This document shows, piece after piece, positions 1 to 64,000 of a stretch of 64,000 nt of DNA. The notes under the pieces are model-generated. The model searched no databases, was not told where the DNA came from, and saw only the letters and a list, made by a program, of their open reading frames with translations. The DNA is from a virus, in the IMG/VR virus record IMGVR_UViG_3300022744_000001, positions 354,022-418,021 of that record; one strand, written 5' to 3'. Numbering within the stretch: position 1 is the first letter of the stretch; each line of letters starts with the position of its first letter. The position numbers were made by a program, and so were the translations under genes.

Positions 1-99
1 CCAAGGCACCACCTTCTCGTAGACTGGGTGTCTACTGAAAGAGTCCTGCAACTCCAGGATGAGGCGGCGCTTGAGCGAGGAAGTCAGGTAGTAGTACAC
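1..99 (-). CDS. 5' end of a virion (probably tail-completion/neck) protein, truncated by the window edge
   Basis: Not in the ORF track. GTG at 99-97 after CAGGAG; reads MYYYLTSSLKRRLILELQDSFSRHPVYEKVVPW, open to position 1. Function inferred from context only. Confidence 0.55.
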   Translation of the reverse strand, partial: MYYYLTSSLKRRLILELQDSFSRHPVYEKVVPW

Positions 100-127
100 G
101 GGGCTCCTGGGGGAGCCCGGGTATCGG

Positions 128-1147
128 CTACTCGTGCTCCTGCATAGCCAAAACCAAAAGACCTTCTGCAACCGATGTCATGGGGTCCTTGGCCCGGCGG
201 ATTCCGGAGATGGGGATGGGGAAACCCTTCTTCACGGAGTTGAACTCCTCCTCGAAGACCTGCATGAACCCATCTGCTCGAGTCGTACCTCCCGAGACTA
301 CGAAGGGGATCGGTTCGGGAAGGTCGATCGTGTTGCGCTCCATCTTGAAGCGCTTGGCAATCTGCTCGAGCGTGTACCGAATCAGAGCCCGAATGTACAG
401 GGCGATAGCTTCCGCTTCTCGGTTGTCGCTCGAGGGCTTGGAGACGTCGAAGCCGCCCTTCTCCTTGATCGAACATACCCGGGTAGCCGTCGAACCCAGC
501 GCCTTGGCCGCATGGCCGTCAATCCAGTCGCCGCCACGGGCCAGGGAGAAGGACATGCCCATCATCGTTTGGAAGGACAAGGCCACGTTGCACATGCCCG
601 ACCCGTAGCTGATCGAGACGCCGGAGAAGTTGGTGTCGGCACACTGGCTGTAAATGATAGCCATGGCCTCATTCATCGGGTGCGCCGTGTACCCATGCTC
701 CTCGACGATCTTGCGGAAGACCTCGGTATGGTACAGGACGTTCTGGTCAGGCATGTCGATGGGGTCAGCGGGCACGCTGTAAAAGCAGTGCTCCTTGGGC
801 ACCACCGGCTCCCCGAGGACGTTGTGGATGATGTACGAAAGAACTCGCTGGGCATCCAACTCGCCCGCGGAAATGAGGCCCTTGGCCAGCGGCCGACGAA
901 CCTCGCGCTTGAAGATGTTGGCCATGTTCAAAGCGCTGTCACCTACCACGATGAGCTGGTCGGACCAGTCCGGTTCGTAGTAGTCCACCTTGGACATCTT
1001 CAGGATTTTCTTCGTCTCCGGGTCCAAGTCCAAGAAGGCGTCGCGGATACGTCGAGTCTTGACCACACCCTCTTCGTGACGGGCCGAGACGATATTCATG
1101 GTACCGATGTCGATGCCGACACCGGGAATGCGGTTATTGGTAGTCAT
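128..1147 (-). CDS. Actin-like ATPase (MreB/ParM/FtsA superfamily)
   Basis: Phosphate-1 GIDIGTMN, connect-1 NEAMAII, phosphate-2 SYGSGMCNVA, GGDWID, adenosine VSGGTT, connect-2 VAEGLL; 339 aa. Confidence 0.88.
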   Translation of the reverse strand: MTTNNRIPGVGIDIGTMNIVSARHEEGVVKTRRIRDAFLDLDPETKKILKMSKVDYYEPDWSDQLIVVGDSALNMANIFKREVRRPLAKGLISAGELDAQRVLSYIIHNVLGEPVVPKEHCFYSVPADPIDMPDQNVLYHTEVFRKIVEEHGYTAHPMNEAMAIIYSQCADTNFSGVSISYGSGMCNVALSFQTMMGMSFSLARGGDWIDGHAAKALGSTATRVCSIKEKGGFDVSKPSSDNREAEAIALYIRALIRYTLEQIAKRFKMERNTIDLPEPIPFVVSGGTTRADGFMQVFEEEFNSVKKGFPIPISGIRRAKDPMTSVAEGLLVLAMQEHE

Positions 1148-1155
1148 TGCCCTAT

Positions 1156-1866
1156 CTACACCGAGGGATTCAAAAGTCGCTGCTGGAGAAGGTACCTGTG
1201 TTCCTCATGCTTGTCCTCGATGCCTGCGATGAGGTTGTCCGTACCACGGCTCAACGAGCTGTTGTTCTTCAACAGCTCAACGATCTTGGTGACGCCGAGG
1301 CTCAACAGGGCCTCAGCTTCCAAGCTCTTCTGTACCAGCTCCGCCGCCGACTCCCCTGGCTGCCCCAGCGAGTTCAGGATATCGGCCACACAGCTTGCTT
1401 GAGCCCGGAAGTCGGCGATCAAAGTCGCCCCGGTGCTCCCCACGGCACGTTCTGCAACCGAGTCAATCTCCGGAAGCATGCCGTTGTAGAGCCGCTCAAA
1501 GAGCAGGTGGTCCCCGTAGGAGGTGTTGCCTTTCGTAACCCAGTGGTGGGTCTGGTGCACCATTGCCACCGCACGAAGGAACACGAGCAGCCCAGCCATC
1601 TCGGTACCTGGGGACGCAGCGAACACACTGAAAACCTGCGAGGCGGCCTTTAGCCGAGCCGAAGGCAAATAAGGTGGCCCATGGAGGTACGGATCATAGG
1701 ACGAGGGGTCCTGCCAGATCGCCTGGGTAGCGTCGTTAGAATAGGGGGGCGACGCTACTCCAGGGAAGTCAGGACCCGCCCTGAACAGCGGCTCCTGGGC
1801 CACTTTGGATGTGCCGGGCGACGTGCGCGCGACCAACGAGCTTGTCTTGTCGAGCAGGGATTTCAT
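1156..1866 (-). CDS. Dps/ferritin-like protein with ~80-aa N-terminal extension
   Basis: Dps ferroxidase-type motifs HQTHHWVTKG, DHLLFERLY, EIDSVAER; C-terminal helix DKHEEHRYLL. Confidence 0.8.
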   Translation of the reverse strand: MKSLLDKTSSLVARTSPGTSKVAQEPLFRAGPDFPGVASPPYSNDATQAIWQDPSSYDPYLHGPPYLPSARLKAASQVFSVFAASPGTEMAGLLVFLRAVAMVHQTHHWVTKGNTSYGDHLLFERLYNGMLPEIDSVAERAVGSTGATLIADFRAQASCVADILNSLGQPGESAAELVQKSLEAEALLSLGVTKIVELLKNNSSLSRGTDNLIAGIEDKHEEHRYLLQQRLLNPSV

Positions 1867-1900
1867 CGCGGGCCTCCGCCCTTAACGGAATACAGAAACA

Positions 1901-2545
1901 CTATTGATCTTTGCTCTTGCCTTTACGAAGGCCCTTCAGAGCCTTCGAAGCATCGGCAAGAGAGCCTGCATCCGAGGCTTCCTCTTTGAGGGAGACTCGG
2001 GCTTCGCCATTGTTGTCGGACTTGATCTGGGACGGGATGTAGATTGGAGCAGAGTCATCCACGTCGAGACCCGAAGACGCCGGAGCGCCCGTCACATTTT
2101 GAATGACCGTGGTCGGGCGAGACTTCACCAGCTCGAGGATGGCGTCCAACTTTGCATCCTTCCCCGTCGCCTCTTTCAGCTCCCGCTCGAGCCGCCCCAC
2201 CTCTCCTTTGAGGTGGACGTTCAACCCGTAAAGGTCGCCATTCTCCTTGATGAGCTGGGCGTTCTCTTCGCGGAGAGTTTCGTTTTCCAGGCTCAACCGG
2301 TCACGCTCCTCTTGAAGCTTGGGCACGGGAGGGGCCGCATGCGAGGGAGCGATAACCCGCAACACGCTATTGGCCTTGAGCTGAAAAATCACCCCTTGGG
2401 AGAGCAGCCTCCAGAGGTCTTTGGACTTGACTGCTTGAGCCCCCAAAATCGGAGTGGCTTCCCCTTTGGGTACCATCACGCCGATGTCCTCGATGAGCTT
2501 GTCCTCGCTCACTCCACATACGATCATATCTCCATTGCTGCTCAT
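1901..2545 (-). CDS. Hypothetical coiled-coil protein
   Basis: ORF with SD (AAGGAA) before MSSNGD; central heptad coiled coil. Confidence 0.6.
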   Translation of the reverse strand: MSSNGDMIVCGVSEDKLIEDIGVMVPKGEATPILGAQAVKSKDLWRLLSQGVIFQLKANSVLRVIAPSHAAPPVPKLQEERDRLSLENETLREENAQLIKENGDLYGLNVHLKGEVGRLERELKEATGKDAKLDAILELVKSRPTTVIQNVTGAPASSGLDVDDSAPIYIPSQIKSDNNGEARVSLKEEASDAGSLADASKALKGLRKGKSKDQ

Positions 2546-2556
2546 CTGGGTTCCTT

Positions 2557-3054
2557 TCAAAGGCGTAGCTTGCGCTGCCTAGCAGCCTTAGACACCACCT
2601 TCTGGACCTCCTCGACCATAGACTTCCGGATCTGCTTCTTGGCCTCTTCTTTGGCCTTCTCCACAAAGTCGTAGGGCGGGCGACCAGGGTGGACCCACTT
2701 CCCGTCCCGCATCGATTTAGGGGTTGCGGTCCGAAAGATCAACTCCCCCTCCTCAGTGATGATGGGGATAGGGGCTCGAGCCTTCACGAGCCAGGACATC
2801 TGCTTGTTCTTGCGCCCCCGCATCATGTTTGTGAAACCGGGGTGGGTCGAGTAAATCGTCAACGACGAGGGGCCGACCTCAATCTGAATAGCCTTGGAAA
2901 AGGCTCGCTTCGCTCGGTCAGAAAACGTGGACTGGAACAGTTTGTGACGAAGCCGAGCGAGAACGCTGGCCTTCACGCGGCGAAGCGCTCGCTCTGGGGT
3001 TACATCGAGGTCCCGAACAAGCGGTTTGCCATAGACTGATCCAAAACGGTCCAT
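2557..3054 (-). CDS. Putative neck/tail-completion protein (HK97 gp10-like)
   Basis: Basic 165-aa protein with C-terminal WVHPGRPPYDFVEKA pattern; follows the head-closure gene. Confidence 0.55.
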   Translation of the reverse strand: MDRFGSVYGKPLVRDLDVTPERALRRVKASVLARLRHKLFQSTFSDRAKRAFSKAIQIEVGPSSLTIYSTHPGFTNMMRGRKNKQMSWLVKARAPIPIITEEGELIFRTATPKSMRDGKWVHPGRPPYDFVEKAKEEAKKQIRKSMVEEVQKVVSKAARQRKLRL

Positions 3055-4406
3055 CAGTAGGTCGTGTTCTTCCAGGTGGTGGTGCGACCACGGTACTCAC
3101 GCTCGTCCCCAATCAATGGGTGATCGGTGACGTCATTCGGCGCCCCGAACTCAGGACCACGAGGCGCGAACTGCGTAGCAACGAACTTCACCGGGTTGCC
3201 CACCGGTACCTTGTACCGAATGTCCTTCTCGTCAAAGGACCCGATGTTGAAGTGCTGCTGCATCACCATGCCGCGGTTCGAGGGCATTCGAACCCCACCA
3301 ATTGAGAAGCGCTCCCCATTGAGCTTCATGATGAAGTCGCGGTGGCTGAGGATTGGTTGGGGGCCCGTCCAGACCTCATACACGTGCTCCTGGTTCCGGC
3401 CCATTTCCTTCTGAGAGACCTTCACCTCTGCATCGTCCGGGGCAACGATGATGTCGTAAGGACCCTCGTAGCCTCCCACGTACCCTGTCCCAAAGCACTT
3501 GAGACAATCGGAGAGAGGTTGCTTGTGGTGATCGGAAATGCACACGCACGGGACCCCAGTGTTCTTGCGAAGAAACACCTTCACCCGCTCGCCACCCTGC
3601 TCGAGGATGAAACGATTACGCCGAATGGCCTCCCGCCAAATCCAATCCAGCTTCTCGACCTCGAACGTGTTCGTAGCCGCGGCGTGCTCGAGAGGTGTCT
3701 CCACCAAGTCCTGGGGCTGCACCAGGGCAAGGTTGCACCCAACCGGCACCCCAACCGTCGTGACTCGGTAGAAGACACGCTGATTGAGGTCAGTCTTGAG
3801 CAAAGACCTCGTGTACCGGTAGGTGCAAGTCACCCGGCTCTGAGGGGTTGGGGCGACCACGGGGTAGTAGGTTTGCTTGGAGGTGTCCGGGTAGAGGTTG
3901 ACGTCGATCTCGACCTCTCCGGTACTCCCGTTGACCCGCAACACTCGAGCTTCAACCCCGTCAACGAAAACTCGAACGTCTCGAGCATCCTTCGTCGGGA
4001 TTCGATTCTGAGCCCCCTCTGCAACGATGGGGTAGTGAAGCGTCTTGAAGACGTACCGCTTTTCGTCTCGACCCGTAGAAGCCACTCCGAAGATCGTGAA
4101 GTTGTCGGTCACGTCTTCATCAACCACCAGCTCATTGTCGGTTTGGTCTCTCCAAAACGTGGACCCAACCGGCAAATCCGTGATGCGGGAGTACGGCCCA
4201 AACTCGGAGTCGAAGCTACGGTACACGTTGACGCCGAGGATCTGGAATCGGCTGTTAAGCATGAGATGGGACGGGTCATCCCACCGAAGGTCGATGAGAT
4301 TCCTCGTCCCATCCATCATGAACAGGTTGAGAGGTGGAGCTGGCCAGGGGGTCTTGGTCAGCTCCAACGGGTCAACACTGCGGTCTCGATCTCCACCTAG
4401 CGCCAT
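3054..4406 (-). CDS. Putative head-closure (neck) protein with N-terminal FN3-like domain and Zn ribbon
   Basis: PAPPLNL...LRWDDP...GVNVYRS (FN3-like); GERVKVF..CVC...CLKCFGTGYVGGY typical of large-phage neck proteins. Confidence 0.6.
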   Translation of the reverse strand: MALGGDRDRSVDPLELTKTPWPAPPLNLFMMDGTRNLIDLRWDDPSHLMLNSRFQILGVNVYRSFDSEFGPYSRITDLPVGSTFWRDQTDNELVVDEDVTDNFTIFGVASTGRDEKRYVFKTLHYPIVAEGAQNRIPTKDARDVRVFVDGVEARVLRVNGSTGEVEIDVNLYPDTSKQTYYPVVAPTPQSRVTCTYRYTRSLLKTDLNQRVFYRVTTVGVPVGCNLALVQPQDLVETPLEHAAATNTFEVEKLDWIWREAIRRNRFILEQGGERVKVFLRKNTGVPCVCISDHHKQPLSDCLKCFGTGYVGGYEGPYDIIVAPDDAEVKVSQKEMGRNQEHVYEVWTGPQPILSHRDFIMKLNGERFSIGGVRMPSNRGMVMQQHFNIGSFDEKDIRYKVPVGNPVKFVATQFAPRGPEFGAPNDVTDHPLIGDEREYRGRTTTWKNTTY

Positions 4407-4439
4407 AGGCCCTCTTCCAAGGGCCCAGGGATAAGGAAA

Positions 4440-4766
4440 TCAAGCCGAAGCAGGTTGCGTGTTCGGAAGCGGCTCAACCAGGGTGATAACGCCCGTCTGA
4501 GCGTCAATCCGAACGGGGTGCGCCGGGGGAATCCCACGGGACACCAGAACCGTCTCGAACAGACGTTGGCGCTCGAGGTCCACGTTCTGCGCCGCACGGA
4601 GCGTCTTGATCTTCTCCTGCTCGAGGTCAAGGATGCGCTCGGCCAGCTGCATACGAGCCCCCTGCATCTCCTCGAAACGCTTCAACGTCTGCGCGTCGAG
4701 GGGATCGTTGGCTGTCAACTTGGGTTGTTCTTGAGTCTGCGTCTCTGTGCTCATCTGAGGCTCCAT
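4440..4766 (-). CDS. Small coiled-coil hypothetical protein
   Basis: Coding-like part of ORF 4440..5093 begins at MEPQ (4766) or MSTE (4754); the upstream part overlaps 4787..5677. Confidence 0.6.
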   Translation of the reverse strand: MEPQMSTETQTQEQPKLTANDPLDAQTLKRFEEMQGARMQLAERILDLEQEKIKTLRAAQNVDLERQRLFETVLVSRGIPPAHPVRIDAQTGVITLVEPLPNTQPASA

Positions 4767-4786
4767 TTGGGTACCTACTACACCGG

Positions 4787-5677
4787 TCACATGCCGAGGA
4801 ACTTGCCAGGGCTCAGTACACCGCGACCCTGATAAGGGCCGAAACTCGACCGGATACCGGCACCGTACTTCGGCTGTTGAAGACCCTTCGTGATTTTGAT
4901 CGTGGCCTTCATCTTCTCCAACATCTTGTCGAACTGGTCTGAAGCCCCTTGCTTGAGATCCCCGTATTTGCTGGACCGCTCCAGGTCGAGAGATACCCCG
5001 CCAATGGAGTACCCAAACTCCTCGGAAACCCAGTTTGTCTGCACCGCTTGAAGGGCCCAGTACATCGCCCCTTGGATAAGCAACGCTTTCCACTCCGAGC
5101 GGGCTTGAATCATCTGGTCGATGCTAGCAAAAGGGGTTCGCGGAGGGGCCGCGATGATCATGTCCATCGAAAAGCCCAGGTACTCGAGCAACTCCACATC
5201 CTCCCAGATGTACCCGAAGACGCGGTTGAACTGGTTGATAGTCTCCTCGTGAGACGGGGGCCGAAAGTGGTAGTTGCGGTCCGGGTCATTGTCCCGCAAC
5301 GCAATGCGAAGACTCCGAATCAAAGCGAGCTGGGTATCCGTGTACGGAGACGGGGGCAACGCTTGGCGATCCTGCACGGAGAATTCTTGCACAACCGTTT
5401 GGAGCGGGCCGCCAACCATCTCCCGCATAGCCCAACGGATACGGTACTCCCCCACATTGCAGTCGGTCGGGATGATGATACTTGCGTAGTATTCCCCCAC
5501 CGAGGGGTTCGCAGGGAAGCGCTTCTGCGGGCCCACAAGGGCTTCCATACCCGTGGTGAAGTCGTAGATAGCGTAGGAGATTTCCGCGGCGTTTATCGGG
5601 TGCCCAGAGGCGTTGGTCAAGAAAATGTTGAGGTCGTCTCGACCCAACTGCTGACCACGAAGATAAAGAACTCCCAT
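4787..5677 (-). CDS. Putative head-tail adaptor (neck) protein with N-terminal Ig-like domain
   Basis: Helical domain LIRSLRIALRD...WEDVELLEYL...FGYSIGGVSLDLERS resembling head-tail connectors; position in the neck cluster. Confidence 0.6.
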   Translation of the reverse strand: MGVLYLRGQQLGRDDLNIFLTNASGHPINAAEISYAIYDFTTGMEALVGPQKRFPANPSVGEYYASIIIPTDCNVGEYRIRWAMREMVGGPLQTVVQEFSVQDRQALPPSPYTDTQLALIRSLRIALRDNDPDRNYHFRPPSHEETINQFNRVFGYIWEDVELLEYLGFSMDMIIAAPPRTPFASIDQMIQARSEWKALLIQGAMYWALQAVQTNWVSEEFGYSIGGVSLDLERSSKYGDLKQGASDQFDKMLEKMKATIKITKGLQQPKYGAGIRSSFGPYQGRGVLSPGKFLGM

Positions 5678-5680
5678 GGC

Positions 5681-6133
5681 TCACCACCCACTCTTCCCGC
5701 CACACGAGCAGGAACACGGTTTCTTGCACCCACACGCCGGAGTATTCACGCTCGAGCAGCCGCCCGAACTGGTACCCCCGTAGTTGCAGTATTGCGAGGA
5801 GTCGAAGACTTTGAAGCAGAACTTGCTCGAGAGCACTGGCCCGTTGAACACTTCCTGCACCTTCCACTCGACGCACCAGTCCCCGGGTTGCCCACACTGT
5901 CCAGCAACACCCGTGGCGTAATACTCCCCCACGTCTACCCGGACGGGGGTCCGACACTCCGGACCAACCCGAGTCGCGCACTGTGCGTTCTTCGGGTAGT
6001 AGTACATCGTGTACTTCACGCTGTAAGGATCGAGAGGGTTGTTCGCAAGGTCAGTGACGAACAGGGGAAGGTCCCCCCGCTGGAAAACATGACCCCAAAC
6101 GAATACGCCCGAACTTGATGTACTAGCAGGCAC
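5681..6133 (-). CDS. Cys-rich Ig-like protein, paralog of the N-terminal domain of 4787..5677
   Basis: GTG at 6133 with AGGAGG SD; shares DL.(L/I)F.T, VGP..R.P, VGEYYA, G(D/E)(W/Y)...W with the downstream gene; ends CGCKKPCSCSCGG. Confidence 0.65.
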   Translation of the reverse strand: MPASTSSSGVFVWGHVFQRGDLPLFVTDLANNPLDPYSVKYTMYYYPKNAQCATRVGPECRTPVRVDVGEYYATGVAGQCGQPGDWCVEWKVQEVFNGPVLSSKFCFKVFDSSQYCNYGGTSSGGCSSVNTPACGCKKPCSCSCGGKSGW

Positions 6134-6530
6134 CCTTTCCTCCTGGCTCGGTAAATGACGCCCTGAGCCCCGACGGGGCCGCAATGCCCGTCCCTGCATT
6201 CACATCGTAGTCCTGCGCGACAATCTGGTTGCCCACGGTATAGGTGATGAGCAACCGCCAGTACCCAACTGCATTGGGCCGGAATCGAATGCCGTACGGG
6301 CCATTAGTGATGGGCAACCAGTAGATTTTGCCTGCGGCAATTTGAGCATCCACCACGCTCACGCCGGAGACCAACGCCCAAGGCTGCAACACGTTGTTGA
6401 AGTAGAGCTGGCTAGTAACATCCGAAATGCCAAGGTTTGGCACACGAGTGAACCCATCGAGCTGGAAAAAGTCAGCTTGGTCGTAGACAACCTGGTTCGA
6501 GTAGACTAGACGCCCTCTGGTCGTGGACAT
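6123..6530 (-). CDS. Ig-like virion protein, paralog of 6546..6944
   Basis: Shared DFF..DG.TR, AAGK.YW, Y.IRF.PN..G.WR, YDV motifs. Confidence 0.7.
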   Translation of the reverse strand: MSTTRGRLVYSNQVVYDQADFFQLDGFTRVPNLGISDVTSQLYFNNVLQPWALVSGVSVVDAQIAAGKIYWLPITNGPYGIRFRPNAVGYWRLLITYTVGNQIVAQDYDVNAGTGIAAPSGLRASFTEPGGKGAC

Positions 6531-6545
6531 GCGCGCCCTCTCTAC

Positions 6546-6944
6546 TCACCCCCGAAAGAAGGAAGTCTTGATCCCGATGCTGCCAACCCCCGCTGCTTGA
6601 GGTACCACGTCGTAGGTGAACGACACGGTCTGGTCTTCTGCGGGGTACGCAAGGATCACCCGCCAGAGCCCAATCACGTTCGGGTAGAACCGAATGTTGT
6701 AAAAGCCTGCGGACGGCTCTGTCCAGTACACCTTGCCTGCGGCCACACGCACATCCGGGATGCCCGCACCGGAAGTCAATGGCCACGCAAGCTGCGTCCC
6801 GTTCAGGGAGAGGTCAAGCTGGAGGTCGCTGACCAAAAGACCCGTCGCTCGGGTCACACCATCCCCGAGGAAGAAATCGATTGGCTCGAGCACCATCCGG
6901 TTCGCTTGAACCGAACGAGCCGGAGGCATGTTCACCAAAGCCAT
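6546..6944 (-). CDS. Ig-like virion protein, paralog of 6123..6530
   Basis: Same shared motifs as 6123..6530; GGAG SD. Confidence 0.7.
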   Translation of the reverse strand: MALVNMPPARSVQANRMVLEPIDFFLGDGVTRATGLLVSDLQLDLSLNGTQLAWPLTSGAGIPDVRVAAGKVYWTEPSAGFYNIRFYPNVIGLWRVILAYPAEDQTVSFTYDVVPQAAGVGSIGIKTSFFRG

Positions 6945-6996
6945 GTTCCACTCCGTGGGTTGCTACATCACCACGGCCTATCAGTGGAATAGAGCC

Positions 6997-7245
6997 TTAG
7001 CTCATATGGCAGATTGATTTTAAGTTTTTGATCGCGTTCGCGTACGGCTGAGCAGCCACTTTGCCGCTGTTGTTGAACCAAGCCGTCTTGAGTTCCTCGA
7101 TGTTGCAAATCGAGGTGTCGAAGACAAAGTACACGCGATTGTTTTCGCGGTCAGTTCTCTTCAACTCCACACCGGCTGTTTGCAGGTACGCAGCAAAATA
7201 CAGGTCGGGAGTCCGGAAGTCGGACTTGGCAGCTTGTTTCGACAT
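6997..7245 (-). CDS. Small DUF5659-like protein
   Basis: FRTPDLYFAAYL...RVYFVF...AIKNLKS pattern of small phage winged-helix-like proteins; start taken at MSKQ. Confidence 0.55.
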   Translation of the reverse strand: MSKQAAKSDFRTPDLYFAAYLQTAGVELKRTDRENNRVYFVFDTSICNIEELKTAWFNNSGKVAAQPYANAIKNLKSICHMS

Positions 7246-7327
7246 TTGGGCCTCATATGGGTCTGGTCTTTTGCCACGATTGCATCGGGCGAAGAACATA
7301 GAATCTGGGTCTACAGCTACATCTAAG

Positions 7328-7353
7328 CGGCCCCTGGAGGTACCCAGGGGCCG
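7328..7353 (-). terminator. GC-rich hairpin after 7364..8119 (possible terminator)
   Basis: Perfect 10-bp stem CGGCCCCTGG/CCAGGGGCCG; weak U tract. Confidence 0.5.
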
Positions 7354-7363
7354 AGGGTTTCCA

Positions 7364-8119
7364 TCAAGTCAGAACGACCAAGCTCGAGAGCATGTCATTC
7401 GTCTGCACTCGAGCCGACGTCGTGGTGACAGCGATGCCAGGCACGAGTGCCGCAGGGATGTCGATCTGGGTGTCGGTCACCGAGCCGCCGCCAGCCAGGA
7501 TTTGAGCCTCGGTTACTCGCCGAGCGCCCGCACCCACGAGGATGACCGTCGTCTCATAGGTGCCGTAGCCAGCCAGACCCGTCCCGGTGATGCGAAGCGC
7601 GCCCGAGGAGGGCGTGTCCTTGTCCGCGGTCGTGATGGTGGGAGTCGCCACGGCGAAGGGGGTCACGCCATCATCAGCCACCACGGCGATCGCAGCACCG
7701 TTCGAGGGCACGGGCCACCGACGGGAATCCGGATTGAAGCTGCTCGACAGGAACCCGTGAAGGTTACCGAAGAGGAAGCTCTTCTTGGCCACGTCGGTCT
7801 CGACGAACTTGGGGGCCAGCAGGTCTTGCAGAGCCGTCACCTGGGTGTTGGTGGCGCCGCTCAAACCCGACACAGCCTTGATGGTCGTCGAAGACACGTC
7901 CACGGGGCCACCCACCGGAACGGTCGCTGTGATGAGCGCCGAAGCCGAAGCCGACAGGCTTTGGGAAGTCAGGTACGCCTGAATCCTCGTCGCGTCCGGA
8001 CGAGACAGGTACCGGTTCTGGCCGAAGGTCTCCAACGAAGCGTCGAAGGTGGACTTCGGCTCAAGGTCGGCCAGGAAAATCGGCTTGCTCAGGTCTCCTC
8101 GAATAACTGCTACGCGCAT
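7364..8119 (-). CDS. Virion protein with C-terminal IPT/TIG-like domain
   Basis: C-terminal ~95 aa highly similar to 8511..9140 (P.ITTAD.DTPSSG.L.ITGTGL ... IPAAL.PG.A..TTSA.V). Confidence 0.65.
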   Translation of the reverse strand: MRVAVIRGDLSKPIFLADLEPKSTFDASLETFGQNRYLSRPDATRIQAYLTSQSLSASASALITATVPVGGPVDVSSTTIKAVSGLSGATNTQVTALQDLLAPKFVETDVAKKSFLFGNLHGFLSSSFNPDSRRWPVPSNGAAIAVVADDGVTPFAVATPTITTADKDTPSSGALRITGTGLAGYGTYETTVILVGAGARRVTEAQILAGGGSVTDTQIDIPAALVPGIAVTTTSARVQTNDMLSSLVVLT

Positions 8120-8135
8120 GGTAAAATCCTCCCCT

Positions 8136-8498
8136 TCACACGGGCTTTAGGTTGCCTCTCGCTTCATCGAACCGAAGGAAACGGAGCACCACCCCAAAAA
8201 TGGAGTAGAACTCAGTCACCGCCTGGGCAAAGGCGAGATGATTGGCCCGGCGGAGGAAATATGCCTTCTTGACCAGAAGACGTAAGGACCGAACCTGCTT
8301 GAGATACATCTCCGCCCGGTCAAGCTGTTTCAGCTCTTCCAAGGACTCTTTCAGCCTTGTGTACCGACGGATCATGTCTCTGAGCAGTTCTTGGGTTTGG
8401 ATGTCGAAGAACAGGTCCTTGGGGCGCCACTGGTTATCGCCACGGGTAAAAGTACCCGTTTCTTCCTTCAGGATTCGAAGAAGCCCAGGGGTCGCCAC
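8136..8498 (-). CDS. Hypothetical helical protein
   Basis: ORF fills the gap between the two paralogs. Confidence 0.55.
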   Translation of the reverse strand: MATPGLLRILKEETGTFTRGDNQWRPKDLFFDIQTQELLRDMIRRYTRLKESLEELKQLDRAEMYLKQVRSLRLLVKKAYFLRRANHLAFAQAVTEFYSIFGVVLRFLRFDEARGNLKPV

Positions 8499-8510
8499 CT
8501 CAGCCTACCT

Positions 8511-9140
8511 TCAAGTCAGAGCAACAACGCTGGACAGCTGGGCGTCCGCGCGAACCTGAGCCGACGTGGTAGACGTCGCAACGCCCGGAATGAGGGCTGC
8601 TGGAATCACGATGCTCGTTGCCGAGACCGTGCCGCCACCCGTCGTGATCTGGGTCTGTGTCAACGTCTTGGCGCCGGTGCCCGTGAGGATGACCGTGGTG
8701 ATCTCCGGGGCGAGGGAGGTCAGGCCGGTGCCCGTGATGGTGAGGTCGCCAGAACTGGGGGTGTCCAGGTCCGCCGTCGTGATGACGGGGGCCACCACGT
8801 CTGTGGGCAGGAAAGAGGTCACCGTGATGAGACCCGCGACCTGAAGCCCGTGGATAGTGCCCTTAGCCTGGGAAAGGAGCACACGGTCGCCTTCCTTGAG
8901 GTCGATGTACCCAGCGACTGTGGCATCTCCCGCCTTTGTACGGGGGACGTACACCTTCTGCTTGTTGAAGTTGACGCCGGGCTTGGTGCTCTTGTCCGGG
9001 CCGCTGAGGCTGTTGCCGTCGCGAACGTAACGCTTGGGGTCACCCACACCACGCTTTGCCGTTTGGCGGGGCAGCCCATCGTTGATGTCGTTCAGCAGCA
9101 GAGCCCCTTGGACTGTCTGGTTGTGGGTAATCCTCAGCAT
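8511..9140 (-). CDS. Virion protein with C-terminal IPT/TIG-like domain
   Basis: Start at MLRITHNQ with CAGGAG SD; C-terminal domain paralogous to 7364..8119. Confidence 0.65.
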   Translation of the reverse strand: MLRITHNQTVQGALLLNDINDGLPRQTAKRGVGDPKRYVRDGNSLSGPDKSTKPGVNFNKQKVYVPRTKAGDATVAGYIDLKEGDRVLLSQAKGTIHGLQVAGLITVTSFLPTDVVAPVITTADLDTPSSGDLTITGTGLTSLAPEITTVILTGTGAKTLTQTQITTGGGTVSATSIVIPAALIPGVATSTTSAQVRADAQLSSVVALT

Positions 9141-9194
9141 GATCGCTCCTGGGGGTATCCTGGGTTGTTCAAAGACGCGAATCACATAAATGGA

Positions 9195-9713
9195 TCAAAG
9201 ACCATCTAGGGGAGCCGGGGAAGCGTCCTTGCTGGCCGAGAGAAACGCCAAAAGCATCTGGGGGTCGGTCGTACTTGAGTCGAACAACTCGGTACCTGGG
9301 AAGCCTCCAAACTTGAGCGCGTCAACCACGACCTCCGAGCAAAAAAGCGCGTTAGAGTCGTCGAAGGGGTTGCGCCACTTGCGCTTGAACCAACGCCCCA
9401 TAACCACGAATGCGGCCCCAAAAAAGCCGAAGTAGTCGTACCTGAACCCCAACCACTGAGTGACGCGTTGAATCCCTGGGATGATCGGGTGGTTCAAGTC
9501 GAAGATGGCGACAATCTTGTGGTGCTTCCGGAACGCCTCAAAGGTCAGCATCTGGAAGCCACCCATAGTCGCCTGCATGACCATGTCTTCCCCAAGGAAA
9601 GAGTCACTGACCAATAGCCAGGTATGACTCACCTTGCCCCGGGTGAAAAAACGAATGGCTCGAGAGACAAGCTTGTTGCTCGTCGAGAACCCCACCTTCA
9701 CTGTAGTTGGCAT
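9195..9713 (-). CDS. Permuted papain-like NlpC/P60 amidase (YaeF/YiiX-like)
   Basis: His before Cys: VSHTWL ... YDY ... LFCSEVV; start MPTT coupled by TGATG to the upstream gene. Confidence 0.75.
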   Translation of the reverse strand: MPTTVKVGFSTSNKLVSRAIRFFTRGKVSHTWLLVSDSFLGEDMVMQATMGGFQMLTFEAFRKHHKIVAIFDLNHPIIPGIQRVTQWLGFRYDYFGFFGAAFVVMGRWFKRKWRNPFDDSNALFCSEVVVDALKFGGFPGTELFDSSTTDPQMLLAFLSASKDASPAPLDGL

Positions 9714-10018
9714 CAAACCCTCCAGTGATCGAGGGCGTACCAAATGAAAAGGACCCCCACGACGCACGTGAGGGGGTCACTAAGCCAGGAGTTCCACCAT
9801 GACTCCGAGTTCAGCCACACGTGGGGGTGCCGCGGGATCATGAAGTGCTCGAACACTTCCCAACCAAACGCAAAAGCGAGACACCCAATGAAAGACCAGA
9901 CTCGGTTCCAACCAAAGACCCAGGGGATGTGACCCGCGAAAATCCAGAATGAGAGATGGACGATTGTCCACACGTCAAAGAATGACTTGCCCGTTGCAAT
10001 CGGCCAAAACCAATTCAT
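9713..10018 (-). CDS. Small membrane protein with putative metal-binding motif (DUF2585-like)
   Basis: Three hydrophobic segments; D.WTIVH...WEVFE...ESWWNSWLSD. Confidence 0.6.
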   Translation of the reverse strand: MNWFWPIATGKSFFDVWTIVHLSFWIFAGHIPWVFGWNRVWSFIGCLAFAFGWEVFEHFMIPRHPHVWLNSESWWNSWLSDPLTCVVGVLFIWYALDHWRV

Positions 10019-10020
10019 AC

Positions 10021-10173
10021 CTACCCCTTTACCGGCTCCCAGTCTTTGGCTCCGCAGGGACAGGGCTTGTCCTCAGCTGGTTGCCCATCCTTCGGAGGGT
10101 TGAGAACCTCCGCTAGAGTAGCGACCCTGCCACAATTTTTGCACCTGTACTTTGAGGTAGGTTTGAGAGCCAT
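10021..10173 (-). CDS. 50-aa zinc-ribbon microprotein
   Basis: Below the ORF-track cutoff. MALKPTSKYRCKNCGRVATLAEVLNPPKDGQPAEDKPCPCGAKDWEPVKG; fills the gap between neighbours almost exactly. Confidence 0.65.
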   Translation of the reverse strand: MALKPTSKYRCKNCGRVATLAEVLNPPKDGQPAEDKPCPCGAKDWEPVKG

Positions 10174-10176
10174 GGC

Positions 10177-10989
10177 TTACGCCCCTTGCTGGAAGGTTTC
10201 CACGTAGATCTGAAATCGAGGGTGAGATCCGGTGGGGTGCCAGAAAATCCACCGGATCTTGTTCGTGTGATAGGTCGCGTTGTACGTAAGGTACTTGGCC
10301 GCGCGCCCATCCGATACCACGTACCCATCCCCAAGAACTTCGAGGTTCACTGGGGTTACGAACTGAATGCTACCACCGTAGATCGCGGGGATATCCGGGA
10401 CCGCGATAACGGCGACAAACCACTGCTCTGTCGTCCCCGTGCGGATAACTTCGGGGGTCACAAGCTTCCCAGAGATGACCTCGTAGTCCCACGAAGGCTC
10501 ATAGTCGAGCACGGTCTTTACCGCACTAGCAGGATCAGTAGTCACCGTGTCAGATCCATCGTAACAAGTCATCGTTACGGTGTTGGCGTTCACCATGCTT
10601 GTGCCTGAGACCTTCTTGTCGTGTAACGAAGAGGGGTCACCAGGAACAAACGAGAAGACCTTCAGCTGGAAGTTCTTCGCGGTAATCACAGCGGTTGTAC
10701 GCACGGAAATACGACCGTCAAGCTCTTGCTTGACCCCCGAAAGTGTGACCGCTTGAGGAGGCTGCGCCAACGACTCCCCCGAATGTGCCGCCACGAGGCC
10801 GTCGAGGATTGTCTCATCGCCGGAGGACAAGGCGGCCTTAAACCAGATCGAACACGTCCCACTGGCCGTCGAGATGTAGTCCAGGGCTGTGACAATGGCG
10901 CTGGCTTGAATCTCTTGGGTCAACCGGCTCGAGTCCACCGCCGCGTTGGGGAAAGCGGTTGCGATTGTGTAGTCGTAGTTCTGCGACAT
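10177..10989 (-). CDS. Putative virion structural protein
   Basis: Thr/Ser-rich, beta-rich; in the fibre cluster. Confidence 0.55.
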   Translation of the reverse strand: MSQNYDYTIATAFPNAAVDSSRLTQEIQASAIVTALDYISTASGTCSIWFKAALSSGDETILDGLVAAHSGESLAQPPQAVTLSGVKQELDGRISVRTTAVITAKNFQLKVFSFVPGDPSSLHDKKVSGTSMVNANTVTMTCYDGSDTVTTDPASAVKTVLDYEPSWDYEVISGKLVTPEVIRTGTTEQWFVAVIAVPDIPAIYGGSIQFVTPVNLEVLGDGYVVSDGRAAKYLTYNATYHTNKIRWIFWHPTGSHPRFQIYVETFQQGA

Positions 10990-10990
10990 C

Positions 10991-11656
10991 TTATCCGACC
11001 TTTAGCAAGGTGAGAGAGCGGTTGCCCATGGTACCGGTACCAGCAGACACACGCCAACGCACGTCGATAGCTTGACCCGCAGCAACAGTTGCCACACACA
11101 CGAGGGTAATCGTAGCGCGCAGAGTCTGATTACCACGACTGTACTGACGCTCGCTGTTCGTCACTTTTGTGCCATTCGCAAATACGCTGGCAAACATATT
11201 AGCGTTGCCGCTGGCATTCGACCAATCTGAGGAAAACGTCACAATGTACGTCCCAGCCCCAGGGGTTAGCGTCATGCTTGTGACTGCAACATCAGTCGTA
11301 CTCGTGGTCGTGATGTCACCCGCAGCATTCGTATGGTTGTAGGAGGGGTTTCCGCCACCTCCGCCAGTGGACAACCACACGGCAGAACCCGTCGTGCTCG
11401 ATACACAAACGTACTCGGTGGGTCCTGTGGTGTTCAACCAACGAGACCCAACCTCATACCCAGCCACACCATCGTCGGTTGCGGTAGGAGCAACCGTGGT
11501 GACGTTGTCTTTCTGAGCCCGAACCTCTTGTACGGACCCATTCCGATAAGTTCGAAGTTCCCCTGCTGTCGAGTTATACCAAACCTGCCCCGCAACAGGG
11601 CTGGAAGGGTCCGCCGTCAGAGAATCCAACTGCAAAAACTCGGAGCCTAAAGGCAT
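10991..11656 (-). CDS. Fibre-like protein with C-terminal C1q/BclA-like beta domain
   Basis: ADPSSPVAGQVWYNST module; TLTPGAGTYIVTFS...GQAIDVRW. Confidence 0.6.
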   Translation of the reverse strand: MPLGSEFLQLDSLTADPSSPVAGQVWYNSTAGELRTYRNGSVQEVRAQKDNVTTVAPTATDDGVAGYEVGSRWLNTTGPTEYVCVSSTTGSAVWLSTGGGGGNPSYNHTNAAGDITTTSTTDVAVTSMTLTPGAGTYIVTFSSDWSNASGNANMFASVFANGTKVTNSERQYSRGNQTLRATITLVCVATVAAGQAIDVRWRVSAGTGTMGNRSLTLLKVG

Positions 11657-11659
11657 AGA

Positions 11660-13213
11660 TCAGCTCGATTCGCCAGAGGCAATCGCCGTCCAAGAAACCG
11701 CCGTGAGACTCGAGACCGTGTTCGTGCCCATGTTGATCACGAAGCTACCTGCAAGCTGAGACTCAACGTTGGGGGTGTACAAGGTACCACTCGTGGCGAT
11801 AATCGGAGTCAGCGTGATTGCGTAGGCAGTGCTAGCGAAAGCAGTCGTGAAAGTCACAGTCGCCTTCTTGGGGTTTCCTGCAAACGACGCGGCAAGCACC
11901 TTACCTGCCTTCGTTGTAAGGACACCGGCGATGTTGGTCAGCTCTTTCCAGACCGCCGCCCCTGTACCGTTCGAAATGCAAATCCACGAAGTGCCGTTCG
12001 TGGTGTTGTTCCAATGCGACCCCGGGACATAACCCTGAGTACCGTCGTTATTCACGGTTGGGTTGGCGGTTGCCGCAAAATTGGACTGCGGAGCGAAGCC
12101 ATGACCCGAGGACGAGGTCAACGAGTGGAGCGTACCGCCACCACGGTTTCCGTGAGCATGAGTGTGGTCCGAACGAGCCAACGAAGTCGCGGTACCTTCC
12201 GCGTTCGTGCTGTCGGTCAAAGTGATCACTGCGGCGGTGGAAACCGCGTGAACGTGGTCACGACGAACCAGGCCCGCAGCCGTACCCCCCGAAGCCGAAG
12301 CTCCCGCCTGAATGGTCGAGATGGTGCCAGTCGCAGTATCGATCGCGTGGGTGTGGTTCGAGATAGCGTACGAAGACGCTGCACCCTGGGTGTTGGTCGA
12401 AGTCGCGTCGAGGCCAACTGCCGAAGCCACCGCAAGGGCGTCCGCACCCCCAGGGTTGTGCCGACTCGCGTGCGCACTCACCGTCACACCATCAACGGTG
12501 CCTACGTTCGTGATGGCGTTGCCGCCCATGTTGAGGGAACCCGACATGGCTCGAGTACCCGCCACAAGCAGGTACTGCGTGTGGTCATCTGCGGTCAGAT
12601 TCGTCAACGAACTGTGGCTGACTGCGGTACCGAGGCTACCCCAAGAGGCGCCGTCGTACGTGTAAATGAGGTTTTCCGCTTCAACGCGAGTCGTGAAACC
12701 CTCGTTAGGAATAGCGTAATCCCACGAGGAGCCGTTCCATTCCGCGATCTGGTTCTCTTTGCCCAACCATGTGCTAGTGGCTGTGGCGATGATGAGGTAC
12801 CGATCACCCGTCGTGGGCGAGCCCGGTGGCGTGGTGATACGGCTAAGCACCGAGTTCTGCCAGTCGAACCCACGCAACTTCTGGTTGATCTGGTCGGTTA
12901 CCCATTGACGCTGAGCAACGTCTGTCGAGCTGGAGCCCTGCGCGATGTTGGTGATCGCGAAGCCGCCCATATTGATGGCGCCCGCCAAAGTGCTGCCCGC
13001 CGTACGAGCTTGCTCGAGCGTAGTGGTGTGCGGGTTCGACGTGTTCCCCGTGTGACCCGAGAATGTCGTAGAGTCTGTGAGACTAACCGTAGCGCTATTA
13101 CGGTAAACCTTGAAAAGCTGGCTGGTAGAGTTATACCAAGCCTGGCCTTCTTGTGGACTACCAGGGTCCGCAGACAGTGTATCGTACAGAATCCCATCTA
13201 CAGCTAACGGCAT
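11660..13213 (-). CDS. Tail/head fibre protein with DUF2793-like domain
   Basis: TPPGSPTTGDRYLI...W.GKENQIAEWNGSSW..PNEG; HxH metal-knot repeats (SNHTH, RDHVH, SDHTH). Confidence 0.7.
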   Translation of the reverse strand: MPLAVDGILYDTLSADPGSPQEGQAWYNSTSQLFKVYRNSATVSLTDSTTFSGHTGNTSNPHTTTLEQARTAGSTLAGAINMGGFAITNIAQGSSSTDVAQRQWVTDQINQKLRGFDWQNSVLSRITTPPGSPTTGDRYLIIATATSTWLGKENQIAEWNGSSWDYAIPNEGFTTRVEAENLIYTYDGASWGSLGTAVSHSSLTNLTADDHTQYLLVAGTRAMSGSLNMGGNAITNVGTVDGVTVSAHASRHNPGGADALAVASAVGLDATSTNTQGAASSYAISNHTHAIDTATGTISTIQAGASASGGTAAGLVRRDHVHAVSTAAVITLTDSTNAEGTATSLARSDHTHAHGNRGGGTLHSLTSSSGHGFAPQSNFAATANPTVNNDGTQGYVPGSHWNNTTNGTSWICISNGTGAAVWKELTNIAGVLTTKAGKVLAASFAGNPKKATVTFTTAFASTAYAITLTPIIATSGTLYTPNVESQLAGSFVINMGTNTVSSLTAVSWTAIASGESS

Positions 13214-13216
13214 TGG

Positions 13217-13690
13217 TTATCCTCCAGCAGCGACACACTGCCAACCCATCTCAACCAGGCCCGCCACATTGTTGGCGTTCAGGTTCAAAACGAACCCGCC
13301 CGAGGTTTTGCTCTCCGCGGAGGGGCTAAACGTCCGCGACCCATCAGTGACGGGTGAAAAAACAATTGCGTAGGTACCCGTGAAGGCGGAGGCAAACGTC
13401 ACCGTTGCCTTCTTCGGGTTCCCTGAAAAACTGCCAGGAATCACCACGCCTGCTTTAACATTGGTCGTTGCAGGTGTTGCTGAGACCGGATCCCACGCTG
13501 TATTCGCATCATCTCGACGGTAAAGGACGCCCGTGTCCGAGCGCCAGAACCACTCCCCGGCCACCGGGCTCGAGGGGAAAGACGTACCCGAAGGAGCGAC
13601 AAGAGCGCCGCCGTCCGTGCGGTCAAACTGGTACACACCTTCAATGATCATCGAGGTGGTACGGTCAATGATGACCTGAACAATACCCAT
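13217..13690 (-). CDS. Short fibre-like protein sharing its C-terminal domain with 11660..13213
   Basis: KAG.V...SF.GNPKKATVTF..AF present in both proteins. Confidence 0.65.
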   Translation of the reverse strand: MGIVQVIIDRTTSMIIEGVYQFDRTDGGALVAPSGTSFPSSPVAGEWFWRSDTGVLYRRDDANTAWDPVSATPATTNVKAGVVIPGSFSGNPKKATVTFASAFTGTYAIVFSPVTDGSRTFSPSAESKTSGGFVLNLNANNVAGLVEMGWQCVAAGG

Positions 13691-14152
13691 TTACGGCACC
13701 TTTGTTCGTTGGATGGACGAAACCCGACCGTTCACATAGGTGTAAACCTCGGTGGTGCGCATCACCTCAGAGCCAGAGCCGTCGTATTGAATGGCCACGA
13801 CCTGAGATACTCGACCAGAAGATAGGTAGGTGTATTGTTCTTCTCGGATCTTGAGAGTCTTTGCGTTGCTAGTCCAAACAATCCACGAAGACGGGTTTGA
13901 ACCCGTGCCGTATGTGACCTCCTCGTAAGAGGTCTCGTCCAGTTCATGAACCAAGGTGTCGAGGGACTCGTGCTGAGGTCCGGTAATACCCGAACCTGCC
14001 AAGCCCTTCTCGACCCCTTCTTCGTAAAACCGAAACCCGACGCCGGTGACGTACCGGATCTCTCCGTTTACTACTGGGGTAATCGAGCTGGGTTCGAGGA
14101 TAACGCCCTCGTCCTCCCGCTCCCCAGGAAACCTATCCGGTGTCCTCGGCAT
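13691..14152 (-). CDS. Hypothetical virion protein
   Basis: Tightly packed ORF; HESLDTLVH and YD-repeat-like beta strands. Confidence 0.55.
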   Translation of the reverse strand: MPRTPDRFPGEREDEGVILEPSSITPVVNGEIRYVTGVGFRFYEEGVEKGLAGSGITGPQHESLDTLVHELDETSYEEVTYGTGSNPSSWIVWTSNAKTLKIREEQYTYLSSGRVSQVVAIQYDGSGSEVMRTTEVYTYVNGRVSSIQRTKVP

Positions 14153-14156
14153 GGCC

Positions 14157-14753
14157 TCACCTTCGGGGCTTCTTCCCCTTCGCAGGAGGCGGCCTAGAGG
14201 TAGATCTTCCGGCCGGGGGCGGCTCGGATAGGGGAGCCTCGTCCTCCGACGTTTCTGGGGCTTCTGAAGCCTCGTCCCGTCGATTCGCTAAAGGATTGCC
14301 TGGGTGTTGTCCCAAAGCTCGCGCATCAGGACGACGCGGGTCAATCTCCTCAGCCGTACCCTCCTCAAGCTTGACAGCTTCGTCCAGGCTCTGTTTCTCA
14401 GAGTCGTAGAGCGATTTTGCAACCTTCACCACTTGGCGAAGAGCAATGACTTTGCCTTGAGCCTGGTACTTCTGAACCTCAGCCTGAATGCCAAGATTCT
14501 GGAGAATCGCGGCACCCCGCAAAACCCATCGCTTTGCGAGGTCCCCTTCCTCCATCGACAAGGTGCCTTCCTTGATGTCCTTGTCGATGTTGGCGGTCAA
14601 ACCCTCCACGGCGGTTTTTGCCGCCGTGAAGGCTGTCCGGGCACCTGCCAGCTCGCTTTGCTCCCTCTCGGCAATCTCGAGCTGGTCATCCAACTTGACC
14701 CCCACCTCGTGATAGGTGAGGGCTTTGATTTCATGCTTTAGTTTGTTTCCCAT
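14157..14753 (-). CDS. Hypothetical coiled-coil protein
   Basis: Helical N-terminus, disordered C-terminus; AAGGA SD. Confidence 0.55.
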   Translation of the reverse strand: MGNKLKHEIKALTYHEVGVKLDDQLEIAEREQSELAGARTAFTAAKTAVEGLTANIDKDIKEGTLSMEEGDLAKRWVLRGAAILQNLGIQAEVQKYQAQGKVIALRQVVKVAKSLYDSEKQSLDEAVKLEEGTAEEIDPRRPDARALGQHPGNPLANRRDEASEAPETSEDEAPLSEPPPAGRSTSRPPPAKGKKPRR

Positions 14754-14786
14754 TTACATTCCTTTGGGGCCCAAAGGGCCCCAGGA

Positions 14787-16718
14787 TCAGCCCCAAACAA
14801 TCATGGTGATCACGTCGGGCTTCGCACCAGCGCGAGTGTTGAACTCGAACTTGATGTCCCCGTTTGCCGGGACGTCGCCCGGGTACACGTCGTGGTTGGC
14901 AGCCGAGTTGGCGCCGTTGCGAAGGAGCACGCCGTTGAGGTAGACGTCCACCATCGCCACGAAGTTGGCCGAGAGGTACGCGGGCAACTGCGCGTCGAGG
15001 TTGGGCGTACCGCCCGCACCGGTCATGTTCGTGTCCGCCGCCGAAGCGTTGGTCACGACTGCCACGCCCTTGGTGCGCTGGCCACCCTTGGCCTGGTAGA
15101 TGGCGTTGAGCAGCGAGACTTCGCCGAACGCCGTCTTGTAGTTGTTCCACTCAGTCGTGGTGTCGGACAGCTTGACGCCCGCCGTTTGCACCCAGGTCGA
15201 ACCAGTCTGGTTCGAATCGTCGAAGTAGATCTCCCCAGCGGAGTTCAAAGTCATGTCGCTGGCCGCCGCCGTAGCGATGGTCAACGCACCCGCCGAGTCA
15301 ATCTGACCCGCCGTCACGCCCACATTGAGCTGGGTACCCGTCGTATCGAACGAAACGCCGTTGGTGAACGTCGTGTTGTTCGAGGGGTTCGTGAACGTGA
15401 TAGTGTCAGCGTCCACTGTGACCGAATCGCCCGAAACGGTCGGCGAAATCTTGAGGAGGTCACGGGCTCCCGTCGAGTCCTCGAACTTGAGGGAGTAGGT
15501 GTCCGTGATCTGCCACAGGATGTTGCGGTCAGTTTGAGTGGCAGGACCCACCTGGTTGTCGATGGCGTTGTTCAACGTCACGTCAGTCGAAGCCGCCGAC
15601 TGGTCAACGAAGACGCCCGACAAGAACGCCGTCTCAGGGATGGCGTCCAGGTTGATGCGTCGAACGTAGGAGTAGTTGACCGTCTTGCCGCCCAGGTACG
15701 TGGCGTCCACGTGCTCCAAGGCATCACCAGCCATGTTCTCAGCAACGAAGCTGATCTGAACCTGGTGGTTCGTGTCGTTGAAGGTGTCCCCGTCAACAAC
15801 GCCCGTCTCGGTCTGCAAGAGGCCGTAGATGTCCTTGCCGTTGCCGTTCTGAAGGACCTGGCCGTCCGAAGCATCCCGGATAAGGACCAAGTTCTTCGGC
15901 GAGATCGGGTTGGGCCCGGAGACGGCTACCGAGGACCAGGTGCCAACGTCCGTGGCGAGGGACGCGACCACAACACCATTCGCGGTACCCGCGCCAACAG
16001 CAGCGGTCTCCGTGGGGGTCTCGCTCGAGGCAGCGGAGAGGATCTTGATGTCACCAGCACCACCGGTCATCCCGGTAACGGTGAAGCCAACATCCGAAAC
16101 CGTCTCGGTGACCGCGTGGTTACCAACGGTGCCCTTTTGGTCGTGGGTGAGGTTCGTGAGAGCACCGCCACCGGAGGTAGCCGTGATCAACAACGAGGCG
16201 CCCACGCCGTTGATGGCCGCCAGGATGGCCGCTGCAACCGTGGAGGCCGAGTCGCCACCGGTGAAGGTCACGGCAACGTTACCCGGACTCACAGCAGCGT
16301 TGCTGTCAAACTCGAACACGGTCGGGGTGTGAATACCGTCGTTCAGGGTGAAGGTCTCGCCGTCAACAAGCAACGAGCCCGCAACCGCAGTAATGCTACC
16401 CGTTGCCGCCACCGCAGCCGGGATAGAGAGGTCGTTGAGGACCTGGCCACGAAAGAGGAAACGCTTTTCCTCAATGTCGTTCAAGTCAACGTTGAGGTCA
16501 TAGATCGCGCGCTTCTTGGCGTTGACCGTTGGGATGTCATCGTACCAGTTGCCAGCACCATCATCATAGATGGCTCGCTTCAACTGAGAACGAACCGAGT
16601 TCAGGTCATCCTGAAGGTTCGTTGCGCCGGTCTGGAGGGTTGACCCCGCCGACAAGGTGTCGTCGTAAGACTCCGACGAATAGATTTGAGTATCTTGCTG
16701 GATGAATGTACGACCCAC
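14787..16718 (-). CDS. Large virion structural protein (fibre/decoration-like)
   Basis: 643 aa, T/G/A/D-rich, strongly biased codon usage; C-terminal DVYLNGVLL domain. Confidence 0.6.
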   Translation of the reverse strand: MGRTFIQQDTQIYSSESYDDTLSAGSTLQTGATNLQDDLNSVRSQLKRAIYDDGAGNWYDDIPTVNAKKRAIYDLNVDLNDIEEKRFLFRGQVLNDLSIPAAVAATGSITAVAGSLLVDGETFTLNDGIHTPTVFEFDSNAAVSPGNVAVTFTGGDSASTVAAAILAAINGVGASLLITATSGGGALTNLTHDQKGTVGNHAVTETVSDVGFTVTGMTGGAGDIKILSAASSETPTETAAVGAGTANGVVVASLATDVGTWSSVAVSGPNPISPKNLVLIRDASDGQVLQNGNGKDIYGLLQTETGVVDGDTFNDTNHQVQISFVAENMAGDALEHVDATYLGGKTVNYSYVRRINLDAIPETAFLSGVFVDQSAASTDVTLNNAIDNQVGPATQTDRNILWQITDTYSLKFEDSTGARDLLKISPTVSGDSVTVDADTITFTNPSNNTTFTNGVSFDTTGTQLNVGVTAGQIDSAGALTIATAAASDMTLNSAGEIYFDDSNQTGSTWVQTAGVKLSDTTTEWNNYKTAFGEVSLLNAIYQAKGGQRTKGVAVVTNASAADTNMTGAGGTPNLDAQLPAYLSANFVAMVDVYLNGVLLRNGANSAANHDVYPGDVPANGDIKFEFNTRAGAKPDVITMIVWG

Positions 16719-16768
16719 AGGCGCCCCCTTTTAAGGACTCTCTCCCCTTGCAAGTCGGATAAAAGGTT

Positions 16769-17092
16769 TCAAGAAGCTGTGATGATGTAGTCCGCAGTCA
16801 GGTGGTCTTTGGCCCGTGGAGCCACCAAAAGTGTAACCGAATCATAGCCGGTACCCGCCCCGCCGCTCTCGACAACCATGTAGTCGTCAAGCAACGTGAG
16901 CCGAACGCCGTTGAGGTAGAGCTGAATTGAAAGAAACGGGAGGTTGTGAACGTAAGTCTCGGTACCCGGAACCCGAAAGGTCGTGTTGATTCCGTTTTTC
17001 GTGCCAATCAACCCTTGGCCCGTGCGGTAACGACCAACGGCTATGAATAGCTGCTGGGCGTGTTGCAGGTTGAGGTAGTTGATTAAGTACAC
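16769..17092 (-). CDS. Small virion beta-domain protein
   Basis: G..NG.NTTF...LYLNGVRL...DY...AP...D.L.ADY repeat-domain pattern. Confidence 0.6.
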   Translation of the reverse strand: MYLINYLNLQHAQQLFIAVGRYRTGQGLIGTKNGINTTFRVPGTETYVHNLPFLSIQLYLNGVRLTLLDDYMVVESGGAGTGYDSVTLLVAPRAKDHLTADYIITAS

Positions 17093-17121
17093 GAGTCACA
17101 ACCCCCGCGGTTGTAGCGGTT

Positions 17122-17751
17122 TTAGCGGGGGTTTGCGTACGAGAATGTAGCGCTGAAATTGACTGTGCCCCCGTTTCCACGAACCCAGATAGACGAGACG
17201 ATCCCGTTGTAGTTGACGAAGTCTTTGCCCGCAGCGACGGTGATCTCTGGTCCGCCATCTTGGGTGATGATCATGAGGTCTTTTGAGTTGTCCAGGTTGG
17301 ACACTCGAAAGTTCTCCATGGCTCGAGGCAAGTCGATTTGGGTTGAACTCAGCGGGGCAGTGGCACTGAAACCCGTAACCGACTGCCCTGTGTACGGGGG
17401 GAGCACCAGGGTAGCAGCGCTCGGGGCCGGGGAGCCCAACTCTGCATTTGAGGCGTCCACGTAGAACAACTTGAGCCAGAAAGCCGCAGTGTCCGACAAC
17501 CCGAAGTCCCCTGGCTTGAGGACGATGCGAACGTTGTCTCCAGGCTGGATCACGCTGTGAACCCCCGCCAACGCAGGGTCCAGGTACCCGTTCCGGGGAG
17601 CTGTGATCACCGTCGTCGAGAATGAGCCTGTCGGGGACGTATCGGTCTTCAACCGGTACCCTACAACCCCCGTGCTCGCAGCAAGCGCAGGAGTGACGAA
17701 GTCGATGAGACCAGGCTTACGCCGAAGGATTGAAAATAGACGCGCCGTCAT
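17122..17751 (-). CDS. Putative virion beta-sandwich protein
   Basis: Beta-rich ORF overlapping the upstream stop (ATGA). Confidence 0.55.
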   Translation of the reverse strand: MTARLFSILRRKPGLIDFVTPALAASTGVVGYRLKTDTSPTGSFSTTVITAPRNGYLDPALAGVHSVIQPGDNVRIVLKPGDFGLSDTAAFWLKLFYVDASNAELGSPAPSAATLVLPPYTGQSVTGFSATAPLSSTQIDLPRAMENFRVSNLDNSKDLMIITQDGGPEITVAAGKDFVNYNGIVSSIWVRGNGGTVNFSATFSYANPR

Positions 17752-18158
17752 GTTGCCACCCGTTCCTTACTGACAAGAGGATCATAGGTAGAAGCCGCAG
17801 ATTCCCCTTTGTCTCGGCGTGCTGCTTCTTGCGCTTCTCTCCAGGTACCGGTCTCCTGTCCTTTGTAGTTGGGTTGCAACGTCTGAGGTTTCACATGGTC
17901 GCGTTTCCGCTTCTCCATGACCCCGACACGCTTCTGGCGATAGGCGTTCTCCTTGATGGACTTCGAAGCCCACCCACCGCTCTCCCCTTCCTTGAGAACA
18001 AACCCCAGGTTTCCAGGAGCGAAAGCCAGTTTGATCGGTTTGCCACAAGAGGTGCAGCCGACCTCTTTACCCGCTTTGACTTCGTCGTACTCGAGGTACG
18101 ATAGCCGTCGGTCTTCAACTCGTCCGCACTCGTGGCATTCAACTTGATATGTAGGCAT
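17748..18158 (-). CDS. FmdB-family zinc-ribbon protein
   Basis: MPTYQVECHECG...CTSCG...FVLK...GW. Confidence 0.75.
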   Translation of the reverse strand: MPTYQVECHECGRVEDRRLSYLEYDEVKAGKEVGCTSCGKPIKLAFAPGNLGFVLKEGESGGWASKSIKENAYRQKRVGVMEKRKRDHVKPQTLQPNYKGQETGTWREAQEAARRDKGESAASTYDPLVSKERVAT

Positions 18159-18167
18159 TCTTCATCC

Positions 18168-18992
18168 TCATTTTAGCGGTACCGTCCATTTGCGAACGTT
18201 CCCGATGACGGCTGCGACATGCTTGCACACTCGATTCACACCGAGGGGGTCTTTGATGACCGGCACTGTAGCAGTACCCCGCGGTTTCCCGTCGAGGTAG
18301 TCCTCTCTTTGGGCGTGGTGTTCTGACCCCAACCACTGCCACGCATTGCACGAGCAGGTGAAGTCCACGTCCATCTTCGAAAGCGCTGTGACACGCCCCA
18401 TTCGAGAAGCTTTGAGCTTCACCGTCTTAGGGCCATTACCGCAGTCCACCGAGAACAACCAACGCAGATTCTTGGTGTCCGCACGCTTGAGCGTAGCCGA
18501 GCACTTGCCCGACCTTTTCACTACCTGGGGGTTCAACCCAGTTTCAATGTCCGCGAACCGAGCCGCCACCTTGACCGGAGCCTCGAGATTGACTCGAATC
18601 GACGGGCCGACCTCGGCGAGGTAGTTGTGAGCAACCCTCAAAATGATCGCAGCATTGTGCTCGTTGGGAACCCCATCTCGATAGGGGTACTTCGTCTTGC
18701 TGGTGTCGTCGGGGCCAGGGCGACGCATGGTGGGCCGCGCCTTCGAATGGTCAATCTCGTCTGACTTCGACTGATCCTTCAAAAGGTCGTCCGCATTGTC
18801 CACGTGGTACATGGACTCGTCGCTCTTGGAGGGCTCTCGAGGGCCTTCCTCCGAGGGCTTGGCGAACGTGGAGGACCCAGGGATATCTGGGCTCAAGGAT
18901 ACACCCTTGCCCCCCGGGTCCCCTTTGGGAAGGCCCGACTCTCCTAAACGATTCTCACCGTACGGTGGGCGTGTGACGAGCGGGCCACCCAT
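18168..18992 (-). CDS. SWIM zinc-finger protein with disordered N-terminal half
   Basis: FTCSCNAW...VCKHVAAV (CxC...CxH). Confidence 0.72.
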   Translation of the reverse strand: MGGPLVTRPPYGENRLGESGLPKGDPGGKGVSLSPDIPGSSTFAKPSEEGPREPSKSDESMYHVDNADDLLKDQSKSDEIDHSKARPTMRRPGPDDTSKTKYPYRDGVPNEHNAAIILRVAHNYLAEVGPSIRVNLEAPVKVAARFADIETGLNPQVVKRSGKCSATLKRADTKNLRWLFSVDCGNGPKTVKLKASRMGRVTALSKMDVDFTCSCNAWQWLGSEHHAQREDYLDGKPRGTATVPVIKDPLGVNRVCKHVAAVIGNVRKWTVPLK

Positions 18993-18996
18993 GGAG

Positions 18997-20490
18997 TCAC
19001 CCCTTGAACTTGTCGCCGTACTCGTCGTTCATGTCCTTCCACTTGGCCGCATCTTCCTCGCTCATGTTCTCGGTCGGGTCCGCAGGCTTCCCAGACTCAA
19101 AACGGGAAAGACGAAGGCCAGGGGGCAACGTATCGGGGTCGAACTGCTGCTTCCCTCGGCTGAGGGAGAGCATGAGGCGAGTAGAAAGCTCCTCTTGGGC
19201 TCCGACAGACTTCAAAACGGGCCCCAGCTCGCCCGCAAGCCATGCCAACTCCTGGATGGCCCACTTGTACTGCCCACCCTCATACTTGCGCATGGCAAGG
19301 ATAGCGTGGGTCTTGATGGACTCGAACGTAGAGTACAAACCCACAGCCTGGTCTCGAGGTGGGGTTTCAAAATCCGCGACCTTGCTCTCCTCAGAGGCAA
19401 AGTTCGTCATGGGACGACCCGAAGACAACGTAGCCAAGTTCTTGCGGAGCATGACCAAAGGCAACACGGGGACCCCGTACGCCGAACCAATCACACCAAG
19501 ACCATCGACAAGCCCCAGAAGGGAGTAGAACAGCTTGCCCGTATTACCCTGGGCGTACGCTGCCATGGCCTTGCGGGCGTACAGCATGAGTTCCTCGACC
19601 CCCATCCCAACCTGCTCTTCGGTGCTGTTCTCAGGCGGGGGAGTCAGGAGCGCGGACTTGAAGTTGTCCTTGTTCTTCTCGTGCTCTTCTTTCCAGGTCT
19701 TGGCGTCTTCGGCGCTCATGTTCTCGGTCGGATCGGCGGGCTTGCCCTCCTCGAACCTGGAACGAAGTTGCTCTTCGCTCAGGCGAATCCCACCGGTACC
19801 AGGACCAACTACCCACGGCTCCTTGAGGGAGTTACCTGGGCCCCAAGCGTCATCGGCGGACTTGAAGTTGTCCTTGTTCTTCTCGTGCTCGGTCTTCCAC
19901 TTCTTGGCGTCCGCCTCATCCATGTTCTCGGTGGGGTCGGCGGGCTTGCCTTCCTCGAACCGGCTCCGGCGAGCCTCATCCGCGGAAGGGGACATGGCAG
20001 CAATGACCGTTTGGAGGGCTTGAGCGATCTTGCTAGTGCTCGGGCTCTCACCACGCTTTTGCTGGTCGTCGATCACGTTGGCGATATGGCGGAGCGCCTG
20101 TGCAACATCACTTCCAGTAGCCAGCTTCCTCATGGTCATCTCCTGTACCTTGGGTGCACGGCGGTCGAAATGACGAATCCGCACGTCTTTGAGCACGCTT
20201 TCCAACTCTTGTACCTTCTCGGGGCGAAGCTCTTGTTTCAGCTCCTCGTAGTCGAGACGAGAAGCTGCCAGAGCCGTCGCATCCAAAGCCTTGTCGAGAC
20301 GAAAGAGAGCGTCGGGGATGGCGTAGAGAAGGTCGGCTGCCACTTCGTAAATGTGGTTCTTCTGGGTAGACTCCGAAACGAGCCGCATAGCCCGGTCGAT
20401 ATACCCCTTCAGCTGCTCACAACGAAGGCGGGCATCAGTCAGTTCTTCCATGAGGTAGACTGTGATGCCCGCGGTCTTCTCTACCATCAT
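18997..20490 (-). CDS. Putative internal head protein with three 38-aa repeats
   Basis: RSRFEEGKPADPTENM..EDA..WK....K..D.FK occurs three times. Confidence 0.65.
   Translation of the reverse strand: MMVEKTAGITVYLMEELTDARLRCEQLKGYIDRAMRLVSESTQKNHIYEVAADLLYAIPDALFRLDKALDATALAASRLDYEELKQELRPEKVQELESVLKDVRIRHFDRRAPKVQEMTMRKLATGSDVAQALRHIANVIDDQQKRGESPSTSKIAQALQTVIAAMSPSADEARRSRFEEGKPADPTENMDEADAKKWKTEHEKNKDNFKSADDAWGPGNSLKEPWVVGPGTGGIRLSEEQLRSRFEEGKPADPTENMSAEDAKTWKEEHEKNKDNFKSALLTPPPENSTEEQVGMGVEELMLYARKAMAAYAQGNTGKLFYSLLGLVDGLGVIGSAYGVPVLPLVMLRKNLATLSSGRPMTNFASEESKVADFETPPRDQAVGLYSTFESIKTHAILAMRKYEGGQYKWAIQELAWLAGELGPVLKSVGAQEELSTRLMLSLSRGKQQFDPDTLPPGLRLSRFESGKPADPTENMSEEDAAKWKDMNDEYGDKFKG
19000..19968 (-). 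repeat. Three dispersed ~114-bp intragenic direct repeats (19000-19110, 19651-19764, 19855-19968)
   Basis: Visible DNA identity, e.g. catgttctcggtcggg and gacttgaagttgtccttgttcttctcgtgctc. Confidence 0.85.
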
Positions 20491-20541
20491 CGTCCCCTTG
20501 TTCTCTCAAGCCTTCGAGACGATCAGGGCACAAGAGGACTT

Positions 20542-21663
20542 TCAACCCGCGAATGCCTCGGGGAACTCCTCGAGCAGGGCGCGCTTGAACTCGTCCGTTT
20601 CCGCGGCAAAAATGGCGCGGATGACGTCGGGTCGGTCAGTGTAGTCAAGCTGAATACGTGCCAAACGCCGCTTCCAGTGGTCGTCGAACGAGTAGTTGTC
20701 GGGGAAATCCGGGCACAGGGCCTTGGCGATGGACCGACGGGCGTCCGCCGTCCCGTCCTTGCCCCCTGGGAGGGTCGAGGCGGCCGGTTGCAGAGGTTTC
20801 ACGGAGCCTGGGCCATTCGTGTTGCTGAACGAGATTCCTTCGACCGTCTTGGTGCTCAGAACCGGCTTTTCGACCGTCGTAGGGATGTAGATCTCTCCAA
20901 CTCCCGCCCCCCTGGTGGTCAGAGTAGAGGTGATGCCCTCGGACACGACCACCGCCGCCGCTTTCTTCATCGGTGCAGGAGTCGGGGTCGTCGTGGGGAG
21001 AATGCCTTTGGCAAGAAGTTCTGCGTCGTACACAGACTTTCGAGCCTCTTTGTCAGCCAGGTACTTCGCCTGGTCCTCTTCGCTGAGGCGAGCCAAATAC
21101 TCGCTCTCACTCAAACCCTCACCGGGGTCGATTTTCACAGCGTTGGCCTGGTGGATGGCCTCACCCGCACGAGACATATCGGTCGAAGTCTTGGCCGAAG
21201 TCTTGAAAGTGCGAGCCACGGGACGGGCATCTTGGGGCTCAATGTCATAACCATGCCCTCGAGCCGACGCGGCACGTTGCTGGTTTGCACTCGCCACACG
21301 AGTTTCACGAGAGCCCACCACACGTTCATCCGACTGCACCGTGACAGCAGCAGTCCGAACCGGAGGCGTGGTCAAACTCTGCTCGTTGGTTACAGCCGGT
21401 CGAAGCCCAATGTTGGCTGAAACCGGGGCAGCCATCGGCCCACCGGGAACGTACTTGGCGCTGGGCACCAACCACCCCAGACGAATCGCACCCCGAAGCT
21501 GGGGCAGCATGTACTTTTCCTCGTTGAAAACGACGGTGGTACCGTCAAAGAGGATTTCCGAGCCATCGGGGATGTTCTGTCCTGTGGTACCCAACGCGAA
21601 AGACCGCGTTGCAATATAAGACTCGAACTTGTTGGCGGAGAATTTGATCTGATCCTGATTCAT
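20542..21663 (-). CDS. Hypothetical protein (head module)
   Basis: 373-aa ORF with AGGAGG SD. Confidence 0.6.
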   Translation of the reverse strand: MNQDQIKFSANKFESYIATRSFALGTTGQNIPDGSEILFDGTTVVFNEEKYMLPQLRGAIRLGWLVPSAKYVPGGPMAAPVSANIGLRPAVTNEQSLTTPPVRTAAVTVQSDERVVGSRETRVASANQQRAASARGHGYDIEPQDARPVARTFKTSAKTSTDMSRAGEAIHQANAVKIDPGEGLSESEYLARLSEEDQAKYLADKEARKSVYDAELLAKGILPTTTPTPAPMKKAAAVVVSEGITSTLTTRGAGVGEIYIPTTVEKPVLSTKTVEGISFSNTNGPGSVKPLQPAASTLPGGKDGTADARRSIAKALCPDFPDNYSFDDHWKRRLARIQLDYTDRPDVIRAIFAAETDEFKRALLEEFPEAFAG

Positions 21664-21696
21664 CTGGGGCCTCCTATAGGGGGCCTATGACAAGTA

Positions 21697-21743
21697 AATT
21701 AAAGACCAAGGGGCAGACGGCCCGAAGACCGACTGCCCCTTGG
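21697..21743 (-). terminator. Rho-independent terminator after the HU gene
   Basis: CCAAGGGGCAG-TCGGTC-TTCG-GGCCGT-CTGCCCCTTGG then TCTTTAATTT; UUCG tetraloop. Confidence 0.8.
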
Positions 21744-21765
21744 GTACCTCTAACGAGGTTTCAGG

Positions 21766-22083
21766 TCACTTCTTCTTGGAGTCGTGAACCTGGCCGACTT
21801 CCACCTTCAACGCGCGGAAGAAACGCGCCTTGAGCTTCTTGCCCTCGGGCTTCGCCGCGATGGTGATGGAGGCACCGGTCAGAGGGTTGCGACCCTGACG
21901 CTCCGGACGCTTGGGCGTCTTGGCCACCGTGATCTTCACGACGCCGGGGAACGCGAAGACCTTGTTCTTCTTCAGCTCGCGCACGGCCACGTCCTTCAGA
22001 GCATCCACCACGAGACGCACCTGGGTACGGTTGAGGTCCGGCACGCGCTTCGAGATTTCCTTCACCATTTCAGTCTTGTTCAT
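21766..22083 (-). CDS. hup: HU/IHF-family DNA-binding protein
   Basis: MNKTEMVKEIS...FAFPGVVKI...RQGRNPLTGASITIAAKP; true start at MNKT (22083). Confidence 0.9.
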   Translation of the reverse strand: MNKTEMVKEISKRVPDLNRTQVRLVVDALKDVAVRELKKNKVFAFPGVVKITVAKTPKRPERQGRNPLTGASITIAAKPEGKKLKARFFRALKVEVGQVHDSKKK

Positions 22084-22183
22084 TTTGGGTTCCTTCCGAT
22101 CTGGTTCATCTCGGGGGGTCTGGCACCACTTGTGTCGCTGGTACCTTATCCCCGTATGTCTAGGGGTTTGTATAAAAGGAAAA

Positions 22184-22453
22184 TCACTCCCCGGAATCCC
22201 AGGGTGTGATTTCAATGCTGGACACCGGGACGAGTTCTGCTTCCTCGTCACAATAGGCTTCGATGGGCGGAAGGTCATCCGCACTCATCGGGTCCTGCAA
22301 CACGGGGGTTTGCAGTTCTTCTTCGAACGCGCCCTCACCGTCTCGCTGAGTTTCGACCAAATTCAGATCTGTAAGCGTGGCAATCGATACCGCACCCTTC
22401 TGGTACATATCAAAGAGTGCAGAGTCCTTGGCGCCTTTGTCCGAAGCAGTCAT
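22184..22453 (-). CDS. Small acidic protein containing a portal-like peptide
   Basis: 89 aa; ALFDMYQKGAVSI matches portal ALFNLYQKGSVSI; follows the capsid terminator. Confidence 0.6.
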   Translation of the reverse strand: MTASDKGAKDSALFDMYQKGAVSIATLTDLNLVETQRDGEGAFEEELQTPVLQDPMSADDLPPIEAYCDEEAELVPVSSIEITPWDSGE

Positions 22454-22471
22454 TGGAAGCTAGGTACACCG

Positions 22472-22510
22472 AAAAACAAAAGGGCCGCTCGGTTTTCCCG
22501 AGCAGCCCTT
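22472..22510 (-). terminator. Rho-independent terminator after the major capsid gene
   Basis: AAGGGCTGCTCGG-GAAAA-CCGAGCGGCCCTT then TTGTTTTT. Confidence 0.85.
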
Positions 22511-22530
22511 CAAGTACCTACGCTGTCCGG

Positions 22531-23403
22531 TCAGACGCGCGTGACGATCAAGCGCGTGAGGCCGCGGGGGTTGAACGCCCCGATGCCCACGTTCTCGAAG
22601 CACGAGAATCCGATCGTACGAGCCTTGGGGTCGTCCGCCGAGAGCACGGTGAGTTCCGTACGGACGGGGAAGCGACCGAAGTTCTCGGGCTCGCAGCACA
22701 CGTAGATGAAGCCCGCAGGTACCAAGCGGCTCGTGATGATCTGGGCGCCCCAAAGGGTTGCCTGGAGACCAGTCTTGAGCAACACGGCCTGAGACTCGAT
22801 GTCCAAGATGTCACGGCCGAACTTGCGAATATCCGCGTAGTCCGTGGCGTTCATGTAGATACGAGCCACGCGCAAGTCGTGACGCTCGATTTCCGCGAAC
22901 GCATCCGCAAGCACCGAGGGGCTGACCGGGGCCACGACGTTGATGTCGGGGTTGGTCTGACCGGCGAGGGTGTCGAAACCCGAGACAGCGATGCTGTCCA
23001 GGATGGCGAACACGCGCTCGTCTTCCGCCGCCTGAATCTGGGCCTTCGCCAGGTCCTGAGCACGCTCGATGAGGTCGAAGCGGCGCTCCTTGATCTGGGT
23101 GAGGGGGATTTCAGGGTTCGAGGCGATCTCGAACAAGGGGAAGATCACGCGGCGAGGCTTCTGGATGGCGAGGATGTTTTCACCCTCTTCACCCACCACG
23201 TACGCCGTGACATCCGGATCCTTGTCGTAGATCGGCAGGGCACCATCAGGGAGCTGCTCCACGAGGAAGGTCTTACGACCCACCGCCGTGTAGTCGCGCC
23301 GAGAACGGAGCGGCTGAATCATCGAAGCAGCGAGCTTCGCGCGACCGGCAGCGGTCTTGATGTACTCGCTGATGATTTGCTGTTTGACTTCGTTGCTAAC
23401 CAT
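22531..23403 (-). CDS. Major capsid protein (HK97 fold)
   Basis: Gene order protease-scaffold-decoration-MCP-terminator; motifs VGRKTFLVEQLPDG, PLFEIASNPEI, AAEDERVF, IYMNATDYADIRK, ENVGIGAFNPRGL; highly biased codons. Confidence 0.85.
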   Translation of the reverse strand: MVSNEVKQQIISEYIKTAAGRAKLAASMIQPLRSRRDYTAVGRKTFLVEQLPDGALPIYDKDPDVTAYVVGEEGENILAIQKPRRVIFPLFEIASNPEIPLTQIKERRFDLIERAQDLAKAQIQAAEDERVFAILDSIAVSGFDTLAGQTNPDINVVAPVSPSVLADAFAEIERHDLRVARIYMNATDYADIRKFGRDILDIESQAVLLKTGLQATLWGAQIITSRLVPAGFIYVCCEPENFGRFPVRTELTVLSADDPKARTIGFSCFENVGIGAFNPRGLTRLIVTRV

Positions 23404-23424
23404 GTTCGTGCCTTCCTTTCTTTT

Positions 23425-24042
23425 TCAGACCCGGAGGTCCAGCACGAGCATGGGCGTGTTGGCGTCAGGAGCCGCCTTCACGATGCCCATGATGGTTGCA
23501 GATCCGCCCTGAAGAACCTCGTAAGAGTCAGCAGAGCGATTGGTGAGGAGACCGTTCGCGCTTGCGTAAAGCAAGTCACCGGCCGCATAGGTCAGAGCGG
23601 TACCCGCCGAGCCACCCTGAAGCTGGGCAGTCTCGTAGAGGGTCACTCCGATGCACGAGCCCGAACCGCACACGTACGGTCCACGACCGCTGGCAACGCC
23701 AGGGGTGTTCTCGTACGCATTGCCGACGGCATCATTGATGAAGATGCCGAGGGGTCGGATACCGGCAAGGAACGCGGGACCCGCGTTCACGACCGGGCCA
23801 CCGATCACGTTGTTGCCAGCCTGGGGGCGAGTGAAGGCGACAGAGCCGCCCAACACACCGACCTTCGTGATGTTGGCAAGAGTAGTAGACTTGACGTTGG
23901 TGCTCGTGTAGACGACCGGATTCGCCTGGGTGAATGCGTCGGCTGCCAAGGCACCCACAGAATTGCGGGTGACAATGTGGAACAGCTGCACTCGACCAGA
24001 GGTCTCCTTGAAGTCACCCGAGCTTTGTCCGTACATTGGCAT
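23425..24042 (-). CDS. Capsid decoration/cement protein
   Basis: Immediately upstream of MCP; PLGIF...SGRG...YAAGDLLYASANGLLT...GIV..AP (beta-tulip-like). Confidence 0.7.
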   Translation of the reverse strand: MPMYGQSSGDFKETSGRVQLFHIVTRNSVGALAADAFTQANPVVYTSTNVKSTTLANITKVGVLGGSVAFTRPQAGNNVIGGPVVNAGPAFLAGIRPLGIFINDAVGNAYENTPGVASGRGPYVCGSGSCIGVTLYETAQLQGGSAGTALTYAAGDLLYASANGLLTNRSADSYEVLQGGSATIMGIVKAAPDANTPMLVLDLRV

Positions 24043-24123
24043 GAATGCTCCTTGTAGAGAAAAGCGGGGCTACCCTCATTTACATTTTCATCTAGGCAGC
24101 CCGACGGGCTGAGGAGACGCTAG

Positions 24124-25506
24124 TCAGCGGCCGTTGATACCGAACGCCGAACTCACATCCGGAGACGAGTTCCACATCGAGGAGAGGTTCGAGACGTCGT
24201 CTCGCTTGCCACCCACCGAGGGGAGTCCGCCAAGCTGGCTCACGCCCTGGGTAGGACGGGTACCAACCGTGCGGGTAGAAGCGGTGCGAACCGCATGGGC
24301 TTGCTTCTGCTGACCCTGACCCTGCTGGGCCTGCTCAGCATCTTCGGACTCCTGGTTGGCGAAGAGCTTGCGAAGCACTTCGTCATCCGTGGCGGTCATG
24401 GCGAACTCGCCCATGTCCATGGCCGGAGCTTCAAGCTCGAGGCCCATGTCTGCCACCATGGGGTCCTGCTGGGACAGCATGTCGTCGATGAGCTGCGAAT
24501 CAGCAACCTGCTGTTGCTGGCTCATGGGGCCCATGCAAGCCTGAGTGGCTTCCATGGCAGCCTTCACAGGATCCTTGCCGCTGGCGATAGCGTCCGCCAT
24601 GGCCTTCTGGATGCGGGCAGCGGCCTGCTTCTGCTGGTCTTGACCCTGGTCCTGTTGACCCTGGTCCTGCTGAGCCTGCTTCTGGCCCTGGTCCTGCTGA
24701 CCCTGATCCTGCTGACCCTGATCCTGGGCCTGCACTACCTGGGGCTGCTGGGCAACCTGCTGTTGCTGGGCAACCTGCTGCTGCTGAGCCTGCTGGAGCA
24801 GCTGAGCAACCTGCTGCTGCATCTGGGCAAGCTGCTGCTGAGCCTGCTGGAGCTGCTGGGCAACCTGCTGCTGCTGAGCCTGCTTCTGACCCTGGTCCTG
24901 CTGGCCCTGGTCCTGCTGGCCCTGGTTGGCTTCCTTGTCCTGGCCCTGGTCCTTGCCCTCGGCCTTGTCCTTCTTCTCCTCGTTGAACTTCTTCAACGCG
25001 GGGGGAAGTTCACCAGCCTGCTTGTCCTGGTCCTGGCCTTCATCCTGGCCCTCGTCCTGGTCCTGCTGCTCCGCCACCAGACGCTTGTAGGTGGCAGCAA
25101 GCTCGACCTCGGGGAGGTGCATAAGGCTGGTCGCCTGAGCCTCCACAGAGGTCTCGGAAGCGGTCTTGGGCAACATCGCCCTGGACACAGCCACGGCGAG
25201 GGATGCCTTCGAGATCAGAGCGGCCTCAGAGGCCGTCTTCTCGGGGTGGTTGAACGTGTCCTTGCGGAACTCCGGCTGGCCGATCTCGTTGCGCTTGACC
25301 TGATCACCGCTGTACTCGGCACGCCAGGTACCGGCCGACGGGTGGGGGTCTTCAGCAAACGTCGAAGGGTCCCCGATCACGTACTTGTCGCCGGGAGGGT
25401 TCTTGCTGACGTGGTCCTGATTCATCAGGTACGGGTCCGCACTCTTCATGTGGCTCGCCCTCTTGGCGATCTCTTCGCGGTTCCAGGTGGTGCGCTCGCG
25501 GGACAT
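24124..25506 (-). CDS. Putative prohead scaffolding protein, Gln-rich
   Basis: Between protease and decoration/MCP genes; low complexity; many K-x-A sites. Confidence 0.7.
   Translation of the reverse strand: MSRERTTWNREEIAKRASHMKSADPYLMNQDHVSKNPPGDKYVIGDPSTFAEDPHPSAGTWRAEYSGDQVKRNEIGQPEFRKDTFNHPEKTASEAALISKASLAVAVSRAMLPKTASETSVEAQATSLMHLPEVELAATYKRLVAEQQDQDEGQDEGQDQDKQAGELPPALKKFNEEKKDKAEGKDQGQDKEANQGQQDQGQQDQGQKQAQQQQVAQQLQQAQQQLAQMQQQVAQLLQQAQQQQVAQQQQVAQQPQVVQAQDQGQQDQGQQDQGQKQAQQDQGQQDQGQDQQKQAAARIQKAMADAIASGKDPVKAAMEATQACMGPMSQQQQVADSQLIDDMLSQQDPMVADMGLELEAPAMDMGEFAMTATDDEVLRKLFANQESEDAEQAQQGQGQQKQAHAVRTASTRTVGTRPTQGVSQLGGLPSVGGKRDDVSNLSSMWNSSPDVSSAFGINGR
24630..25070 (-). repeat. Intragenic low-complexity tandem repeats (QDQGQ and QQQQVA units)
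   Basis: Repeated 15-bp CAGGA(C/T)CAGGG(C/T)CAG and 18-bp CAGCAGCAGCAGGTTGCC-type units. Confidence 0.85.
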
Positions 25507-25550
25507 TGCGGGGTTTCCTTTCCTTGTGGAGAGCAGTATAAAAACTTCCG

Positions 25551-27155
25551 TCAGAGGCCCGTCGAGAACAGCTTGCCCTTTTCAACCAGCAAGGCCCTCT
25601 CAGAGTCCGTTAGCCCTCGACCCATGAATTTAGAACATGCATCGAGGTACCTATTTACATCTGGGTATCGACCGGTGCCGCCAACTGCGACCACGGTCCT
25701 ATAAACTCTAGCCTCACCGGCCATTGACGCTCTCTTCTGGATTCGCCCCATAAGACGATCCGCGACGAGGATCTCCGAACCGGTGAACCTGTTCGCCTTA
25801 CGGACAAGTTCCCATCCCCCTTTGGAGTAAAGGATCATTGCCGCAAGGATACTGCGTGCTTTCTCAGCATCGCTAACGCTGGCGACCACGGTCTGTGCTC
25901 GCTCGCGCCACTCAACAAACTGCAAGGCAGACTTGATGAGGGACTCGTTGGATTTGTTCTCGTCGAGGACTGACTTTGTCTTCTCGGCCTCAGACTGAGA
26001 AATCTGGTCCTTGACCTTCTCAGTGACCTTGTCCACGAGCGTGTTGTAGAGGTCATCCACGTGCTTTTTGAGAGGGTCAGTTGGCGCCTTCGATTCCTGC
26101 GAAGGCGCATTCATCCCGTCATCAAAAGCTGCGAGTTGACCCAACCGCTCACGACGAGCCAGGGCGGCTGCTTCCACCGCGACATTGGGTTTCGACGCCT
26201 TGAGGTACCCAATGGAGGGCCCTTCGTAGAGATACGCAGAACCGTCCGAGGGGACCACCTGCTGAGGCTGCCAACGAGCTGCCTTCTGGATGGCGTTGGG
26301 GTCAGCCACTTCAACCGGCATCTGGAAAGCCGCCTGCATCTTGTACCCGGCCATTTCAGCGGCCTTGGGGTCCAGAATATTGCGGAGAACAGCACCCTTG
26401 AATGCAGGGTTTGCAACCCAAGAGGCTTCAATGAATTTCACCGACCCGGGCTCGGTCGCGATGTGACCGCAGAGTTCAGCGATCTTCCGCCGCTGGCCTG
26501 CACCGTCGAGGAAGAAGTTGCCCTTCTCATACTTGATGTGACGGCAAAGTTGAGTTTCATCTTCGGCCACGTTCCCGCACTTGGTGCAGATGGTGAACGA
26601 GACCTGGCAACCCATGGACAGGGTGCCGAGCTGACCGCTTGTGATGGCTCCAATGAGCGCACGATGCTTGCGCTCCGTTGCCACGAGGATGTCGATGTAG
26701 ATCGAGTCCCCGATATCACGAGCCGCCGCGTCAATGATTCGACCCTTGCTCAGCTCCGGAATCTGAACGTGCTCGACGTAGTTCTGACCTCCCACGAAGG
26801 TGCGGAACGAAGCCAGGAGCAGCTTGCGCTCGAACGCATCGTGGTTGTTGTTGACGTACTTGGTAGAGCCAACGCCAACGTAAAAGTCAGGGTACTTCCG
26901 GTCAACCTGCACCCCATCAAAAAGGTGCTTGCCCAGGGGCATACCCATGGGTGACTCGGTATCGACCGAAGCCACAATCGTGCAGTGACTCAACAGATAC
27001 TGAGTAGGGTCATATTGGCCCAGTACAACCTGCGTCGCCCGCCTCATCTCAAAGGTGGACGACGGGCTCACCGCCGCATGACGAATCTGCTCCCAACCAT
27101 CGTGAGTGATCACGGGGTTGATAACGGCTGCCTTGGCGTACTTGGAAAAGGCCAT
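25551..27155 (-). CDS. Prohead maturation serine protease with Zn-binding insert and C-terminal extension
   Basis: NNNHDAF, NYVEH, KGRIIDA, LSMGC, CTKC..CRH..ELC, FIEASWVANPAF; HK97/assemblin-type layout. Confidence 0.75.
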   Translation of the reverse strand: MAFSKYAKAAVINPVITHDGWEQIRHAAVSPSSTFEMRRATQVVLGQYDPTQYLLSHCTIVASVDTESPMGMPLGKHLFDGVQVDRKYPDFYVGVGSTKYVNNNHDAFERKLLLASFRTFVGGQNYVEHVQIPELSKGRIIDAAARDIGDSIYIDILVATERKHRALIGAITSGQLGTLSMGCQVSFTICTKCGNVAEDETQLCRHIKYEKGNFFLDGAGQRRKIAELCGHIATEPGSVKFIEASWVANPAFKGAVLRNILDPKAAEMAGYKMQAAFQMPVEVADPNAIQKAARWQPQQVVPSDGSAYLYEGPSIGYLKASKPNVAVEAAALARRERLGQLAAFDDGMNAPSQESKAPTDPLKKHVDDLYNTLVDKVTEKVKDQISQSEAEKTKSVLDENKSNESLIKSALQFVEWRERAQTVVASVSDAEKARSILAAMILYSKGGWELVRKANRFTGSEILVADRLMGRIQKRASMAGEARVYRTVVAVGGTGRYPDVNRYLDACSKFMGRGLTDSERALLVEKGKLFSTGL

Positions 27156-27158
27156 ATT

Positions 27159-27878
27159 TCAGAACCAGGTGTGGGGTTCCCCGTTGGGAGCCAAGACAGA
27201 AGGTGGATCGATGAGGTAGAGACACTTGGGGCAAGCGAACAACTTGTGCTTGGCTCCCTTGTTCATCCTGTAGGTCGCCCGACGCATCTTGGTCGCGCAC
27301 TTGGGGCATGCGGGCTTGCCGCACTTGAGGTCCTCGGCCGTTGCACGGTACTGCCGGTTCTGGGCCACCCAATACGCCGCGGTCCTTGCCGCATGTGCCT
27401 CGATACGCAGGTCTCCTGCGTTCCTGGCAAATGCGTAGAACTTAGCGACCTCATTCCGGAGTGCCTCATCATTGATGTTGGGCTGGTACGTCCGGTAGAG
27501 GTCGTCGTATGCCAGCACCTCGCTCGCTCCTTTGTGCCAGGAACGAGCAAGGTCAACATACAACGTCGGAGGGAGTTCCCGATGGCTCCACTGGCTCGAG
27601 GCCGACGCCTGCTTCCTTGCCTTCTCAATCTCAACCGAGTAGTAGCTCTGGTCGAAAGTGGGAGGCAGGAACCGGATGAAGTTCGGGTTGACTCGAACCA
27701 CATCGTCAGGGAAGACCCGTTCGTTGCCGAACGGCCACTGAACATCGAGGACCCCAAGGCCCTTGTGTACCGCAGTCACGCTACCGGCGTACGGGGACAG
27801 GTCGCCCGTGGTGACGTTGATCTTTTGGACCACGTCACCCTGGCTGAAGTCCTTCGTAAGCTTCCAGTAGTCGATCAC
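27159..27878 (-). CDS. SH3-like plus C4 zinc-ribbon head-module protein
   Basis: FSQGDVV..GSVTAV..LDVQWPFG; CPKC...CPKC. Confidence 0.6.
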   Translation of the reverse strand: MIDYWKLTKDFSQGDVVQKINVTTGDLSPYAGSVTAVHKGLGVLDVQWPFGNERVFPDDVVRVNPNFIRFLPPTFDQSYYSVEIEKARKQASASSQWSHRELPPTLYVDLARSWHKGASEVLAYDDLYRTYQPNINDEALRNEVAKFYAFARNAGDLRIEAHAARTAAYWVAQNRQYRATAEDLKCGKPACPKCATKMRRATYRMNKGAKHKLFACPKCLYLIDPPSVLAPNGEPHTWF

Positions 27879-27892
27879 GTGGGTACCTCAGT

Positions 27893-30520
27893 TCAAGGGG
27901 CGAGGGGGCGACCGGTCGTGGACTTGCCCGTCTGGACGGCCTGGCTCTGGTCGTCCGCGAACTGGCTCATGTAGCCCTCGTCCGAGTCGGTCTGGAGAGG
28001 AGCCATGGGGGCGTTGAACGTACCCATGTACTTCTCATCCGAGTCCTGCTGAAGGACGTGGGCCTGCTTGAGGACGTGGGCCTGACGCTTCTGCAAGGAA
28101 TCCGGGCCGAAAGCCGCCACTTCGACCTCATCCGCCGTACGGTCAAGACCGTTCACAAGATTCTTGGCAACCTCGAAAGGCATGCCCCAGTTCTTGTGCT
28201 CGGCCTGGATGACCTCGGCCATCTTGTCGAGACGGGAGAGAATACGGTTGGCGTCTTCCTTTGCGAACTTGGTGGTCATGTTTCCCTCTGCGTGCTCAGT
28301 GGAGACTTTCCGGGTCTCACCGTTGTTGGACCCGTCTAAGCGGGGCATCTGCCAACGATCGAAAGGATAAGAAGAATAGGAAGCCTGTTTGGCCACCCCC
28401 AGGAGCTTGTCCCGCTTCTCCCTAACCTCACTCTCATTAGGGGCTGGACGAACAAGACCATATTGAGGCGGTTTGCGCGGGGGGAGTGGGGCGACCGGAG
28501 GTTTACCCTTCTGGTTCTTTTCCCATGCTTTCTTAGACCTTTCGTACCAATCAAGAAGCCGTTCGTAGTCCTTTTGCTTCTTGTCGTACTCGTCCGCTTC
28601 CATGCGAGCGAGATGCCATGAAAGAGCCTTTGCTTTTTCAGGGTTCATACTCGAAACAGCATGTCGAACCCGTACCCGGAAAACCGTCGCTGGGTCCTCA
28701 AGCCCTGCTGCAACATCCTTCGGGTACTTGTCGGACTGCTTCTCGAAAAACGATTGAGCACTCTTGATTTTTGCGTAGATCTCTCGAGGAGAGTCTGCGT
28801 CAGTGATACGGTCAGGCGAATCCGATTGCAGGTACCTGTGCAGCATCGCCCGGTAGTCCTCCCCTTGAAAGGAAGCGACCGCGAGCATCTTAGCCGCAGG
28901 GTCTTTAATTTGATGGAGTGCCTTCGACCGATCCCCAGACGAAGTCACCTGCGGGGTTGACCGAGAAGAGGTACCGAATCGTTCGTTCTCCTCTCCTTCG
29001 GGCTCAGGCTCAGCAGAAGCTTGCACGAACAGGTCACGGGATTTCTCCTGTGCTTTCCTCATGCGCTCTTCGGGGTTATCCCCACTCGTGGACATCATGA
29101 AATCCACTACGCGAGCCGCGAGCTTCGGCGGAGTACCCTCGGTCTGGATGGCCTTGATCGCCTGCGAACGAACCGCAAGACGAGCCGCAACCACCCCCAT
29201 CCGGTGCTTCTGTACTTCCTCAGCCTGGTGCTCAGGAGACAGCTCCGAGAGGGGCACCTCTTTACCGGCAACGGTTACCTTCTCCGGAGGTTCAATCTTC
29301 TCGGGATCGAGAGACCAATCCTTCGATTTGGCAATCTCTTTAGCGGCATCTGCGGCCGTCATCGACCCCACTTTGAGATCGTGGTAGTTGCTGATCAGCT
29401 CGTTGATGTCGTCCGGGTGCATGGTGATGAATTTCGCCGCCATGTTTGGCGGGAAAGTGTCAATCACCAACTGCCGAGCCTCAAACAACTCCTCCCTGGA
29501 CGGGACTCGCCGCACAGGCTCCTTGGGTTCCTCCCCCTTGGGCTTCTTTTCGGCCTTGGGCTTCTTTTCTGGTTTCTGCCCCTTGGGCTCCTCTTCGGCC
29601 TGCTCTGGCTTAGCCTCGGACCCAGACTCTGGGGTTTCGGGCTTGGCTTCGGGCTTGGCTTCGGGGGCCCCCTGAGCTGGGGCTGGGGATTCAGGCTTGA
29701 CCTCTGCGGCCGGAGCCTCTGGGCTCTTCGCTGGAGGGGCCTTGGGCTTTTTCGCAGGCGCCGCGGGCTCCTGCTTGGTCAAGACCTTGGTTAGGTCCGA
29801 GATGATCTTCTGGACGTTCGGCGGCGGGAGGGTCTTTGCATCCCCCTTTGGCTCTGGCGCCGTAGGCCCCTCGGGGCCTGCCTTGGCCGCAGGCTCTTCT
29901 ACAGGGGCCGCCACAGGGGCTTCCTTCTTGGGAGCCTTCTTGGGCTTCTCCTTGGGCCTAGAAAAGACCTCCTGGGCCAACTCTTTCAAGTCCCCCAGAG
30001 TCTTCACGCTGGCGGGCAGGTCCTTCTCGAAAACAGAAGCCGGGTAGGCCGGGTTGCCTTCCGCAATCCCGCCTGTGTCCGAGGTTGGGTCGAGCAGCTT
30101 CTTGAGGCGAGACTCGAGAGCCGGATCGTTCTTGATCCGCCCCGCAAAATCCCCTGCCTCCTGCTCCCACTTGCTGTTGGGCTTGTAGACCTCGTACTCG
30201 CCCCCACGCTCCTTAAGCGTGTCCTTCGACACGTCAACGATCTTGCCGTCTTCCTTGCGGCGGACCTTGACCTTGTCGGCCTCCTGGTGATTACGAGCAA
30301 TACGAGCCAGATTGACTGACCCGCCGACGTTCTTGCGGTTCAAGGACAGGTCGGGATCCCGCTTGACGTCCTCGTCATGAAGGTCGGGATCCCGATCAGT
30401 GTCCATCCGCTCACGACGACGGTCATGCCGCGGCGGCTTCTTTTTGGGGAGAGGGCGAACAAGGCGCTCGGCCTCCTCGTCCTCCCGCTCCCCAAGGCTC
30501 TTGGTACCCAGAACGTCCAT
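27893..30520 (-). CDS. Large putative internal head protein (P/A/E/K-rich linker)
   Basis: 875 aa between portal and protease; possible nested in-frame C-terminal gene from 28279. Confidence 0.65.
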   Translation of the reverse strand: MDVLGTKSLGEREDEEAERLVRPLPKKKPPRHDRRRERMDTDRDPDLHDEDVKRDPDLSLNRKNVGGSVNLARIARNHQEADKVKVRRKEDGKIVDVSKDTLKERGGEYEVYKPNSKWEQEAGDFAGRIKNDPALESRLKKLLDPTSDTGGIAEGNPAYPASVFEKDLPASVKTLGDLKELAQEVFSRPKEKPKKAPKKEAPVAAPVEEPAAKAGPEGPTAPEPKGDAKTLPPPNVQKIISDLTKVLTKQEPAAPAKKPKAPPAKSPEAPAAEVKPESPAPAQGAPEAKPEAKPETPESGSEAKPEQAEEEPKGQKPEKKPKAEKKPKGEEPKEPVRRVPSREELFEARQLVIDTFPPNMAAKFITMHPDDINELISNYHDLKVGSMTAADAAKEIAKSKDWSLDPEKIEPPEKVTVAGKEVPLSELSPEHQAEEVQKHRMGVVAARLAVRSQAIKAIQTEGTPPKLAARVVDFMMSTSGDNPEERMRKAQEKSRDLFVQASAEPEPEGEENERFGTSSRSTPQVTSSGDRSKALHQIKDPAAKMLAVASFQGEDYRAMLHRYLQSDSPDRITDADSPREIYAKIKSAQSFFEKQSDKYPKDVAAGLEDPATVFRVRVRHAVSSMNPEKAKALSWHLARMEADEYDKKQKDYERLLDWYERSKKAWEKNQKGKPPVAPLPPRKPPQYGLVRPAPNESEVREKRDKLLGVAKQASYSSYPFDRWQMPRLDGSNNGETRKVSTEHAEGNMTTKFAKEDANRILSRLDKMAEVIQAEHKNWGMPFEVAKNLVNGLDRTADEVEVAAFGPDSLQKRQAHVLKQAHVLQQDSDEKYMGTFNAPMAPLQTDSDEGYMSQFADDQSQAVQTGKSTTGRPLAP

Positions 30521-30544
30521 CTACCTGCCCTCGGTACCAATAGG

Positions 30545-32356
30545 TTAGAAGCGGCTGTCCTCTTCCTCCGCAGGAGCGTCCTTCTTGACATCCAACCGAA
30601 GGTATTTGGCCAACTTGTCCGTGACGTTGGTCTTTTCAGCGAGCATTCGACCAACCTCGCCGTAAACCGCACGCACAACCTCGTTGAAGGTGGCGTCGTT
30701 CACCGTGAACATATCGCGCTCAATCTTCTCCTTGGTGTCCGCCGGATCGATGTTGAACATCTCGAGGATGAGGTCGATGGATACCGACCCCTTCTGGTAC
30801 AAGTTGAAGAGGGCGTCGTAGGTGTCCTGGCTGTCACGCAACGCCAAACGCGTGAAACTCAGCGTTGGGTAAAGGACAACTTCCTGGCCCCACTCGTCGA
30901 TCTCCACGAAGCCCTTACGACGAGCGATAGGCTTGAAGAGAGACTCTTCGACGTATTCCTGGATAATCTCCCGGAACAAGAGGTACCTAGTGTTGATGAC
31001 CTCGAGCTTCACGCGGTCGCCCGCGAAAGTGCTCTCTCCGTTGAGCAGAGACTCGGTAACCCCAAGACCTGCGTAGAGCTGCTTGTCCGTGATTTCGTAC
31101 TCGGTGGACAGGTCCAAAAGGCGGTCTCGAGACCCAATCTCCTCCCAATGCACCTCGTAGTTGGTGACGATCGAGTAGTCGGGGTCTACCAACGCCAGGT
31201 CTACCTGCTCGCGCAAGTCATCTGTGTCAACGTCACTGAGGTTCTCGCCCCAAACCACTCGCTTTGGAGTCATCGCGCGGCTGGCGATGAGCGTCTGGGC
31301 CTGACGAAGTTTCTCGCGGTAGTAGAGCGTGCGGAGGCACCGGTCGAGAAGGCTCGCCCCCAGCTCCTCTCCCGCATTTCGACGGGCCGCCAGGTGGTAA
31401 CAGAAGGAGCCTTCATCCGGGTCGGTACCGAGCGGGATGAGCTTGCCCGACTCGATGTACTCCCGAACCTCTTCGGGCATCTCCTCAACCATCTCCTCAG
31501 CCACTTCGTCGCCCGACTTGGCCCGCTCCACCAGTGCACGATCCCGGTCGCTCGGGATGAGTTCAATGCGAACTTTGTCAGTGAAGCTGAACGTAGTGAG
31601 CTTCACCTGGTCGATAGGCAGGATGACCAACCGCGACCACCCCTGGTAGTGCTTCTGGTAGTAGGCCAGCTCCCGATCTTCTCGGTCTGGGCGCTCCTCG
31701 AACACTTCTTCTTCGACCTCTTCTCCAGTGCCGTCTTCCTTGAGCACGGACTTTTTGAGGCGTTGGACGTCATGACCCACGTCGTCAGGCACGTTGACGG
31801 TGGAGTCCTCGGCAAAGATGAACACGTTGCCATCAAGCCAGTAATGGCGGGTAGCCGTGATCAACCTCTGGAAAAGCTTGAGACGCCCGCACATCTGCTT
31901 GAAGAACGACAGGATGTAGTTGGCGTAATGGTCAGCGTCCTTGAACCCCTTGGGTACCTGGGTCGGTTTGGGTTTAGCCAACCGCACCTTCGACATCGGA
32001 AGCTCCGTGTGCAGGTCGATAGCCTGCGCCACGATAGGGTCCGTGTGGTAGAAGTGGCGATAAATCTCGCGCTTTTCACGGAGCGACTGTGGAAGCTCGA
32101 GGAAATCAGTAGAGAGCTGAGGTGAGAAGAACGGACTGGTGCCGGATTGAACCGTGTTGGCCCCGGAGATATTGTCCATCGGGAACCCGCCGGTGCCGAT
32201 GTTGGCCTTGAAAACCCGGCGAGCCACCTTCTCCTTGTCAGTCAGGTTGGTGAGTTTGCCTTTGGAAGCGTAGGGCCTCTGCGGGTACCTGCCAGGTACC
32301 GTGTTCGCCAAAACGCTTCCAGCCATGCTTACGTTTGTATAGCCCTTCGGCATCAC
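30545..32356 (-). CDS. Portal protein
   Basis: RHFYHTDPIVAQAIDLHT, YWLDGNVF, GASLLDRC, KQLYAGLGVTESLLNGE; position between terminase and protease. Confidence 0.85.
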   Translation of the reverse strand: MMPKGYTNVSMAGSVLANTVPGRYPQRPYASKGKLTNLTDKEKVARRVFKANIGTGGFPMDNISGANTVQSGTSPFFSPQLSTDFLELPQSLREKREIYRHFYHTDPIVAQAIDLHTELPMSKVRLAKPKPTQVPKGFKDADHYANYILSFFKQMCGRLKLFQRLITATRHYWLDGNVFIFAEDSTVNVPDDVGHDVQRLKKSVLKEDGTGEEVEEEVFEERPDREDRELAYYQKHYQGWSRLVILPIDQVKLTTFSFTDKVRIELIPSDRDRALVERAKSGDEVAEEMVEEMPEEVREYIESGKLIPLGTDPDEGSFCYHLAARRNAGEELGASLLDRCLRTLYYREKLRQAQTLIASRAMTPKRVVWGENLSDVDTDDLREQVDLALVDPDYSIVTNYEVHWEEIGSRDRLLDLSTEYEITDKQLYAGLGVTESLLNGESTFAGDRVKLEVINTRYLLFREIIQEYVEESLFKPIARRKGFVEIDEWGQEVVLYPTLSFTRLALRDSQDTYDALFNLYQKGSVSIDLILEMFNIDPADTKEKIERDMFTVNDATFNEVVRAVYGEVGRMLAEKTNVTDKLAKYLRLDVKKDAPAEEEDSRF

Positions 32357-32814
32357 TCATCCCCGTAAAGGTCATTCAGGTCGGAAACTGGGGCCCCTGA
32401 CTCAAGCAGGTCCTCAATTACCAATTCCTGATTAGAAGATCCGAAAATGCCATAGGAGTCTCGATTCGAACGGGCTGTCTCACGCTGGAGCCTGGCCAAA
32501 GCCCTCCGCTTCTCCCACTCCTCTTGCCGTTCTTTTCGCTCTTGTTCCTCTTGAGCTGCCCGCTTGCTAACAGCAAGAATGCGGTCAACGGCTGCTGTGC
32601 GCTTGGCCCCTTGGGTAACCGACCCAGCAAACCGTCGATTGGCATTGGAGATGGACACGAAGATGCTTGATTGGTCCGACGGGCTCCGGCGAACCTTGAG
32701 ATAGAGAGCACCGCACACCTGGTTAAGCTTCTCCGCCGTGGTCACCATCTCCTTCCGGAGTCGGATCGCTTCGGTGAAAAGCTCCTCGGTATCCATGGAG
32801 TCAATAGGTTTCAT
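32353..32814 (-). CDS. Hypothetical coiled-coil protein
   Basis: 4-nt overlaps with both neighbours. Confidence 0.55.
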   Translation of the reverse strand: MKPIDSMDTEELFTEAIRLRKEMVTTAEKLNQVCGALYLKVRRSPSDQSSIFVSISNANRRFAGSVTQGAKRTAAVDRILAVSKRAAQEEQERKERQEEWEKRRALARLQRETARSNRDSYGIFGSSNQELVIEDLLESGAPVSDLNDLYGDE

Positions 32815-33338
32815 AGAAAGGTCTGCACTCCGAGGAAATGGTTGTTGCTCGTTTTGGGTACCTGAACAACCACACCGGGACTCAATGCTGGGGCCAAGGG
32901 ATCGCCCGCCAAAGTCATTTCATCCTCGTTAGTCCAAAGCCCACGCCGAGAAAAGTACAGGGAGTCTTGGGCACGGTAGACCAAAGACACAAGCGGCCCG
33001 CCCCCAGTACGAGAAGCGTAGGTGTAACGCTCATAACTCGTGGTAGCGAGAATGTTGCTCCCTGTGAGCATCGTGGCGAAGCGGTAATAGGGCTGGTTGC
33101 GAGTCATGGCCGCATAGTCGTCGCCAGCCTCGTTCGACCCCCAAATCAGAACCCCCCCGAACAACCCATTGGAGAACGTCACAACCCGTTCGTCCACTGA
33201 CGACCCCGACCACTGCACCCCTTGTCCTCCAGGCCACCCAAAGGAAACCATGTTCTGCGAGACGACCACCGTTTGGGAGTCCCCCTTATGAAACACGACG
33301 CAGTCTCTGGATCGCAGAATCTCAGGCATGGGACTCAC
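32811..33338 (-). CDS. Decoration-like paralog 3 of 3
   Basis: RDC.V..KGD, GW.GGQGV.W, GSNE..D, YERYTYASR, LYFS.RG.WT.EDE. Confidence 0.7.
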   Translation of the reverse strand: MSPMPEILRSRDCVVFHKGDSQTVVVSQNMVSFGWPGGQGVQWSGSSVDERVVTFSNGLFGGVLIWGSNEAGDDYAAMTRNQPYYRFATMLTGSNILATTSYERYTYASRTGGGPLVSLVYRAQDSLYFSRRGLWTNEDEMTLAGDPLAPALSPGVVVQVPKTSNNHFLGVQTFL

Positions 33339-33853
33339 ATAGTGGTTTGAAGCGTCAGGTAGTAGTTGTTATCTGCGGATGGCACTTGAACCGTGATTCC
33401 ACAGAACGAGGTGTTTGACCCACGAGGGTCAGAGGAGAGGGTCCACTCATCCTCCTTGGTCCAATACCCTCGCAGCGAAAACCTCAACCGGTCGGTAGGG
33501 CTGTAAACGATCGGTACCAAGGGCCCCGCTTGCCGAGAGGCATAGGTATAGCGCTCAAACGTCCTGGTGGAGACCACCCAACCACCGAAGGCCGCCACAG
33601 CGTACCCATACGCTACCTGCTGGCCAGTGACAGCTGTAAGTTGGTCAGAGGGCTCGTTAGACCCGTAGAAGATGAAGGCACCAAACGGCCCATCCGAGTA
33701 GGACATGAGGAACTCGTCCTTCGTCGAGTCCACCCACTGGACGCCCTGCCCTCCCTGCCAGCCGCCAACAACCATGGTCGCGGTAATGGCCACTGGGAAG
33801 GTGTCCCCCTTTTTCAGGATGTAACAGTCTCGCTCTCGAGGGAACTGGGTCAT
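33335..33853 (-). CDS. Decoration-like paralog 2 of 3
   Basis: Start MTQFPRERDC (TGATG coupling); same motifs as the other two paralogs. Confidence 0.7.
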   Translation of the reverse strand: MTQFPRERDCYILKKGDTFPVAITATMVVGGWQGGQGVQWVDSTKDEFLMSYSDGPFGAFIFYGSNEPSDQLTAVTGQQVAYGYAVAAFGGWVVSTRTFERYTYASRQAGPLVPIVYSPTDRLRFSLRGYWTKEDEWTLSSDPRGSNTSFCGITVQVPSADNNYYLTLQTTM

Positions 33854-34374
33854 CAGATGGCCACCTGCACACCGAGGTAATACCCCGTCAATGAACTTGG
33901 GATTTGGGAAACGTACCCAATGACCCAAGGATTCGGGGCTCGAGGGTCAGAGGAGAGGGTCCACTCGTCTTCCTTGGTCCAGTACCCCCGCAGCGAAAAA
34001 TACAGCCGATCGCTCGGGTTGTAGGTGAGAGGTACCAAAGGCCCGCCGCCAACCCTAGAAGCATAGGTATGACGTTCGTATGTCGTGGTAGAAAGCTGCC
34101 AGCCGCCAAAGCACAAAGTAGCAAAGCGGTAGTAGGGCTGACTGCGAGTCTGAGCGGTGAACTGATCCGATGTCTCATCGGAACCCCAGATCATGAACCC
34201 ACAAGGGTTCCCATCCGTGGGCGCAATCCTAAACTCATCCTTGGTAGAGTTCTCCCAAGAAACCCCCTGCCCACCCTTCCACCCTGTCAAAGCCAACGTC
34301 TCGCCCACGACCACAGGTAACGTGTCGCCCTTCACGAGCACAACGCAGTCACGAGTACGTGGCTGTTCCGGCAT
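33853..34374 (-). CDS. Decoration-like paralog 1 of 3
   Basis: Same motifs; DNA identity with paralog 2 (cgagggtcagaggagagggtccactc). Confidence 0.7.
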   Translation of the reverse strand: MPEQPRTRDCVVLVKGDTLPVVVGETLALTGWKGGQGVSWENSTKDEFRIAPTDGNPCGFMIWGSDETSDQFTAQTRSQPYYRFATLCFGGWQLSTTTYERHTYASRVGGGPLVPLTYNPSDRLYFSLRGYWTKEDEWTLSSDPRAPNPWVIGYVSQIPSSLTGYYLGVQVAI

Positions 34375-35408
34375 CAGACACTCTCGGTCTCAGGCTTCCG
34401 CCCGGGCAAAGAAGCCCACGCATTCACAAGCGTGGACAGAAGCATGAGCTGCACAGGGTCGCCCTGGTGGATACGCTCCCAGTCCCCCTTTGCCTGCGAG
34501 AAAGCTGTGCGAATCACCATGAAGTCGTTGTCGCTAACCAACGTTTGCTCCCCGAGCCCATGGTCCACAAACATGCGGATCATGCGGTTAGCAAACGTAA
34601 GCGGGGGCGCGGGGCTATCCATATCCGCCGTTTTAGCGTTCAACTTCTCGAGAACCGAGCCATCTTTGAGGTAGTTCTCCTCGAGAGCCGGAACAAGGTA
34701 CTGACTCCGAAGGGTTGACGCCTCGTGTCCGACCTCCTCAGCGGTCATCTCGAGCGCCTCCTTGAACTCGTCCTTGAGCTTCTTCTCGCGCTCCTTCTTG
34801 TCCTCGGGGAGCTTGCCGCCACCGCTCCGGATCTTCTGCAAGTGCTGCTTCATCTGGTCGTTGGCGTGAAACCCACGGAGGTCCTTCGCGGTGATATCGT
34901 ACTCCTTGAGGTAGTGGTTCACCTCAGAAGCCGTCACGCAACCCCCGTCGTACTCAAAGAGGCAGGTCTTCTCCCCCTTCGCGTTCTCGTGGGCATCCTT
35001 CAAGGCTTTCAAAATGGCCTTGTCGGTGACTTCCTTCTCGTGCTTGACGCCGGACTTGCCCACGTACTTGATCGTGGCCTTGCCCTTCCCAAAAGTCACA
35101 TGGCGCTTCTGCCACCCAGTGACCCCGAAGTGGCCATCGTCCGCAGACTCGTCATTACCAACGCGCTCGTAGGTGTGATCCATGAGCGCGACGGCCAAAG
35201 CCTTGAGCTTCGTCTCAGGGTCGTCGGACTTGATATCCTTCATGACCTGGGTACGGAGCTTCTCAATCGAGCCTCGGAGCTTCTCAATGCGATCGGCCTT
35301 TTCTTTGTGCCTTTTCGCAATTTGCTTCTCCGAATACTCGTAGACCACCGTCCCGGTATCGAGCTTTTTCTTGCTCTTGTACTTGGCAACGACCTTGAGG
35401 AGGCTCAT
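34374..35408 (-). CDS. DNA topoisomerase IB (poxvirus/bacterial type) with C-terminal extra domain
   Basis: Catalytic set ERVGN, YVGKSG, TAKDLRG, VGH, RSQYL. Confidence 0.88.
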   Translation of the reverse strand: MSLLKVVAKYKSKKKLDTGTVVYEYSEKQIAKRHKEKADRIEKLRGSIEKLRTQVMKDIKSDDPETKLKALAVALMDHTYERVGNDESADDGHFGVTGWQKRHVTFGKGKATIKYVGKSGVKHEKEVTDKAILKALKDAHENAKGEKTCLFEYDGGCVTASEVNHYLKEYDITAKDLRGFHANDQMKQHLQKIRSGGGKLPEDKKEREKKLKDEFKEALEMTAEEVGHEASTLRSQYLVPALEENYLKDGSVLEKLNAKTADMDSPAPPLTFANRMIRMFVDHGLGEQTLVSDNDFMVIRTAFSQAKGDWERIHQGDPVQLMLLSTLVNAWASLPGRKPETESV

Positions 35409-35414
35409 ACCCCA

Positions 35415-37388
35415 TTACCTCCGAAACGCACGAGGGGTGATTCGATCTAGATGGACCCCGTGCGAACGCATGCGTGCACGTTGGTACCCGGCAGAAGTCA
35501 AATACCGAGAACTCCCACTCGGGACGAGCCCGCTAGGAGCTACCAGTTTCATGTTGCCCAGCCGCTCGAGCGAAAGCCACACCGCACGAACGTAAGCGTC
35601 TGACATATCGTCGTGGAACCCAGCCGCTTGAGGGGCCTCGACTTTGACTTGGTTCCTGGACATCTGGGTCTGCTGCAAAGACAGCAGCTCCCCAATGAGC
35701 GGGGAGTGCTTCACCGTCTGGCTTGTGTAGGTGACCGGGTGATCGTAGAGCACCAACCGACGGTCGAACATCAGCATCTTGGTACTCTGAAACATCTTGC
35801 TCGTGGTATCCGTTGTAAAAAACTCACTACGGAACTGCTTCAGGCCCTTCTTGTGCAAAGCCTGCTCGAGCGGCAACCCGTTCCATCGGTCGAAAAGCCC
35901 GTCACTGATGTAGAACTTCTTGCTGAGCGCGTAAATCCACTCGGCAATCGCGTCAAAATCGATGCGGTCCACACCGTCCAAGGTTTTTGCGTAATCGGTC
36001 GCCGGTGCCACCAGGTGGGGGTTCGACTCTCGCCAGGACTTACCCGCGTACCAAACCTCGTGATAGTCGAGGACGACTTTGTCCCCCTCAAGGTGGGTGA
36101 TCGCTACGGTGCTCCCGTCATTCACGAGGCCAACGTCAACACCCATCTGGTGAGGCAAGCGGGGAGGTCCGAACGTCTTCGGTCGCAAATCGAGCTTGAT
36201 GCAGTCGAGGAGGTCTTGTTCGCGCTCAATCCATCCACGACGACGGTCGGTGAAGGCCGCCCCGAACTCGGTATCGAACACCGCCGGGTCCTCATGGTAC
36301 TTCTCACGAAGGAACGTCGGTTCTACCGTAGGGTTCACCTCCCAGGTCGGCGCCTGGATGGCGAGCATGTTTTCGGAGCCCTCCGCATTGCTCATTGCGA
36401 AGTGGAAAAGCTCGTAGAACTTGCCTGCACGGTTGAGGGGCGAAGAGATGCAGATCACTCGAGCTTGCACCTCCCCGATCGGCTCCGTTGGGTCATTCGG
36501 ATGCTTCGGGGAGAACGCCATCGTGGAAGGTACCACGGCGTCGTAGATGTCCTTCGCCGAGGACACGCCCGTGTCCTGGAAGTGCGCCATCTCGTCAAGG
36601 ATGACCACGATGTTACCCGAGCCACGAAGGCCCTTCGACACGCTCGCTTTGAACGTGACGCGGAGCGAGGACTTGCCGCTGAAGCTCGTGAACTTGCCGT
36701 TCTCATGGCGAATCGTCGGCCCGTACTTCTCAATGTCGTACGGGGTCCGGAAGTTCACCAACGACTGGGTGTTGTTCGCGATGTACGGCTTGAAGAACTC
36801 GCACTTGGCCAAATGGCTCGAGACGTCATTGAACAGCAGGCCCGCCTGGTCCTTGTCCGTAGCGACCGAGATGATCTGGATACGGTTACCGTTGGGCAAC
36901 CCGTAGTATTCCTGGGGGTTACCCAGGCAGATCAGTCGGTAAAGCTCGTAGCTCGCAAAAATCGCGGAGAGCGTGGTCTTACCGCTACGACGACCAATGG
37001 GCAGGATGAGCGTCCTGCGCATATGGTCCTGCTCACCGATGTTGCACCGGCCCTCAGCATGCAGGTACTTGAGGTACTCCGTTTCGGTAAATTCGTAGAG
37101 GACTCGCTGCTTGAAGCGGTCCGTGATGGTGATGGTCTTGTCGCGGTCGTTGAGGGGTATGTTGTAGTAGAGCTTGACGATGAACCGCTGAACTGGGTAG
37201 AGCTTCATCTGCAAACCCCAGGACGCCTCGGCGTACTGGAGCACGTTGAAGATACGGGTGGTACGACCTTCAATGGTCGTGGCACTCTCGGAGCCTTGAC
37301 CAGCCGTATTCTCGGCAATGGCTTTGGCTTGAGATCCAGCGTTTCTGATTAGGGACGCTATGTCCCCTCTTTCCTTGTACTTTGGCAC
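35415..37388 (-). CDS. terL: Terminase large subunit
   Basis: Walker A GRRSGKT, Walker B VVILDE, coupling motif ISSP, nuclease GVDVG and HDDMSDA. Confidence 0.92.
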   Translation of the reverse strand: MPKYKERGDIASLIRNAGSQAKAIAENTAGQGSESATTIEGRTTRIFNVLQYAEASWGLQMKLYPVQRFIVKLYYNIPLNDRDKTITITDRFKQRVLYEFTETEYLKYLHAEGRCNIGEQDHMRRTLILPIGRRSGKTTLSAIFASYELYRLICLGNPQEYYGLPNGNRIQIISVATDKDQAGLLFNDVSSHLAKCEFFKPYIANNTQSLVNFRTPYDIEKYGPTIRHENGKFTSFSGKSSLRVTFKASVSKGLRGSGNIVVILDEMAHFQDTGVSSAKDIYDAVVPSTMAFSPKHPNDPTEPIGEVQARVICISSPLNRAGKFYELFHFAMSNAEGSENMLAIQAPTWEVNPTVEPTFLREKYHEDPAVFDTEFGAAFTDRRRGWIEREQDLLDCIKLDLRPKTFGPPRLPHQMGVDVGLVNDGSTVAITHLEGDKVVLDYHEVWYAGKSWRESNPHLVAPATDYAKTLDGVDRIDFDAIAEWIYALSKKFYISDGLFDRWNGLPLEQALHKKGLKQFRSEFFTTDTTSKMFQSTKMLMFDRRLVLYDHPVTYTSQTVKHSPLIGELLSLQQTQMSRNQVKVEAPQAAGFHDDMSDAYVRAVWLSLERLGNMKLVAPSGLVPSGSSRYLTSAGYQRARMRSHGVHLDRITPRAFRR

Positions 37389-37392
37389 AGGT

Positions 37393-37971
37393 CTACCTCA
37401 AGGCATCCTGGGCTCGCTCCTCCCACCCCTCCATAGCAGTCGCGAACCGATTGAAGAACAGTTCCATTACTTCAGGAGTCATGACCTCCTGGGCAACCTC
37501 TTTGATAACCTCGACCCACAAAGCGAAGACCCTCTGCATCTTCTCGCTGCTGAGGTTGATCGAATGCTGGTCAAGCTCTCGAATCTTGAGTTCGATATCC
37601 GCAATGCGGCGAAGCGCCTCGATGCGTCGAGCTGAAATCGTGGTTGGGTCCTTGGCCCGACCAGATTCCGCCTCCAAACGGTCGAAATGCAGGCTGGCAG
37701 CCTCTCGAGCGATCTCCCGCTTGATCTCCCGAAGGACCGCAAAAGCGTCCCCTCCATGGTTGACCACTTTGACGAGCGGGTCGTCGTCGATGAAGTTGTT
37801 TCGACGTTCAACCCGAAGCGCTTGGTACTGCGCTTCCGCAGTCGCGGACTTCGGAGTCAAAGGCCCAGACCGAGCTGGGACCACACTGCGCGGGGTAGGT
37901 TGAAACCGGTTCAACGCTCGAGCACCACCCACAACAATCGCTTCACTCTTTTCATCTTCATCTTGGGGCAT
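37393..37971 (-). CDS. Putative terminase small subunit
   Basis: Helical 192-aa gene directly upstream of terL; position only. Confidence 0.45.
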   Translation of the reverse strand: MPQDEDEKSEAIVVGGARALNRFQPTPRSVVPARSGPLTPKSATAEAQYQALRVERRNNFIDDDPLVKVVNHGGDAFAVLREIKREIAREAASLHFDRLEAESGRAKDPTTISARRIEALRRIADIELKIRELDQHSINLSSEKMQRVFALWVEVIKEVAQEVMTPEVMELFFNRFATAMEGWEERAQDALR

Positions 37972-37974
37972 GAA

Positions 37975-38361
37975 TCACTCCACCGGGTCCGCGCCACCCC
38001 CACCCTTGGTCTCAATCAGGTACTGGGAGAGGTTCCGAACCGCGTCATAGCCCTTGTCTCTCGGGATTTGCTTGCGGATCGCTTTGGACAAGTCCTTTCC
38101 TGTCTCGGCGAGGTTGAGGACCCCCGTCTGATTGGGCTTGGCCGCGAACAAGTCCTCGGGACGCAAATCCCGACGGTCAGGGTCAACCGTCTCGTCATGC
38201 CCATCTCCCATGGGCTTGCCGTGCTCACGAACGATGGCACGGTCAATCCCCCGGGGTGGGTTCACCGGTTTGACGAGGTCCTTGTCCTTCTTGCGCTGCC
38301 CCGGGGGCTGGTCCGCCATGAAGCGGCGAGCCACCCGGAGCAACATGCCCGAATCACTCAC
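37975..38361 (-). CDS. Small putative internal head protein
   Basis: N-terminal LLRVARRFMA tag; overlaps the upstream stop. Confidence 0.6.
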   Translation of the reverse strand: MSDSGMLLRVARRFMADQPPGQRKKDKDLVKPVNPPRGIDRAIVREHGKPMGDGHDETVDPDRRDLRPEDLFAAKPNQTGVLNLAETGKDLSKAIRKQIPRDKGYDAVRNLSQYLIETKGGGGADPVE

Positions 38362-40346
38362 AGCCTCACCTGTCCGGTACCCAGCTCAACAGAGACATCG
38401 ACTGGGCTGCTCGTGTCCTTGACATCAACCGCCAACTCTCCTTGCATGTCGAACTGGGCAAGGATCGAACGGTTGTCCATGAGGTCAGGGAGGGAAATCT
38501 CTGTCGCCTTCCCTGATGCGAGCATCTCCCGCTGCTGGGCTTTCTTGTCCGAGTACGGAGGCTCGATGACAAGCTGCTTGGCGTACTTCGAACAATGCCC
38601 GGGGCTCGTCTGAAGCACGCACGAAGCGCACTTCTCGCCCTTCTTCACGTAGGGGACCAAACGGGCACGGTGAAGACGCATACCCTCATCGCACCCTCGA
38701 CCGTAGTCGGAGTAGATGGTCGGGTCCACATAGTGGATACCTTGGAGGCCCTGCTCAGCGAGTACAGAGCGAAGCTCACTCTGAGCGGCCTTGAGGTCTC
38801 GAGGGTCGAAGTTACGCTTCAACGCAGCGAGCAAATCGGTACCATAAAGGCCCTCGTTGAGGTACCGAGACGCCGCCTTGATGATTTCACGCTTGGTCAA
38901 GTCGCCCGTCGTGTGCGACATAGAACCGCCGGTGAACGCCTTCATATGCGACTGCAAAGAGGCTGAGCTTGGGCGAGTCGAAGCCGTACGGTGCACCGAC
39001 TTCAACGTATTGCGAACGTCACCCTCAACGGCAACCGCTGCTTGCCCGATACGGCCTGCCAGACGATGCTCACGCACCGTTTGGTTGAGCACCTCAGAGG
39101 TATAGAGGTCGTCCGCCTTGGCTACGAGTGGGCGCCCGTAGAGCAGGCACCTGGCCATCTTGTTGTAAACGCAGCCTTGGCACTTGCCGCCCGCAACAAT
39201 ACCCTTGACCGAAGAGGCGTTTTTGGCCAGGAAGTCTGCGCCCTCGTGGCAGCTGTCAAACGAGTCCTGGGTCGAGTAAACCGCCCCGTAAAGGCCCGCC
39301 TCCTTGAAGAGCGGCTCCCAATGCTCGCGGGTCATACGAAGGTCGTCCAAACTGAACGACAGCTTCATCGCCTGCATGAGTTCGTGCTCAGACCGACCAC
39401 GGAGCATCTCCTTACGAAGGAGGCTCACGACTTCCACCGCCACCTTGTCTCGAGCGGCATTGGCCGAAGCCGTCTTGCCCTCAGCGGTAGGAGCCCAGGC
39501 CATCCCCGCCTGGATTGCCTGCTCCCGGAGCGAGCCCAGAACCGGCAAATGTACCTTCTTGGTGGCTTCCACAGGGCGAAGGAAGCTGGCGGGATTGACC
39601 ACCGGCTTGGGGGCCTCGGGGGCACTTGCCACCTTCACGTCCTCAGCCAGGAGGGCGAGCCGAATTCGCTCCTTCGGAGCCGCGGCGCTGGCCTGTACAG
39701 CCTTGCCCTTCCCAGCCTGCTTCTGCTCCACCTGGTTGGCAAGCTCAGCCGTATAGGGCACGTCCACAACGATCTGCTTCTGGAAGACCGCGCAGGTATT
39801 GCCTGCGTTGTGCACACACCCGCTGCAACGGTCACATGCCGTCACGAACCGAGCATCCGCGGCAAACCGACGAGCGAAAGCCACCTCAGCCTTTGCCGCT
39901 TGATGGCACCCAGGGAAATCGCTCGAGGCAAGGTAGTAACGCCCCAGGAGGCCGCGCTCCTGGAAAAGCGCGGTCAGATCCTCCTTGACCGAACGAACGG
40001 CGTCCTTGCCGAACTTCGAAATCAAGGTACCCAGCACCTTCCTTGGGTTTGGGTCCTGCATCATGTGCACACGAGCGGTACGAAGAATCGTCGCACCCGC
40101 TTGCTTCATGTGCTCGTACGAACGCTCCCCGACCTCACGCATGGTCCGAGGGCCGACGTTCTCGACATACACGGAGGGAGCCTCATCTTTATGGGCCCAC
40201 GCCGCCTCGAGCTGAGGGGAGTAGTCGAGGTTCTGCTTGGGGAGCTTTTCGAGATCCCGGTAAGCCTGCTCATCCACATCCAACCAATCAAGATCGGATA
40301 CGGACCCTTCTTTCAAGAAGCTCGAGAGATCACCGAGGTCAGCCAT
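38358..40346 (-). CDS. Protein with three tandem Cys4 repeat domains
   Basis: E.GL.G..Y...C...C..C...C repeated three times. Confidence 0.7.
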   Translation of the reverse strand: MADLGDLSSFLKEGSVSDLDWLDVDEQAYRDLEKLPKQNLDYSPQLEAAWAHKDEAPSVYVENVGPRTMREVGERSYEHMKQAGATILRTARVHMMQDPNPRKVLGTLISKFGKDAVRSVKEDLTALFQERGLLGRYYLASSDFPGCHQAAKAEVAFARRFAADARFVTACDRCSGCVHNAGNTCAVFQKQIVVDVPYTAELANQVEQKQAGKGKAVQASAAAPKERIRLALLAEDVKVASAPEAPKPVVNPASFLRPVEATKKVHLPVLGSLREQAIQAGMAWAPTAEGKTASANAARDKVAVEVVSLLRKEMLRGRSEHELMQAMKLSFSLDDLRMTREHWEPLFKEAGLYGAVYSTQDSFDSCHEGADFLAKNASSVKGIVAGGKCQGCVYNKMARCLLYGRPLVAKADDLYTSEVLNQTVREHRLAGRIGQAAVAVEGDVRNTLKSVHRTASTRPSSASLQSHMKAFTGGSMSHTTGDLTKREIIKAASRYLNEGLYGTDLLAALKRNFDPRDLKAAQSELRSVLAEQGLQGIHYVDPTIYSDYGRGCDEGMRLHRARLVPYVKKGEKCASCVLQTSPGHCSKYAKQLVIEPPYSDKKAQQREMLASGKATEISLPDLMDNRSILAQFDMQGELAVDVKDTSSPVDVSVELGTGQVRL

Positions 40347-41808
40347 TGGGGTTCACCTTGTTATCGTGCTGGTACAGATCTTCAGTGTCGTTCCGGTAGT
40401 CATGGACATTGCGGTCCCATTTGACATAAGGAACGTCTTGTTGCTCGTAGTCACTGCCAAAATCTGGCGTGTCTCGGTCGTAGTTGTAGTTCGACGGGTT
40501 TGACCCGGGCAGGCCCGATTCCCCCAGCAACAACTCCGACGTGCCGTGCACGCTCACGTTGAACTGGTTGCCCTTGTCCCCATCGTAGTAGTCGGATCGA
40601 GCTGGCGGGCCGGACTGCGGAAGTCCCGAAGTCGCCCACAGGTTACGGTCAAGACCGTCGAGGTAGGGGTTTGACCCTTCCTCATCGTCTCGAGTTTTGC
40701 GTCCTGGGTCGTTCGGAAGTTCGCTCGACGGTCCAGCCACCCCACGGCCATCAGGGGCCTTGGCGCCATAACCCTCGGAACCCTCTCCCTTGGCCCCGAA
40801 ACCTACCCCGAAATCATTGGCGTTGGTCTCGGTCGGGTCAGAGTTGGCGTCCGGGACACCCGAGCGCGCCACCACGTAATCGTGGTAGTCCATTTTCCCG
40901 GAGATGTCGTGTTCGAGCTGCGCCGCCAACCCTTCAATCGAGTTGTCAGCCGCAAACACAGAGGTGTAGTCGCCCTCTCGGGGGCCGCTTTGCCACCCGT
41001 CGGGGATGTTCCCCACCGGCTCCTCGTCCTTATTGTAGGAGCCCCCAGGACCCGTCTGCTGGTCGGCACGGTCGAGGTGGTCTACCCGGGGCCCAGACAA
41101 CGTGGTCACCGGAACCGACGAATTGGCTTTGGGGGACTTCCAAACAAGGGCCGGGTCAACGCTACTCGCCTGCTTGACGTTGTTGCTATTGTGGCCGCTC
41201 GTTCCATGCGGAGCTGCTGGGGTTGTTTCATTCCCCCCAGTCTCCGGGACTTTCGACCCAGGCTCATCCTCTTGCTTAGCTCCACCCTTGCCGTCGTTGC
41301 GAGACTCAATCTCCTCGATTTCCTTCTCGCCGTACGCCTCGGGGTCAGCAATGACCTGACCTGCTTCATCAACCAACTCGGTGATGTCCTCGGCTTCATT
41401 TTCCCCGAGATCAGCCATCTTGGGCTTCCAATGGGGGGCATTGATCTCGTCGTAGAGGGTGTCCGTGATGGCAGACAGAAGCTCGCAGGCATCCTGGAGT
41501 CGGCCGCGCACGTCCTTGACGTTCATCACGTACCCACGACCACCCAGCATACCGTCCGGGGACACGCTCGAGGACTTCACTCGAGCGAATTCCTTGTACG
41601 CAGTCACAGCGTGCCCGAGGGCAACGCTAGCCGAGAACAAAGCCCGAGAAAGTGGCTTCAAAGAGCGAGCATCGAACTCATGCCCCTTCGGGATGTTTCG
41701 CTGCCCCGCACCCGAAATAGTCCCCTTGGGCGTAGGGGAAGGCTCTGGGGGTAACGGGGTACCCTCCATTTGCGCCACGATTGTGCGAACCTTTTGTCTG
41801 GTGCTCAC
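40339..41808 (-). CDS. Acidic, largely disordered putative internal head protein
   Basis: GTG start at 41808 (TTG at 41820 is an alternative); helical N-domain then G/D/P-rich tail. Confidence 0.6.
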   Translation of the reverse strand: MSTRQKVRTIVAQMEGTPLPPEPSPTPKGTISGAGQRNIPKGHEFDARSLKPLSRALFSASVALGHAVTAYKEFARVKSSSVSPDGMLGGRGYVMNVKDVRGRLQDACELLSAITDTLYDEINAPHWKPKMADLGENEAEDITELVDEAGQVIADPEAYGEKEIEEIESRNDGKGGAKQEDEPGSKVPETGGNETTPAAPHGTSGHNSNNVKQASSVDPALVWKSPKANSSVPVTTLSGPRVDHLDRADQQTGPGGSYNKDEEPVGNIPDGWQSGPREGDYTSVFAADNSIEGLAAQLEHDISGKMDYHDYVVARSGVPDANSDPTETNANDFGVGFGAKGEGSEGYGAKAPDGRGVAGPSSELPNDPGRKTRDDEEGSNPYLDGLDRNLWATSGLPQSGPPARSDYYDGDKGNQFNVSVHGTSELLLGESGLPGSNPSNYNYDRDTPDFGSDYEQQDVPYVKWDRNVHDYRNDTEDLYQHDNKVNPNG

Positions 41809-41816
41809 CGGAGACC

Positions 41817-42083
41817 TCAAACCTTGAGAGGGGACCCGTCATCCGAGAACATGCGCTCCACGAACATGGAGCCGTCGGTCTGGCGCTTGATCGCCCAGAG
41901 GTCCTTGTCCGCCTTGTGCACAAGGGTTTCATTGCTGAGGCGAGCGAACCCAGCCAAATCTTGGATTGAAGCGATCTTGCGACGCGCAGTATGGGGTGTC
42001 ACGACCTGGGGCTCACGCTCCATGAAAGAGTCGAGCCCGTGAGAGCCCTGGACTTGAAGATCGGACAGGTCGAACTTGGCCAT
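41817..42083 (-). CDS. Small hypothetical head-module protein
   Basis: 88 aa, GAGGG SD. Confidence 0.6.
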   Translation of the reverse strand: MAKFDLSDLQVQGSHGLDSFMEREPQVVTPHTARRKIASIQDLAGFARLSNETLVHKADKDLWAIKRQTDGSMFVERMFSDDGSPLKV

Positions 42084-42090
42084 AGTACCC

Positions 42091-42993
42091 TCACGTGATT
42101 ATTAGTTGAATCTCAACGTCCACGTAGTTGTTGGTACTATATCCGGCCACACGAAGGGTTTCCGTGTAAGTACCTTGAGTCATGTTGTTCGGAGGCTGCA
42201 CGGTAACCGTGATTGGGTCGTGTCCTCCGGAGTTGAGTTGACCAGAAGACGGGGAGATCCCTGTCAACCAATCAGACAGACCAGTCAATTTGTTGACCTG
42301 GTACTCGAGGACCGACCCGGATACCCCCAGGTTCTGGACGTTGAAAGTCTGGGTTGGGATCGAGGGGAAGCTCCCCACCAAGGGCCTCACCACAGTGAAA
42401 GTCAACTGGAGCACGCTGCACCCAATCGTGGCCTTGGGCAGCACCACGATGGTCACCGGTACCATCTGCGGGCTGTTGGTGGCCCCAGGGTCCTGGATGG
42501 TCAGCATCTCGTTGTAAGGGCTGTCCACGGCCAACAACGCCGCCGAGTTGACGTCCACGTCGAACTGCCCGGACTCGTTGAGCGCCAGGTTGCCAATGTT
42601 TGCGGGGGTCGCTCGCACGTACGACGCCGACGTCGTGATCGTCACACCCAAAATTGAGCCGTACACGCCATCGTTCGTGAGCAGAACGCCTTGGGACAAG
42701 GAATAACCCTGCCCTTCGGTAACCGTGAACGTGAGGCTGCTCGGAGGCCCAACGAGGATGTGCGGACTGAAATTGGCTTGCAACTCGGTGATGCTCTCAG
42801 CCATGGCCTGGACCACGCTGCCAGGCAAAGGGATCGAGTCCCTCAGCAAACCATACGGGGAAACGATGTCCCGAATCGAATACTCTGGATTCGACTTGGA
42901 AACGTCAAGCCGCGTCGTCCACCGCCACTTGCCAGCAGGGACAGCGACTTCGAACTGGTAGTCGTGGACTTTCAGGTTGGAGACAAGCGGCAC
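42091..42993 (-). CDS. Virion protein with two BACON/Ig-like domains
   Basis: PSSLTFT...ATNSPQMVPVT and WLTGISPSSGQL..ITVTV..GTYTETLRV. Confidence 0.65.
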   Translation of the reverse strand: MPLVSNLKVHDYQFEVAVPAGKWRWTTRLDVSKSNPEYSIRDIVSPYGLLRDSIPLPGSVVQAMAESITELQANFSPHILVGPPSSLTFTVTEGQGYSLSQGVLLTNDGVYGSILGVTITTSASYVRATPANIGNLALNESGQFDVDVNSAALLAVDSPYNEMLTIQDPGATNSPQMVPVTIVVLPKATIGCSVLQLTFTVVRPLVGSFPSIPTQTFNVQNLGVSGSVLEYQVNKLTGLSDWLTGISPSSGQLNSGGHDPITVTVQPPNNMTQGTYTETLRVAGYSTNNYVDVEIQLIIT

Positions 42994-43017
42994 AGTTCCC
43001 TCTTCTGTGCCGACCCC

Positions 43018-43027
43018 ATAAGAAGAA
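43018..43027 (-). promoter_or_regulatory. Putative phage late-promoter element (TTCTTCTTAT) at the start of the virion module
   Basis: Related AT-rich 10-mers upstream of about 13 virion genes (see findings). Confidence 0.55.
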
Positions 43028-43042
43028 CCTCTGTCTCAGAGG
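43020..43042 (-). terminator. Possible terminator ending the replication module
   Basis: CCTCTG-AGA-CAGAGG then TTCTTCTT. Confidence 0.45.
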
Positions 43043-43060
43043 AACTCGAGGCGGAGGTAC

Positions 43061-43705
43061 CTAGAACAGGCCGTCTCCCCCGCGGCTTGCCCACTGCGGC
43101 AACTTGACCTCTCGGAGGATGTTGAATTTCTTCGATGCAATCGCGGAAAACACACGATGGTACCTCATAAGTGTGTCGTCCTCCCCGGCCTTCTTCTCCA
43201 AAAGCTTTACGGCACCGAAGAACCGGTGCCGTACGCGACCCTGGGTCAACCCCAAACGTGTGGCCACCTCAGACTGGCAAGTGGTCTGCCACATGCCCAC
43301 AAGGATGTTCACGTCGATTTCCCTGAGAGGTACCTTGGGGAGGTCCCGACGCATCTCGTCCTCGGTCACCTGGGGGATGGACAGGAGGAATCGGATGCGC
43401 TGAATGCCGCGGTCAAGGCGATAGGAGATGGCAGCCTGGGTGACCCCGAAGATCTCCGCAATGTCCGCCTGTTTCTTCTTGAGCACGTAGTAGAGATGGA
43501 CGATGTCCGCCTCTCGGTTCGGGATCTTGTCGAGTAGAGGTTTGACTTGGGACTCGTAGTGGAGATGGGAGAGTATCCCGCCCACCTCGTCCTCGGTTAG
43601 CTGCTCCGCATCTGCTTCGTCCAACAACGGCTCAGACGAGGCAAACCGGTTAGCCAACTCTGCCGGGTCTACGGAAATAACATATCCCCCACTCATACTT
43701 CCCAC
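43061..43705 (-). CDS. Tandem sigma-70 region-4-like HTH protein
   Basis: IPNREADIVHLYY..KQADIAEIFGVTQAAISYRL and LREIDVNIL..QSEVATRLGLTQGRVRHRF. Confidence 0.7.
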   Translation of the reverse strand: MGSMSGGYVISVDPAELANRFASSEPLLDEADAEQLTEDEVGGILSHLHYESQVKPLLDKIPNREADIVHLYYVLKKKQADIAEIFGVTQAAISYRLDRGIQRIRFLLSIPQVTEDEMRRDLPKVPLREIDVNILVGMWQTTCQSEVATRLGLTQGRVRHRFFGAVKLLEKKAGEDDTLMRYHRVFSAIASKKFNILREVKLPQWASRGGDGLF

Positions 43706-43712
43706 CCTCCCC

Positions 43713-44642
43713 TTAAGCTGTGACCTGGTGCTCGCCCGTCTTCACAAAGCCCCGGCTCGAGCCTTCCTCAGTCACGAAGGCGTCGATAATAGAATCTGGC
43801 TGGATTCCCCGGGAGGCGAGTAACAATTTGGCGCTGTCGGAGTTGACAGATGGGTCTGTCAGTGAGTACGGTACCTCTTGCAAGGGCATCAACTCGAGGT
43901 TGAGGCGAACCAGACCTTCCGACGCACGCAACTTCTCATACTGGCTAGCCGTGAGGCCCGCCATGTTGGACGAGAAAATGCCGTCGATAGTCTGGTGCAC
44001 GCGCAAGAGACTCGTAAGTAGTTTGGCTGGGACTGAAGGGACCCCAGGCAGGTTGTCCGACGTATCGCCTAGTAGTGCCCGGAGGTAAACAATCCTCTCG
44101 GGCGGTACGCCATACTCTGCCACGACCCTATCTGGGTCGTAAAGCTGTTCTGGACGATTACCAACCTTCGGTACCAACAGTTGGTCTGTGTAGGTGACCA
44201 ACTGTAAGAAATCGTGGTCGTTGGACATAATGATGTTGTGGTGTCCTCTCAACTCTCCCCTTACCAAGCTTGCGACCACATCATCAGCCTCTTCGTCCGC
44301 GTTGCGAGCTTGGTAAACCCCCAACATCGGAAGCACCTTCTGCACCGCCGCCATCTGACCATCAGAGAAAATGTCAGTCTTGGAGCGGGTACCCTTGTAC
44401 TCTGGGTACCTTGAGGTTCTCCGCTGCCTTGAGCCTTCCCAGACAACATAGAAGTTGTGTTTGGGGAAGCGACTCTTCAACGTGGCAAGGCTCCTCAAAA
44501 AGCCGAACAGCAACCCTGTCGGATTGCCGTCTGCGTCCGTAAGAGGATTCGGTATGTGTTTCATTGCATGGTAAGTGCGATACGCGAGATTGGCCCCATC
44601 AACGACGACGTTTTGCTGCACGGCGTTTACGCTCCCTGGCAT
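43713..44642 (-). CDS. 5'-3' exonuclease / flap endonuclease (PolA N-domain-like)
   Basis: VVDGANLAYR, RYPEYKGTR, EADDVVASL, SNDHDFLQL, LLGDTSDNLPGV. Confidence 0.9.
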   Translation of the reverse strand: MPGSVNAVQQNVVVDGANLAYRTYHAMKHIPNPLTDADGNPTGLLFGFLRSLATLKSRFPKHNFYVVWEGSRQRRTSRYPEYKGTRSKTDIFSDGQMAAVQKVLPMLGVYQARNADEEADDVVASLVRGELRGHHNIIMSNDHDFLQLVTYTDQLLVPKVGNRPEQLYDPDRVVAEYGVPPERIVYLRALLGDTSDNLPGVPSVPAKLLTSLLRVHQTIDGIFSSNMAGLTASQYEKLRASEGLVRLNLELMPLQEVPYSLTDPSVNSDSAKLLLASRGIQPDSIIDAFVTEEGSSRGFVKTGEHQVTA

Positions 44643-45741
44643 CTTCCTGCTCTGCCTTCTTGAGTTTCGACTCAACTTGCCCAACCTGATAACGCAGTCT
44701 CTTGATCGCTTCAGCAGTTGAGTCGTACACCTCCAGCTGACGGCAGAGTGCTTCCATCGCATCCGTACTGCTTAGCTCGGGGAGAGCTTGCAGAACCTCA
44801 CCAGCCCCAACCTGTCGGTCCAGAGAGGCGAAGGGCAATGTCAACCAAGCTAGGACGCCAACCTGCCCAACAAGCCCCTCCAGCGGGTCTATGGACGGCG
44901 GGACAACCAGCAAAGGAGCCAACTCAATCTCCCGCTGAAGCCGATGAGCCCGATGCAGAACCAAGACTGTCCCAGAACGCTTTTGCAGCTCATCGAAATC
45001 CTGGAATGCGACCTCCTCGACACGCTTGCGCGAGATGATATCGGGCACCAGGGTGGACACTCCATCGGCCAAAGGGTGAAGCTTGGCGACGTTCGTGTAC
45101 TGCTTGTCGAGCACCTCGAACGAGGCCAGCTGGGCCGAAAGCGGAACTGACGCCCGACGAAACCACTCCGTGATGCGTAGGTACTTCGTCCGGAATGGAG
45201 AGAACGCAGGCGTATCGCCCGCTTCCTCGTGGGTCACGAACCGTAAAAAGCTCCGAGGCAGCGTGACAATCGCTTGCTTGGACCGCAAAGAGATGTAGAC
45301 CTGGACTGAATCCTTCTCAGGAATCTCTTCGATTACCCGGCCCCGGATGCCCTTATAGGCCCCAGACATCACCTCAACTTCATCTCCGACTTCAATACCC
45401 TGGTCAGTCTCAACTTGGATCTGCTTGCGCATCTTCGTGATGTCCGCATCACGAACAGTTGAGAGTTGTCGAACCCGACCATTAACCGCAGTTAGGACAG
45501 CCGAAATGTACTTGGTACCTTCGGTGCGGTAGTAATAGGGGTCGGGGTGATCGCGCCGAACGAACACGTAGTTGTCGATCAGCTTGTGAACAACACGGCT
45601 ATCCCCCACCACCGAGATGGAAGCCGGGACGAAAATCTCTGAGTCTCGCAGGATGCGTCGAACCGCCGCCCGAAGAACTTCCGGATCTTCATCCTCACCT
45701 TGGGGCGTCAGTTCCAAAACTACCCATTCAGCCACGTCCAA
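44599..45741 (-). CDS. NusG-family transcription elongation factor with long C-terminal extension
   Basis: NGN domain (WVVL..EIFVP..LIDNYVFV) plus KOW (IEVGDEVEVMSGAYKGIRGRV). Confidence 0.8.
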   Translation of the reverse strand: MDVAEWVVLELTPQGEDEDPEVLRAAVRRILRDSEIFVPASISVVGDSRVVHKLIDNYVFVRRDHPDPYYYRTEGTKYISAVLTAVNGRVRQLSTVRDADITKMRKQIQVETDQGIEVGDEVEVMSGAYKGIRGRVIEEIPEKDSVQVYISLRSKQAIVTLPRSFLRFVTHEEAGDTPAFSPFRTKYLRITEWFRRASVPLSAQLASFEVLDKQYTNVAKLHPLADGVSTLVPDIISRKRVEEVAFQDFDELQKRSGTVLVLHRAHRLQREIELAPLLVVPPSIDPLEGLVGQVGVLAWLTLPFASLDRQVGAGEVLQALPELSSTDAMEALCRQLEVYDSTAEAIKRLRYQVGQVESKLKKAEQEDARERKRRAAKRRR

Positions 45742-47203
45742 TACCCCCCACCCCTACCCTCCCCAAGAAGGATTGCCTCCAAACCTCGGGTGCGATCGGA
45801 GTCAAACCATCTCGGCCAGAGCGGTCCGGATTGAAGTTTTCTGCCGTGTTCTTGGGTTTGGACCCGGTTCGATTCACGACAGCCGAATCGAGGTCGGTCA
45901 ACGCGACAGCCTTGTCCCCCACAACGCTCGAGGGGATGAACGGGACCTTGTAGGGGTCCACTTTGGGCTTGGACGGCTCCGCAGGGGCCACAGAAGGCGG
46001 CGGTGGGGCCGCCTGGGGTTGCGGGGCCGGAGCGGGGCTCGAGGGCGGCGGTGGGGCCACTGTGGCAGCGGGCGGCGGAGCCAAAGGCTGCGCCACCGGA
46101 GCGGGCGCCATGACCGGAGCCAAAATGGCTTGAACCGCCTGCACCGGTGCGGAGACCACTCCCCCTCGAAGCTCGGAGGACAAAGTCGCGATATCACAGG
46201 TCAAACCGATGTAAGTGATGTACCGTGATCGCAAAAATCGTTGCGCAACCAGAATCGTCTGAGCCCCGTAAACGGAGTTCACCTGGGAAGCCAAGTCCCG
46301 GTCCATGAAACTGAAATCTGCCGACATGCCATTGGCCTGCCGAAATGAGTTCATGGCGGCCTCAGCCAAACCAGAGGCTGCCTCCTCCGCCGTAACCCGC
46401 TCACGAATCTTGTCGAGCAGAGCCAAAGCACTAGAGAGGTCCGATGGGATTCTCAGCAGAATTTCGTAGTAAACCGAAACCAAAGACAGGTTGAGCCGAT
46501 CCCGAACTCGCTCAAGGGTGATATCCCCGCCTTGGGAAATCGTCTCGAGTTGCTTCAGGATGTCGCGGAGGTGGCCCTCTTCATGGTCAATGACTGTGAG
46601 AACCCCGTCGTCCTCGTAGCCAACCCCTTCCTTCTCCAAGACCACGCGCTTCACCCACTCGAGGATTTCCTCTCGGGTAGCGCGACGAGCCATGTGCTCC
46701 TCGCAACGAGACTTGATGGGGCCACGTACCTTCTCTGGCTCAGTGGTGCAGAAGATGCCCACCATCGCCTTCTCTTCGATGGGTTTGAGCAGGACGTCCT
46801 GGGCGTCCTTGCTCATTCGGTGGCACTCATCGAAGAGGTAAATCCGCTTCGGGGCGTCAAGAACCGCAAACGGGAGTTCGTCTACAATCGCCCGAATGTG
46901 CTCAATCTTGCCCTGACTAGCCGCATCTCGTTCTTGGAAGGCTTGAGAAGAGTCCTCCAAAAACGCTTTGCAGTTGTCGCACTCGTTGCAGGGTTCCGGA
47001 TCGTCCGGGTTGAGACGCAGGCAGAGCATGGCTCGAGCCATGATGCGGCCGAGCGTCGTTTTACCCATGCCGTGGCCACCGGAGAACAGATAGCTCGTGT
47101 TCCACGCTGACCCATCCTTCAAGCGAGCCTTTAGGACCGCGATGGTCCCTTGCTGCCCAAGGACGTCTGCAAATCGCAAAGGACGATACTTTTTATCCCA
47201 CAC
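45728..47203 (-). CDS. dnaX: DNA polymerase III gamma/tau clamp-loader subunit
   Basis: KYRPLRFADVLGQ, GGHGMGKTT, PCNECDNC, FDECH, SRC; Pro-rich linker. Confidence 0.9.
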   Translation of the reverse strand: MWDKKYRPLRFADVLGQQGTIAVLKARLKDGSAWNTSYLFSGGHGMGKTTLGRIMARAMLCLRLNPDDPEPCNECDNCKAFLEDSSQAFQERDAASQGKIEHIRAIVDELPFAVLDAPKRIYLFDECHRMSKDAQDVLLKPIEEKAMVGIFCTTEPEKVRGPIKSRCEEHMARRATREEILEWVKRVVLEKEGVGYEDDGVLTVIDHEEGHLRDILKQLETISQGGDITLERVRDRLNLSLVSVYYEILLRIPSDLSSALALLDKIRERVTAEEAASGLAEAAMNSFRQANGMSADFSFMDRDLASQVNSVYGAQTILVAQRFLRSRYITYIGLTCDIATLSSELRGGVVSAPVQAVQAILAPVMAPAPVAQPLAPPPAATVAPPPPSSPAPAPQPQAAPPPPSVAPAEPSKPKVDPYKVPFIPSSVVGDKAVALTDLDSAVVNRTGSKPKNTAENFNPDRSGRDGLTPIAPEVWRQSFLGRVGVGGIGRG

Positions 47204-47211
47204 AACGAACC

Positions 47212-47724
47212 TCAGTCAGCCGTAAGAAGTCCTTCGACGATGTTCTCCGCATCCTCCTCTGAGTCCTCGGTCTCCTCCTCGTCGGTCATGAACCCAAGGT
47301 CAAGCTCTTTAGCGACCGTGGCAAACTGGGCCAAGTCATCGTGCCATGCGCCGTGGCGCCGGAAGATGCTGCTGAATTCGTGGACGTCGGGAAGGCGTAC
47401 CGACCATTTCATGGCCGCAGTCTTCTCGTCTTCCTCTCCTGCGCAACGCTCCAAGAGGTGGTCAACGAGTGCTGTACGCTTGCTGTTGTCCAGCGTGTTC
47501 CAGATCTCCAGCGGTACCTCGACGAGAAAATGCACGTCGATCAGGTACAGCATGAGGTCGCTCATTTTCTTGACGGTACCCATGACCGCCTTACCGCCCT
47601 TCTTGCTGGCTTTGTCGCGAAACAAGAAGCGAAACTTGGCGGTAGCCAAATGAGGGTGCTGGTTCGTGATCAGGTGGGTCGCAATCTGCCCAATTTCCTC
47701 TGCTTCTCCGTAGACGGTACCCAT
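47212..47724 (-). CDS. Phage metallopeptidase-like protein, degenerate active site
   Basis: HPHL, WNTL...ALVDHLLERC, PDVHEF..IFRRHGAW; usual HELxH not intact. Confidence 0.65.
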   Translation of the reverse strand: MGTVYGEAEEIGQIATHLITNQHPHLATAKFRFLFRDKASKKGGKAVMGTVKKMSDLMLYLIDVHFLVEVPLEIWNTLDNSKRTALVDHLLERCAGEEDEKTAAMKWSVRLPDVHEFSSIFRRHGAWHDDLAQFATVAKELDLGFMTDEEETEDSEEDAENIVEGLLTAD

Positions 47725-47728
47725 AGTT

Positions 47729-48430
47729 CTACTCCAACTGTGCGCGTAAAAACGGGACCAATCGGTCGTCGCCCCACGCTTCCCAAAGGTCACCCGGGTC
47801 CTTCACCTTGACCCCGTTCGCCATAACAACACCGCGGGGGTACGTTACCTCGCGAGTATCGAACAGGTTTCCGTAGAACCGGTGAAAGTTCTTCCGACCA
47901 CGGTCCCCTGCTTCGTCGTCGTCGAGAAGCAAGTAGACCTGCTGGACCATCCGGAGCATGGACCGAACAAGGTCATCCCGAACTTTGGCAGTCAAGATGG
48001 CCACTACGTTGGGGGCCGCCCGCTGCACGGGGAACAGGTCGAAAACACCCTCGACCAAACACACCTTCCCGGTCCGCCACACTTCTGGGGCCGCTTGCCC
48101 GAGCCCAAACAAGACCGCTTGTGTCTTGTCGAGGATGAAGTCCGTGTAGCCCTTCTTCTCACGAGACAAGGGGCGAAACTGCAACCCCTTCACCTCCCCC
48201 AACCAATCGGTCAAGGGAAGGACCAAAAAGTCTTCCAGCTTGGTCCCACTCAAAGACCAATCGAGGAAGGCTCCTGGGTACTCGATGTCCGAGGGAAGCT
48301 CCCGGTCGATGTACCCGATCTGGTACAGGCTCATCTGTTCGTCGGTGACTCCACGACCCCAAAGAGCCTCACGAGCGTGCTCGGGGAGAGCGGCGTGGCA
48401 TTGAGCTGTGAAACTGTCGATCCAAGCCAT
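47729..48430 (-). CDS. DnaG-type primase catalytic core (TOPRIM)
   Basis: RGVT..YQIGY, LVLPL..GLQFR, LVEGVFD, LDDDEAG, KDPGD; no N-terminal CHC2 domain. Confidence 0.8.
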   Translation of the reverse strand: MAWIDSFTAQCHAALPEHAREALWGRGVTDEQMSLYQIGYIDRELPSDIEYPGAFLDWSLSGTKLEDFLVLPLTDWLGEVKGLQFRPLSREKKGYTDFILDKTQAVLFGLGQAAPEVWRTGKVCLVEGVFDLFPVQRAAPNVVAILTAKVRDDLVRSMLRMVQQVYLLLDDDEAGDRGRKNFHRFYGNLFDTREVTYPRGVVMANGVKVKDPGDLWEAWGDDRLVPFLRAQLE

Positions 48431-48451
48431 GAGGCCATGGAAGACACCGGT

Positions 48452-48988
48452 TCAATGCTCCGGGGGTAGAAGTTTCGACGGGTCGAAAGCTGGCAAAGCT
48501 GTTTCAAGACGTGGGCGCATCAACCACACAAACCAACGACGCCACCAATGAAGCTTCGGGGTACGAGTCTCCCCGAGCACCCAGAGAAGGGCGTGCACCT
48601 CGGGGAGGTTGCGCCTCACCCACTCGGAGTCCTGGAGTTGGGAGTCCAGCTCCTTGGAGACCTCCTCGCGAGACTTGGCCGGGGTAAAGTACGGGCACCG
48701 TTTGGCGTCGATGGGCTCGTCACAAATGGAGCCTGCCCACTGCACCGGGTCCTCCGCCCCGAGCATGCACAAGCCGATGGTCTGGGGCACGGGAGCCCCG
48801 TTCTCCCTGCTGATGCGGTTGTACTGCGGATTGGGGTCCCCGAGTGCGCGTTTACGGGCGTCCAGAGGTTGCCGGTGGTTGTGCACGCACCGATGCGGTA
48901 GGCGTTCTACAATCTCGGCAAACCGACGAGTGACCTCGGCCTGCACCAGCTCTTGGAGACGCGCCCGAACCTCACCCTCGGTCTTCAT
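48452..48988 (-). CDS. Cys-containing hypothetical protein
   Basis: CVHNH...LCM...ICD...CPYF; W/R-rich C-terminal helix. Confidence 0.55.
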   Translation of the reverse strand: MKTEGEVRARLQELVQAEVTRRFAEIVERLPHRCVHNHRQPLDARKRALGDPNPQYNRISRENGAPVPQTIGLCMLGAEDPVQWAGSICDEPIDAKRCPYFTPAKSREEVSKELDSQLQDSEWVRRNLPEVHALLWVLGETRTPKLHWWRRWFVWLMRPRLETALPAFDPSKLLPPEH

Positions 48989-49620
48989 GCAGAACCCCGA
49001 ATCTTCCGAACCACGAAATACTCGCGACCATCTTCTGACCGCGAGTCCCCTTGGTAGCCAACCGTGGCGTGCTCCAAAAAGGCGTGGGTATGGGTGACCA
49101 ACAAGATGGGGAGCCCGCTACTTTCAGAGAGCTTCCGCAAGAAGATTCCCGTCGCCTCGACATATTGCTCTGCAACGGCCGCTAGGGTTTCGTCGAGGAA
49201 CAACATTCGGTACCGCTTCAACCTGAGCAGGATCAGAACCCGTAGAATCAAGCTGATGATACTGGCGGGACCTCCGCCGAACGAGTCCAACGGGTGGCCC
49301 TTAATGTCTCCTTGGCAGACATAGGGTTCAGCACAAACCTTGTTGTACTTGTGGGAAAGCTCGAGCTTGAAGGACAAGTCCTGGTCTGCGAAAATGGATT
49401 TCAACCCCTCGGACACAACTGACTCAAGGGCCTGAACCTGCCCGAAAACCATCTTGTCCATGAGAATTCGGTAGAGTTCGAGCACCTTGGTGAGCACGTC
49501 TTGCTGCTCCGCCAGACGCTCGACCTCCTGGCGTCGAGCCAGAAGGTCTACCACGACCTGATCCCGATTTGCTTGAAGTCGTTCAGCCTTGCTCTGAACC
49601 GCCCTCAAGCGCTCCCTCAT
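48985..49620 (-). CDS. SbcC/Rad50-like ATPase, C-terminal half
   Basis: Coiled coil, signature-like SFGGG, Walker B LFLDE, H-loop LVTH; start MRER via ATGA coupling. Confidence 0.82.
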   Translation of the reverse strand: MRERLRAVQSKAERLQANRDQVVVDLLARRQEVERLAEQQDVLTKVLELYRILMDKMVFGQVQALESVVSEGLKSIFADQDLSFKLELSHKYNKVCAEPYVCQGDIKGHPLDSFGGGPASIISLILRVLILLRLKRYRMLFLDETLAAVAEQYVEATGIFLRKLSESSGLPILLVTHTHAFLEHATVGYQGDSRSEDGREYFVVRKIRGSA

Positions 49621-50828
49621 TTTGAGGACGCGAACCGTGTCACCTGGCACTCGAACGCCTCCGCGGCTTCGACCACGACCTTACCGGTCGCATCGATGTT
49701 GAACGTGTCGATGGTGCGGAACATACCCACGTCATTACGACGGTCCCCAGAGGCCGGGACCACGCAAACACGAAGGTCGATTTCGTGCCCCTTGGCCGAG
49801 TTGAAAAGCTCGAGCATGTGCTGGATGTTCACCCCGAAGGACCACGGCTTGGGCTCAGCCTGCTTCACGTTGACCTGGATCGGGATGCCCTCGACCTTGG
49901 CCGAACCTGCGGCCACCTCGAGACTCAAGGTCCGCCGCTCAGGGTCGAAGCTGATTCGGATCTTGTTGTCGTCCTTGTCCAGCTCGCTCTTGATGTGCTG
50001 CAACGAGTTGAGGATGCGCGCCTTGACCACCGAAAGGACGTACTGGTCCTTGTTGAGGCCGTAGTACCCATACTTCGGGTGCCCCTTCGTATGCTTGGGC
50101 CATCCGAAGACATTCCCCGCCTTGTCCACGGCGAACGTGAAGTGCTTGCCCTTGCGGATAGTAACCGCGTCATTGGTGCGGCTGAGGAACTTCTCGAGCT
50201 GGCTCAAATGCTGCCCGTGAATGTCCAACGACTTGCCCGCGAACGCAGAGGTTCGGTAGTAGAAGGTTCGAGTACCATCGGTGACGAACAGGGTGCCATC
50301 GCCCTTGGCGTACTCCGCCTTCTTGGCGTCGAGGACTTGTAGCCCCTTCAAATTCTCGTCGGCGTTGTCCTCTTTGCTGATGAACGGCTTCGCCTGAGAA
50401 ATGGCTTCACGAAGGAGACCGGGCATGAAGCTGCTGGACTCTTCCGACTCCTCCAGGTCCTGGTCACAGGTCTCAAGAATCCTGGGGTCGAACGAGCCTC
50501 GCTCGGCCTTGGCCCCCGAAGAGGACTTGTACCGAACCGTGAATTTCTCCCCGTCTTGCAGGGCTTCGATCTCGCAGGTGTCCGAGGTCGAGGACAGAAC
50601 CTTGAGCGCGTTGATGTACTCGGCCGGGTAGGCAAACGAACCGTCCCCATCCGACTCCTTGAGCGCGAACTGGGCCCGGGCAACACACGCGGTGTCGCGA
50701 GAGTACACAAAGCACTTCTCGCCTTTCACCACGAAGAGGAACCCTGCCGCACCCGTGATCTTTGGAGGGACGATAGAGGCCAGGTCGAGTGCCGCCACCA
50801 GGTTTTCCATGTCAAACGAAATCTTCAT
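49617..50828 (-). CDS. Divergent DNA sliding clamp (beta-clamp-like)
   Basis: Three-domain periodicity, LREAISQ..FIS...LKGL, VTDG.R, FGVN..HMLE; in the same module as dnaX. Confidence 0.65.
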   Translation of the reverse strand: MKISFDMENLVAALDLASIVPPKITGAAGFLFVVKGEKCFVYSRDTACVARAQFALKESDGDGSFAYPAEYINALKVLSSTSDTCEIEALQDGEKFTVRYKSSSGAKAERGSFDPRILETCDQDLEESEESSSFMPGLLREAISQAKPFISKEDNADENLKGLQVLDAKKAEYAKGDGTLFVTDGTRTFYYRTSAFAGKSLDIHGQHLSQLEKFLSRTNDAVTIRKGKHFTFAVDKAGNVFGWPKHTKGHPKYGYYGLNKDQYVLSVVKARILNSLQHIKSELDKDDNKIRISFDPERRTLSLEVAAGSAKVEGIPIQVNVKQAEPKPWSFGVNIQHMLELFNSAKGHEIDLRVCVVPASGDRRNDVGMFRTIDTFNIDATGKVVVEAAEAFECQVTRFASSK

Positions 50829-50839
50829 CTGATCTTCTC

Positions 50840-51118
50840 CTACTTGCGGTAGAACTCTTCGATGCTGTTCTCGGCCTTGACGAGTTGAGCCTCGTAGACT
50901 TCCATCATGTCCTCGAGCTGCTTCTTCTGCTGCTCGTACTCATCCTTGATCGTCTTCGGGTTGTACCCAGCGCTCTGAATGTCCTTGACGAGGTTCGTCA
51001 GTTCCTCTTTCTTGGCATTCAATGACCCGAGAATCTCCGCCCGCTGCTGCTTCACCTTCTTGGCTCGAGCAGACAGCTCCTGGAGTTTCTTCTGCAACAC
51101 GTCGATGTCAATACCCAT
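50840..51118 (-). CDS. Small coiled-coil protein
   Basis: 92-aa helical hairpin with GYNP turn. Confidence 0.65.
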   Translation of the reverse strand: MGIDIDVLQKKLQELSARAKKVKQQRAEILGSLNAKKEELTNLVKDIQSAGYNPKTIKDEYEQQKKQLEDMMEVYEAQLVKAENSIEEFYRK

Positions 51119-51129
51119 GTACGTCCCTC

Positions 51130-52140
51130 TCAGTCATCGTCGAGGCCCAACGAAAACTCTGTTACACCTACGGGCAGGGTAACTTTGGCTTTCCGTTTGC
51201 GACCCTCAATTTGAGCGACATATTTTCGACCTGCTTCACAGATCTCGGAGTAGTTGCACAGGGTACAATGGTGCCCAGCCTGGGTAGGGAATAGCTCCTC
51301 CCGCAACTCTTCTCGAGCTTGCTTGCTAGCGGTTTCCACAAGCTGTGCAGACGTACGGTCGATTCGCTTGATCGTTGAGAGGGCCTCCTCTTTCAAGAGG
51401 TCAAGATCGCTCTCTGTGAAAGGTACCCAATCAACAGCCTTGTCATCGGCGAAGCGCCAGAAAATGTAGGCCAAAGCGTCCGGGGGTCGCTTGAACTTCT
51501 CGCGGTAGAGGGTAGCGTACCACTTGAGCTGGGTACCTTCGACCGGATCACCTTTCTTCCGAGGTTTCCCTTCAAGGTACTTGTCCCGGTGCTTCGAGCC
51601 CTTGCCATCGATGATCACCAGGTCCCCGTGCGGGGCTACCCGCTGGACTACGAAGTCAGCTCGACCACCCATCACATGGGGGCCAAACCTGGCATCCAAC
51701 TTCATCTCCGCTTCCATGAAGGGGCCCACGAACTTGTGTCGGCGAATGGTGTTGACACCATTGACGATAGCCTCATGCGCATGGGCAATCAGCTCCTTGC
51801 GCCCTCGAGCCATAGCTTCCGACTTGGTGAGACCATCCTTGTTCTCGGGGTAGTTGGACTTCTCGTCGGACCAATCCACCACTCGACCTTGCCGAACGGC
51901 ATCCTGGATCGTTTTGTCGAGGGTGGGCTCAATCAAGTCCTTCAAAGCGGAGACATAGTCCGGGCGCTTGAAGATCTTCTGCGCGTAGAAGTTCTCGAAC
52001 ACCACGCCTACAGTCGAGCCGTACAGAGAGTTGACCCCGTTTTCCGGCTTCTCCATGCGGGTCTTGTTCACGTAGCTATGCCAATACTGCAACGGGCAGG
52101 TGGTATAGCATTTCCAGCCTGAATAGGAGAGATACGTCAT
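51130..52140 (-). CDS. PD-(D/E)XK nuclease (RecB/AddB/Cas4-like)
   Basis: LSYSG...CP, GRADFV, IIDGKG, QLKWY, HCTLCNYSEIC (four-Cys cluster). Confidence 0.85.
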   Translation of the reverse strand: MTYLSYSGWKCYTTCPLQYWHSYVNKTRMEKPENGVNSLYGSTVGVVFENFYAQKIFKRPDYVSALKDLIEPTLDKTIQDAVRQGRVVDWSDEKSNYPENKDGLTKSEAMARGRKELIAHAHEAIVNGVNTIRRHKFVGPFMEAEMKLDARFGPHVMGGRADFVVQRVAPHGDLVIIDGKGSKHRDKYLEGKPRKKGDPVEGTQLKWYATLYREKFKRPPDALAYIFWRFADDKAVDWVPFTESDLDLLKEEALSTIKRIDRTSAQLVETASKQAREELREELFPTQAGHHCTLCNYSEICEAGRKYVAQIEGRKRKAKVTLPVGVTEFSLGLDDD

Positions 52141-53114
52141 CCGACCTCGCCTCCCTTTTCGTAGTAGTACAAAGCAGCATCACGCACGTTCTGGGCGAAC
52201 TCCATGCGTCTGATGTTCTCCCCGACGTCCTGAGACGGGTCGAACTCCACATCGGCAAGAAGGCGGTTCACGAACTGGTCGATGTCCTTGTGTTCGCGCT
52301 CTTGGATAGCCTTGCGCTCAAGGTCGAACACCTCGGCCGCAGGGGCAACAGAGAGCGGAATCTGTGTGACCTTGATCTCGCCACCGTCGATTTCGATGAG
52401 GGAGACTTTGGGGGCCCGCTCGAGGTTCTCGCGCACCAAAGCCCCACGGGAAACCGCCCCCTGGTTAATGAAGTGGCGCCCCTCAATTTCCTCAACCCCT
52501 TGATCCCGATGCCAATGCCCAAAGCACACAGCATCGGGGCCGTTCCGACGCACGAGCGCCTCGTAGCGGAACACGGGCTCGTTGAAGAAGTCCTCGACGT
52601 TGGGGGGAGGGTTCAACCCCGCCAAGGCGTGCACAACCATAATGAGGTGGGTGTCCCCCGGTTGCTTCTGCACCCTGAGCAGGTCCTCGAGAGAGCGCTC
52701 CGGGCTGTAGGGTACCCCCACAACGCGCACTTGCAGGTTGCCGTCTTTGAACACCTGCTCTCGAAGGTGTCCAAAGACCCCCGTCGCATAGAGCACCCCC
52801 AAGGGCTGCCTGGAGATCGTCTCGAGGTTATTTGCGGAAAGGTCGTGGTTACCTTCGATGCAGAAAGTGGGGCAAGGGTACTCTCGATGAACACGGGCCG
52901 TCCGCTCCACAAGGGCGTGCGGGTTGCGAGACGCAGCCTTCACGTGGAAGTAGTCCCCGCCGTCGAGCACTGCGTTCACCTCGTGCGCCTTGGCGAGCTG
53001 GCCAATTTGCTCGAGGTTGGACCAGATCTCAGTTGGGTAATCCCCCTTCCAAGACTCCGGGCTCCGGTCCGAAACGTGGACATCAGTCCGGAAGAGAAAT
53101 GACAGCCGCGACAT
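52137..53114 (-). CDS. SbcD/Mre11-like metallophosphoesterase nuclease
   Basis: TDVH, GGDYFH, GNHD, VVH, GHWH, NQGA.SR. Confidence 0.88.
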   Translation of the reverse strand: MSRLSFLFRTDVHVSDRSPESWKGDYPTEIWSNLEQIGQLAKAHEVNAVLDGGDYFHVKAASRNPHALVERTARVHREYPCPTFCIEGNHDLSANNLETISRQPLGVLYATGVFGHLREQVFKDGNLQVRVVGVPYSPERSLEDLLRVQKQPGDTHLIMVVHALAGLNPPPNVEDFFNEPVFRYEALVRRNGPDAVCFGHWHRDQGVEEIEGRHFINQGAVSRGALVRENLERAPKVSLIEIDGGEIKVTQIPLSVAPAAEVFDLERKAIQEREHKDIDQFVNRLLADVEFDPSQDVGENIRRMEFAQNVRDAALYYYEKGGEVG

Positions 53115-54450
53115 GGGCGTGACCCTCCTTCATCGGTCTTGCGCACGTGGGGCAAACCCCCAGCGCATCAATCTCAGCCTCGATGGCGGCTTCCTCTGCC
53201 CCGAGCTTCTTGGCCTGGGCATCGAGGTCGCGGACGACCGGCGGAAGGGGCTCCAACCGGGCCAGGAACCTCTGGATGGCCCGAGCCTTGTCCGCCTGAC
53301 CCTCGAGCAGGACCACATCCCCAGGCTCGTGGGCGAGCTTCTCGTGGGCGGCGAGGGTTTCTTTGTGCTTCCGAAGTTGACTCATCCACGCCCCAAGGCG
53401 CTGCACCTCTCCCGCAGGACCCACCACAGGGTCGTCCTCGGGGAAGGGCCGAAGGGTTTCTTCGACCGAAGCCAGGGTATGCACTTCTCGTGACCGACGA
53501 TCGTAGTCCACCTCGAACCGGGCCAACTGCACCACTCGCCCGAGGTCTTCGACGAGCTGGTCTGGGTCGTCGAACTCGACCTTGCTTGCCTGCCCCAAGC
53601 GGCGAACGTCGTGGGCCAAACCGTCGAGGGTTTCGTGGTAGCGGCGGCACTCACGGGCTTTGACGAAAAGAGCCTCGATTTCTGCGGGCTCATCCACGTC
53701 AATTTTCGATGCCTCTTGCAGGCGCCGAATGTCCTTGGCCAAGCCCTCAAGGGACAGAACAAACCGCTCGAGCTGCTCGACCTTGCGTTGCGCCTCGAGA
53801 AGGTTGTCCAACGCCTTCTCGGCCTCACCCACGGTCTTCACAGCCTCGTTGAGGCCCTCGTACTGGCTCAGCTTCCCCTCAAGCTCCTTGACGTCGCCTT
53901 CCCGCGTCTTGCGGGAAGCCACCACTTCACGGCGGTCTTTCTCAGCCAGTTTCGTTGCGGTGTTGATGCGGTCAAGGCGGGAAACATCCGAAATCGCCTC
54001 AGCAATGGCGGGGCCCGACTGGTTCAGCAGGAAAATCGGGAAAAACTGGTCCGCAATCTGTAGGCTCCCCAGGTCTCCAACCTTCACCGGGGCGAAGCCC
54101 GCCTCGCACAAGAACTCCGGTACGCCCGGGCCAGGTTTGTCGAACATCTGGCCGTTGTAGTGGTACCGGTTGATTGCATCGCCCTTCTCCCAGAGAAGGT
54201 CAAACCCCTCGGCTTTGATGTGGACCGAGGACTGGCACTTGCAAGTCTTTCCGTTCTTACGTGCGAGGCGGGCACAGTCTCGACCGTGCCGGACATACGA
54301 GGTTCCAAGAGGGTTGGTCAAAGCACACCGGATGGCGCGAATGACTGCGCTCTTCCCGATGTTCGAGCGCCCCACCAGAGCCGAGAAACCCTCGAGTTTG
54401 ATGTGGAGGTGCTCAATCGACTGGAACCCCTTGACCTCGACGTCAATCAT
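53083..54450 (-). CDS. SbcC/Rad50-like ATPase, N-terminal half ending in the zinc hook
   Basis: GFQS, Walker A GRSNIGKS, Q-loop ADQF, coiled coil, terminal CPTC. Confidence 0.85.
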   Translation of the reverse strand: MIDVEVKGFQSIEHLHIKLEGFSALVGRSNIGKSAVIRAIRCALTNPLGTSYVRHGRDCARLARKNGKTCKCQSSVHIKAEGFDLLWEKGDAINRYHYNGQMFDKPGPGVPEFLCEAGFAPVKVGDLGSLQIADQFFPIFLLNQSGPAIAEAISDVSRLDRINTATKLAEKDRREVVASRKTREGDVKELEGKLSQYEGLNEAVKTVGEAEKALDNLLEAQRKVEQLERFVLSLEGLAKDIRRLQEASKIDVDEPAEIEALFVKARECRRYHETLDGLAHDVRRLGQASKVEFDDPDQLVEDLGRVVQLARFEVDYDRRSREVHTLASVEETLRPFPEDDPVVGPAGEVQRLGAWMSQLRKHKETLAAHEKLAHEPGDVVLLEGQADKARAIQRFLARLEPLPPVVRDLDAQAKKLGAEEAAIEAEIDALGVCPTCARPMKEGHAHVAAVISLPD

Positions 54451-55718
54451 GACCCTTCGACCTCACTCTCCTCCAAAGTCTGTTCGATGGCGTCGATGAT
54501 ATCGTCGTCGTCATCCTCACCATCCTCTCGAAGGTCGGAGATGATGTCCTCGTCCTCGATTTCCTCCTCTTCCGCAATCCCCTTCAAGCTCTTCTCGTCG
54601 ATGATCGCTTGCATGACCTTCAGCCGAAGGTCTTCGGTCAGCTTCGGGTTCCCAATGAGGTACTTGCGGAGGCGCTCCTTGCCCTTGAAGGTTTGACCCG
54701 CAAAGGTGTAGTTAGAGCCGGACTTCACCACGATTTTGCGAGGGGCCGCGCTTTCGATGAGCGACATATACTGGTCCACACCAGTACCGAACCGGATGAA
54801 AACCTCGGTGGTGTACCCTTGGGTACCTGACACCTTGTTCTTGACCACCTTGACCTGGGTCACGTTCCCGTAAGGGAACTTGCGCTTTTTCCCGGTGTCC
54901 GGATCGATCTTCTCCACCGTTTCGGACTTGATTCGAGTCGTCTTGAGGCGCAGGTAGCAGTAGAACTTGAGAGCCTTGCCGCCAGAGGTGTTGTCCTCAG
55001 CCGGGGCTCGTCCGCCTCCCGTCGAAATGGCCGCACGGGTCTGGTTGATGAACACGCAGGTGGTGCCGGACTGCTCGAGTCGCATGTTGAGGCGTGGCAG
55101 GTACTTCGACATAGTCGAAGCAAGGATGCCGATCTTCTGCGGGTCATCCACTTTCTTCTCGAGTTCAGACGCGGGGATCATGGCTGCCACCGAGTCCGTA
55201 ACGATGAGGTCCACCTTCTCGTGGCAAGCGAGAAGCATGATCTTGATTCCATCCTCGAAGGTTTCGGGCTGGAACACCTCGAACGTGCCCGACTCGAAAT
55301 CGATTCCGATTGCCTCGGCGTACTCGATGTCCAAGGCGTGCTCGTAGTCGAGGAAGAGCACACGACCACCGGCCCGCTGCACGGCCAATGCAAGCTGCAA
55401 AGCGAGGGTCGTTTTACCGCTCGACTCTGCCCCGTAGATCTCGATGATGCGCCCCTTGGGGAACCCAGGGCACTTCATCTCCTTCTTGTCCCGGGTCAAC
55501 TCTCCGCCAATGATCGTGTCAATCTGCACGATCGATGACGGGAGGTGTGCAAGCTGGCCACGCTTGATCTCGAGCGGCGCCAATTTACCCTTGGTCGCTT
55601 TGCTCACCAGCCCGACGAGGCCCGCCAAGGTCTTGTTCGGCTTCACAGGCGAAGCCGCCGTAGCCTTCCCAGCCGGGGCTTTCTTTTTCTTCTTGTCCTC
55701 TTCCGCGGTCGCAGTCAT
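54447..55718 (-). CDS. recA: RecA recombinase
   Basis: GRIIEIYGAESSGKTT, DYEHALD, DSVAAM, FINQ, SGGKALKFY, KNKV. Confidence 0.93.
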   Translation of the reverse strand: MTATAEEDKKKKKAPAGKATAASPVKPNKTLAGLVGLVSKATKGKLAPLEIKRGQLAHLPSSIVQIDTIIGGELTRDKKEMKCPGFPKGRIIEIYGAESSGKTTLALQLALAVQRAGGRVLFLDYEHALDIEYAEAIGIDFESGTFEVFQPETFEDGIKIMLLACHEKVDLIVTDSVAAMIPASELEKKVDDPQKIGILASTMSKYLPRLNMRLEQSGTTCVFINQTRAAISTGGGRAPAEDNTSGGKALKFYCYLRLKTTRIKSETVEKIDPDTGKKRKFPYGNVTQVKVVKNKVSGTQGYTTEVFIRFGTGVDQYMSLIESAAPRKIVVKSGSNYTFAGQTFKGKERLRKYLIGNPKLTEDLRLKVMQAIIDEKSLKGIAEEEEIEDEDIISDLREDGEDDDDDIIDAIEQTLEESEVEGS

Positions 55719-56395
55719 GTATCCCCCAGTTTCGAGAATCGAAAAAACCGGTCATTTTCCCTGAAAACGGTGCCCAGACCTACGGTGCGCCCCTCTAGTG
55801 CAGTGGTTTTGGACTTGATGATGGCGGTTTTGCCTCCCCGCAGGAGTACCCTCTGACGAAGGAACACGTGGCGTTCGGAAGGCAGAAGCACGTCCTCATC
55901 GATGTGACCATCAAGCAGGAGTAGAAAGCGCGCAGCAAATCGAGCGATGTGGTAGGCATCGGCCTCGTCGGCGTTCCAACGGGCAATACCAGTGTCGGCT
56001 TTCGCCATCGCAACCATATCGGCCTTGAACATTTTCCCTCGACGAACGAGCGGGTCTTCTTTGGCCAACAGCTTCACAGTGAGAGGGTCGAAGTGAACGA
56101 CGTCACGACGACGCGTGTAAACGGCTTCGTTGACATAGAGGAAAAGGCCGTAAAGACCCTCTGACCAGGCTTCACCGAATGGTGGGGACTCAACGCCAAC
56201 TATCTGGATCTCCGGGAACTCGTCCAAAGTGGTTTGGATGTTCTCCCGGAGAAACAGATAGCGACGCAGAAAGATGTCCTTCGCGGACGTCTTCCAACGA
56301 CCCTTCTTGACCACCCGAGCGCGGCCGGTGGCGTCCGAATCGTGGACGCACCAGCCGAACCCGGTCATGGATGGATCAAGACCAAGCGATAGCAC
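55715..56395 (-). CDS. RuvC-like Holliday junction resolvase
   Basis: LGLDPS..GFG, GVESP, DEADAY. Confidence 0.8.
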   Translation of the reverse strand: MLSLGLDPSMTGFGWCVHDSDATGRARVVKKGRWKTSAKDIFLRRYLFLRENIQTTLDEFPEIQIVGVESPPFGEAWSEGLYGLFLYVNEAVYTRRRDVVHFDPLTVKLLAKEDPLVRRGKMFKADMVAMAKADTGIARWNADEADAYHIARFAARFLLLLDGHIDEDVLLPSERHVFLRQRVLLRGGKTAIIKSKTTALEGRTVGLGTVFRENDRFFRFSKLGDT

Positions 56396-56428
56396 CCTGG
56401 ACGAGAGGGTTGCCCCTCCCCCTCCTTG

Positions 56429-57298
56429 TCAGACGCCCGACAGGAGGTTGGCGAAGTCTTCGCCGCCCACGTCTCCGGCCCCACCGCCACCAGTGCTGGC
56501 AGAGGTCAGACCGAGCTTCTCACGAAGCTCATCCGTGGTGAGCTGACGAAGAGACAGCTTCTCGTACAGGCCCACAGCCTTCTCGAGCACCATACGACGA
56601 AGCTTGTCGTTCTTCAGGTAGATGCACGGACCCGCCTGGGTGATCGTGATCTTCTGGTAGTTGGTGTCCGTGCAAGCGAAGTTGAGGTCGATCGACGCGA
56701 TGGTCGAACCGCTCTCGGCCAAGCCCTTGTTGATCTTGCGAATCACCTCGAACTTGTCCGGGGCGAAACGCCAGGGGAGGACGCGCCAACCCTTGGCCAA
56801 ACGCTCCCGGTCCAGGTCGCCTTCGCGGTCAGTGGGGTACTGGAGGAGCACGGTGAAGACGTACTCGCGCTTCTCGCCGAGCTTCTTCCAAACCTTCTCC
56901 TCTTCCGCGGAGAGCTTCTTGGGCCACTCCACGTAGCCAAGACCCTCCTTGAAAGAGGCCGAAGCCGTCTTGAAGCGCGCCTCGGTGACATCCAGCATGT
57001 CCACCGGGTCGAGCTGGTCGATGGTCTTTCCGAGCTTCTCGGCCAGCTTCTGGAGCGTGTCGATCACGACCCGCTTCTGGCCCTCTTTGTCCTTGGCAAG
57101 GTCCGGCTTGGCCCGAAGTGCGCGACGAAGAGCCGAGGTCTTCACGTCGTTGAAGTACACGAGGGACACGCGGTCGGTACGACCCTTCTCACCCTTGTAC
57201 CACTCGGCCTTGTTGCCGACTTTGCCCTTGTCCTCGTCGCCGAGGCCAATGTCGTTCTCCGTATCGATGCTCTCAAGGTCAACTTCGAAATCACTCAT
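56429..57298 (-). CDS. Putative single-stranded DNA-binding protein (gp32-like)
   Basis: WYKGEKGRTDR, YVFTVLLQY, DLNF.C...YQK, G-rich/acidic tail; adjacent to recA and ruvC. Confidence 0.55.
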   Translation of the reverse strand: MSDFEVDLESIDTENDIGLGDEDKGKVGNKAEWYKGEKGRTDRVSLVYFNDVKTSALRRALRAKPDLAKDKEGQKRVVIDTLQKLAEKLGKTIDQLDPVDMLDVTEARFKTASASFKEGLGYVEWPKKLSAEEEKVWKKLGEKREYVFTVLLQYPTDREGDLDRERLAKGWRVLPWRFAPDKFEVIRKINKGLAESGSTIASIDLNFACTDTNYQKITITQAGPCIYLKNDKLRRMVLEKAVGLYEKLSLRQLTTDELREKLGLTSASTGGGGAGDVGGEDFANLLSGV

Positions 57299-57449
57299 TT
57301 TCACTTCTCCATTGGACGTGGCCCCAGATTACAAAACGGGTAGAGCTGGGTACCTGGTCAGGTGCGGACCGCCACAGGACAGGGTCAGAGGACATTGCGT
57401 CCGGGACAGGTCAGGTGACGTGCCGCGATCTCCTCTACACCGGGAAGGT

Positions 57450-58349
57450 TCAGATATTCGCGAGCAAACCTTCCAAATACTCCTCATCCGGATCTTTGGG
57501 TTTGGTACTCACCTTTTCCTGCTTGATTTCCTTGATTGGCTCAGGGGTAGGCTCAGGAGCATCGCTGAGGAACTTGGCGATACTGTCCCCGTCGTCCTCG
57601 GTACCCTGAGTTTCTGCCTTGGCCTCTGCATCCAAAACTTGAACTTGGATCTCAAGCACCGGAGCCTCGACCTGAACCTCGACGACCGGGTCAGATGTCG
57701 GAGCCTCCTCAACAGGCTCAGGGGCCGTTTCAAGCTCAGATTCAGGCTGAGTCGCGGGGGCCTTCTGCTCCTCAATGCCCTCTGCGACGAGCGCATCCAG
57801 CTCCGCGATGTCGATTTCAACCTCCCTCGGAGGTAGCGCTCGACCCTTGGAGTCTCGAGGCAGGTTGGACTCGTCCCCGTACGCCGCTCCTGTGATGCGG
57901 TCAGCATGCAAGAGAGACCTTTGGGTCTTGATCTCGTTGCTGGTGCGCACGAGTTCTTCGTGAATGAGCTTCACGGCCTTCTCGACCGTATCCAAGTCCA
58001 ACAGCTCACTCTTGAGCGTGTGGATACGGTTGAGACGTTCCCGGAGCTTGGTGTTGGCGATGGCTTCACGGTCACGGATGTTTGCGGCTCGCCGCACATC
58101 GTCGTCCTCGGCCAGCAACCGGTCCTTCTCGGCACTGAGGAGGGTTTCCTCCCCGGCCAACTTGAACTTCACTTCCCGTCGCTCGCGGCTCATACGGAGC
58201 AGAATCTGCGAGACTCGGTTGAGGTGATTTCGGCACTTCGAAATCGTCTCATTGATGTAAAGCGGCCCGAGTACCGTAGGGTCAGGGGCCAGCTCAATTG
58301 GGAGCTTGGATATCTCCCCGTAGATTTCGTTGATCTCTGCTTGTTCCAT
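57450..58349 (-). CDS. Coiled-coil protein with acidic tail (possible recombination mediator)
   Basis: Helical N-half, E/P-rich C-half; function from context only. Confidence 0.45.
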   Translation of the reverse strand: MEQAEINEIYGEISKLPIELAPDPTVLGPLYINETISKCRNHLNRVSQILLRMSRERREVKFKLAGEETLLSAEKDRLLAEDDDVRRAANIRDREAIANTKLRERLNRIHTLKSELLDLDTVEKAVKLIHEELVRTSNEIKTQRSLLHADRITGAAYGDESNLPRDSKGRALPPREVEIDIAELDALVAEGIEEQKAPATQPESELETAPEPVEEAPTSDPVVEVQVEAPVLEIQVQVLDAEAKAETQGTEDDGDSIAKFLSDAPEPTPEPIKEIKQEKVSTKPKDPDEEYLEGLLANI

Positions 58350-60534
58350 CAGGCGCCTCTTGGATGCCTCCCTCTACACCAGCCAGAATGGCGGCTGAGA
58401 TGGAACGAGCAAAAGCAGTACCTCTTTGCACCACTTGGTCGTTAGCGATAGCCCGACTCACCGCACCACGATCTCCAAGTACCCAGACTTTTTTGCGGGC
58501 ACGCGTGATGGCGGTATAGAAGAGGTTACGTTGCAGCATCCGCCCGTGGTTTCGAACCATAGGCAAAACAATGGTCTCGAACTCAGACCCCTGGCACTTG
58601 TGAACAGTGATTGTGTACGCGAGCTTGAGTTTCACCGGGACTTCGGCCCTCGGAATCTCAACTACGAGGTCAATGCCCCCATCGCCAGCGCCATGGATAC
58701 GCACCACGAAGTGTTCGCGTTCGATGCTCATGAGCTTGCCCATGTCACCGTTGTAGACGCCCAGGTCATAGTCGTTTTTTATGACCATCAACCGGTCGCC
58801 ATCTCGGAACTTGCAACCATCGACGGTGGCCTCCCGCTTACCCTCTGCGGGCGGGTTGAGCACTTCCCGAAGCAAGTTGTTCAGGTTGTTGACCCCCAGA
58901 ACCCCGTCGTACTTCGGGGACAGTACCTGGAAGTTGGCGTCTCGAGCCTTCAGCTTCAACGCCATTTGCGTAATCAACTCAGCAGCCCTCTCCTCGTTAG
59001 GGATGGGGATGAACCTGAAATCGGAGGTCTCGCCTCCCGGCTCAATGTCCTTCCCCCTATTGATCAAGTGCGAGTTCTTGATGATGTCGCTCTGTTGAGC
59101 TTGGCGGAAAATCTTCTCCAACCGGACCGTCGGAACATCTGAGCACCGAATCAGCTCACGGAGGACGTTACCTGGCCCCACCGAGGGGAGCTGCGCATCG
59201 TCCCCCACGAAGACCAGGATCGTCTCGGGGTTGAGAGCATCGAGGATGCGGAAGAACAGCTCCTGGTCCACCATGGAGACCTCGTCTACAACGATCGCCC
59301 CAATCGGGTACTTGTCACTACGGTCGTAACGCCAGCTGGTGCCGTCATACCCAAACGCACGATGAATCGTGGAAGCCATGCGGCTGGTAACCGCAGCCAG
59401 CCGCTTCGCAGCGATACCCGTAGGCGCCATAAGGGAGTAGCTGGTCCCGGTTCGCTCAAAGAGATTCACGATGGCTTTGACCACCGTGGTTTTGCCAGTG
59501 CCAGGCAACCCTGTCAGGACGAGTACCTTGTGCTGCACCAGCTTGAAGATGGCCTCCCGCTGCTCAGTGGAGAGGTCGATCTGAAACATCGTTTCGTAGG
59601 ATTTGATGAAGTCCTCGGGCTCAATGTCGAACTTCGACGCCCCCATGAACCCAGCCAAAAGGCGAGCAGACTCTCGCTCGTAGTAGTGGCTCTGGGGCAA
59701 GTAAACCCCGACGTTCGGGTCCACTATGATTCGCTTGGCGTCCTCGAGGCGCACAACCGCCTTGGCGATTTCATCCGTGAGGATGGCGTCGTCAAAAGCG
59801 TCAATCTCATGGTTTTTAGCGATATCACGCAAGGTCGTTGTGATATCCCCTCGACGAATACACAGATGCCCGGAATTGGTAGCCTCCCGAAGTACCCAAA
59901 GAACGGCGCCTTCATAGCGTCGCGGGTCGTTCTCGGACACCCCCAAACTCCGAGCGATACTATCCGCCTTCACGAAGGGGAACTCCTGAATCTCAACGAG
60001 GCGGTAGGGGTTCTCCTTGATGATGGACGTCGCCTCGATCCCAAACTGAACCAGAACCGCACGAACCTGAGTCGATGTAACGTCATGGTCGGACAAGAAG
60101 GACGCGAGTTCGGCGCTGGCCCGCACGAACCCCCAGGAGTTCAGCAAGGTCTCCTTAGCCAAGGCATCCATGTCCGGGATCTGGTCCAGAAGCTCTGGGG
60201 TTTCCTCGAAGACCTTGAAGGTATCGACTCCAAAAGCATCGACAATGTCCCCCGCCCGCAAAGCGGGCACCCCCAAACACGAACGCAGAAAGATCTCCAC
60301 GTCCCCATCCGAAGCCGCCCACGGCGCCCAGCCAGCCACCTCAAACTGTCGGCCGTACTTGTTGTGGTGAACCCACCGCCCGGTCAACTCCACGGCCAAG
60401 CCCGCGGTCACCGTTTGAACCCCAAACAACGACCCCTTACAGGTATAGCGACGATTCGCCGACTCCAACTGGAAGATGTGAAAATCCCCGCTGCTGAACG
60501 TGACCGACCAGACCCGACCGTTGAGCTTATCCAT
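58294..60534 (-). CDS. recD2: RecD2-like SF1B helicase
   Basis: H..YGRQF, ENPYRL, GLPGTGKTT, STIHR, VDEVSM, VGDDAQLPSVGPG, YNGDMG, TVHKCQGSE, YTAITRA. Confidence 0.92.
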   Translation of the reverse strand: MDKLNGRVWSVTFSSGDFHIFQLESANRRYTCKGSLFGVQTVTAGLAVELTGRWVHHNKYGRQFEVAGWAPWAASDGDVEIFLRSCLGVPALRAGDIVDAFGVDTFKVFEETPELLDQIPDMDALAKETLLNSWGFVRASAELASFLSDHDVTSTQVRAVLVQFGIEATSIIKENPYRLVEIQEFPFVKADSIARSLGVSENDPRRYEGAVLWVLREATNSGHLCIRRGDITTTLRDIAKNHEIDAFDDAILTDEIAKAVVRLEDAKRIIVDPNVGVYLPQSHYYERESARLLAGFMGASKFDIEPEDFIKSYETMFQIDLSTEQREAIFKLVQHKVLVLTGLPGTGKTTVVKAIVNLFERTGTSYSLMAPTGIAAKRLAAVTSRMASTIHRAFGYDGTSWRYDRSDKYPIGAIVVDEVSMVDQELFFRILDALNPETILVFVGDDAQLPSVGPGNVLRELIRCSDVPTVRLEKIFRQAQQSDIIKNSHLINRGKDIEPGGETSDFRFIPIPNEERAAELITQMALKLKARDANFQVLSPKYDGVLGVNNLNNLLREVLNPPAEGKREATVDGCKFRDGDRLMVIKNDYDLGVYNGDMGKLMSIEREHFVVRIHGAGDGGIDLVVEIPRAEVPVKLKLAYTITVHKCQGSEFETIVLPMVRNHGRMLQRNLFYTAITRARKKVWVLGDRGAVSRAIANDQVVQRGTAFARSISAAILAGVEGGIQEAPDGTSRDQRNLRGDIQAPN

Positions 60535-60537
60535 GCT

Positions 60538-62433
60538 TTACCCGTTGACCATCGTCAGGAATTCATCTTCGGAAAGGCAGCGCACCCCATACTTCTTGGC
60601 TTGCGCTGCCTTCGTTGTGGTTGTGTCTGCTAGCACGAGGTAGGAAAGTTTCTTGGTAACCGAGGACTTCACCTCCCCCCCAAGACCCTTGACCATGTTC
60701 TCGAGGTCACCTCGCTTGTTCGCCATTTCCCCGGTAAAGCAGAAGCTGAGCCCTGTGAACTTGCCGCGGATGCGTTCCTCGGGGGCAACCCCCACGCCCA
60801 AGAGGTCGTCAAGCACGGCCTCGTTTCGAGAAAGCCATGTCTGGAGAGACCTGGCCTTCACCGGCCCCAAGCCCGGAACCTTGGACAGGTTCCCCAGGGT
60901 GGCGGCTCGAATCTTGGGGAGGTCATCGTACCCCGCATCGATCACGGCCTTGATGGTCGAAGTCGCCACCCCCGGAATGGACAATGAGCCCAGCAACAAC
61001 TCAAGCGGGAGCGTCTTCTTGGCGTGCAAGAGTGTGACGAGTTTGGCCGCCAGTTTGGGGCCCATACGGTCGAGGTCAGCCAGCTGGGCCTCGGTCAACC
61101 GATACAGGTCCGGCACCGATTTCACGAGCCCCGTCGAAACGAGTTTCTCGAGCAGAACGTCGCCCCACTCAAGCACCTCGATGGACTTGATCCATTGGTT
61201 GAGGCGACCTACCACCTGAGCCGAACACCCATTATGGTTGGGGCAAACGAGGTACTCCCCATCCTGCACCGTTGCGGCTTTGCAGACAGGGCACTCCTTC
61301 GGGGGCTGGTGCGCCGTCCCGGCCCCCTTTACCAAGGCAACCACTCGAGGGATCACGTCGTTGGCCCGAGCTACCAAAACTCGAGCCCCGATATCGAGCT
61401 GAAGGTCAGCGATGTACTTGGCGTTGTAGAGAGAGGCGTTGGTCACCGTCGCCCCGAGCAGGTTTACCGGGTCGAACTGCGCCACGGGCGTAATACGCCC
61501 GGTACCGCCCGTTTGCCAAGCGATGCCCCGAATGATCGTCTCACGGGTGATCGGGGCGAATTTGAACGCCACCGCGCCCACAGGCCGCAGGTCCTTTTCC
61601 CCCAAGGCAAACTGTTGAGCCAGGTCGTTCACGGAGACCACGAGGCCGTCAATCTCGTAATCGAGCTGGTCCCGCTTGGTTTGCTGGTAATCGACCCAGA
61701 TATCGTGAGGGGTTTTGATGCCAAGCCATAGCCCAGAAAGCGCCCACCAAGGAGTGATGAGACCCAAGCTCGCCAGGAACTTGAACTGCTCGTCCTGGGT
61801 CGAGAACTCAGGCCCCTTCACAACCTTGTAAACGAACACCGTGAGGTGCTCGCACCCACGACCATCGTACCTCTTCGCAATCCCAGAGGCAGCGTTGCGA
61901 GTGTTGGCGTAGTCGTTGTTGAACTGCTTCTCGAGGTCGCTCTTGAGCAGAACGATCTCCCCTCGAATCGTGCAGGCTACCTTCTTGGGGAGAGTCTCCT
62001 TGACCCCCTTCATCCTGCGAACGTTCGCCGTGATGTCCTCGCCAATGAGGCCGTCACCTCGGGTCGAAGCTCGAGCCAACTTGCCGTCCGTGTACTCCAA
62101 CTGCACGGAGATGCCGTCGAGCTTTTCCGTAATGAAAAGGGTCGCACCGGGGGCGTAGGAGTTAACCCAATCGGTCATCTCCTCCATGGTGTTGACCTTG
62201 TTCAAGGACCCCATGGGGTAGGCATGCTTGACCTTGGTCCATTCGGACACCACGGGAGCGCCCACAGAAACCACCAGCCGGTTGATGGTGTCGAGGTCGG
62301 AAAGCTCATCGACCCAGGCGTCATAGACTTCGTCGCTGACAGTGGGCTGTTTGTTGTAGTAGGCGTCGCGCGCTTCAGCGACCTGCTTCTCAAGCTCAGC
62401 AATCCGGTCCCGCCGCTGTTCGTCGGTCAGCAT
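60538..62433 (-). CDS. ligA: NAD-dependent DNA ligase
   Basis: YY..PTVSDEVYD, EKLDG, TRGDG, RNAASG, DGLVV, AFKF, C4 Zn finger, HhH, BRCT. Confidence 0.95.
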   Translation of the reverse strand: MLTDEQRRDRIAELEKQVAEARDAYYNKQPTVSDEVYDAWVDELSDLDTINRLVVSVGAPVVSEWTKVKHAYPMGSLNKVNTMEEMTDWVNSYAPGATLFITEKLDGISVQLEYTDGKLARASTRGDGLIGEDITANVRRMKGVKETLPKKVACTIRGEIVLLKSDLEKQFNNDYANTRNAASGIAKRYDGRGCEHLTVFVYKVVKGPEFSTQDEQFKFLASLGLITPWWALSGLWLGIKTPHDIWVDYQQTKRDQLDYEIDGLVVSVNDLAQQFALGEKDLRPVGAVAFKFAPITRETIIRGIAWQTGGTGRITPVAQFDPVNLLGATVTNASLYNAKYIADLQLDIGARVLVARANDVIPRVVALVKGAGTAHQPPKECPVCKAATVQDGEYLVCPNHNGCSAQVVGRLNQWIKSIEVLEWGDVLLEKLVSTGLVKSVPDLYRLTEAQLADLDRMGPKLAAKLVTLLHAKKTLPLELLLGSLSIPGVATSTIKAVIDAGYDDLPKIRAATLGNLSKVPGLGPVKARSLQTWLSRNEAVLDDLLGVGVAPEERIRGKFTGLSFCFTGEMANKRGDLENMVKGLGGEVKSSVTKKLSYLVLADTTTTKAAQAKKYGVRCLSEDEFLTMVNG

Positions 62434-62687
62434 TTCTTGCCTCCAGGGGCATCAACAACCTGAACCGACTCCCCTTGGGCCTCAGCCTCGCGGGCGAGCT
62501 GTTCGATCTGAGCAAGAGTGGCCAGAGGCACAACCACCAATCGAACCTCTCTGCCCGCAAGACTTTTGAGCGCGGTTTGAGGGTCGTGGGACTGTGCTGC
62601 ATCGCGGATGGTGCAATAGCCGGTAAAAGGGTCGGATTCGACAACCCCCTCAACGATGTGCACTTCCGAGGTATTGATCTCGGACAA
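62427..62687 (-). CDS. Small hypothetical protein
   Basis: TTG start after GGAGG, downstream of a terminator. Confidence 0.55.
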   Translation of the reverse strand: MSEINTSEVHIVEGVVESDPFTGYCTIRDAAQSHDPQTALKSLAGREVRLVVVPLATLAQIEQLAREAEAQGESVQVVDAPGGKKC

Positions 62688-62710
62688 ATGAACCTCCAGG
62701 GGGTTAAGCG

Positions 62711-62742
62711 AAAAACCCCTCCCGGTAAACACCGAGAGGGGT
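62711..62742 (-). terminator. Rho-independent terminator after nrdJ
   Basis: ACCCCTCTCGGT-GTTT-ACCGGGAGGGGT then TTTT. Confidence 0.75.
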
Positions 62743-62766
62743 CGCGCGCCAGGTAAAAAGGCTAGC

Positions 62767-64000
62767 TCAACGAGTCGGGCACACTCCGCCAGCGCACTCC
62801 TCAACCTCCATGTTGCCGCCACGGGTGAGCGGGTGCTTGTGGTTGATCTTGGAGTACATGGCGTCGTGTTGCTCTTCGCTGATGACCTCGTACGGCGGTT
62901 GAGCGTACCCGTGCACCTTGTTGAGCACCGAGGTGCTCTTCAGGAACGGCACGTACTCGCGAAGGCACTCGGTCAGCTCTTCCTTCTCCGCACGGTCGAA
63001 GGACAAGGTCGCGGAAACAGCGTTGTCGGCCCACGCTTCTTGGACAGCCTTCTGGCGCTCGAACTGGTCGCGGATAGTCTCGGTCTGAACCGTGACCTTC
63101 GTGTGAGCGGCCTTGGTCGGGAACGCGAACACCCAAGTGTGGCCGCTCTTGTCGTAGATGTCCTCTTCGTGGGGCACGCCCGCCTCAATCATGGCCCCGG
63201 CAAGCGGGTCATTCTTGGCGATACGGGTACGACGCACATAGTAGGGTGCGTAGGGGGCGTGGATGCCCGGGCTCGAGCCGTTGAGCAGCGAGATGGTGCC
63301 GCTGGGCTTCACCGTCGTAACGGTCAAAGGAGCGGCAACCCCAAGCTCTTCGGCATAGCGGTTGGCTTCGTCTCGGCAGGTACCATAGAAGTGGCGAAGC
63401 TGGGCCTTGTTCCACTCGAAATCGCAGAGGCCGCCGAGCCCAACACCCACGCGCATGTTCGCGTTGCCGACTTCCTGGCTCTTGGGGTCCGAGAGGGGCG
63501 TGAGGCGCTGACGAAGGCAGTAGCGAGTCACGAGGCGCAAAACCTCCGTGGGGTTGGTACCTTCCTCAAAGAAAGCCGGGAAGACCTCAGCCAGGTTGCA
63601 TGCTTCACGGTCGTGAAGGGCCTGCTCGCCGCAGGGGTTCACGCCCTTGGCTCCACGGTCCGAAGCCCACACGAGAGGCAGATTGAGAAGGCCGGGCTCG
63701 CCGTACTCGATGTTGTCCTCGACCAGGCCAGCCCAATCGAAATTCGCGATCTGCTCCCATGAGCGAAACACGATGGAGTTGTTCGAGGTATGACGGTGGC
63801 TGACCACCTTCTCGAAATCCTTCTTGGCGTCACGGAAAGCCTGATCCTGGGCGTCCCCGAGCACGATAAGGGCCGAGCGGCGAACGTTGCCCGCCTTGAT
63901 GCAGAGGCCGATGTAGTTCGTAATGTCCAGAGCTTCGACGCTCGAGAGCTTGCGCCCAGCCGCGGCCCGGATGATGTCCCAGGCGTTCCGGAGAAGGTTG
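62767..64000 (-). CDS. nrdJ: Class II (B12-dependent) ribonucleotide reductase, 5'-truncated by the window
   Basis: Frame open to the window end (GNVRRSA), NPCGE, CNLAE, TTVKPSGT, C-terminal CAGGVCP. Confidence 0.9.
   Translation of the reverse strand, partial: NLLRNAWDIIRAAAGRKLSSVEALDITNYIGLCIKAGNVRRSALIVLGDAQDQAFRDAKKDFEKVVSHRHTSNNSIVFRSWEQIANFDWAGLVEDNIEYGEPGLLNLPLVWASDRGAKGVNPCGEQALHDREACNLAEVFPAFFEEGTNPTEVLRLVTRYCLRQRLTPLSDPKSQEVGNANMRVGVGLGGLCDFEWNKAQLRHFYGTCRDEANRYAEELGVAAPLTVTTVKPSGTISLLNGSSPGIHAPYAPYYVRRTRIAKNDPLAGAMIEAGVPHEEDIYDKSGHTWVFAFPTKAAHTKVTVQTETIRDQFERQKAVQEAWADNAVSATLSFDRAEKEELTECLREYVPFLKSTSVLNKVHGYAQPPYEVISEEQHDAMYSKINHKHPLTRGGNMEVEECAGGVCPTR

Follow-up and report, generated by a model that had tools for sequence, protein, structure and literature searches.

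RBS hairpins beside a promoter-like motif in a huge phage: a candidate transcript-specific translation lock at a subset of virion genes

Introduction

In phage T4 the genes e, soc, 49 and I-TevI (as also mobE of Aeh1 and segB of T4) carry a helix that hides the SD or start codon in RNA read in from upstream, and the late promoter lies at the region encoding the 5' strand of this helix, so that RNA begun there does not include this strand and is translated (PMC3014915). The principle of a transcript-specific lock on translation is thus not new; it is already known from T4. In the com/mom operon of phage Mu, a conserved site lies directly 5' of an RBS-sequestering hairpin, and Com activates mom translation. 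A different use of structure is found in T4 genes 25 and 38, where a hairpin between SD and AUG shortens the spacing and improves initiation (PMC3014915).

Huge phages carry hundreds of co-oriented genes and few terminators, and the timing and dosing of their expression is a puzzle. Here we examine 64 kb (the window) of the 448-kb (447,761-bp) genome of an uncultured phage, together with orthologues in 18 related huge phages and, as a second genome tested, that of a related 407-kb phage (G001). An earlier note on this DNA held that all of the window is co-oriented, as is indeed the case (72 of 72 window genes lie on the minus strand, in a co-oriented block of 160 kb), and that many of its virion genes combine a late motif with a hairpin over the RBS, i.e., a module-wide version of the T4 switch. 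The arrangement described below resembles T4 occlusion in having a late-type motif immediately next to the 5' arm, and arms that covary among related phages. It differs in that (i) the motif is unrelated to TATAAATA, and the transcript start is deduced from sequence, (ii) the arm follows the motif, within the presumed motif-to-start spacer, and (iii) the arrangement extends to a quarter to a third of the promoters of one class, across a clade of 200-530-kb phages and including genes in divergent gaps. With T4 genes 25 and 38 it shares the structured initiation regions of late virion genes, the family of gene 42993 displaying its SD in a loop; unlike in those genes, sequence upstream of the SD is paired with the spacer and start codon, and the stem should thus inhibit initiation.

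Results

A promoter-like motif between genes

The weight matrix of the motif (PWM; consensus TAATCTTCTTGTG, 9.1 bits) is pyrimidine-rich and of TTRT type. Matches of at least 11 bits occur at 0.45 sites/kb in intergenic DNA vs 0.02-0.05/kb in coding DNA, and the approximately 60-70 sites of the genome are enriched between genes; on this enrichment, the late motif proposed earlier is genuine. It frequently begins at the stop codon of the preceding gene, and orthologous genes in related huge phages keep it upstream. Divergent gaps, some as short as 44-49 nt, contain 24 of 60 sites, so the motif does not depend on a preceding co-oriented gene. The best explanation of (T)AATCYYYTT(G/A)T is a putative phage promoter of the class preceding virion genes. 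A search of the genome for a phage RNA polymerase found none.

Spacing from motif to start codon is bimodal, with 21 sites at 13-15 nt, approximately 5 at 16-21 nt, and the others at 22 nt or more. The short class is poor in SD sequences (29% vs 53%) and has no hairpin; in the 407-kb phage the spacing likewise peaks at 14 nt, with an SD in 12% of the short class vs 56%. Given SD-poor starts at 13-15 nt and so few sites at 16-21 nt, we infer that transcripts probably start approximately 14 nt downstream of the motif, beyond the 5' arm. A G directly follows the motif in about half of the sites. Positions +1 to +13 are rich in G+C, which is unusual for DNA that has to melt, and no conserved initiator element was seen at +10..+17 of the long leaders.

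Pairing of the post-motif segment with the RBS

Every stem claimed by the earlier note is present on the minus strand at the positions it gave (Table 1). The RBS occlusion that was expected in -60..+20 windows is borne out by opening energies relative to shuffles at 20490 and at 6944 (z 5.0), and is not found at the other six of the eight claimed sites (z 0.2-1.5, not above shuffles). For leader folding against dinucleotide shuffles, the claimed sites other than 4406 and 42993 gave z -0.1 to -1.5. As a group, motif-bearing long leaders have a mean RBS opening energy of 10.5 kcal/mol, and other genes one of 8.8 (p=0.003); by this crude measure, the margin of the motif-bearing leaders over shuffled versions of themselves is not clearly larger than in control genes (z 0.71 vs 0.42, p=0.15), and shuffled upstream sequences mostly occlude the RBS too, at 7-12 kcal/mol.

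A permutation test that preserves composition was positive: the post-motif segment pairs with its own RBS at -8.27 kcal/mol vs -7.13 with the RBSs of other genes (p=0.002, n=43), an effect also present in the 407-kb phage (p=0.03). No own-RBS effect was detected in long leaders of the GGTGTA and GGTATAG promoter classes or at pseudo-sites (p 0.45-0.9), nor in the structural block taken alone (n=10, p=0.29). The pairing partner of the RBS is concentrated at -9..+8 relative to the motif end, and in leaders of at least 35 nt it is the promoter-proximal segment (0.20 per nt) in preference to the nearer leader (0.08), controls showing the opposite preference (p=0.008). Cutting the leader at +13 lowers the predicted opening energy from 10.3 to 5.2 kcal/mol, a computed drop of 5.1 vs 3.2 kcal/mol in controls (p=0.003).

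Hairpins kept while their arms change

At 42993, the motif ends 24 nt ahead of the GTG start and is kept in at least 12 orthologous loci; the hairpin holds the SD AAGAGGGAA within a 9-nt loop and the GTG in its 3' arm, and the leader folds at z -2.4 to -2.8 vs shuffles. Among orthologues whose arms differ, own arms pair at -10.4 vs -6.9 kcal/mol for cross-combinations (p=5e-5). Since the SD usually sits in the loop in this family, just the spacer and start codon are paired, and the hairpin occurs together with weak GTG/TTG starts.

At 4406, the hairpin buries the SD (GAGG) and extends to the A of the ATG, with leader folding at z -3.2 to -3.4. The TGA of the motif is the stop codon of a small upstream gene (4440-4766), itself bearing a GGTGTA-type, early-like promoter motif; 6 of 35 related loci likewise have a small GGTGTA-led gene in this position, and the capsid-like gene is never preceded by one. 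Distinct orthologous leaders reach z < -1.64 in 16 of 26 cases with covarying arms, own pairing exceeds cross pairing (p=5e-5), and folding is better in the sense than in the antisense strand (p=0.0003), such a sense-strand excess being present in two families in all.

The third covarying family is that of 21663, where the motif follows a terminator-like hairpin (21739-21710) and is kept in orthologues; there, the CTATAGGAG SD region is paired with a CCTATAG-type arm located at +3..+13, the intervening loop varying in length (own -9.2 vs cross -6.7 kcal/mol, p=0.002). In these three families the hairpin is thus kept while the arm sequences change, identity among the 13-nt post-motif segments being just 31-37%. 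Across 29 structured orthologous leaders (20-56 nt), the 5' arm has a median position of +3 to +12, with hairpins beginning at +1 to +5. In some cases, for instance at two sites of the genome outside the window (-203350 and 88461 in window coordinates) and by eye at one further locus (L002), the arm takes in the motif or precedes it and so cannot be part of RNA begun at that promoter.

At 20490, the predicted minimum-energy fold differs from the claimed pairing and joins CCCT at +2..+5 to the SD AGGG around an inner hairpin; opening the RBS would cost 16.1 kcal/mol vs 7.8 ± 2.6 in shuffles (z 3.1). Orthologues keep the motif, followed in some by an SD-less spacer of 15 nt and in the others by a hairpin leader of 27-45 nt. 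The gene upstream of 20490 is itself a late-motif gene, so that switching from early to late expression is not the obvious role of this leader. A helix over the SD and/or start codon is thus found at 4406, 42993 (start codon only), 20490 and in the 21663 family. A search of the whole window against Rfam gave no match at the gathering score.

Sites without conserved occlusion

In related phages the claimed pairing is not kept at three of the sites. At 9140, orthologues conserve the motif and not the pairing (own vs cross p=0.10; leader z -0.1), keeping a GAACCC(T)TCC box instead. At 6944, the stem (CCGTGG, 6976-6971, with CCACGG, 6958-6953) adjoins the SD, and orthologues retain neither motif nor hairpin. 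Site 99 drops out as a case of motif plus hairpin: no late-type motif is present (best PWM match 6.1 bits, 53 nt off), and the hairpin, with RBS occlusion of z 1.5, is missing from 16 orthologues. At 1866, a local hairpin (GGGC/GCCC) carries the SD GGAG in its loop (leader z -1.4, RBS occlusion z 0.8). The probable major capsid gene is a negative example despite its motif, its leader being purine-rich and unstructured; 15 orthologous capsid-gene leaders have z of about +0.4 and conserve CAAGGAAAGGA (own vs cross p=0.21).

Read-through into these genes is plausible, given that the block is co-oriented and that terminator-like sites are not above shuffles. Hairpin strength is equal when the upstream neighbour points the other way (z -0.43 in either group), and in two divergent gaps (90 and 102 nt) with strong hairpins no other recognised promoter was found.

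Table 1. Motifs and leader structures in the window, by gene (named by its start position)
Gene	Feature	Positions	Strand	Details
42993	motif GGTTCTTCTTAT	43018..43029	-	upstream of gene 42091-42993; PWM 12.1 bits
42993	8-bp perfect hairpin	42988..43012	-	CGGCACAG (43012-43005) with CTGTGCCG (42995-42988)
25506	motif GGAAGTTTTTAT	25538..25549	-	upstream of probable major capsid gene 24124-25506
21663	motif TAATTTACTTGT	21690..21701	-	upstream of gene 20542-21663, 26 nt ahead of ATG; PWM 13.1 bits
21663	weak local hairpin (GGCC..GGCC) around CCCCCTATAGGAGG	21664..21689	-	window z -1.4
20490	motif AAGTCCTCTTGT	20530..20541	-	upstream of gene 18997-20490, 39 nt ahead of ATG; PWM 13.4 bits
20490	RBS-hiding leader structure	20489..20528	-	claimed ATCGTCTC (20523-20516) with GGGACGAT (20496-20489)
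9140	motif TGATCCATTTAT	9186..9197	-	upstream of gene 8511-9140, 45 nt ahead of ATG; PWM 13.0 bits
9140	bulged long-range pairing, as claimed	9139..9185	-	GTGATTCGC (9185-9177) with GCGATCAT (9146-9139)
6944	weak motif TATTCCACTGAT (6991-6980) and stem	6953..6991	-	gene 6546-6944; PWM 8.3 bits
4406	motif TGATTTCCTTAT	4431..4442	-	upstream of gene 3054-4406; PWM 13.1 bits
4406	hairpin TGGGCCCTT (4427-4419) / loop GGAA / GAGGGCCTA (4414-4406)	4406..4427	-	leader folding -17.6 kcal/mol
1866	weak motif TAGTGTTTCTGT(AT)	1892..1903	-	upstream of gene 1156-1866
99	hairpin GGGCTCC / CCCA / GGAGCCC over the SD	101..118	-	

Discussion

We favour, at a probability of roughly 0.45, a T4-type lock that acts on particular transcripts. 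Where the start codon lies 13-15 nt past the motif, the mRNA would be leaderless or nearly so and need no SD. In SD-bearing leaders, the approximately 13 untranscribed nt between motif and start site would be free to evolve, and at a subset of genes this segment, sometimes with the pyrimidine tract of the motif, may have become the 5' arm of a hairpin, with the SD, spacer or start codon of the same gene as 3' arm. Read-through RNA, likely in view of the 160-kb co-oriented block, the lack of terminator enrichment and the embedded early-type GGTGTA genes, would have both arms and translate that gene poorly; RNA from the gene's own promoter would start in the loop and leave the RBS open. Among promoters of the motif class with long leaders, roughly a quarter to a third may use such a lock, in the window including those of virion genes 4406, 42993, 21663 and 20490.

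What stands of the interpretation first put forward is that conserved, covarying hairpins hide the SD or start codon of several virion genes, with the 5' arm in the first 13 nt or so past the motif. Its extent was overstated: a handful of genes is affected (approximately 4-6 of the 51 in a module with 9 long-leader motif sites), which is not module-wide, and the capsid gene leader is open. Against it also stand the failure of conservation at 99, 6944 and 9140 and the hairpins in divergent gaps without a second promoter. Further points that weigh against a lock are the G+C-rich segment past the motif and the missing initiator element, the narrow margin over control genes in the occlusion test, the late-motif gene ahead of 20490, the SD in the loop of the 42993 family, and the negative search for a phage RNA polymerase.

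If transcription instead began at or just after TTRT, the late mRNA itself would contain the whole hairpin, as a 5'-terminal stem-loop that would throttle low-copy virion proteins, set their ratios and maybe shield the 5' end from decay. We regard this as unlikely, if a serious contender. It would suit the onset of hairpins just past the motif, the frequent G there, the hairpins in divergent gaps where nothing visible would supply read-through, the open leader of the probable capsid gene (whose product is needed most) among hairpinned virion genes, and the union of hairpin and weak starts in the 42993 family. However, it leaves the SD-poor class and the 16-21-nt dearth unexplained; the RBS of long leaders pairs with a distant promoter-proximal segment, which is in part the motif itself and could not be transcribed from that promoter; and a stabilising 5' hairpin need not involve the RBS.

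Action of the motif in RNA, either as the binding site for an activator of translation which opens the hairpin, as with Com and mom, or as an endonuclease processing site leaving a hairpin-protected 5' end, appears improbable. As in Mu, a conserved motif, here single-stranded and A+T-rich, lies immediately 5' of a variable hairpin holding the RBS, and its frequent start at the preceding gene's stop codon would fit such a role. Unlike in mom, the motif also stands 14 nt ahead of SD-less starts that offer no hairpin to open, and in the divergent gaps, the shortest included, which need a promoter and hold no other motif. Nor is there a Com-like zinc ribbon (PF10122 searched against the 447,761-bp genome, no match at E<=0.1; a non-homologous activator would escape this search) or an Rfam family match in the window.

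Least probable is that pyrimidine-rich motifs and G+C-rich leaders pair with purine-rich SDs through composition, without selection: the strength of shuffled occlusion, the six of eight claimed sites within shuffles, the result for the structural block alone and the three non-conserved sites would fit this, whereas the composition-preserving own-vs-cross tests are positive in two genomes, three families show covarying arms, two fold better in the sense than in the antisense strand, and other promoter classes and pseudo-sites show no effect.

The transcript-specific lock may have a wider counterpart, which we put forward as a doubtful possibility: throughout the clade of 200-530-kb phages, one promoter class would serve in two modes, one leaderless and one with the spacer as an anti-RBS arm, the latter being a general translational insulator in place of terminators. 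Were this so, many late genes in a 160-kb co-oriented block would be readable solely from their own promoter. For an uncultured clade, our analysis thus offers handles on gene control in the form of a promoter-like motif, a likely leaderless mode, and conserved RBS hairpins that covary in at least three virion gene families; if the lock is true, the T4 trick would be a general solution, extending beyond the few T4 genes.

The late-type motif as a probable promoter

The motif that the earlier note placed upstream of the virion genes is seen in upstream sequences as a pyrimidine-rich box with the 3' end TAT or TGT, and expectation-maximisation on intergenic upstream sequence gave its consensus as TAATCTTCTTGTG (9.1 bits). 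It stood up well as a signal: at ≥11 bits there are 0.45 sites/kb in intergenic DNA, versus 0.02/kb on the sense and 0.05/kb on the antisense strand of coding DNA. It is also kept upstream of orthologous genes in related phages, with diverging flanks. Divergent gaps, the shortest of them 44-49 nt, hold 24/60 sites, and the motif thus works without a same-strand upstream gene, as promoters do; the same count rules out translational coupling by a terminating ribosome as a general role. A terminator U-tract is ruled out by the conserved TAA/TGA-TC flanks and by the motif's presence in divergent gaps, 14 nt ahead of start codons.

Searches of the genome with PF00562, PF00623 and PF00940 found no phage RNA polymerase; a weak sigma region-2 match was also found, beside a sigma region-4 protein whose gene is the last one ahead of the virion block's first late-type motif. 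Long leaders (22 nt and more from motif to start codon) show no second promoter element or initiator at a constant spacing from the motif, and in the families of genes 4406 and 42993 (genes are named by their minus-strand start positions in the window) the position of the Shine-Dalgarno sequence (SD) varies no less when measured from the motif (sd 1.2-1.9) than when measured from the start codon (sd 1.6-1.8). What had been read as an "N13/14 GAGA" element is therefore simply the SD.

The distance from motif end (TTRT) to start codon is bimodal, with 21 sites at 13-15 nt, ~5 at 16-21 nt and others spread broadly over ≥22 nt; the virion genes with claimed hairpins fall in this last class. The short class is SD-poor (SD-like 4-mer in 29% versus 53% of genes in general), and a related 407-kb phage genome, G001, repeats the pattern (peak at 14 nt; SD in 12% versus 56%). 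From the SD-poor 13-15-nt class and the dearth at 16-21 nt, we infer that transcripts would start ~14 nt after the motif; the dearth would then reflect leaders of 2-7 nt, whose length would preclude leaderless initiation yet leave no room for an SD. A pyrimidine at -1 of the leaderless-type starts is not above genome background.

Two other upstream motifs, GGTGTA and GGTATAG, are dominant genome-wide. The former (often CCGGTGTA) lies 8-11 nt before 80 start codons in the whole genome, a spacing repeated in G001 (9-11 nt); the genes it leads have an SD-like 4-mer in only 11% of cases and an ATG start in 75/80, and it looks like a promoter class yielding leaderless mRNAs. Palindromes such as TACACCGGCGGTGTA are shared by divergent gene pairs of this class and lie in the gaps of ~35-50 nt between them. 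(C)GGTATAG(A) stands 29 nt or 36-44 nt before ~22 genes (whole genome). Several genes have a late-type motif and, after it, a GGTGTA or GGTATAG box, a layout suggestive of tandem promoters. An early-type unit inside the virion module, i.e., a GGTGTA box and a small gene, directly follows a strong intrinsic terminator, the only one in the first 40 kb.

Genomic setting and relatives

The window covers bases 354,022-418,021 of the virus record, which is 447,761 bp long and has direct terminal repeats; G+C is ~58%. A self-trained hexamer model, with starts chosen by SD and coding score, called 618 genes in the record. The co-orientation described earlier holds, 72/72 window genes lying on the minus strand within a ~160-kb co-oriented block (see table), versus very frequent strand switches among the calls at genome positions 1-250,000, outside the window. 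That 250-kb stretch also has several gaps of 700-2,200 nt without a called gene.

Megablast with a 12-kb query returned no near relative among GenBank phages; the record belongs to a clade of uncultured IMG/VR phages of 200-530 kb, with 40-74% protein identity. Orthologous leaders (L-numbers in the table) were taken from 46 IMG/VR loci and 18 related records, direct search of the latter succeeding for 42993, 20490 and 9140, for which single-protein pattern scans of IMG/VR gave few relatives. Leaders of 1866 were left out of the comparison because the N-terminus of that family is not conserved. Neither PHROGs nor Pfam assigned a function to the hairpinned genes.

Features of the window discussed in the text
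Feature	Position	Strand	Remarks
GGTGTA box	1148-1166
GGTGTA box	4767-4786
Leader of the 9140 family	9141-9185	minus	orthologues L099-L116
Hairpin upstream of the 21663 motif	21710-21739	minus	short, G+C-rich
Small gene after terminator	22184-22453	minus	led by GGTGTA box
GGTGTA box	22454-22476
Intrinsic terminator	22479-22511	minus	14-bp stem and T run
Probable major capsid gene	24124-25506	minus	assigned by position only, directly downstream of head-protease-like gene
Capsid-gene leader	25507-25537	minus	orthologues L196-L211
Head-protease-like gene	25551-27155	minus	in co-oriented block
Large terminase gene	35415-37388	minus	in co-oriented block
Start region of 42993	42988-42993	minus	orthologues L083-L098
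Hairpin upstream of the 42993 motif	43028-43042	minus	short, G+C-rich
Sigma-70 region 4 protein gene	43061-43696	minus	211 aa; second helix-turn-helix; Pfam E 2e-13

Hairpins against chance in this genome

The stems named in the earlier note are present where it placed them. The leaders of 4406 (z -3.2) and 42993 (z -2.4) fold significantly better than their dinucleotide shuffles, and the 46 long-leader motif genes have a mean folding z of -0.43 (p=0.03), with p≤0.05 in 15% versus 7% of control leaders. Occlusion of the ribosome-binding site (RBS), taken as its opening energy in -60..+20 windows (the check that the note had proposed), came out divided: motif genes exceed the others (10.5 versus 8.8 kcal/mol, p=0.003), but, with each group set against its own shuffles, motif genes (z 0.71) are not clearly ahead of controls (z 0.42; p=0.15), and by site 20490 (z 3.1) and 6944 (z 5.0) surpass their shuffles, the other 6/8 failing to do so. 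A G-rich RBS is also occluded by shuffled upstream sequence.

A clearer result came from a control in which the composition of both arms is kept, the first 6-18 nt after the motif being paired with a gene's own RBS and with the RBSs of other motif genes. Own pairing is stronger (-8.27 versus -7.13 kcal/mol; permutation p=0.002; n=43), with no effect in GGTGTA or GGTATAG long leaders or at distance-matched pseudo-sites (p 0.45-0.9). The result is repeated in G001 (p=0.03; pseudo-sites not significant); in the structural block alone, with ten genes, p=0.29. Partners of the RBS cluster at -9..+8 around the motif end, where their level is 2-2.5 times that of controls, and in leaders of ≥35 nt they still fall in the promoter-proximal segment at 0.20 per nt versus 0.08 in the nearer leader, the controls being reversed (p=0.008).

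Conservation and covariation across relatives

Comparative evidence is the strongest part of the case for the hairpins. In the 4406 family, z is below -1.64 in 16/26 distinct leaders and the arms vary among relatives: GGGCCCT/AGGGCCT in the window; AAGCCCT/AGGGCTT, GTGCCT/AGGCAC, CGGGCC/GGCCCG, GGGGAC/GTCCCC and AGGTGG/CCACCT elsewhere; and, in the lower stem among close relatives, GGCG/CGCC, GGCA/TGCC and GGCT/AGCC. RNAalifold predicted no consensus structure from a MAFFT alignment of 16 leaders of this family, since the arms are too divergent for sequence alignment to place them in register. An alignment-free test was thus used instead, in which the first 13 nt after the motif were paired with their own RBS or an orthologue's. 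Own pairing was the stronger in the families of 4406 (-11.8 versus -8.3 kcal/mol, p=5e-5), 42993 (-10.4 versus -6.9, p=5e-5) and 21663 (-9.2 versus -6.7, p=0.002), with p=0.10 for that of 9140 (-7.3 versus -6.6); the 13-nt segments share 27-37% identity among orthologues in the four families and 31-37% in the three significant ones. Folding is stronger on the sense than on the antisense strand in the 4406 (p=0.0003) and 42993 (p=0.03) families, which points to RNA, not DNA, structure.

Among structured leaders 20-56 nt long (n=29), the arm that pairs with the RBS has a median position of +3 to +12 after the motif, and would therefore fall just upstream of a transcript start at ~14 nt. Members of the 20490 family differ in layout: some have a 15-nt spacer lacking an SD, others a 27-45-nt leader that forms a single hairpin reaching from the motif to the start codon. 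The family of 42993 (300 aa; weak matches to Ig-like/BACON) usually has its SD in the loop, with the spacer and the GTG or TTG start in the stem; nearly all relatives have one of these two start codons.

Extent of hairpin use

Use of the hairpin throughout the virion module, as the earlier note proposed, was not borne out: the span 99-43027 has 51 genes and nine long-leader motif sites, and an RBS hairpin has some support at ~4-6 of these nine. The hairpin at 99 lacks a motif and is not in 16 orthologues, motif and hairpin are both unconserved at 6944, and the pairing claimed at 9140 is likewise unconserved, a GAACCC(T)TCC box being kept instead in the 27-48-nt leaders of that family. In 15 relatives the probable capsid gene retains a motif 31-36 nt upstream together with an open, purine-rich and conserved leader (z ~+0.4; own versus cross p=0.21). 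This unstructured tract (CAAGGAAAGGA) is of opposite design to the hairpinned genes. Given the open capsid leader and the failures at 99, 6944 and 9140, the hairpin is gene-specific, neither part of the promoter nor module-wide.

Possible roles of the hairpins

The best reading of the hairpins is a T4-type lock in reduced form, stripped of the module-wide scope of the original proposal: read-through RNA would carry a hairpin hiding the RBS, and RNA from the gene's own late promoter would be without the 5' arm. The weak point of this reading is the transcript start deduced from spacing. Supporting context comes from terminator-like sites, which are not enriched; from a GGTGTA-led small gene that immediately precedes 4406, both in the window and in 6/35 other distinct loci, and never precedes the capsid-like gene; and from cases in which the 5' arm takes in the motif or lies upstream of it. 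Against the lock count the equal hairpin strength in divergent contexts, two divergent gaps (90 and 102 nt) in which no other promoter was seen, the G+C-rich +1..+13 segment, and long leaders that lack an initiator and have an SD no tighter relative to the motif than the start codon.

The main rival would place the hairpin within the late mRNA itself, where it would throttle low-copy virion genes; this agrees with the open capsid-gene leader but leaves the bimodal spacing unexplained. Less likely is a motif acting at the RNA level, as the short divergent gaps require a promoter and neither a Com-like protein nor an Rfam family was found.

The late-type motifs of 42993 and 21663 are each immediately preceded by a short G+C-rich hairpin. 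With the T-rich motif as a possible terminator tail, these hairpins may be leaky terminators just before a promoter. At genome ~1,200 (352,819 bases before the window start), the end of a tRNA-like gene (…GCTCCGACCA) is the exact start of a late-type motif, which is followed by an RBS hairpin (GGGATTCC…GGAAATCC).

The principle of the T4-type lock is known from T4 (PMC3014915). New here are the promoter-like motif, the apparent leaderless mode, and the covariation showing hairpin maintenance across a clade of huge phages.

Follow-up and report, generated by a model that had tools for sequence, protein, structure and literature searches.

A portal crown-like peptide in a small orphan gene next to the capsid gene of a giant phage

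The window analysed here is a stretch of 64,000 nucleotides (64 kb) from a complete phage genome of 447,761 bp, with 59% GC and 55 tRNA calls. By capsid, the nearest cultured phages are Tunturi_5 at 47% and Bacillus phage G at 38%. Its HU, portal and protease proteins are singletons at 90% identity, so that it has no close relative; the gene after HU has only 52–58% identity in the nearest contigs. On the minus strand, the head genes run in the order terminase, portal, protease, scaffold and capsid, followed by an 89-aa ORF and an HU-like gene. The portal gene (30545–32356) matches PHROG 16240 (E 3.5e-29) and has Foldseek matches to solved portals. The slot of the ORF is bounded upstream by the major capsid gene (22531–23403) and downstream by the gene for the HU-like DNA-binding protein (21766–22083). 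Nearby, a single-base variant within the capsid gene is the only one seen.

Several other observations concern this genome and its relatives. Three tandem paralogues at 32811–34374 of the window show weak profile similarity to the 205-aa gene preceding the capsid gene (E 0.003–0.016). An ARAGORN tRNA call with a CUA anticodon (G000:C1:35713-35804), on the opposite strand to the main tRNA cluster, could be an amber suppressor or a false call. The portal genes of L005, L042, L043, L047 and G028 contain intein-like in-frame insertions of about 390–520 residues near portal residue 340.

The ORF (22184–22453, minus strand) begins with ATG, has been called as a gene where the same phage was assembled publicly, and combines a portal crown-like N-terminus with an acidic, probably unfolded tail. 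Codons 12–24 (22382–22420, minus strand) are a copy of portal residues 515–527 (30776–30814) with 10 of 13 residues identical, as the original prediction had it, and the three replacements (N518D, L519M, S524A) are conservative. The two DNA segments share 30 of 39 nucleotides, including a 13-mer, and six of the nine differences fall at third positions. At their widest, portal profiles align ORF residues ~11–36 (22346–22423, minus strand) with the crown helix-turn-helix, the flanks alone being not significant (p 0.065–0.10). The remainder was predicted to be acidic and unrelated, and this holds: residues 25–89 include 18 D/E versus one K/R and show no similarity to anything in homologue searches. 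In a single-sequence structure model of low confidence, helices span residues 3–18 and 24–33, the same helix-turn-helix as in the portal; the models of the ORF contain no globular fold (pTM 0.11 and 0.20). The ORF has no PHROG or Pfam match, nothing was returned from Atlas or PADLOC, and the portal fold with its wing, stem, clip, crown and ring formation is missing from its 89 residues. A CRISPR spacer, guide or structured RNA was rejected as an explanation of the segment, which has no repeats around it and no Rfam match near threshold.

The predicted position of the ORF, after the capsid terminator and with a GGTGTA motif of its own, was reproduced. A terminator-like hairpin follows the major capsid gene (22479–22511, minus strand) and stands just upstream of GGTGTA (22465–22470, minus strand), a promoter-like motif of the non-virion gene class that precedes the ORF start codon by 11 nt. 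GGTGTA followed by ATG about 8–11 nt on occurs at 270 sites of the genome, 163 of which are outside called genes (17% of the DNA). The arrangement precedes more than 100 ORFs, mostly small or non-virion, and the motif was not found before the portal, protease, scaffold or capsid genes. The spacing of motif and ATG points to a promoter specific to the phage whose transcripts are leaderless. The codon score of the ORF, 0.096 per codon versus a maximum of 0.036 in 2000 base shuffles, is within the range of long genes, and base shuffling gives a probability of 0.023 for a frame that stays open between the ancestral start and stop. The feature is real, and the ORF is probably a genuine gene; judging from its sequence signals it is probably expressed, and the motif would place its transcription with the non-virion genes, not the head operon.

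The slot preceding HU is occupied in relatives by a conserved gene of 134–181 aa behind the same GGTGTA motif, here termed gene X (L014:11148-11552, L005:11118-11558 and about 25 further loci). A slot gene of 139 aa is also listed for ERR12072627. Over 55 nt at promoter and start, the ORF is 78% identical to gene X of L005 and L008. The stop junction is also common: a hairpin overlaps the ORF stop codon (22181–22212, minus strand), and this junction can be aligned both to the gene X end of L005 and to the emptied slot of L001. Between the start region and the stop junction, no homology of the window to gene X of L005 and L008 was found, and the ORF was rejected as a diverged gene X (HMM score -2.3 bits; pairwise p at least 0.24). 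Since the promoter, start and stop context is common with gene X but the interior is not, the ORF is a replacement in a fast-turnover accessory slot. Gene X is present in three of six complete genomes and absent from this one; in L001, the closest contig by capsid, the slot is nearly emptied, and the three closest lineages thus show three slot states (the 89-aa ORF, gene X, nearly empty). By synteny, the ORF evidently replaced a conserved, dispensable gene between capsid and HU, with the ancestral start and stop kept in frame and the GGTGTA motif inherited with the slot. Gene X has no Pfam or PHROG match; modelled by Atlas, it is similar to the ribosome hibernation fold of HPF/YfiA (TM 0.61–0.65), and it is a candidate phage ribosome-binding factor.

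The similarity between the ORF peptide and the portal was evaluated with several scores. In PAM30, a matrix suited to short high-identity matches, its score of 77 was reached in none of 12 and none of 28 whole-proteome shuffles (maximum 76), and the extrapolated expectation is ~0.01–0.02 per genome. The BLOSUM62 score of 55 is ordinary, with 16–38 such pairs per shuffled proteome or about one per window, so that significance is carried by the identity-weighted matrix and by the profile search. In the latter, the ORF ranks second after the portal itself and is the sole non-portal match to the crown (E 0.0013; the next match has 0.16); hhalign gives E 6e-5 and a probability of 65%. With the same crown query, ~7 Mb of related records yielded no chance match of this kind. 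Five of the 10 residues in common use the same codon, versus 5.3 expected from codon usage; the DNA similarity pointed out in the original prediction is therefore real but adds nothing to the protein match. Taken on sequence grounds, the ORF peptide very probably derives from a portal.

The donor motif (portal residues 515–527; 30776–30814, minus strand) spans the end of a helix at 510–522, a glycine turn and the start of a helix at 527–533, which form the first crown hairpin of the predicted structure. The portal model has a mean pLDDT of 59, and its portal fold was confirmed by Foldseek; the segment is assigned to the crown by its position in the modelled C-terminal helical domain. A PDB sequence search returned no portal. 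The copied stretch contains five of the 17 columns invariant across 67 aligned portals (L519, Y520, K522, G523, S524). The ORF retains the Y, K and G of the motif, and L519 and S524 are conservatively replaced. Its D518 is also found in distant portals, and at V525 and S526 it agrees with its own lineage, these being minority states in distant portals (5/48 and 10/48). M519 and A524 occur in no sampled portal, and a pattern search of IMG/VR found no donor portal already carrying either of them. The similarity is concentrated on the invariant motif and is near random beside it. A complex prediction of ORF residues 1–45 with three crown copies scored 0.10 (mark 0.32), which gives no verdict either way.

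No homologue of the ORF was found among 5.8 billion clustered proteins, 1.8 billion representatives, IMG/VR, JGI metagenomes and GenBank phages, where only the same phage was recovered; two weak matches were rejected as repeats in unrelated long proteins. The original prediction had counted absence from relatives against itself. The ORF is indeed absent from all of them, which is not decisive because none is close enough, as the singleton status of HU, portal and protease indicates. The prediction had also read the synonymous differences as protein-level conservation. In simulated neutral decay of a self-copy, at least six third-position changes together with only conservative replacements occurred in at most 0.7% of detectable cases, a joint statistic that was chosen after the data were seen. 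Simple neutral decay of a self-copy is thus disfavoured by the codon pattern, and selection on the peptide is suggested. The portal codons of relatives differ from the ORF at 8–9 of 39 nt, the same as its own portal. With the portal of a co-infecting relative as donor, the synonymous differences need no selection, and only the three conservative-only changes remain (p about 0.15).

The genome contains further dispersed genes that carry fragments of other genes. Outside the window, a 171-aa protein (G000:C1:105633-106148, minus strand) matches the capsid profile at 158–239 (E 3e-30) and belongs to a family common to G003 and G013, and a 187-aa protein (G000:C1:110971-111534, plus strand) carries capsid 68–104 behind a twin-arginine-like leader (E 8e-4). 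Four small copy genes (G000:C1:170064-170390, 82521-82691, 232327-232665 and 169202-169441) have as their sources a 155-aa gene before the terminase (37393–37860), an 875-aa head protein (27893–30520; two copies) and a sigma-like gene (43061–43696). GGTGTA precedes at least three dispersed fragment genes of this genome. In relatives, 20 extra capsid-fragment matches at E<1e-4 were found in 12 records, and several families span genomes. Conserved mosaics of 250–350 aa in L099, L100, L104 and L105 (G002, G003, G004, G013) combine other domains with the capsid N-arm or with permuted pieces of the capsid, and most of them end in an acidic tail of the SRF/TRF type. The motif [ST]R[FY][DE][LMF][ILMV] occurs in 10 proteins of the genome, in nine of them near the C-terminus (0.3 expected), and is not found in the 89-aa ORF. 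Separately, a YDYDFR motif is common to several small proteins of the genome.

A search for second crown copies in relatives recovered the ORF in its own genome and a single further case, in L050. There, a 61-aa ORF right after the portal stop (L050:1274-1459) is a diverged copy of crown residues ~521–577 (E 1e-4); it has no homologues and is a singleton. Of the crown it retains the later helices, the YQKG motif being lost, so that its origin is independent. Other small crown-like proteins were rejected as portal ends on short contigs or, at the two loci inspected, as broken portal frames. On these comparisons, fragment genes are a real feature of the clade, and the 89-aa ORF shows their pattern of a short conserved core-protein motif with an unrelated tail in a small accessory gene. 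Their frequency raises the prior that its portal copy is not noise. We found no paper describing free-standing virion-fragment genes of giant phages as a pattern.

Portals are immune triggers that phages counter (PMC12847820, PMC13728456, bioRxiv 10.64898/2026.01.04.697583). Avs4 contacts the portal at its stem and clip and on a portion of its wing, and SpbK contacts the clip (PMC12847820); Avs sensors recognise extended folds and not short motifs (bioRxiv 10.64898/2026.01.04.697583). The suggestion that the peptide is a decoy for Avs4-type portal sensing does not agree with these contacts, as the peptide maps to the crown, and a 13-residue crown peptide would make a poor Avs4 decoy. It could still titrate a partner that recognises a motif of the unassembled portal; the crown is inside the capsid in the virion (PMC9958956), so that any host contact must come before assembly. 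Our literature search found no crown-sensing system and no portal-fragment decoy.

We propose, with a probability of roughly 40%, that the ORF is a lineage-specific crown mimic competing for a portal-binding partner. The coding interior of gene X was replaced, as the synteny shows, with its promoter, start and stop context left behind; the first 25–35 codons probably came from the first helix-turn-helix of the portal crown, a step with strong support. The product could then act as a soluble competitive mimic that displays the near-invariant crown motif on an unfolded acidic tail, and may occupy a partner of the unassembled portal; the most plausible candidate is a host factor, either a sensor or a protease, distinct from Avs4 and SpbK. 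Two altered invariant residues (L519 and S524) argue against mimicry, as does the small part of the crown that is kept (13 of roughly 100 residues). A wider version, in which giant phages of this clade repeatedly build decoy genes against host pattern recognition from fragments of their most conserved virion proteins and the ORF is a crown decoy against an undescribed host sensor for the invariant crown motif of the unassembled portal, is doubtful at present.

The rival that survives best, although we consider it rather unlikely, is that portal DNA of this phage or of a co-infecting relative was captured by illegitimate recombination, leaving a young or decaying ORF, or one with a function in its tail only, in which the peptide is inert. 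The variation of the slot among the closest lineages and the lack of homologues fit such a passenger origin, a foreign donor could account for the third-position changes, and the conservative-only changes have p about 0.15. It is opposed by the intact frame, start and stop with coding-like codons, by the centring of the similarity on the invariant motif, and by the conservation of related fragment genes between genomes.

It is less probable that the peptide interferes with assembly by binding to portal subunits at their crown, either delaying the phage's own ring or poisoning the portals of co-infecting relatives, whose motif is near-identical. In the YonE dodecamer model (PMC12847820), part of the contacts between subunits comes from the crown, the crown motif is common across the clade, and the second crown mini-gene lies directly behind the L050 portal gene. 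However, the phage's own portal would be hit too, more than 40 related records do without the ORF, and a 13-residue piece would compete against the same helix in cis.

Chance or structural convergence, with a common helix-Gly-turn-helix arising in an unrelated orphan protein, seems a shade more improbable. The BLOSUM62 score of the match recurs at a rate of about one per shuffled window, the flanks are not significant, the codons hold no DNA memory beyond codon usage, and reading very many windows leads to rare coincidences being reported. Against this stand the PAM30 expectation, which covers any pair in the genome and by arithmetic is about a hundredfold lower for pairs with the portal, the lineage states V525 and S526, and the real fragment genes common in the clade. 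That the product is a small, acidic internal protein of the head, which a portal-like docking motif brings into the prohead and the head protease then cleaves, is very improbable: the ORF adjoins the capsid gene, its product is acidic and K-G-A occurs twice within the first 21 residues, but a terminator separates it from the capsid gene, it has the GGTGTA motif that head genes are without, the residues after K-G-A (K, V) are outside the [KR]-x-A-[SAG] pattern of the clade, and relatives have no such ORF.

If functional, the ORF marks a core-virion surface recognised by a host, and a peptide of 13–30 residues would be a cheap bait for its partner. With it, the portal crown joins the capsid as a source of free-standing fragment genes in giant phages. 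As a singleton it is a supporting example, and the conserved capsid-fragment families of the clade are the better test cases.

Among known systems, the closest in concept are EcAvs4 (PDB 8DGF), Avs11, SpbK and the SpbK inhibitor Nip, in which the portal is the trigger and phage countermeasures exist; in contrast to the proposed mimic, Nip acts by blocking the NADase domain and is not described as mimicking a portal. In comparison with portal crowns (T4 gp20, SPbeta YonE residues 415–465, lambda and G20C), ORF residues 12–24 copy the first helix-turn of the crown of their own phage and a helix-turn-helix is predicted in both, whereas the ORF has only 13 to ~30 such residues, no wing, stem or clip, an acidic unfolded tail and no portal formation. 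With the gene X family it has in common the slot, the promoter motif and the homologous start and stop context, but no detectable coding homology. The capsid-fragment genes of the clade differ from the ORF in that it copies crown and not capsid, is without the SRF-type tail and occurs in one genome only; like them, it is a small accessory gene with a core-virion motif, an acidic tail and a non-virion promoter.
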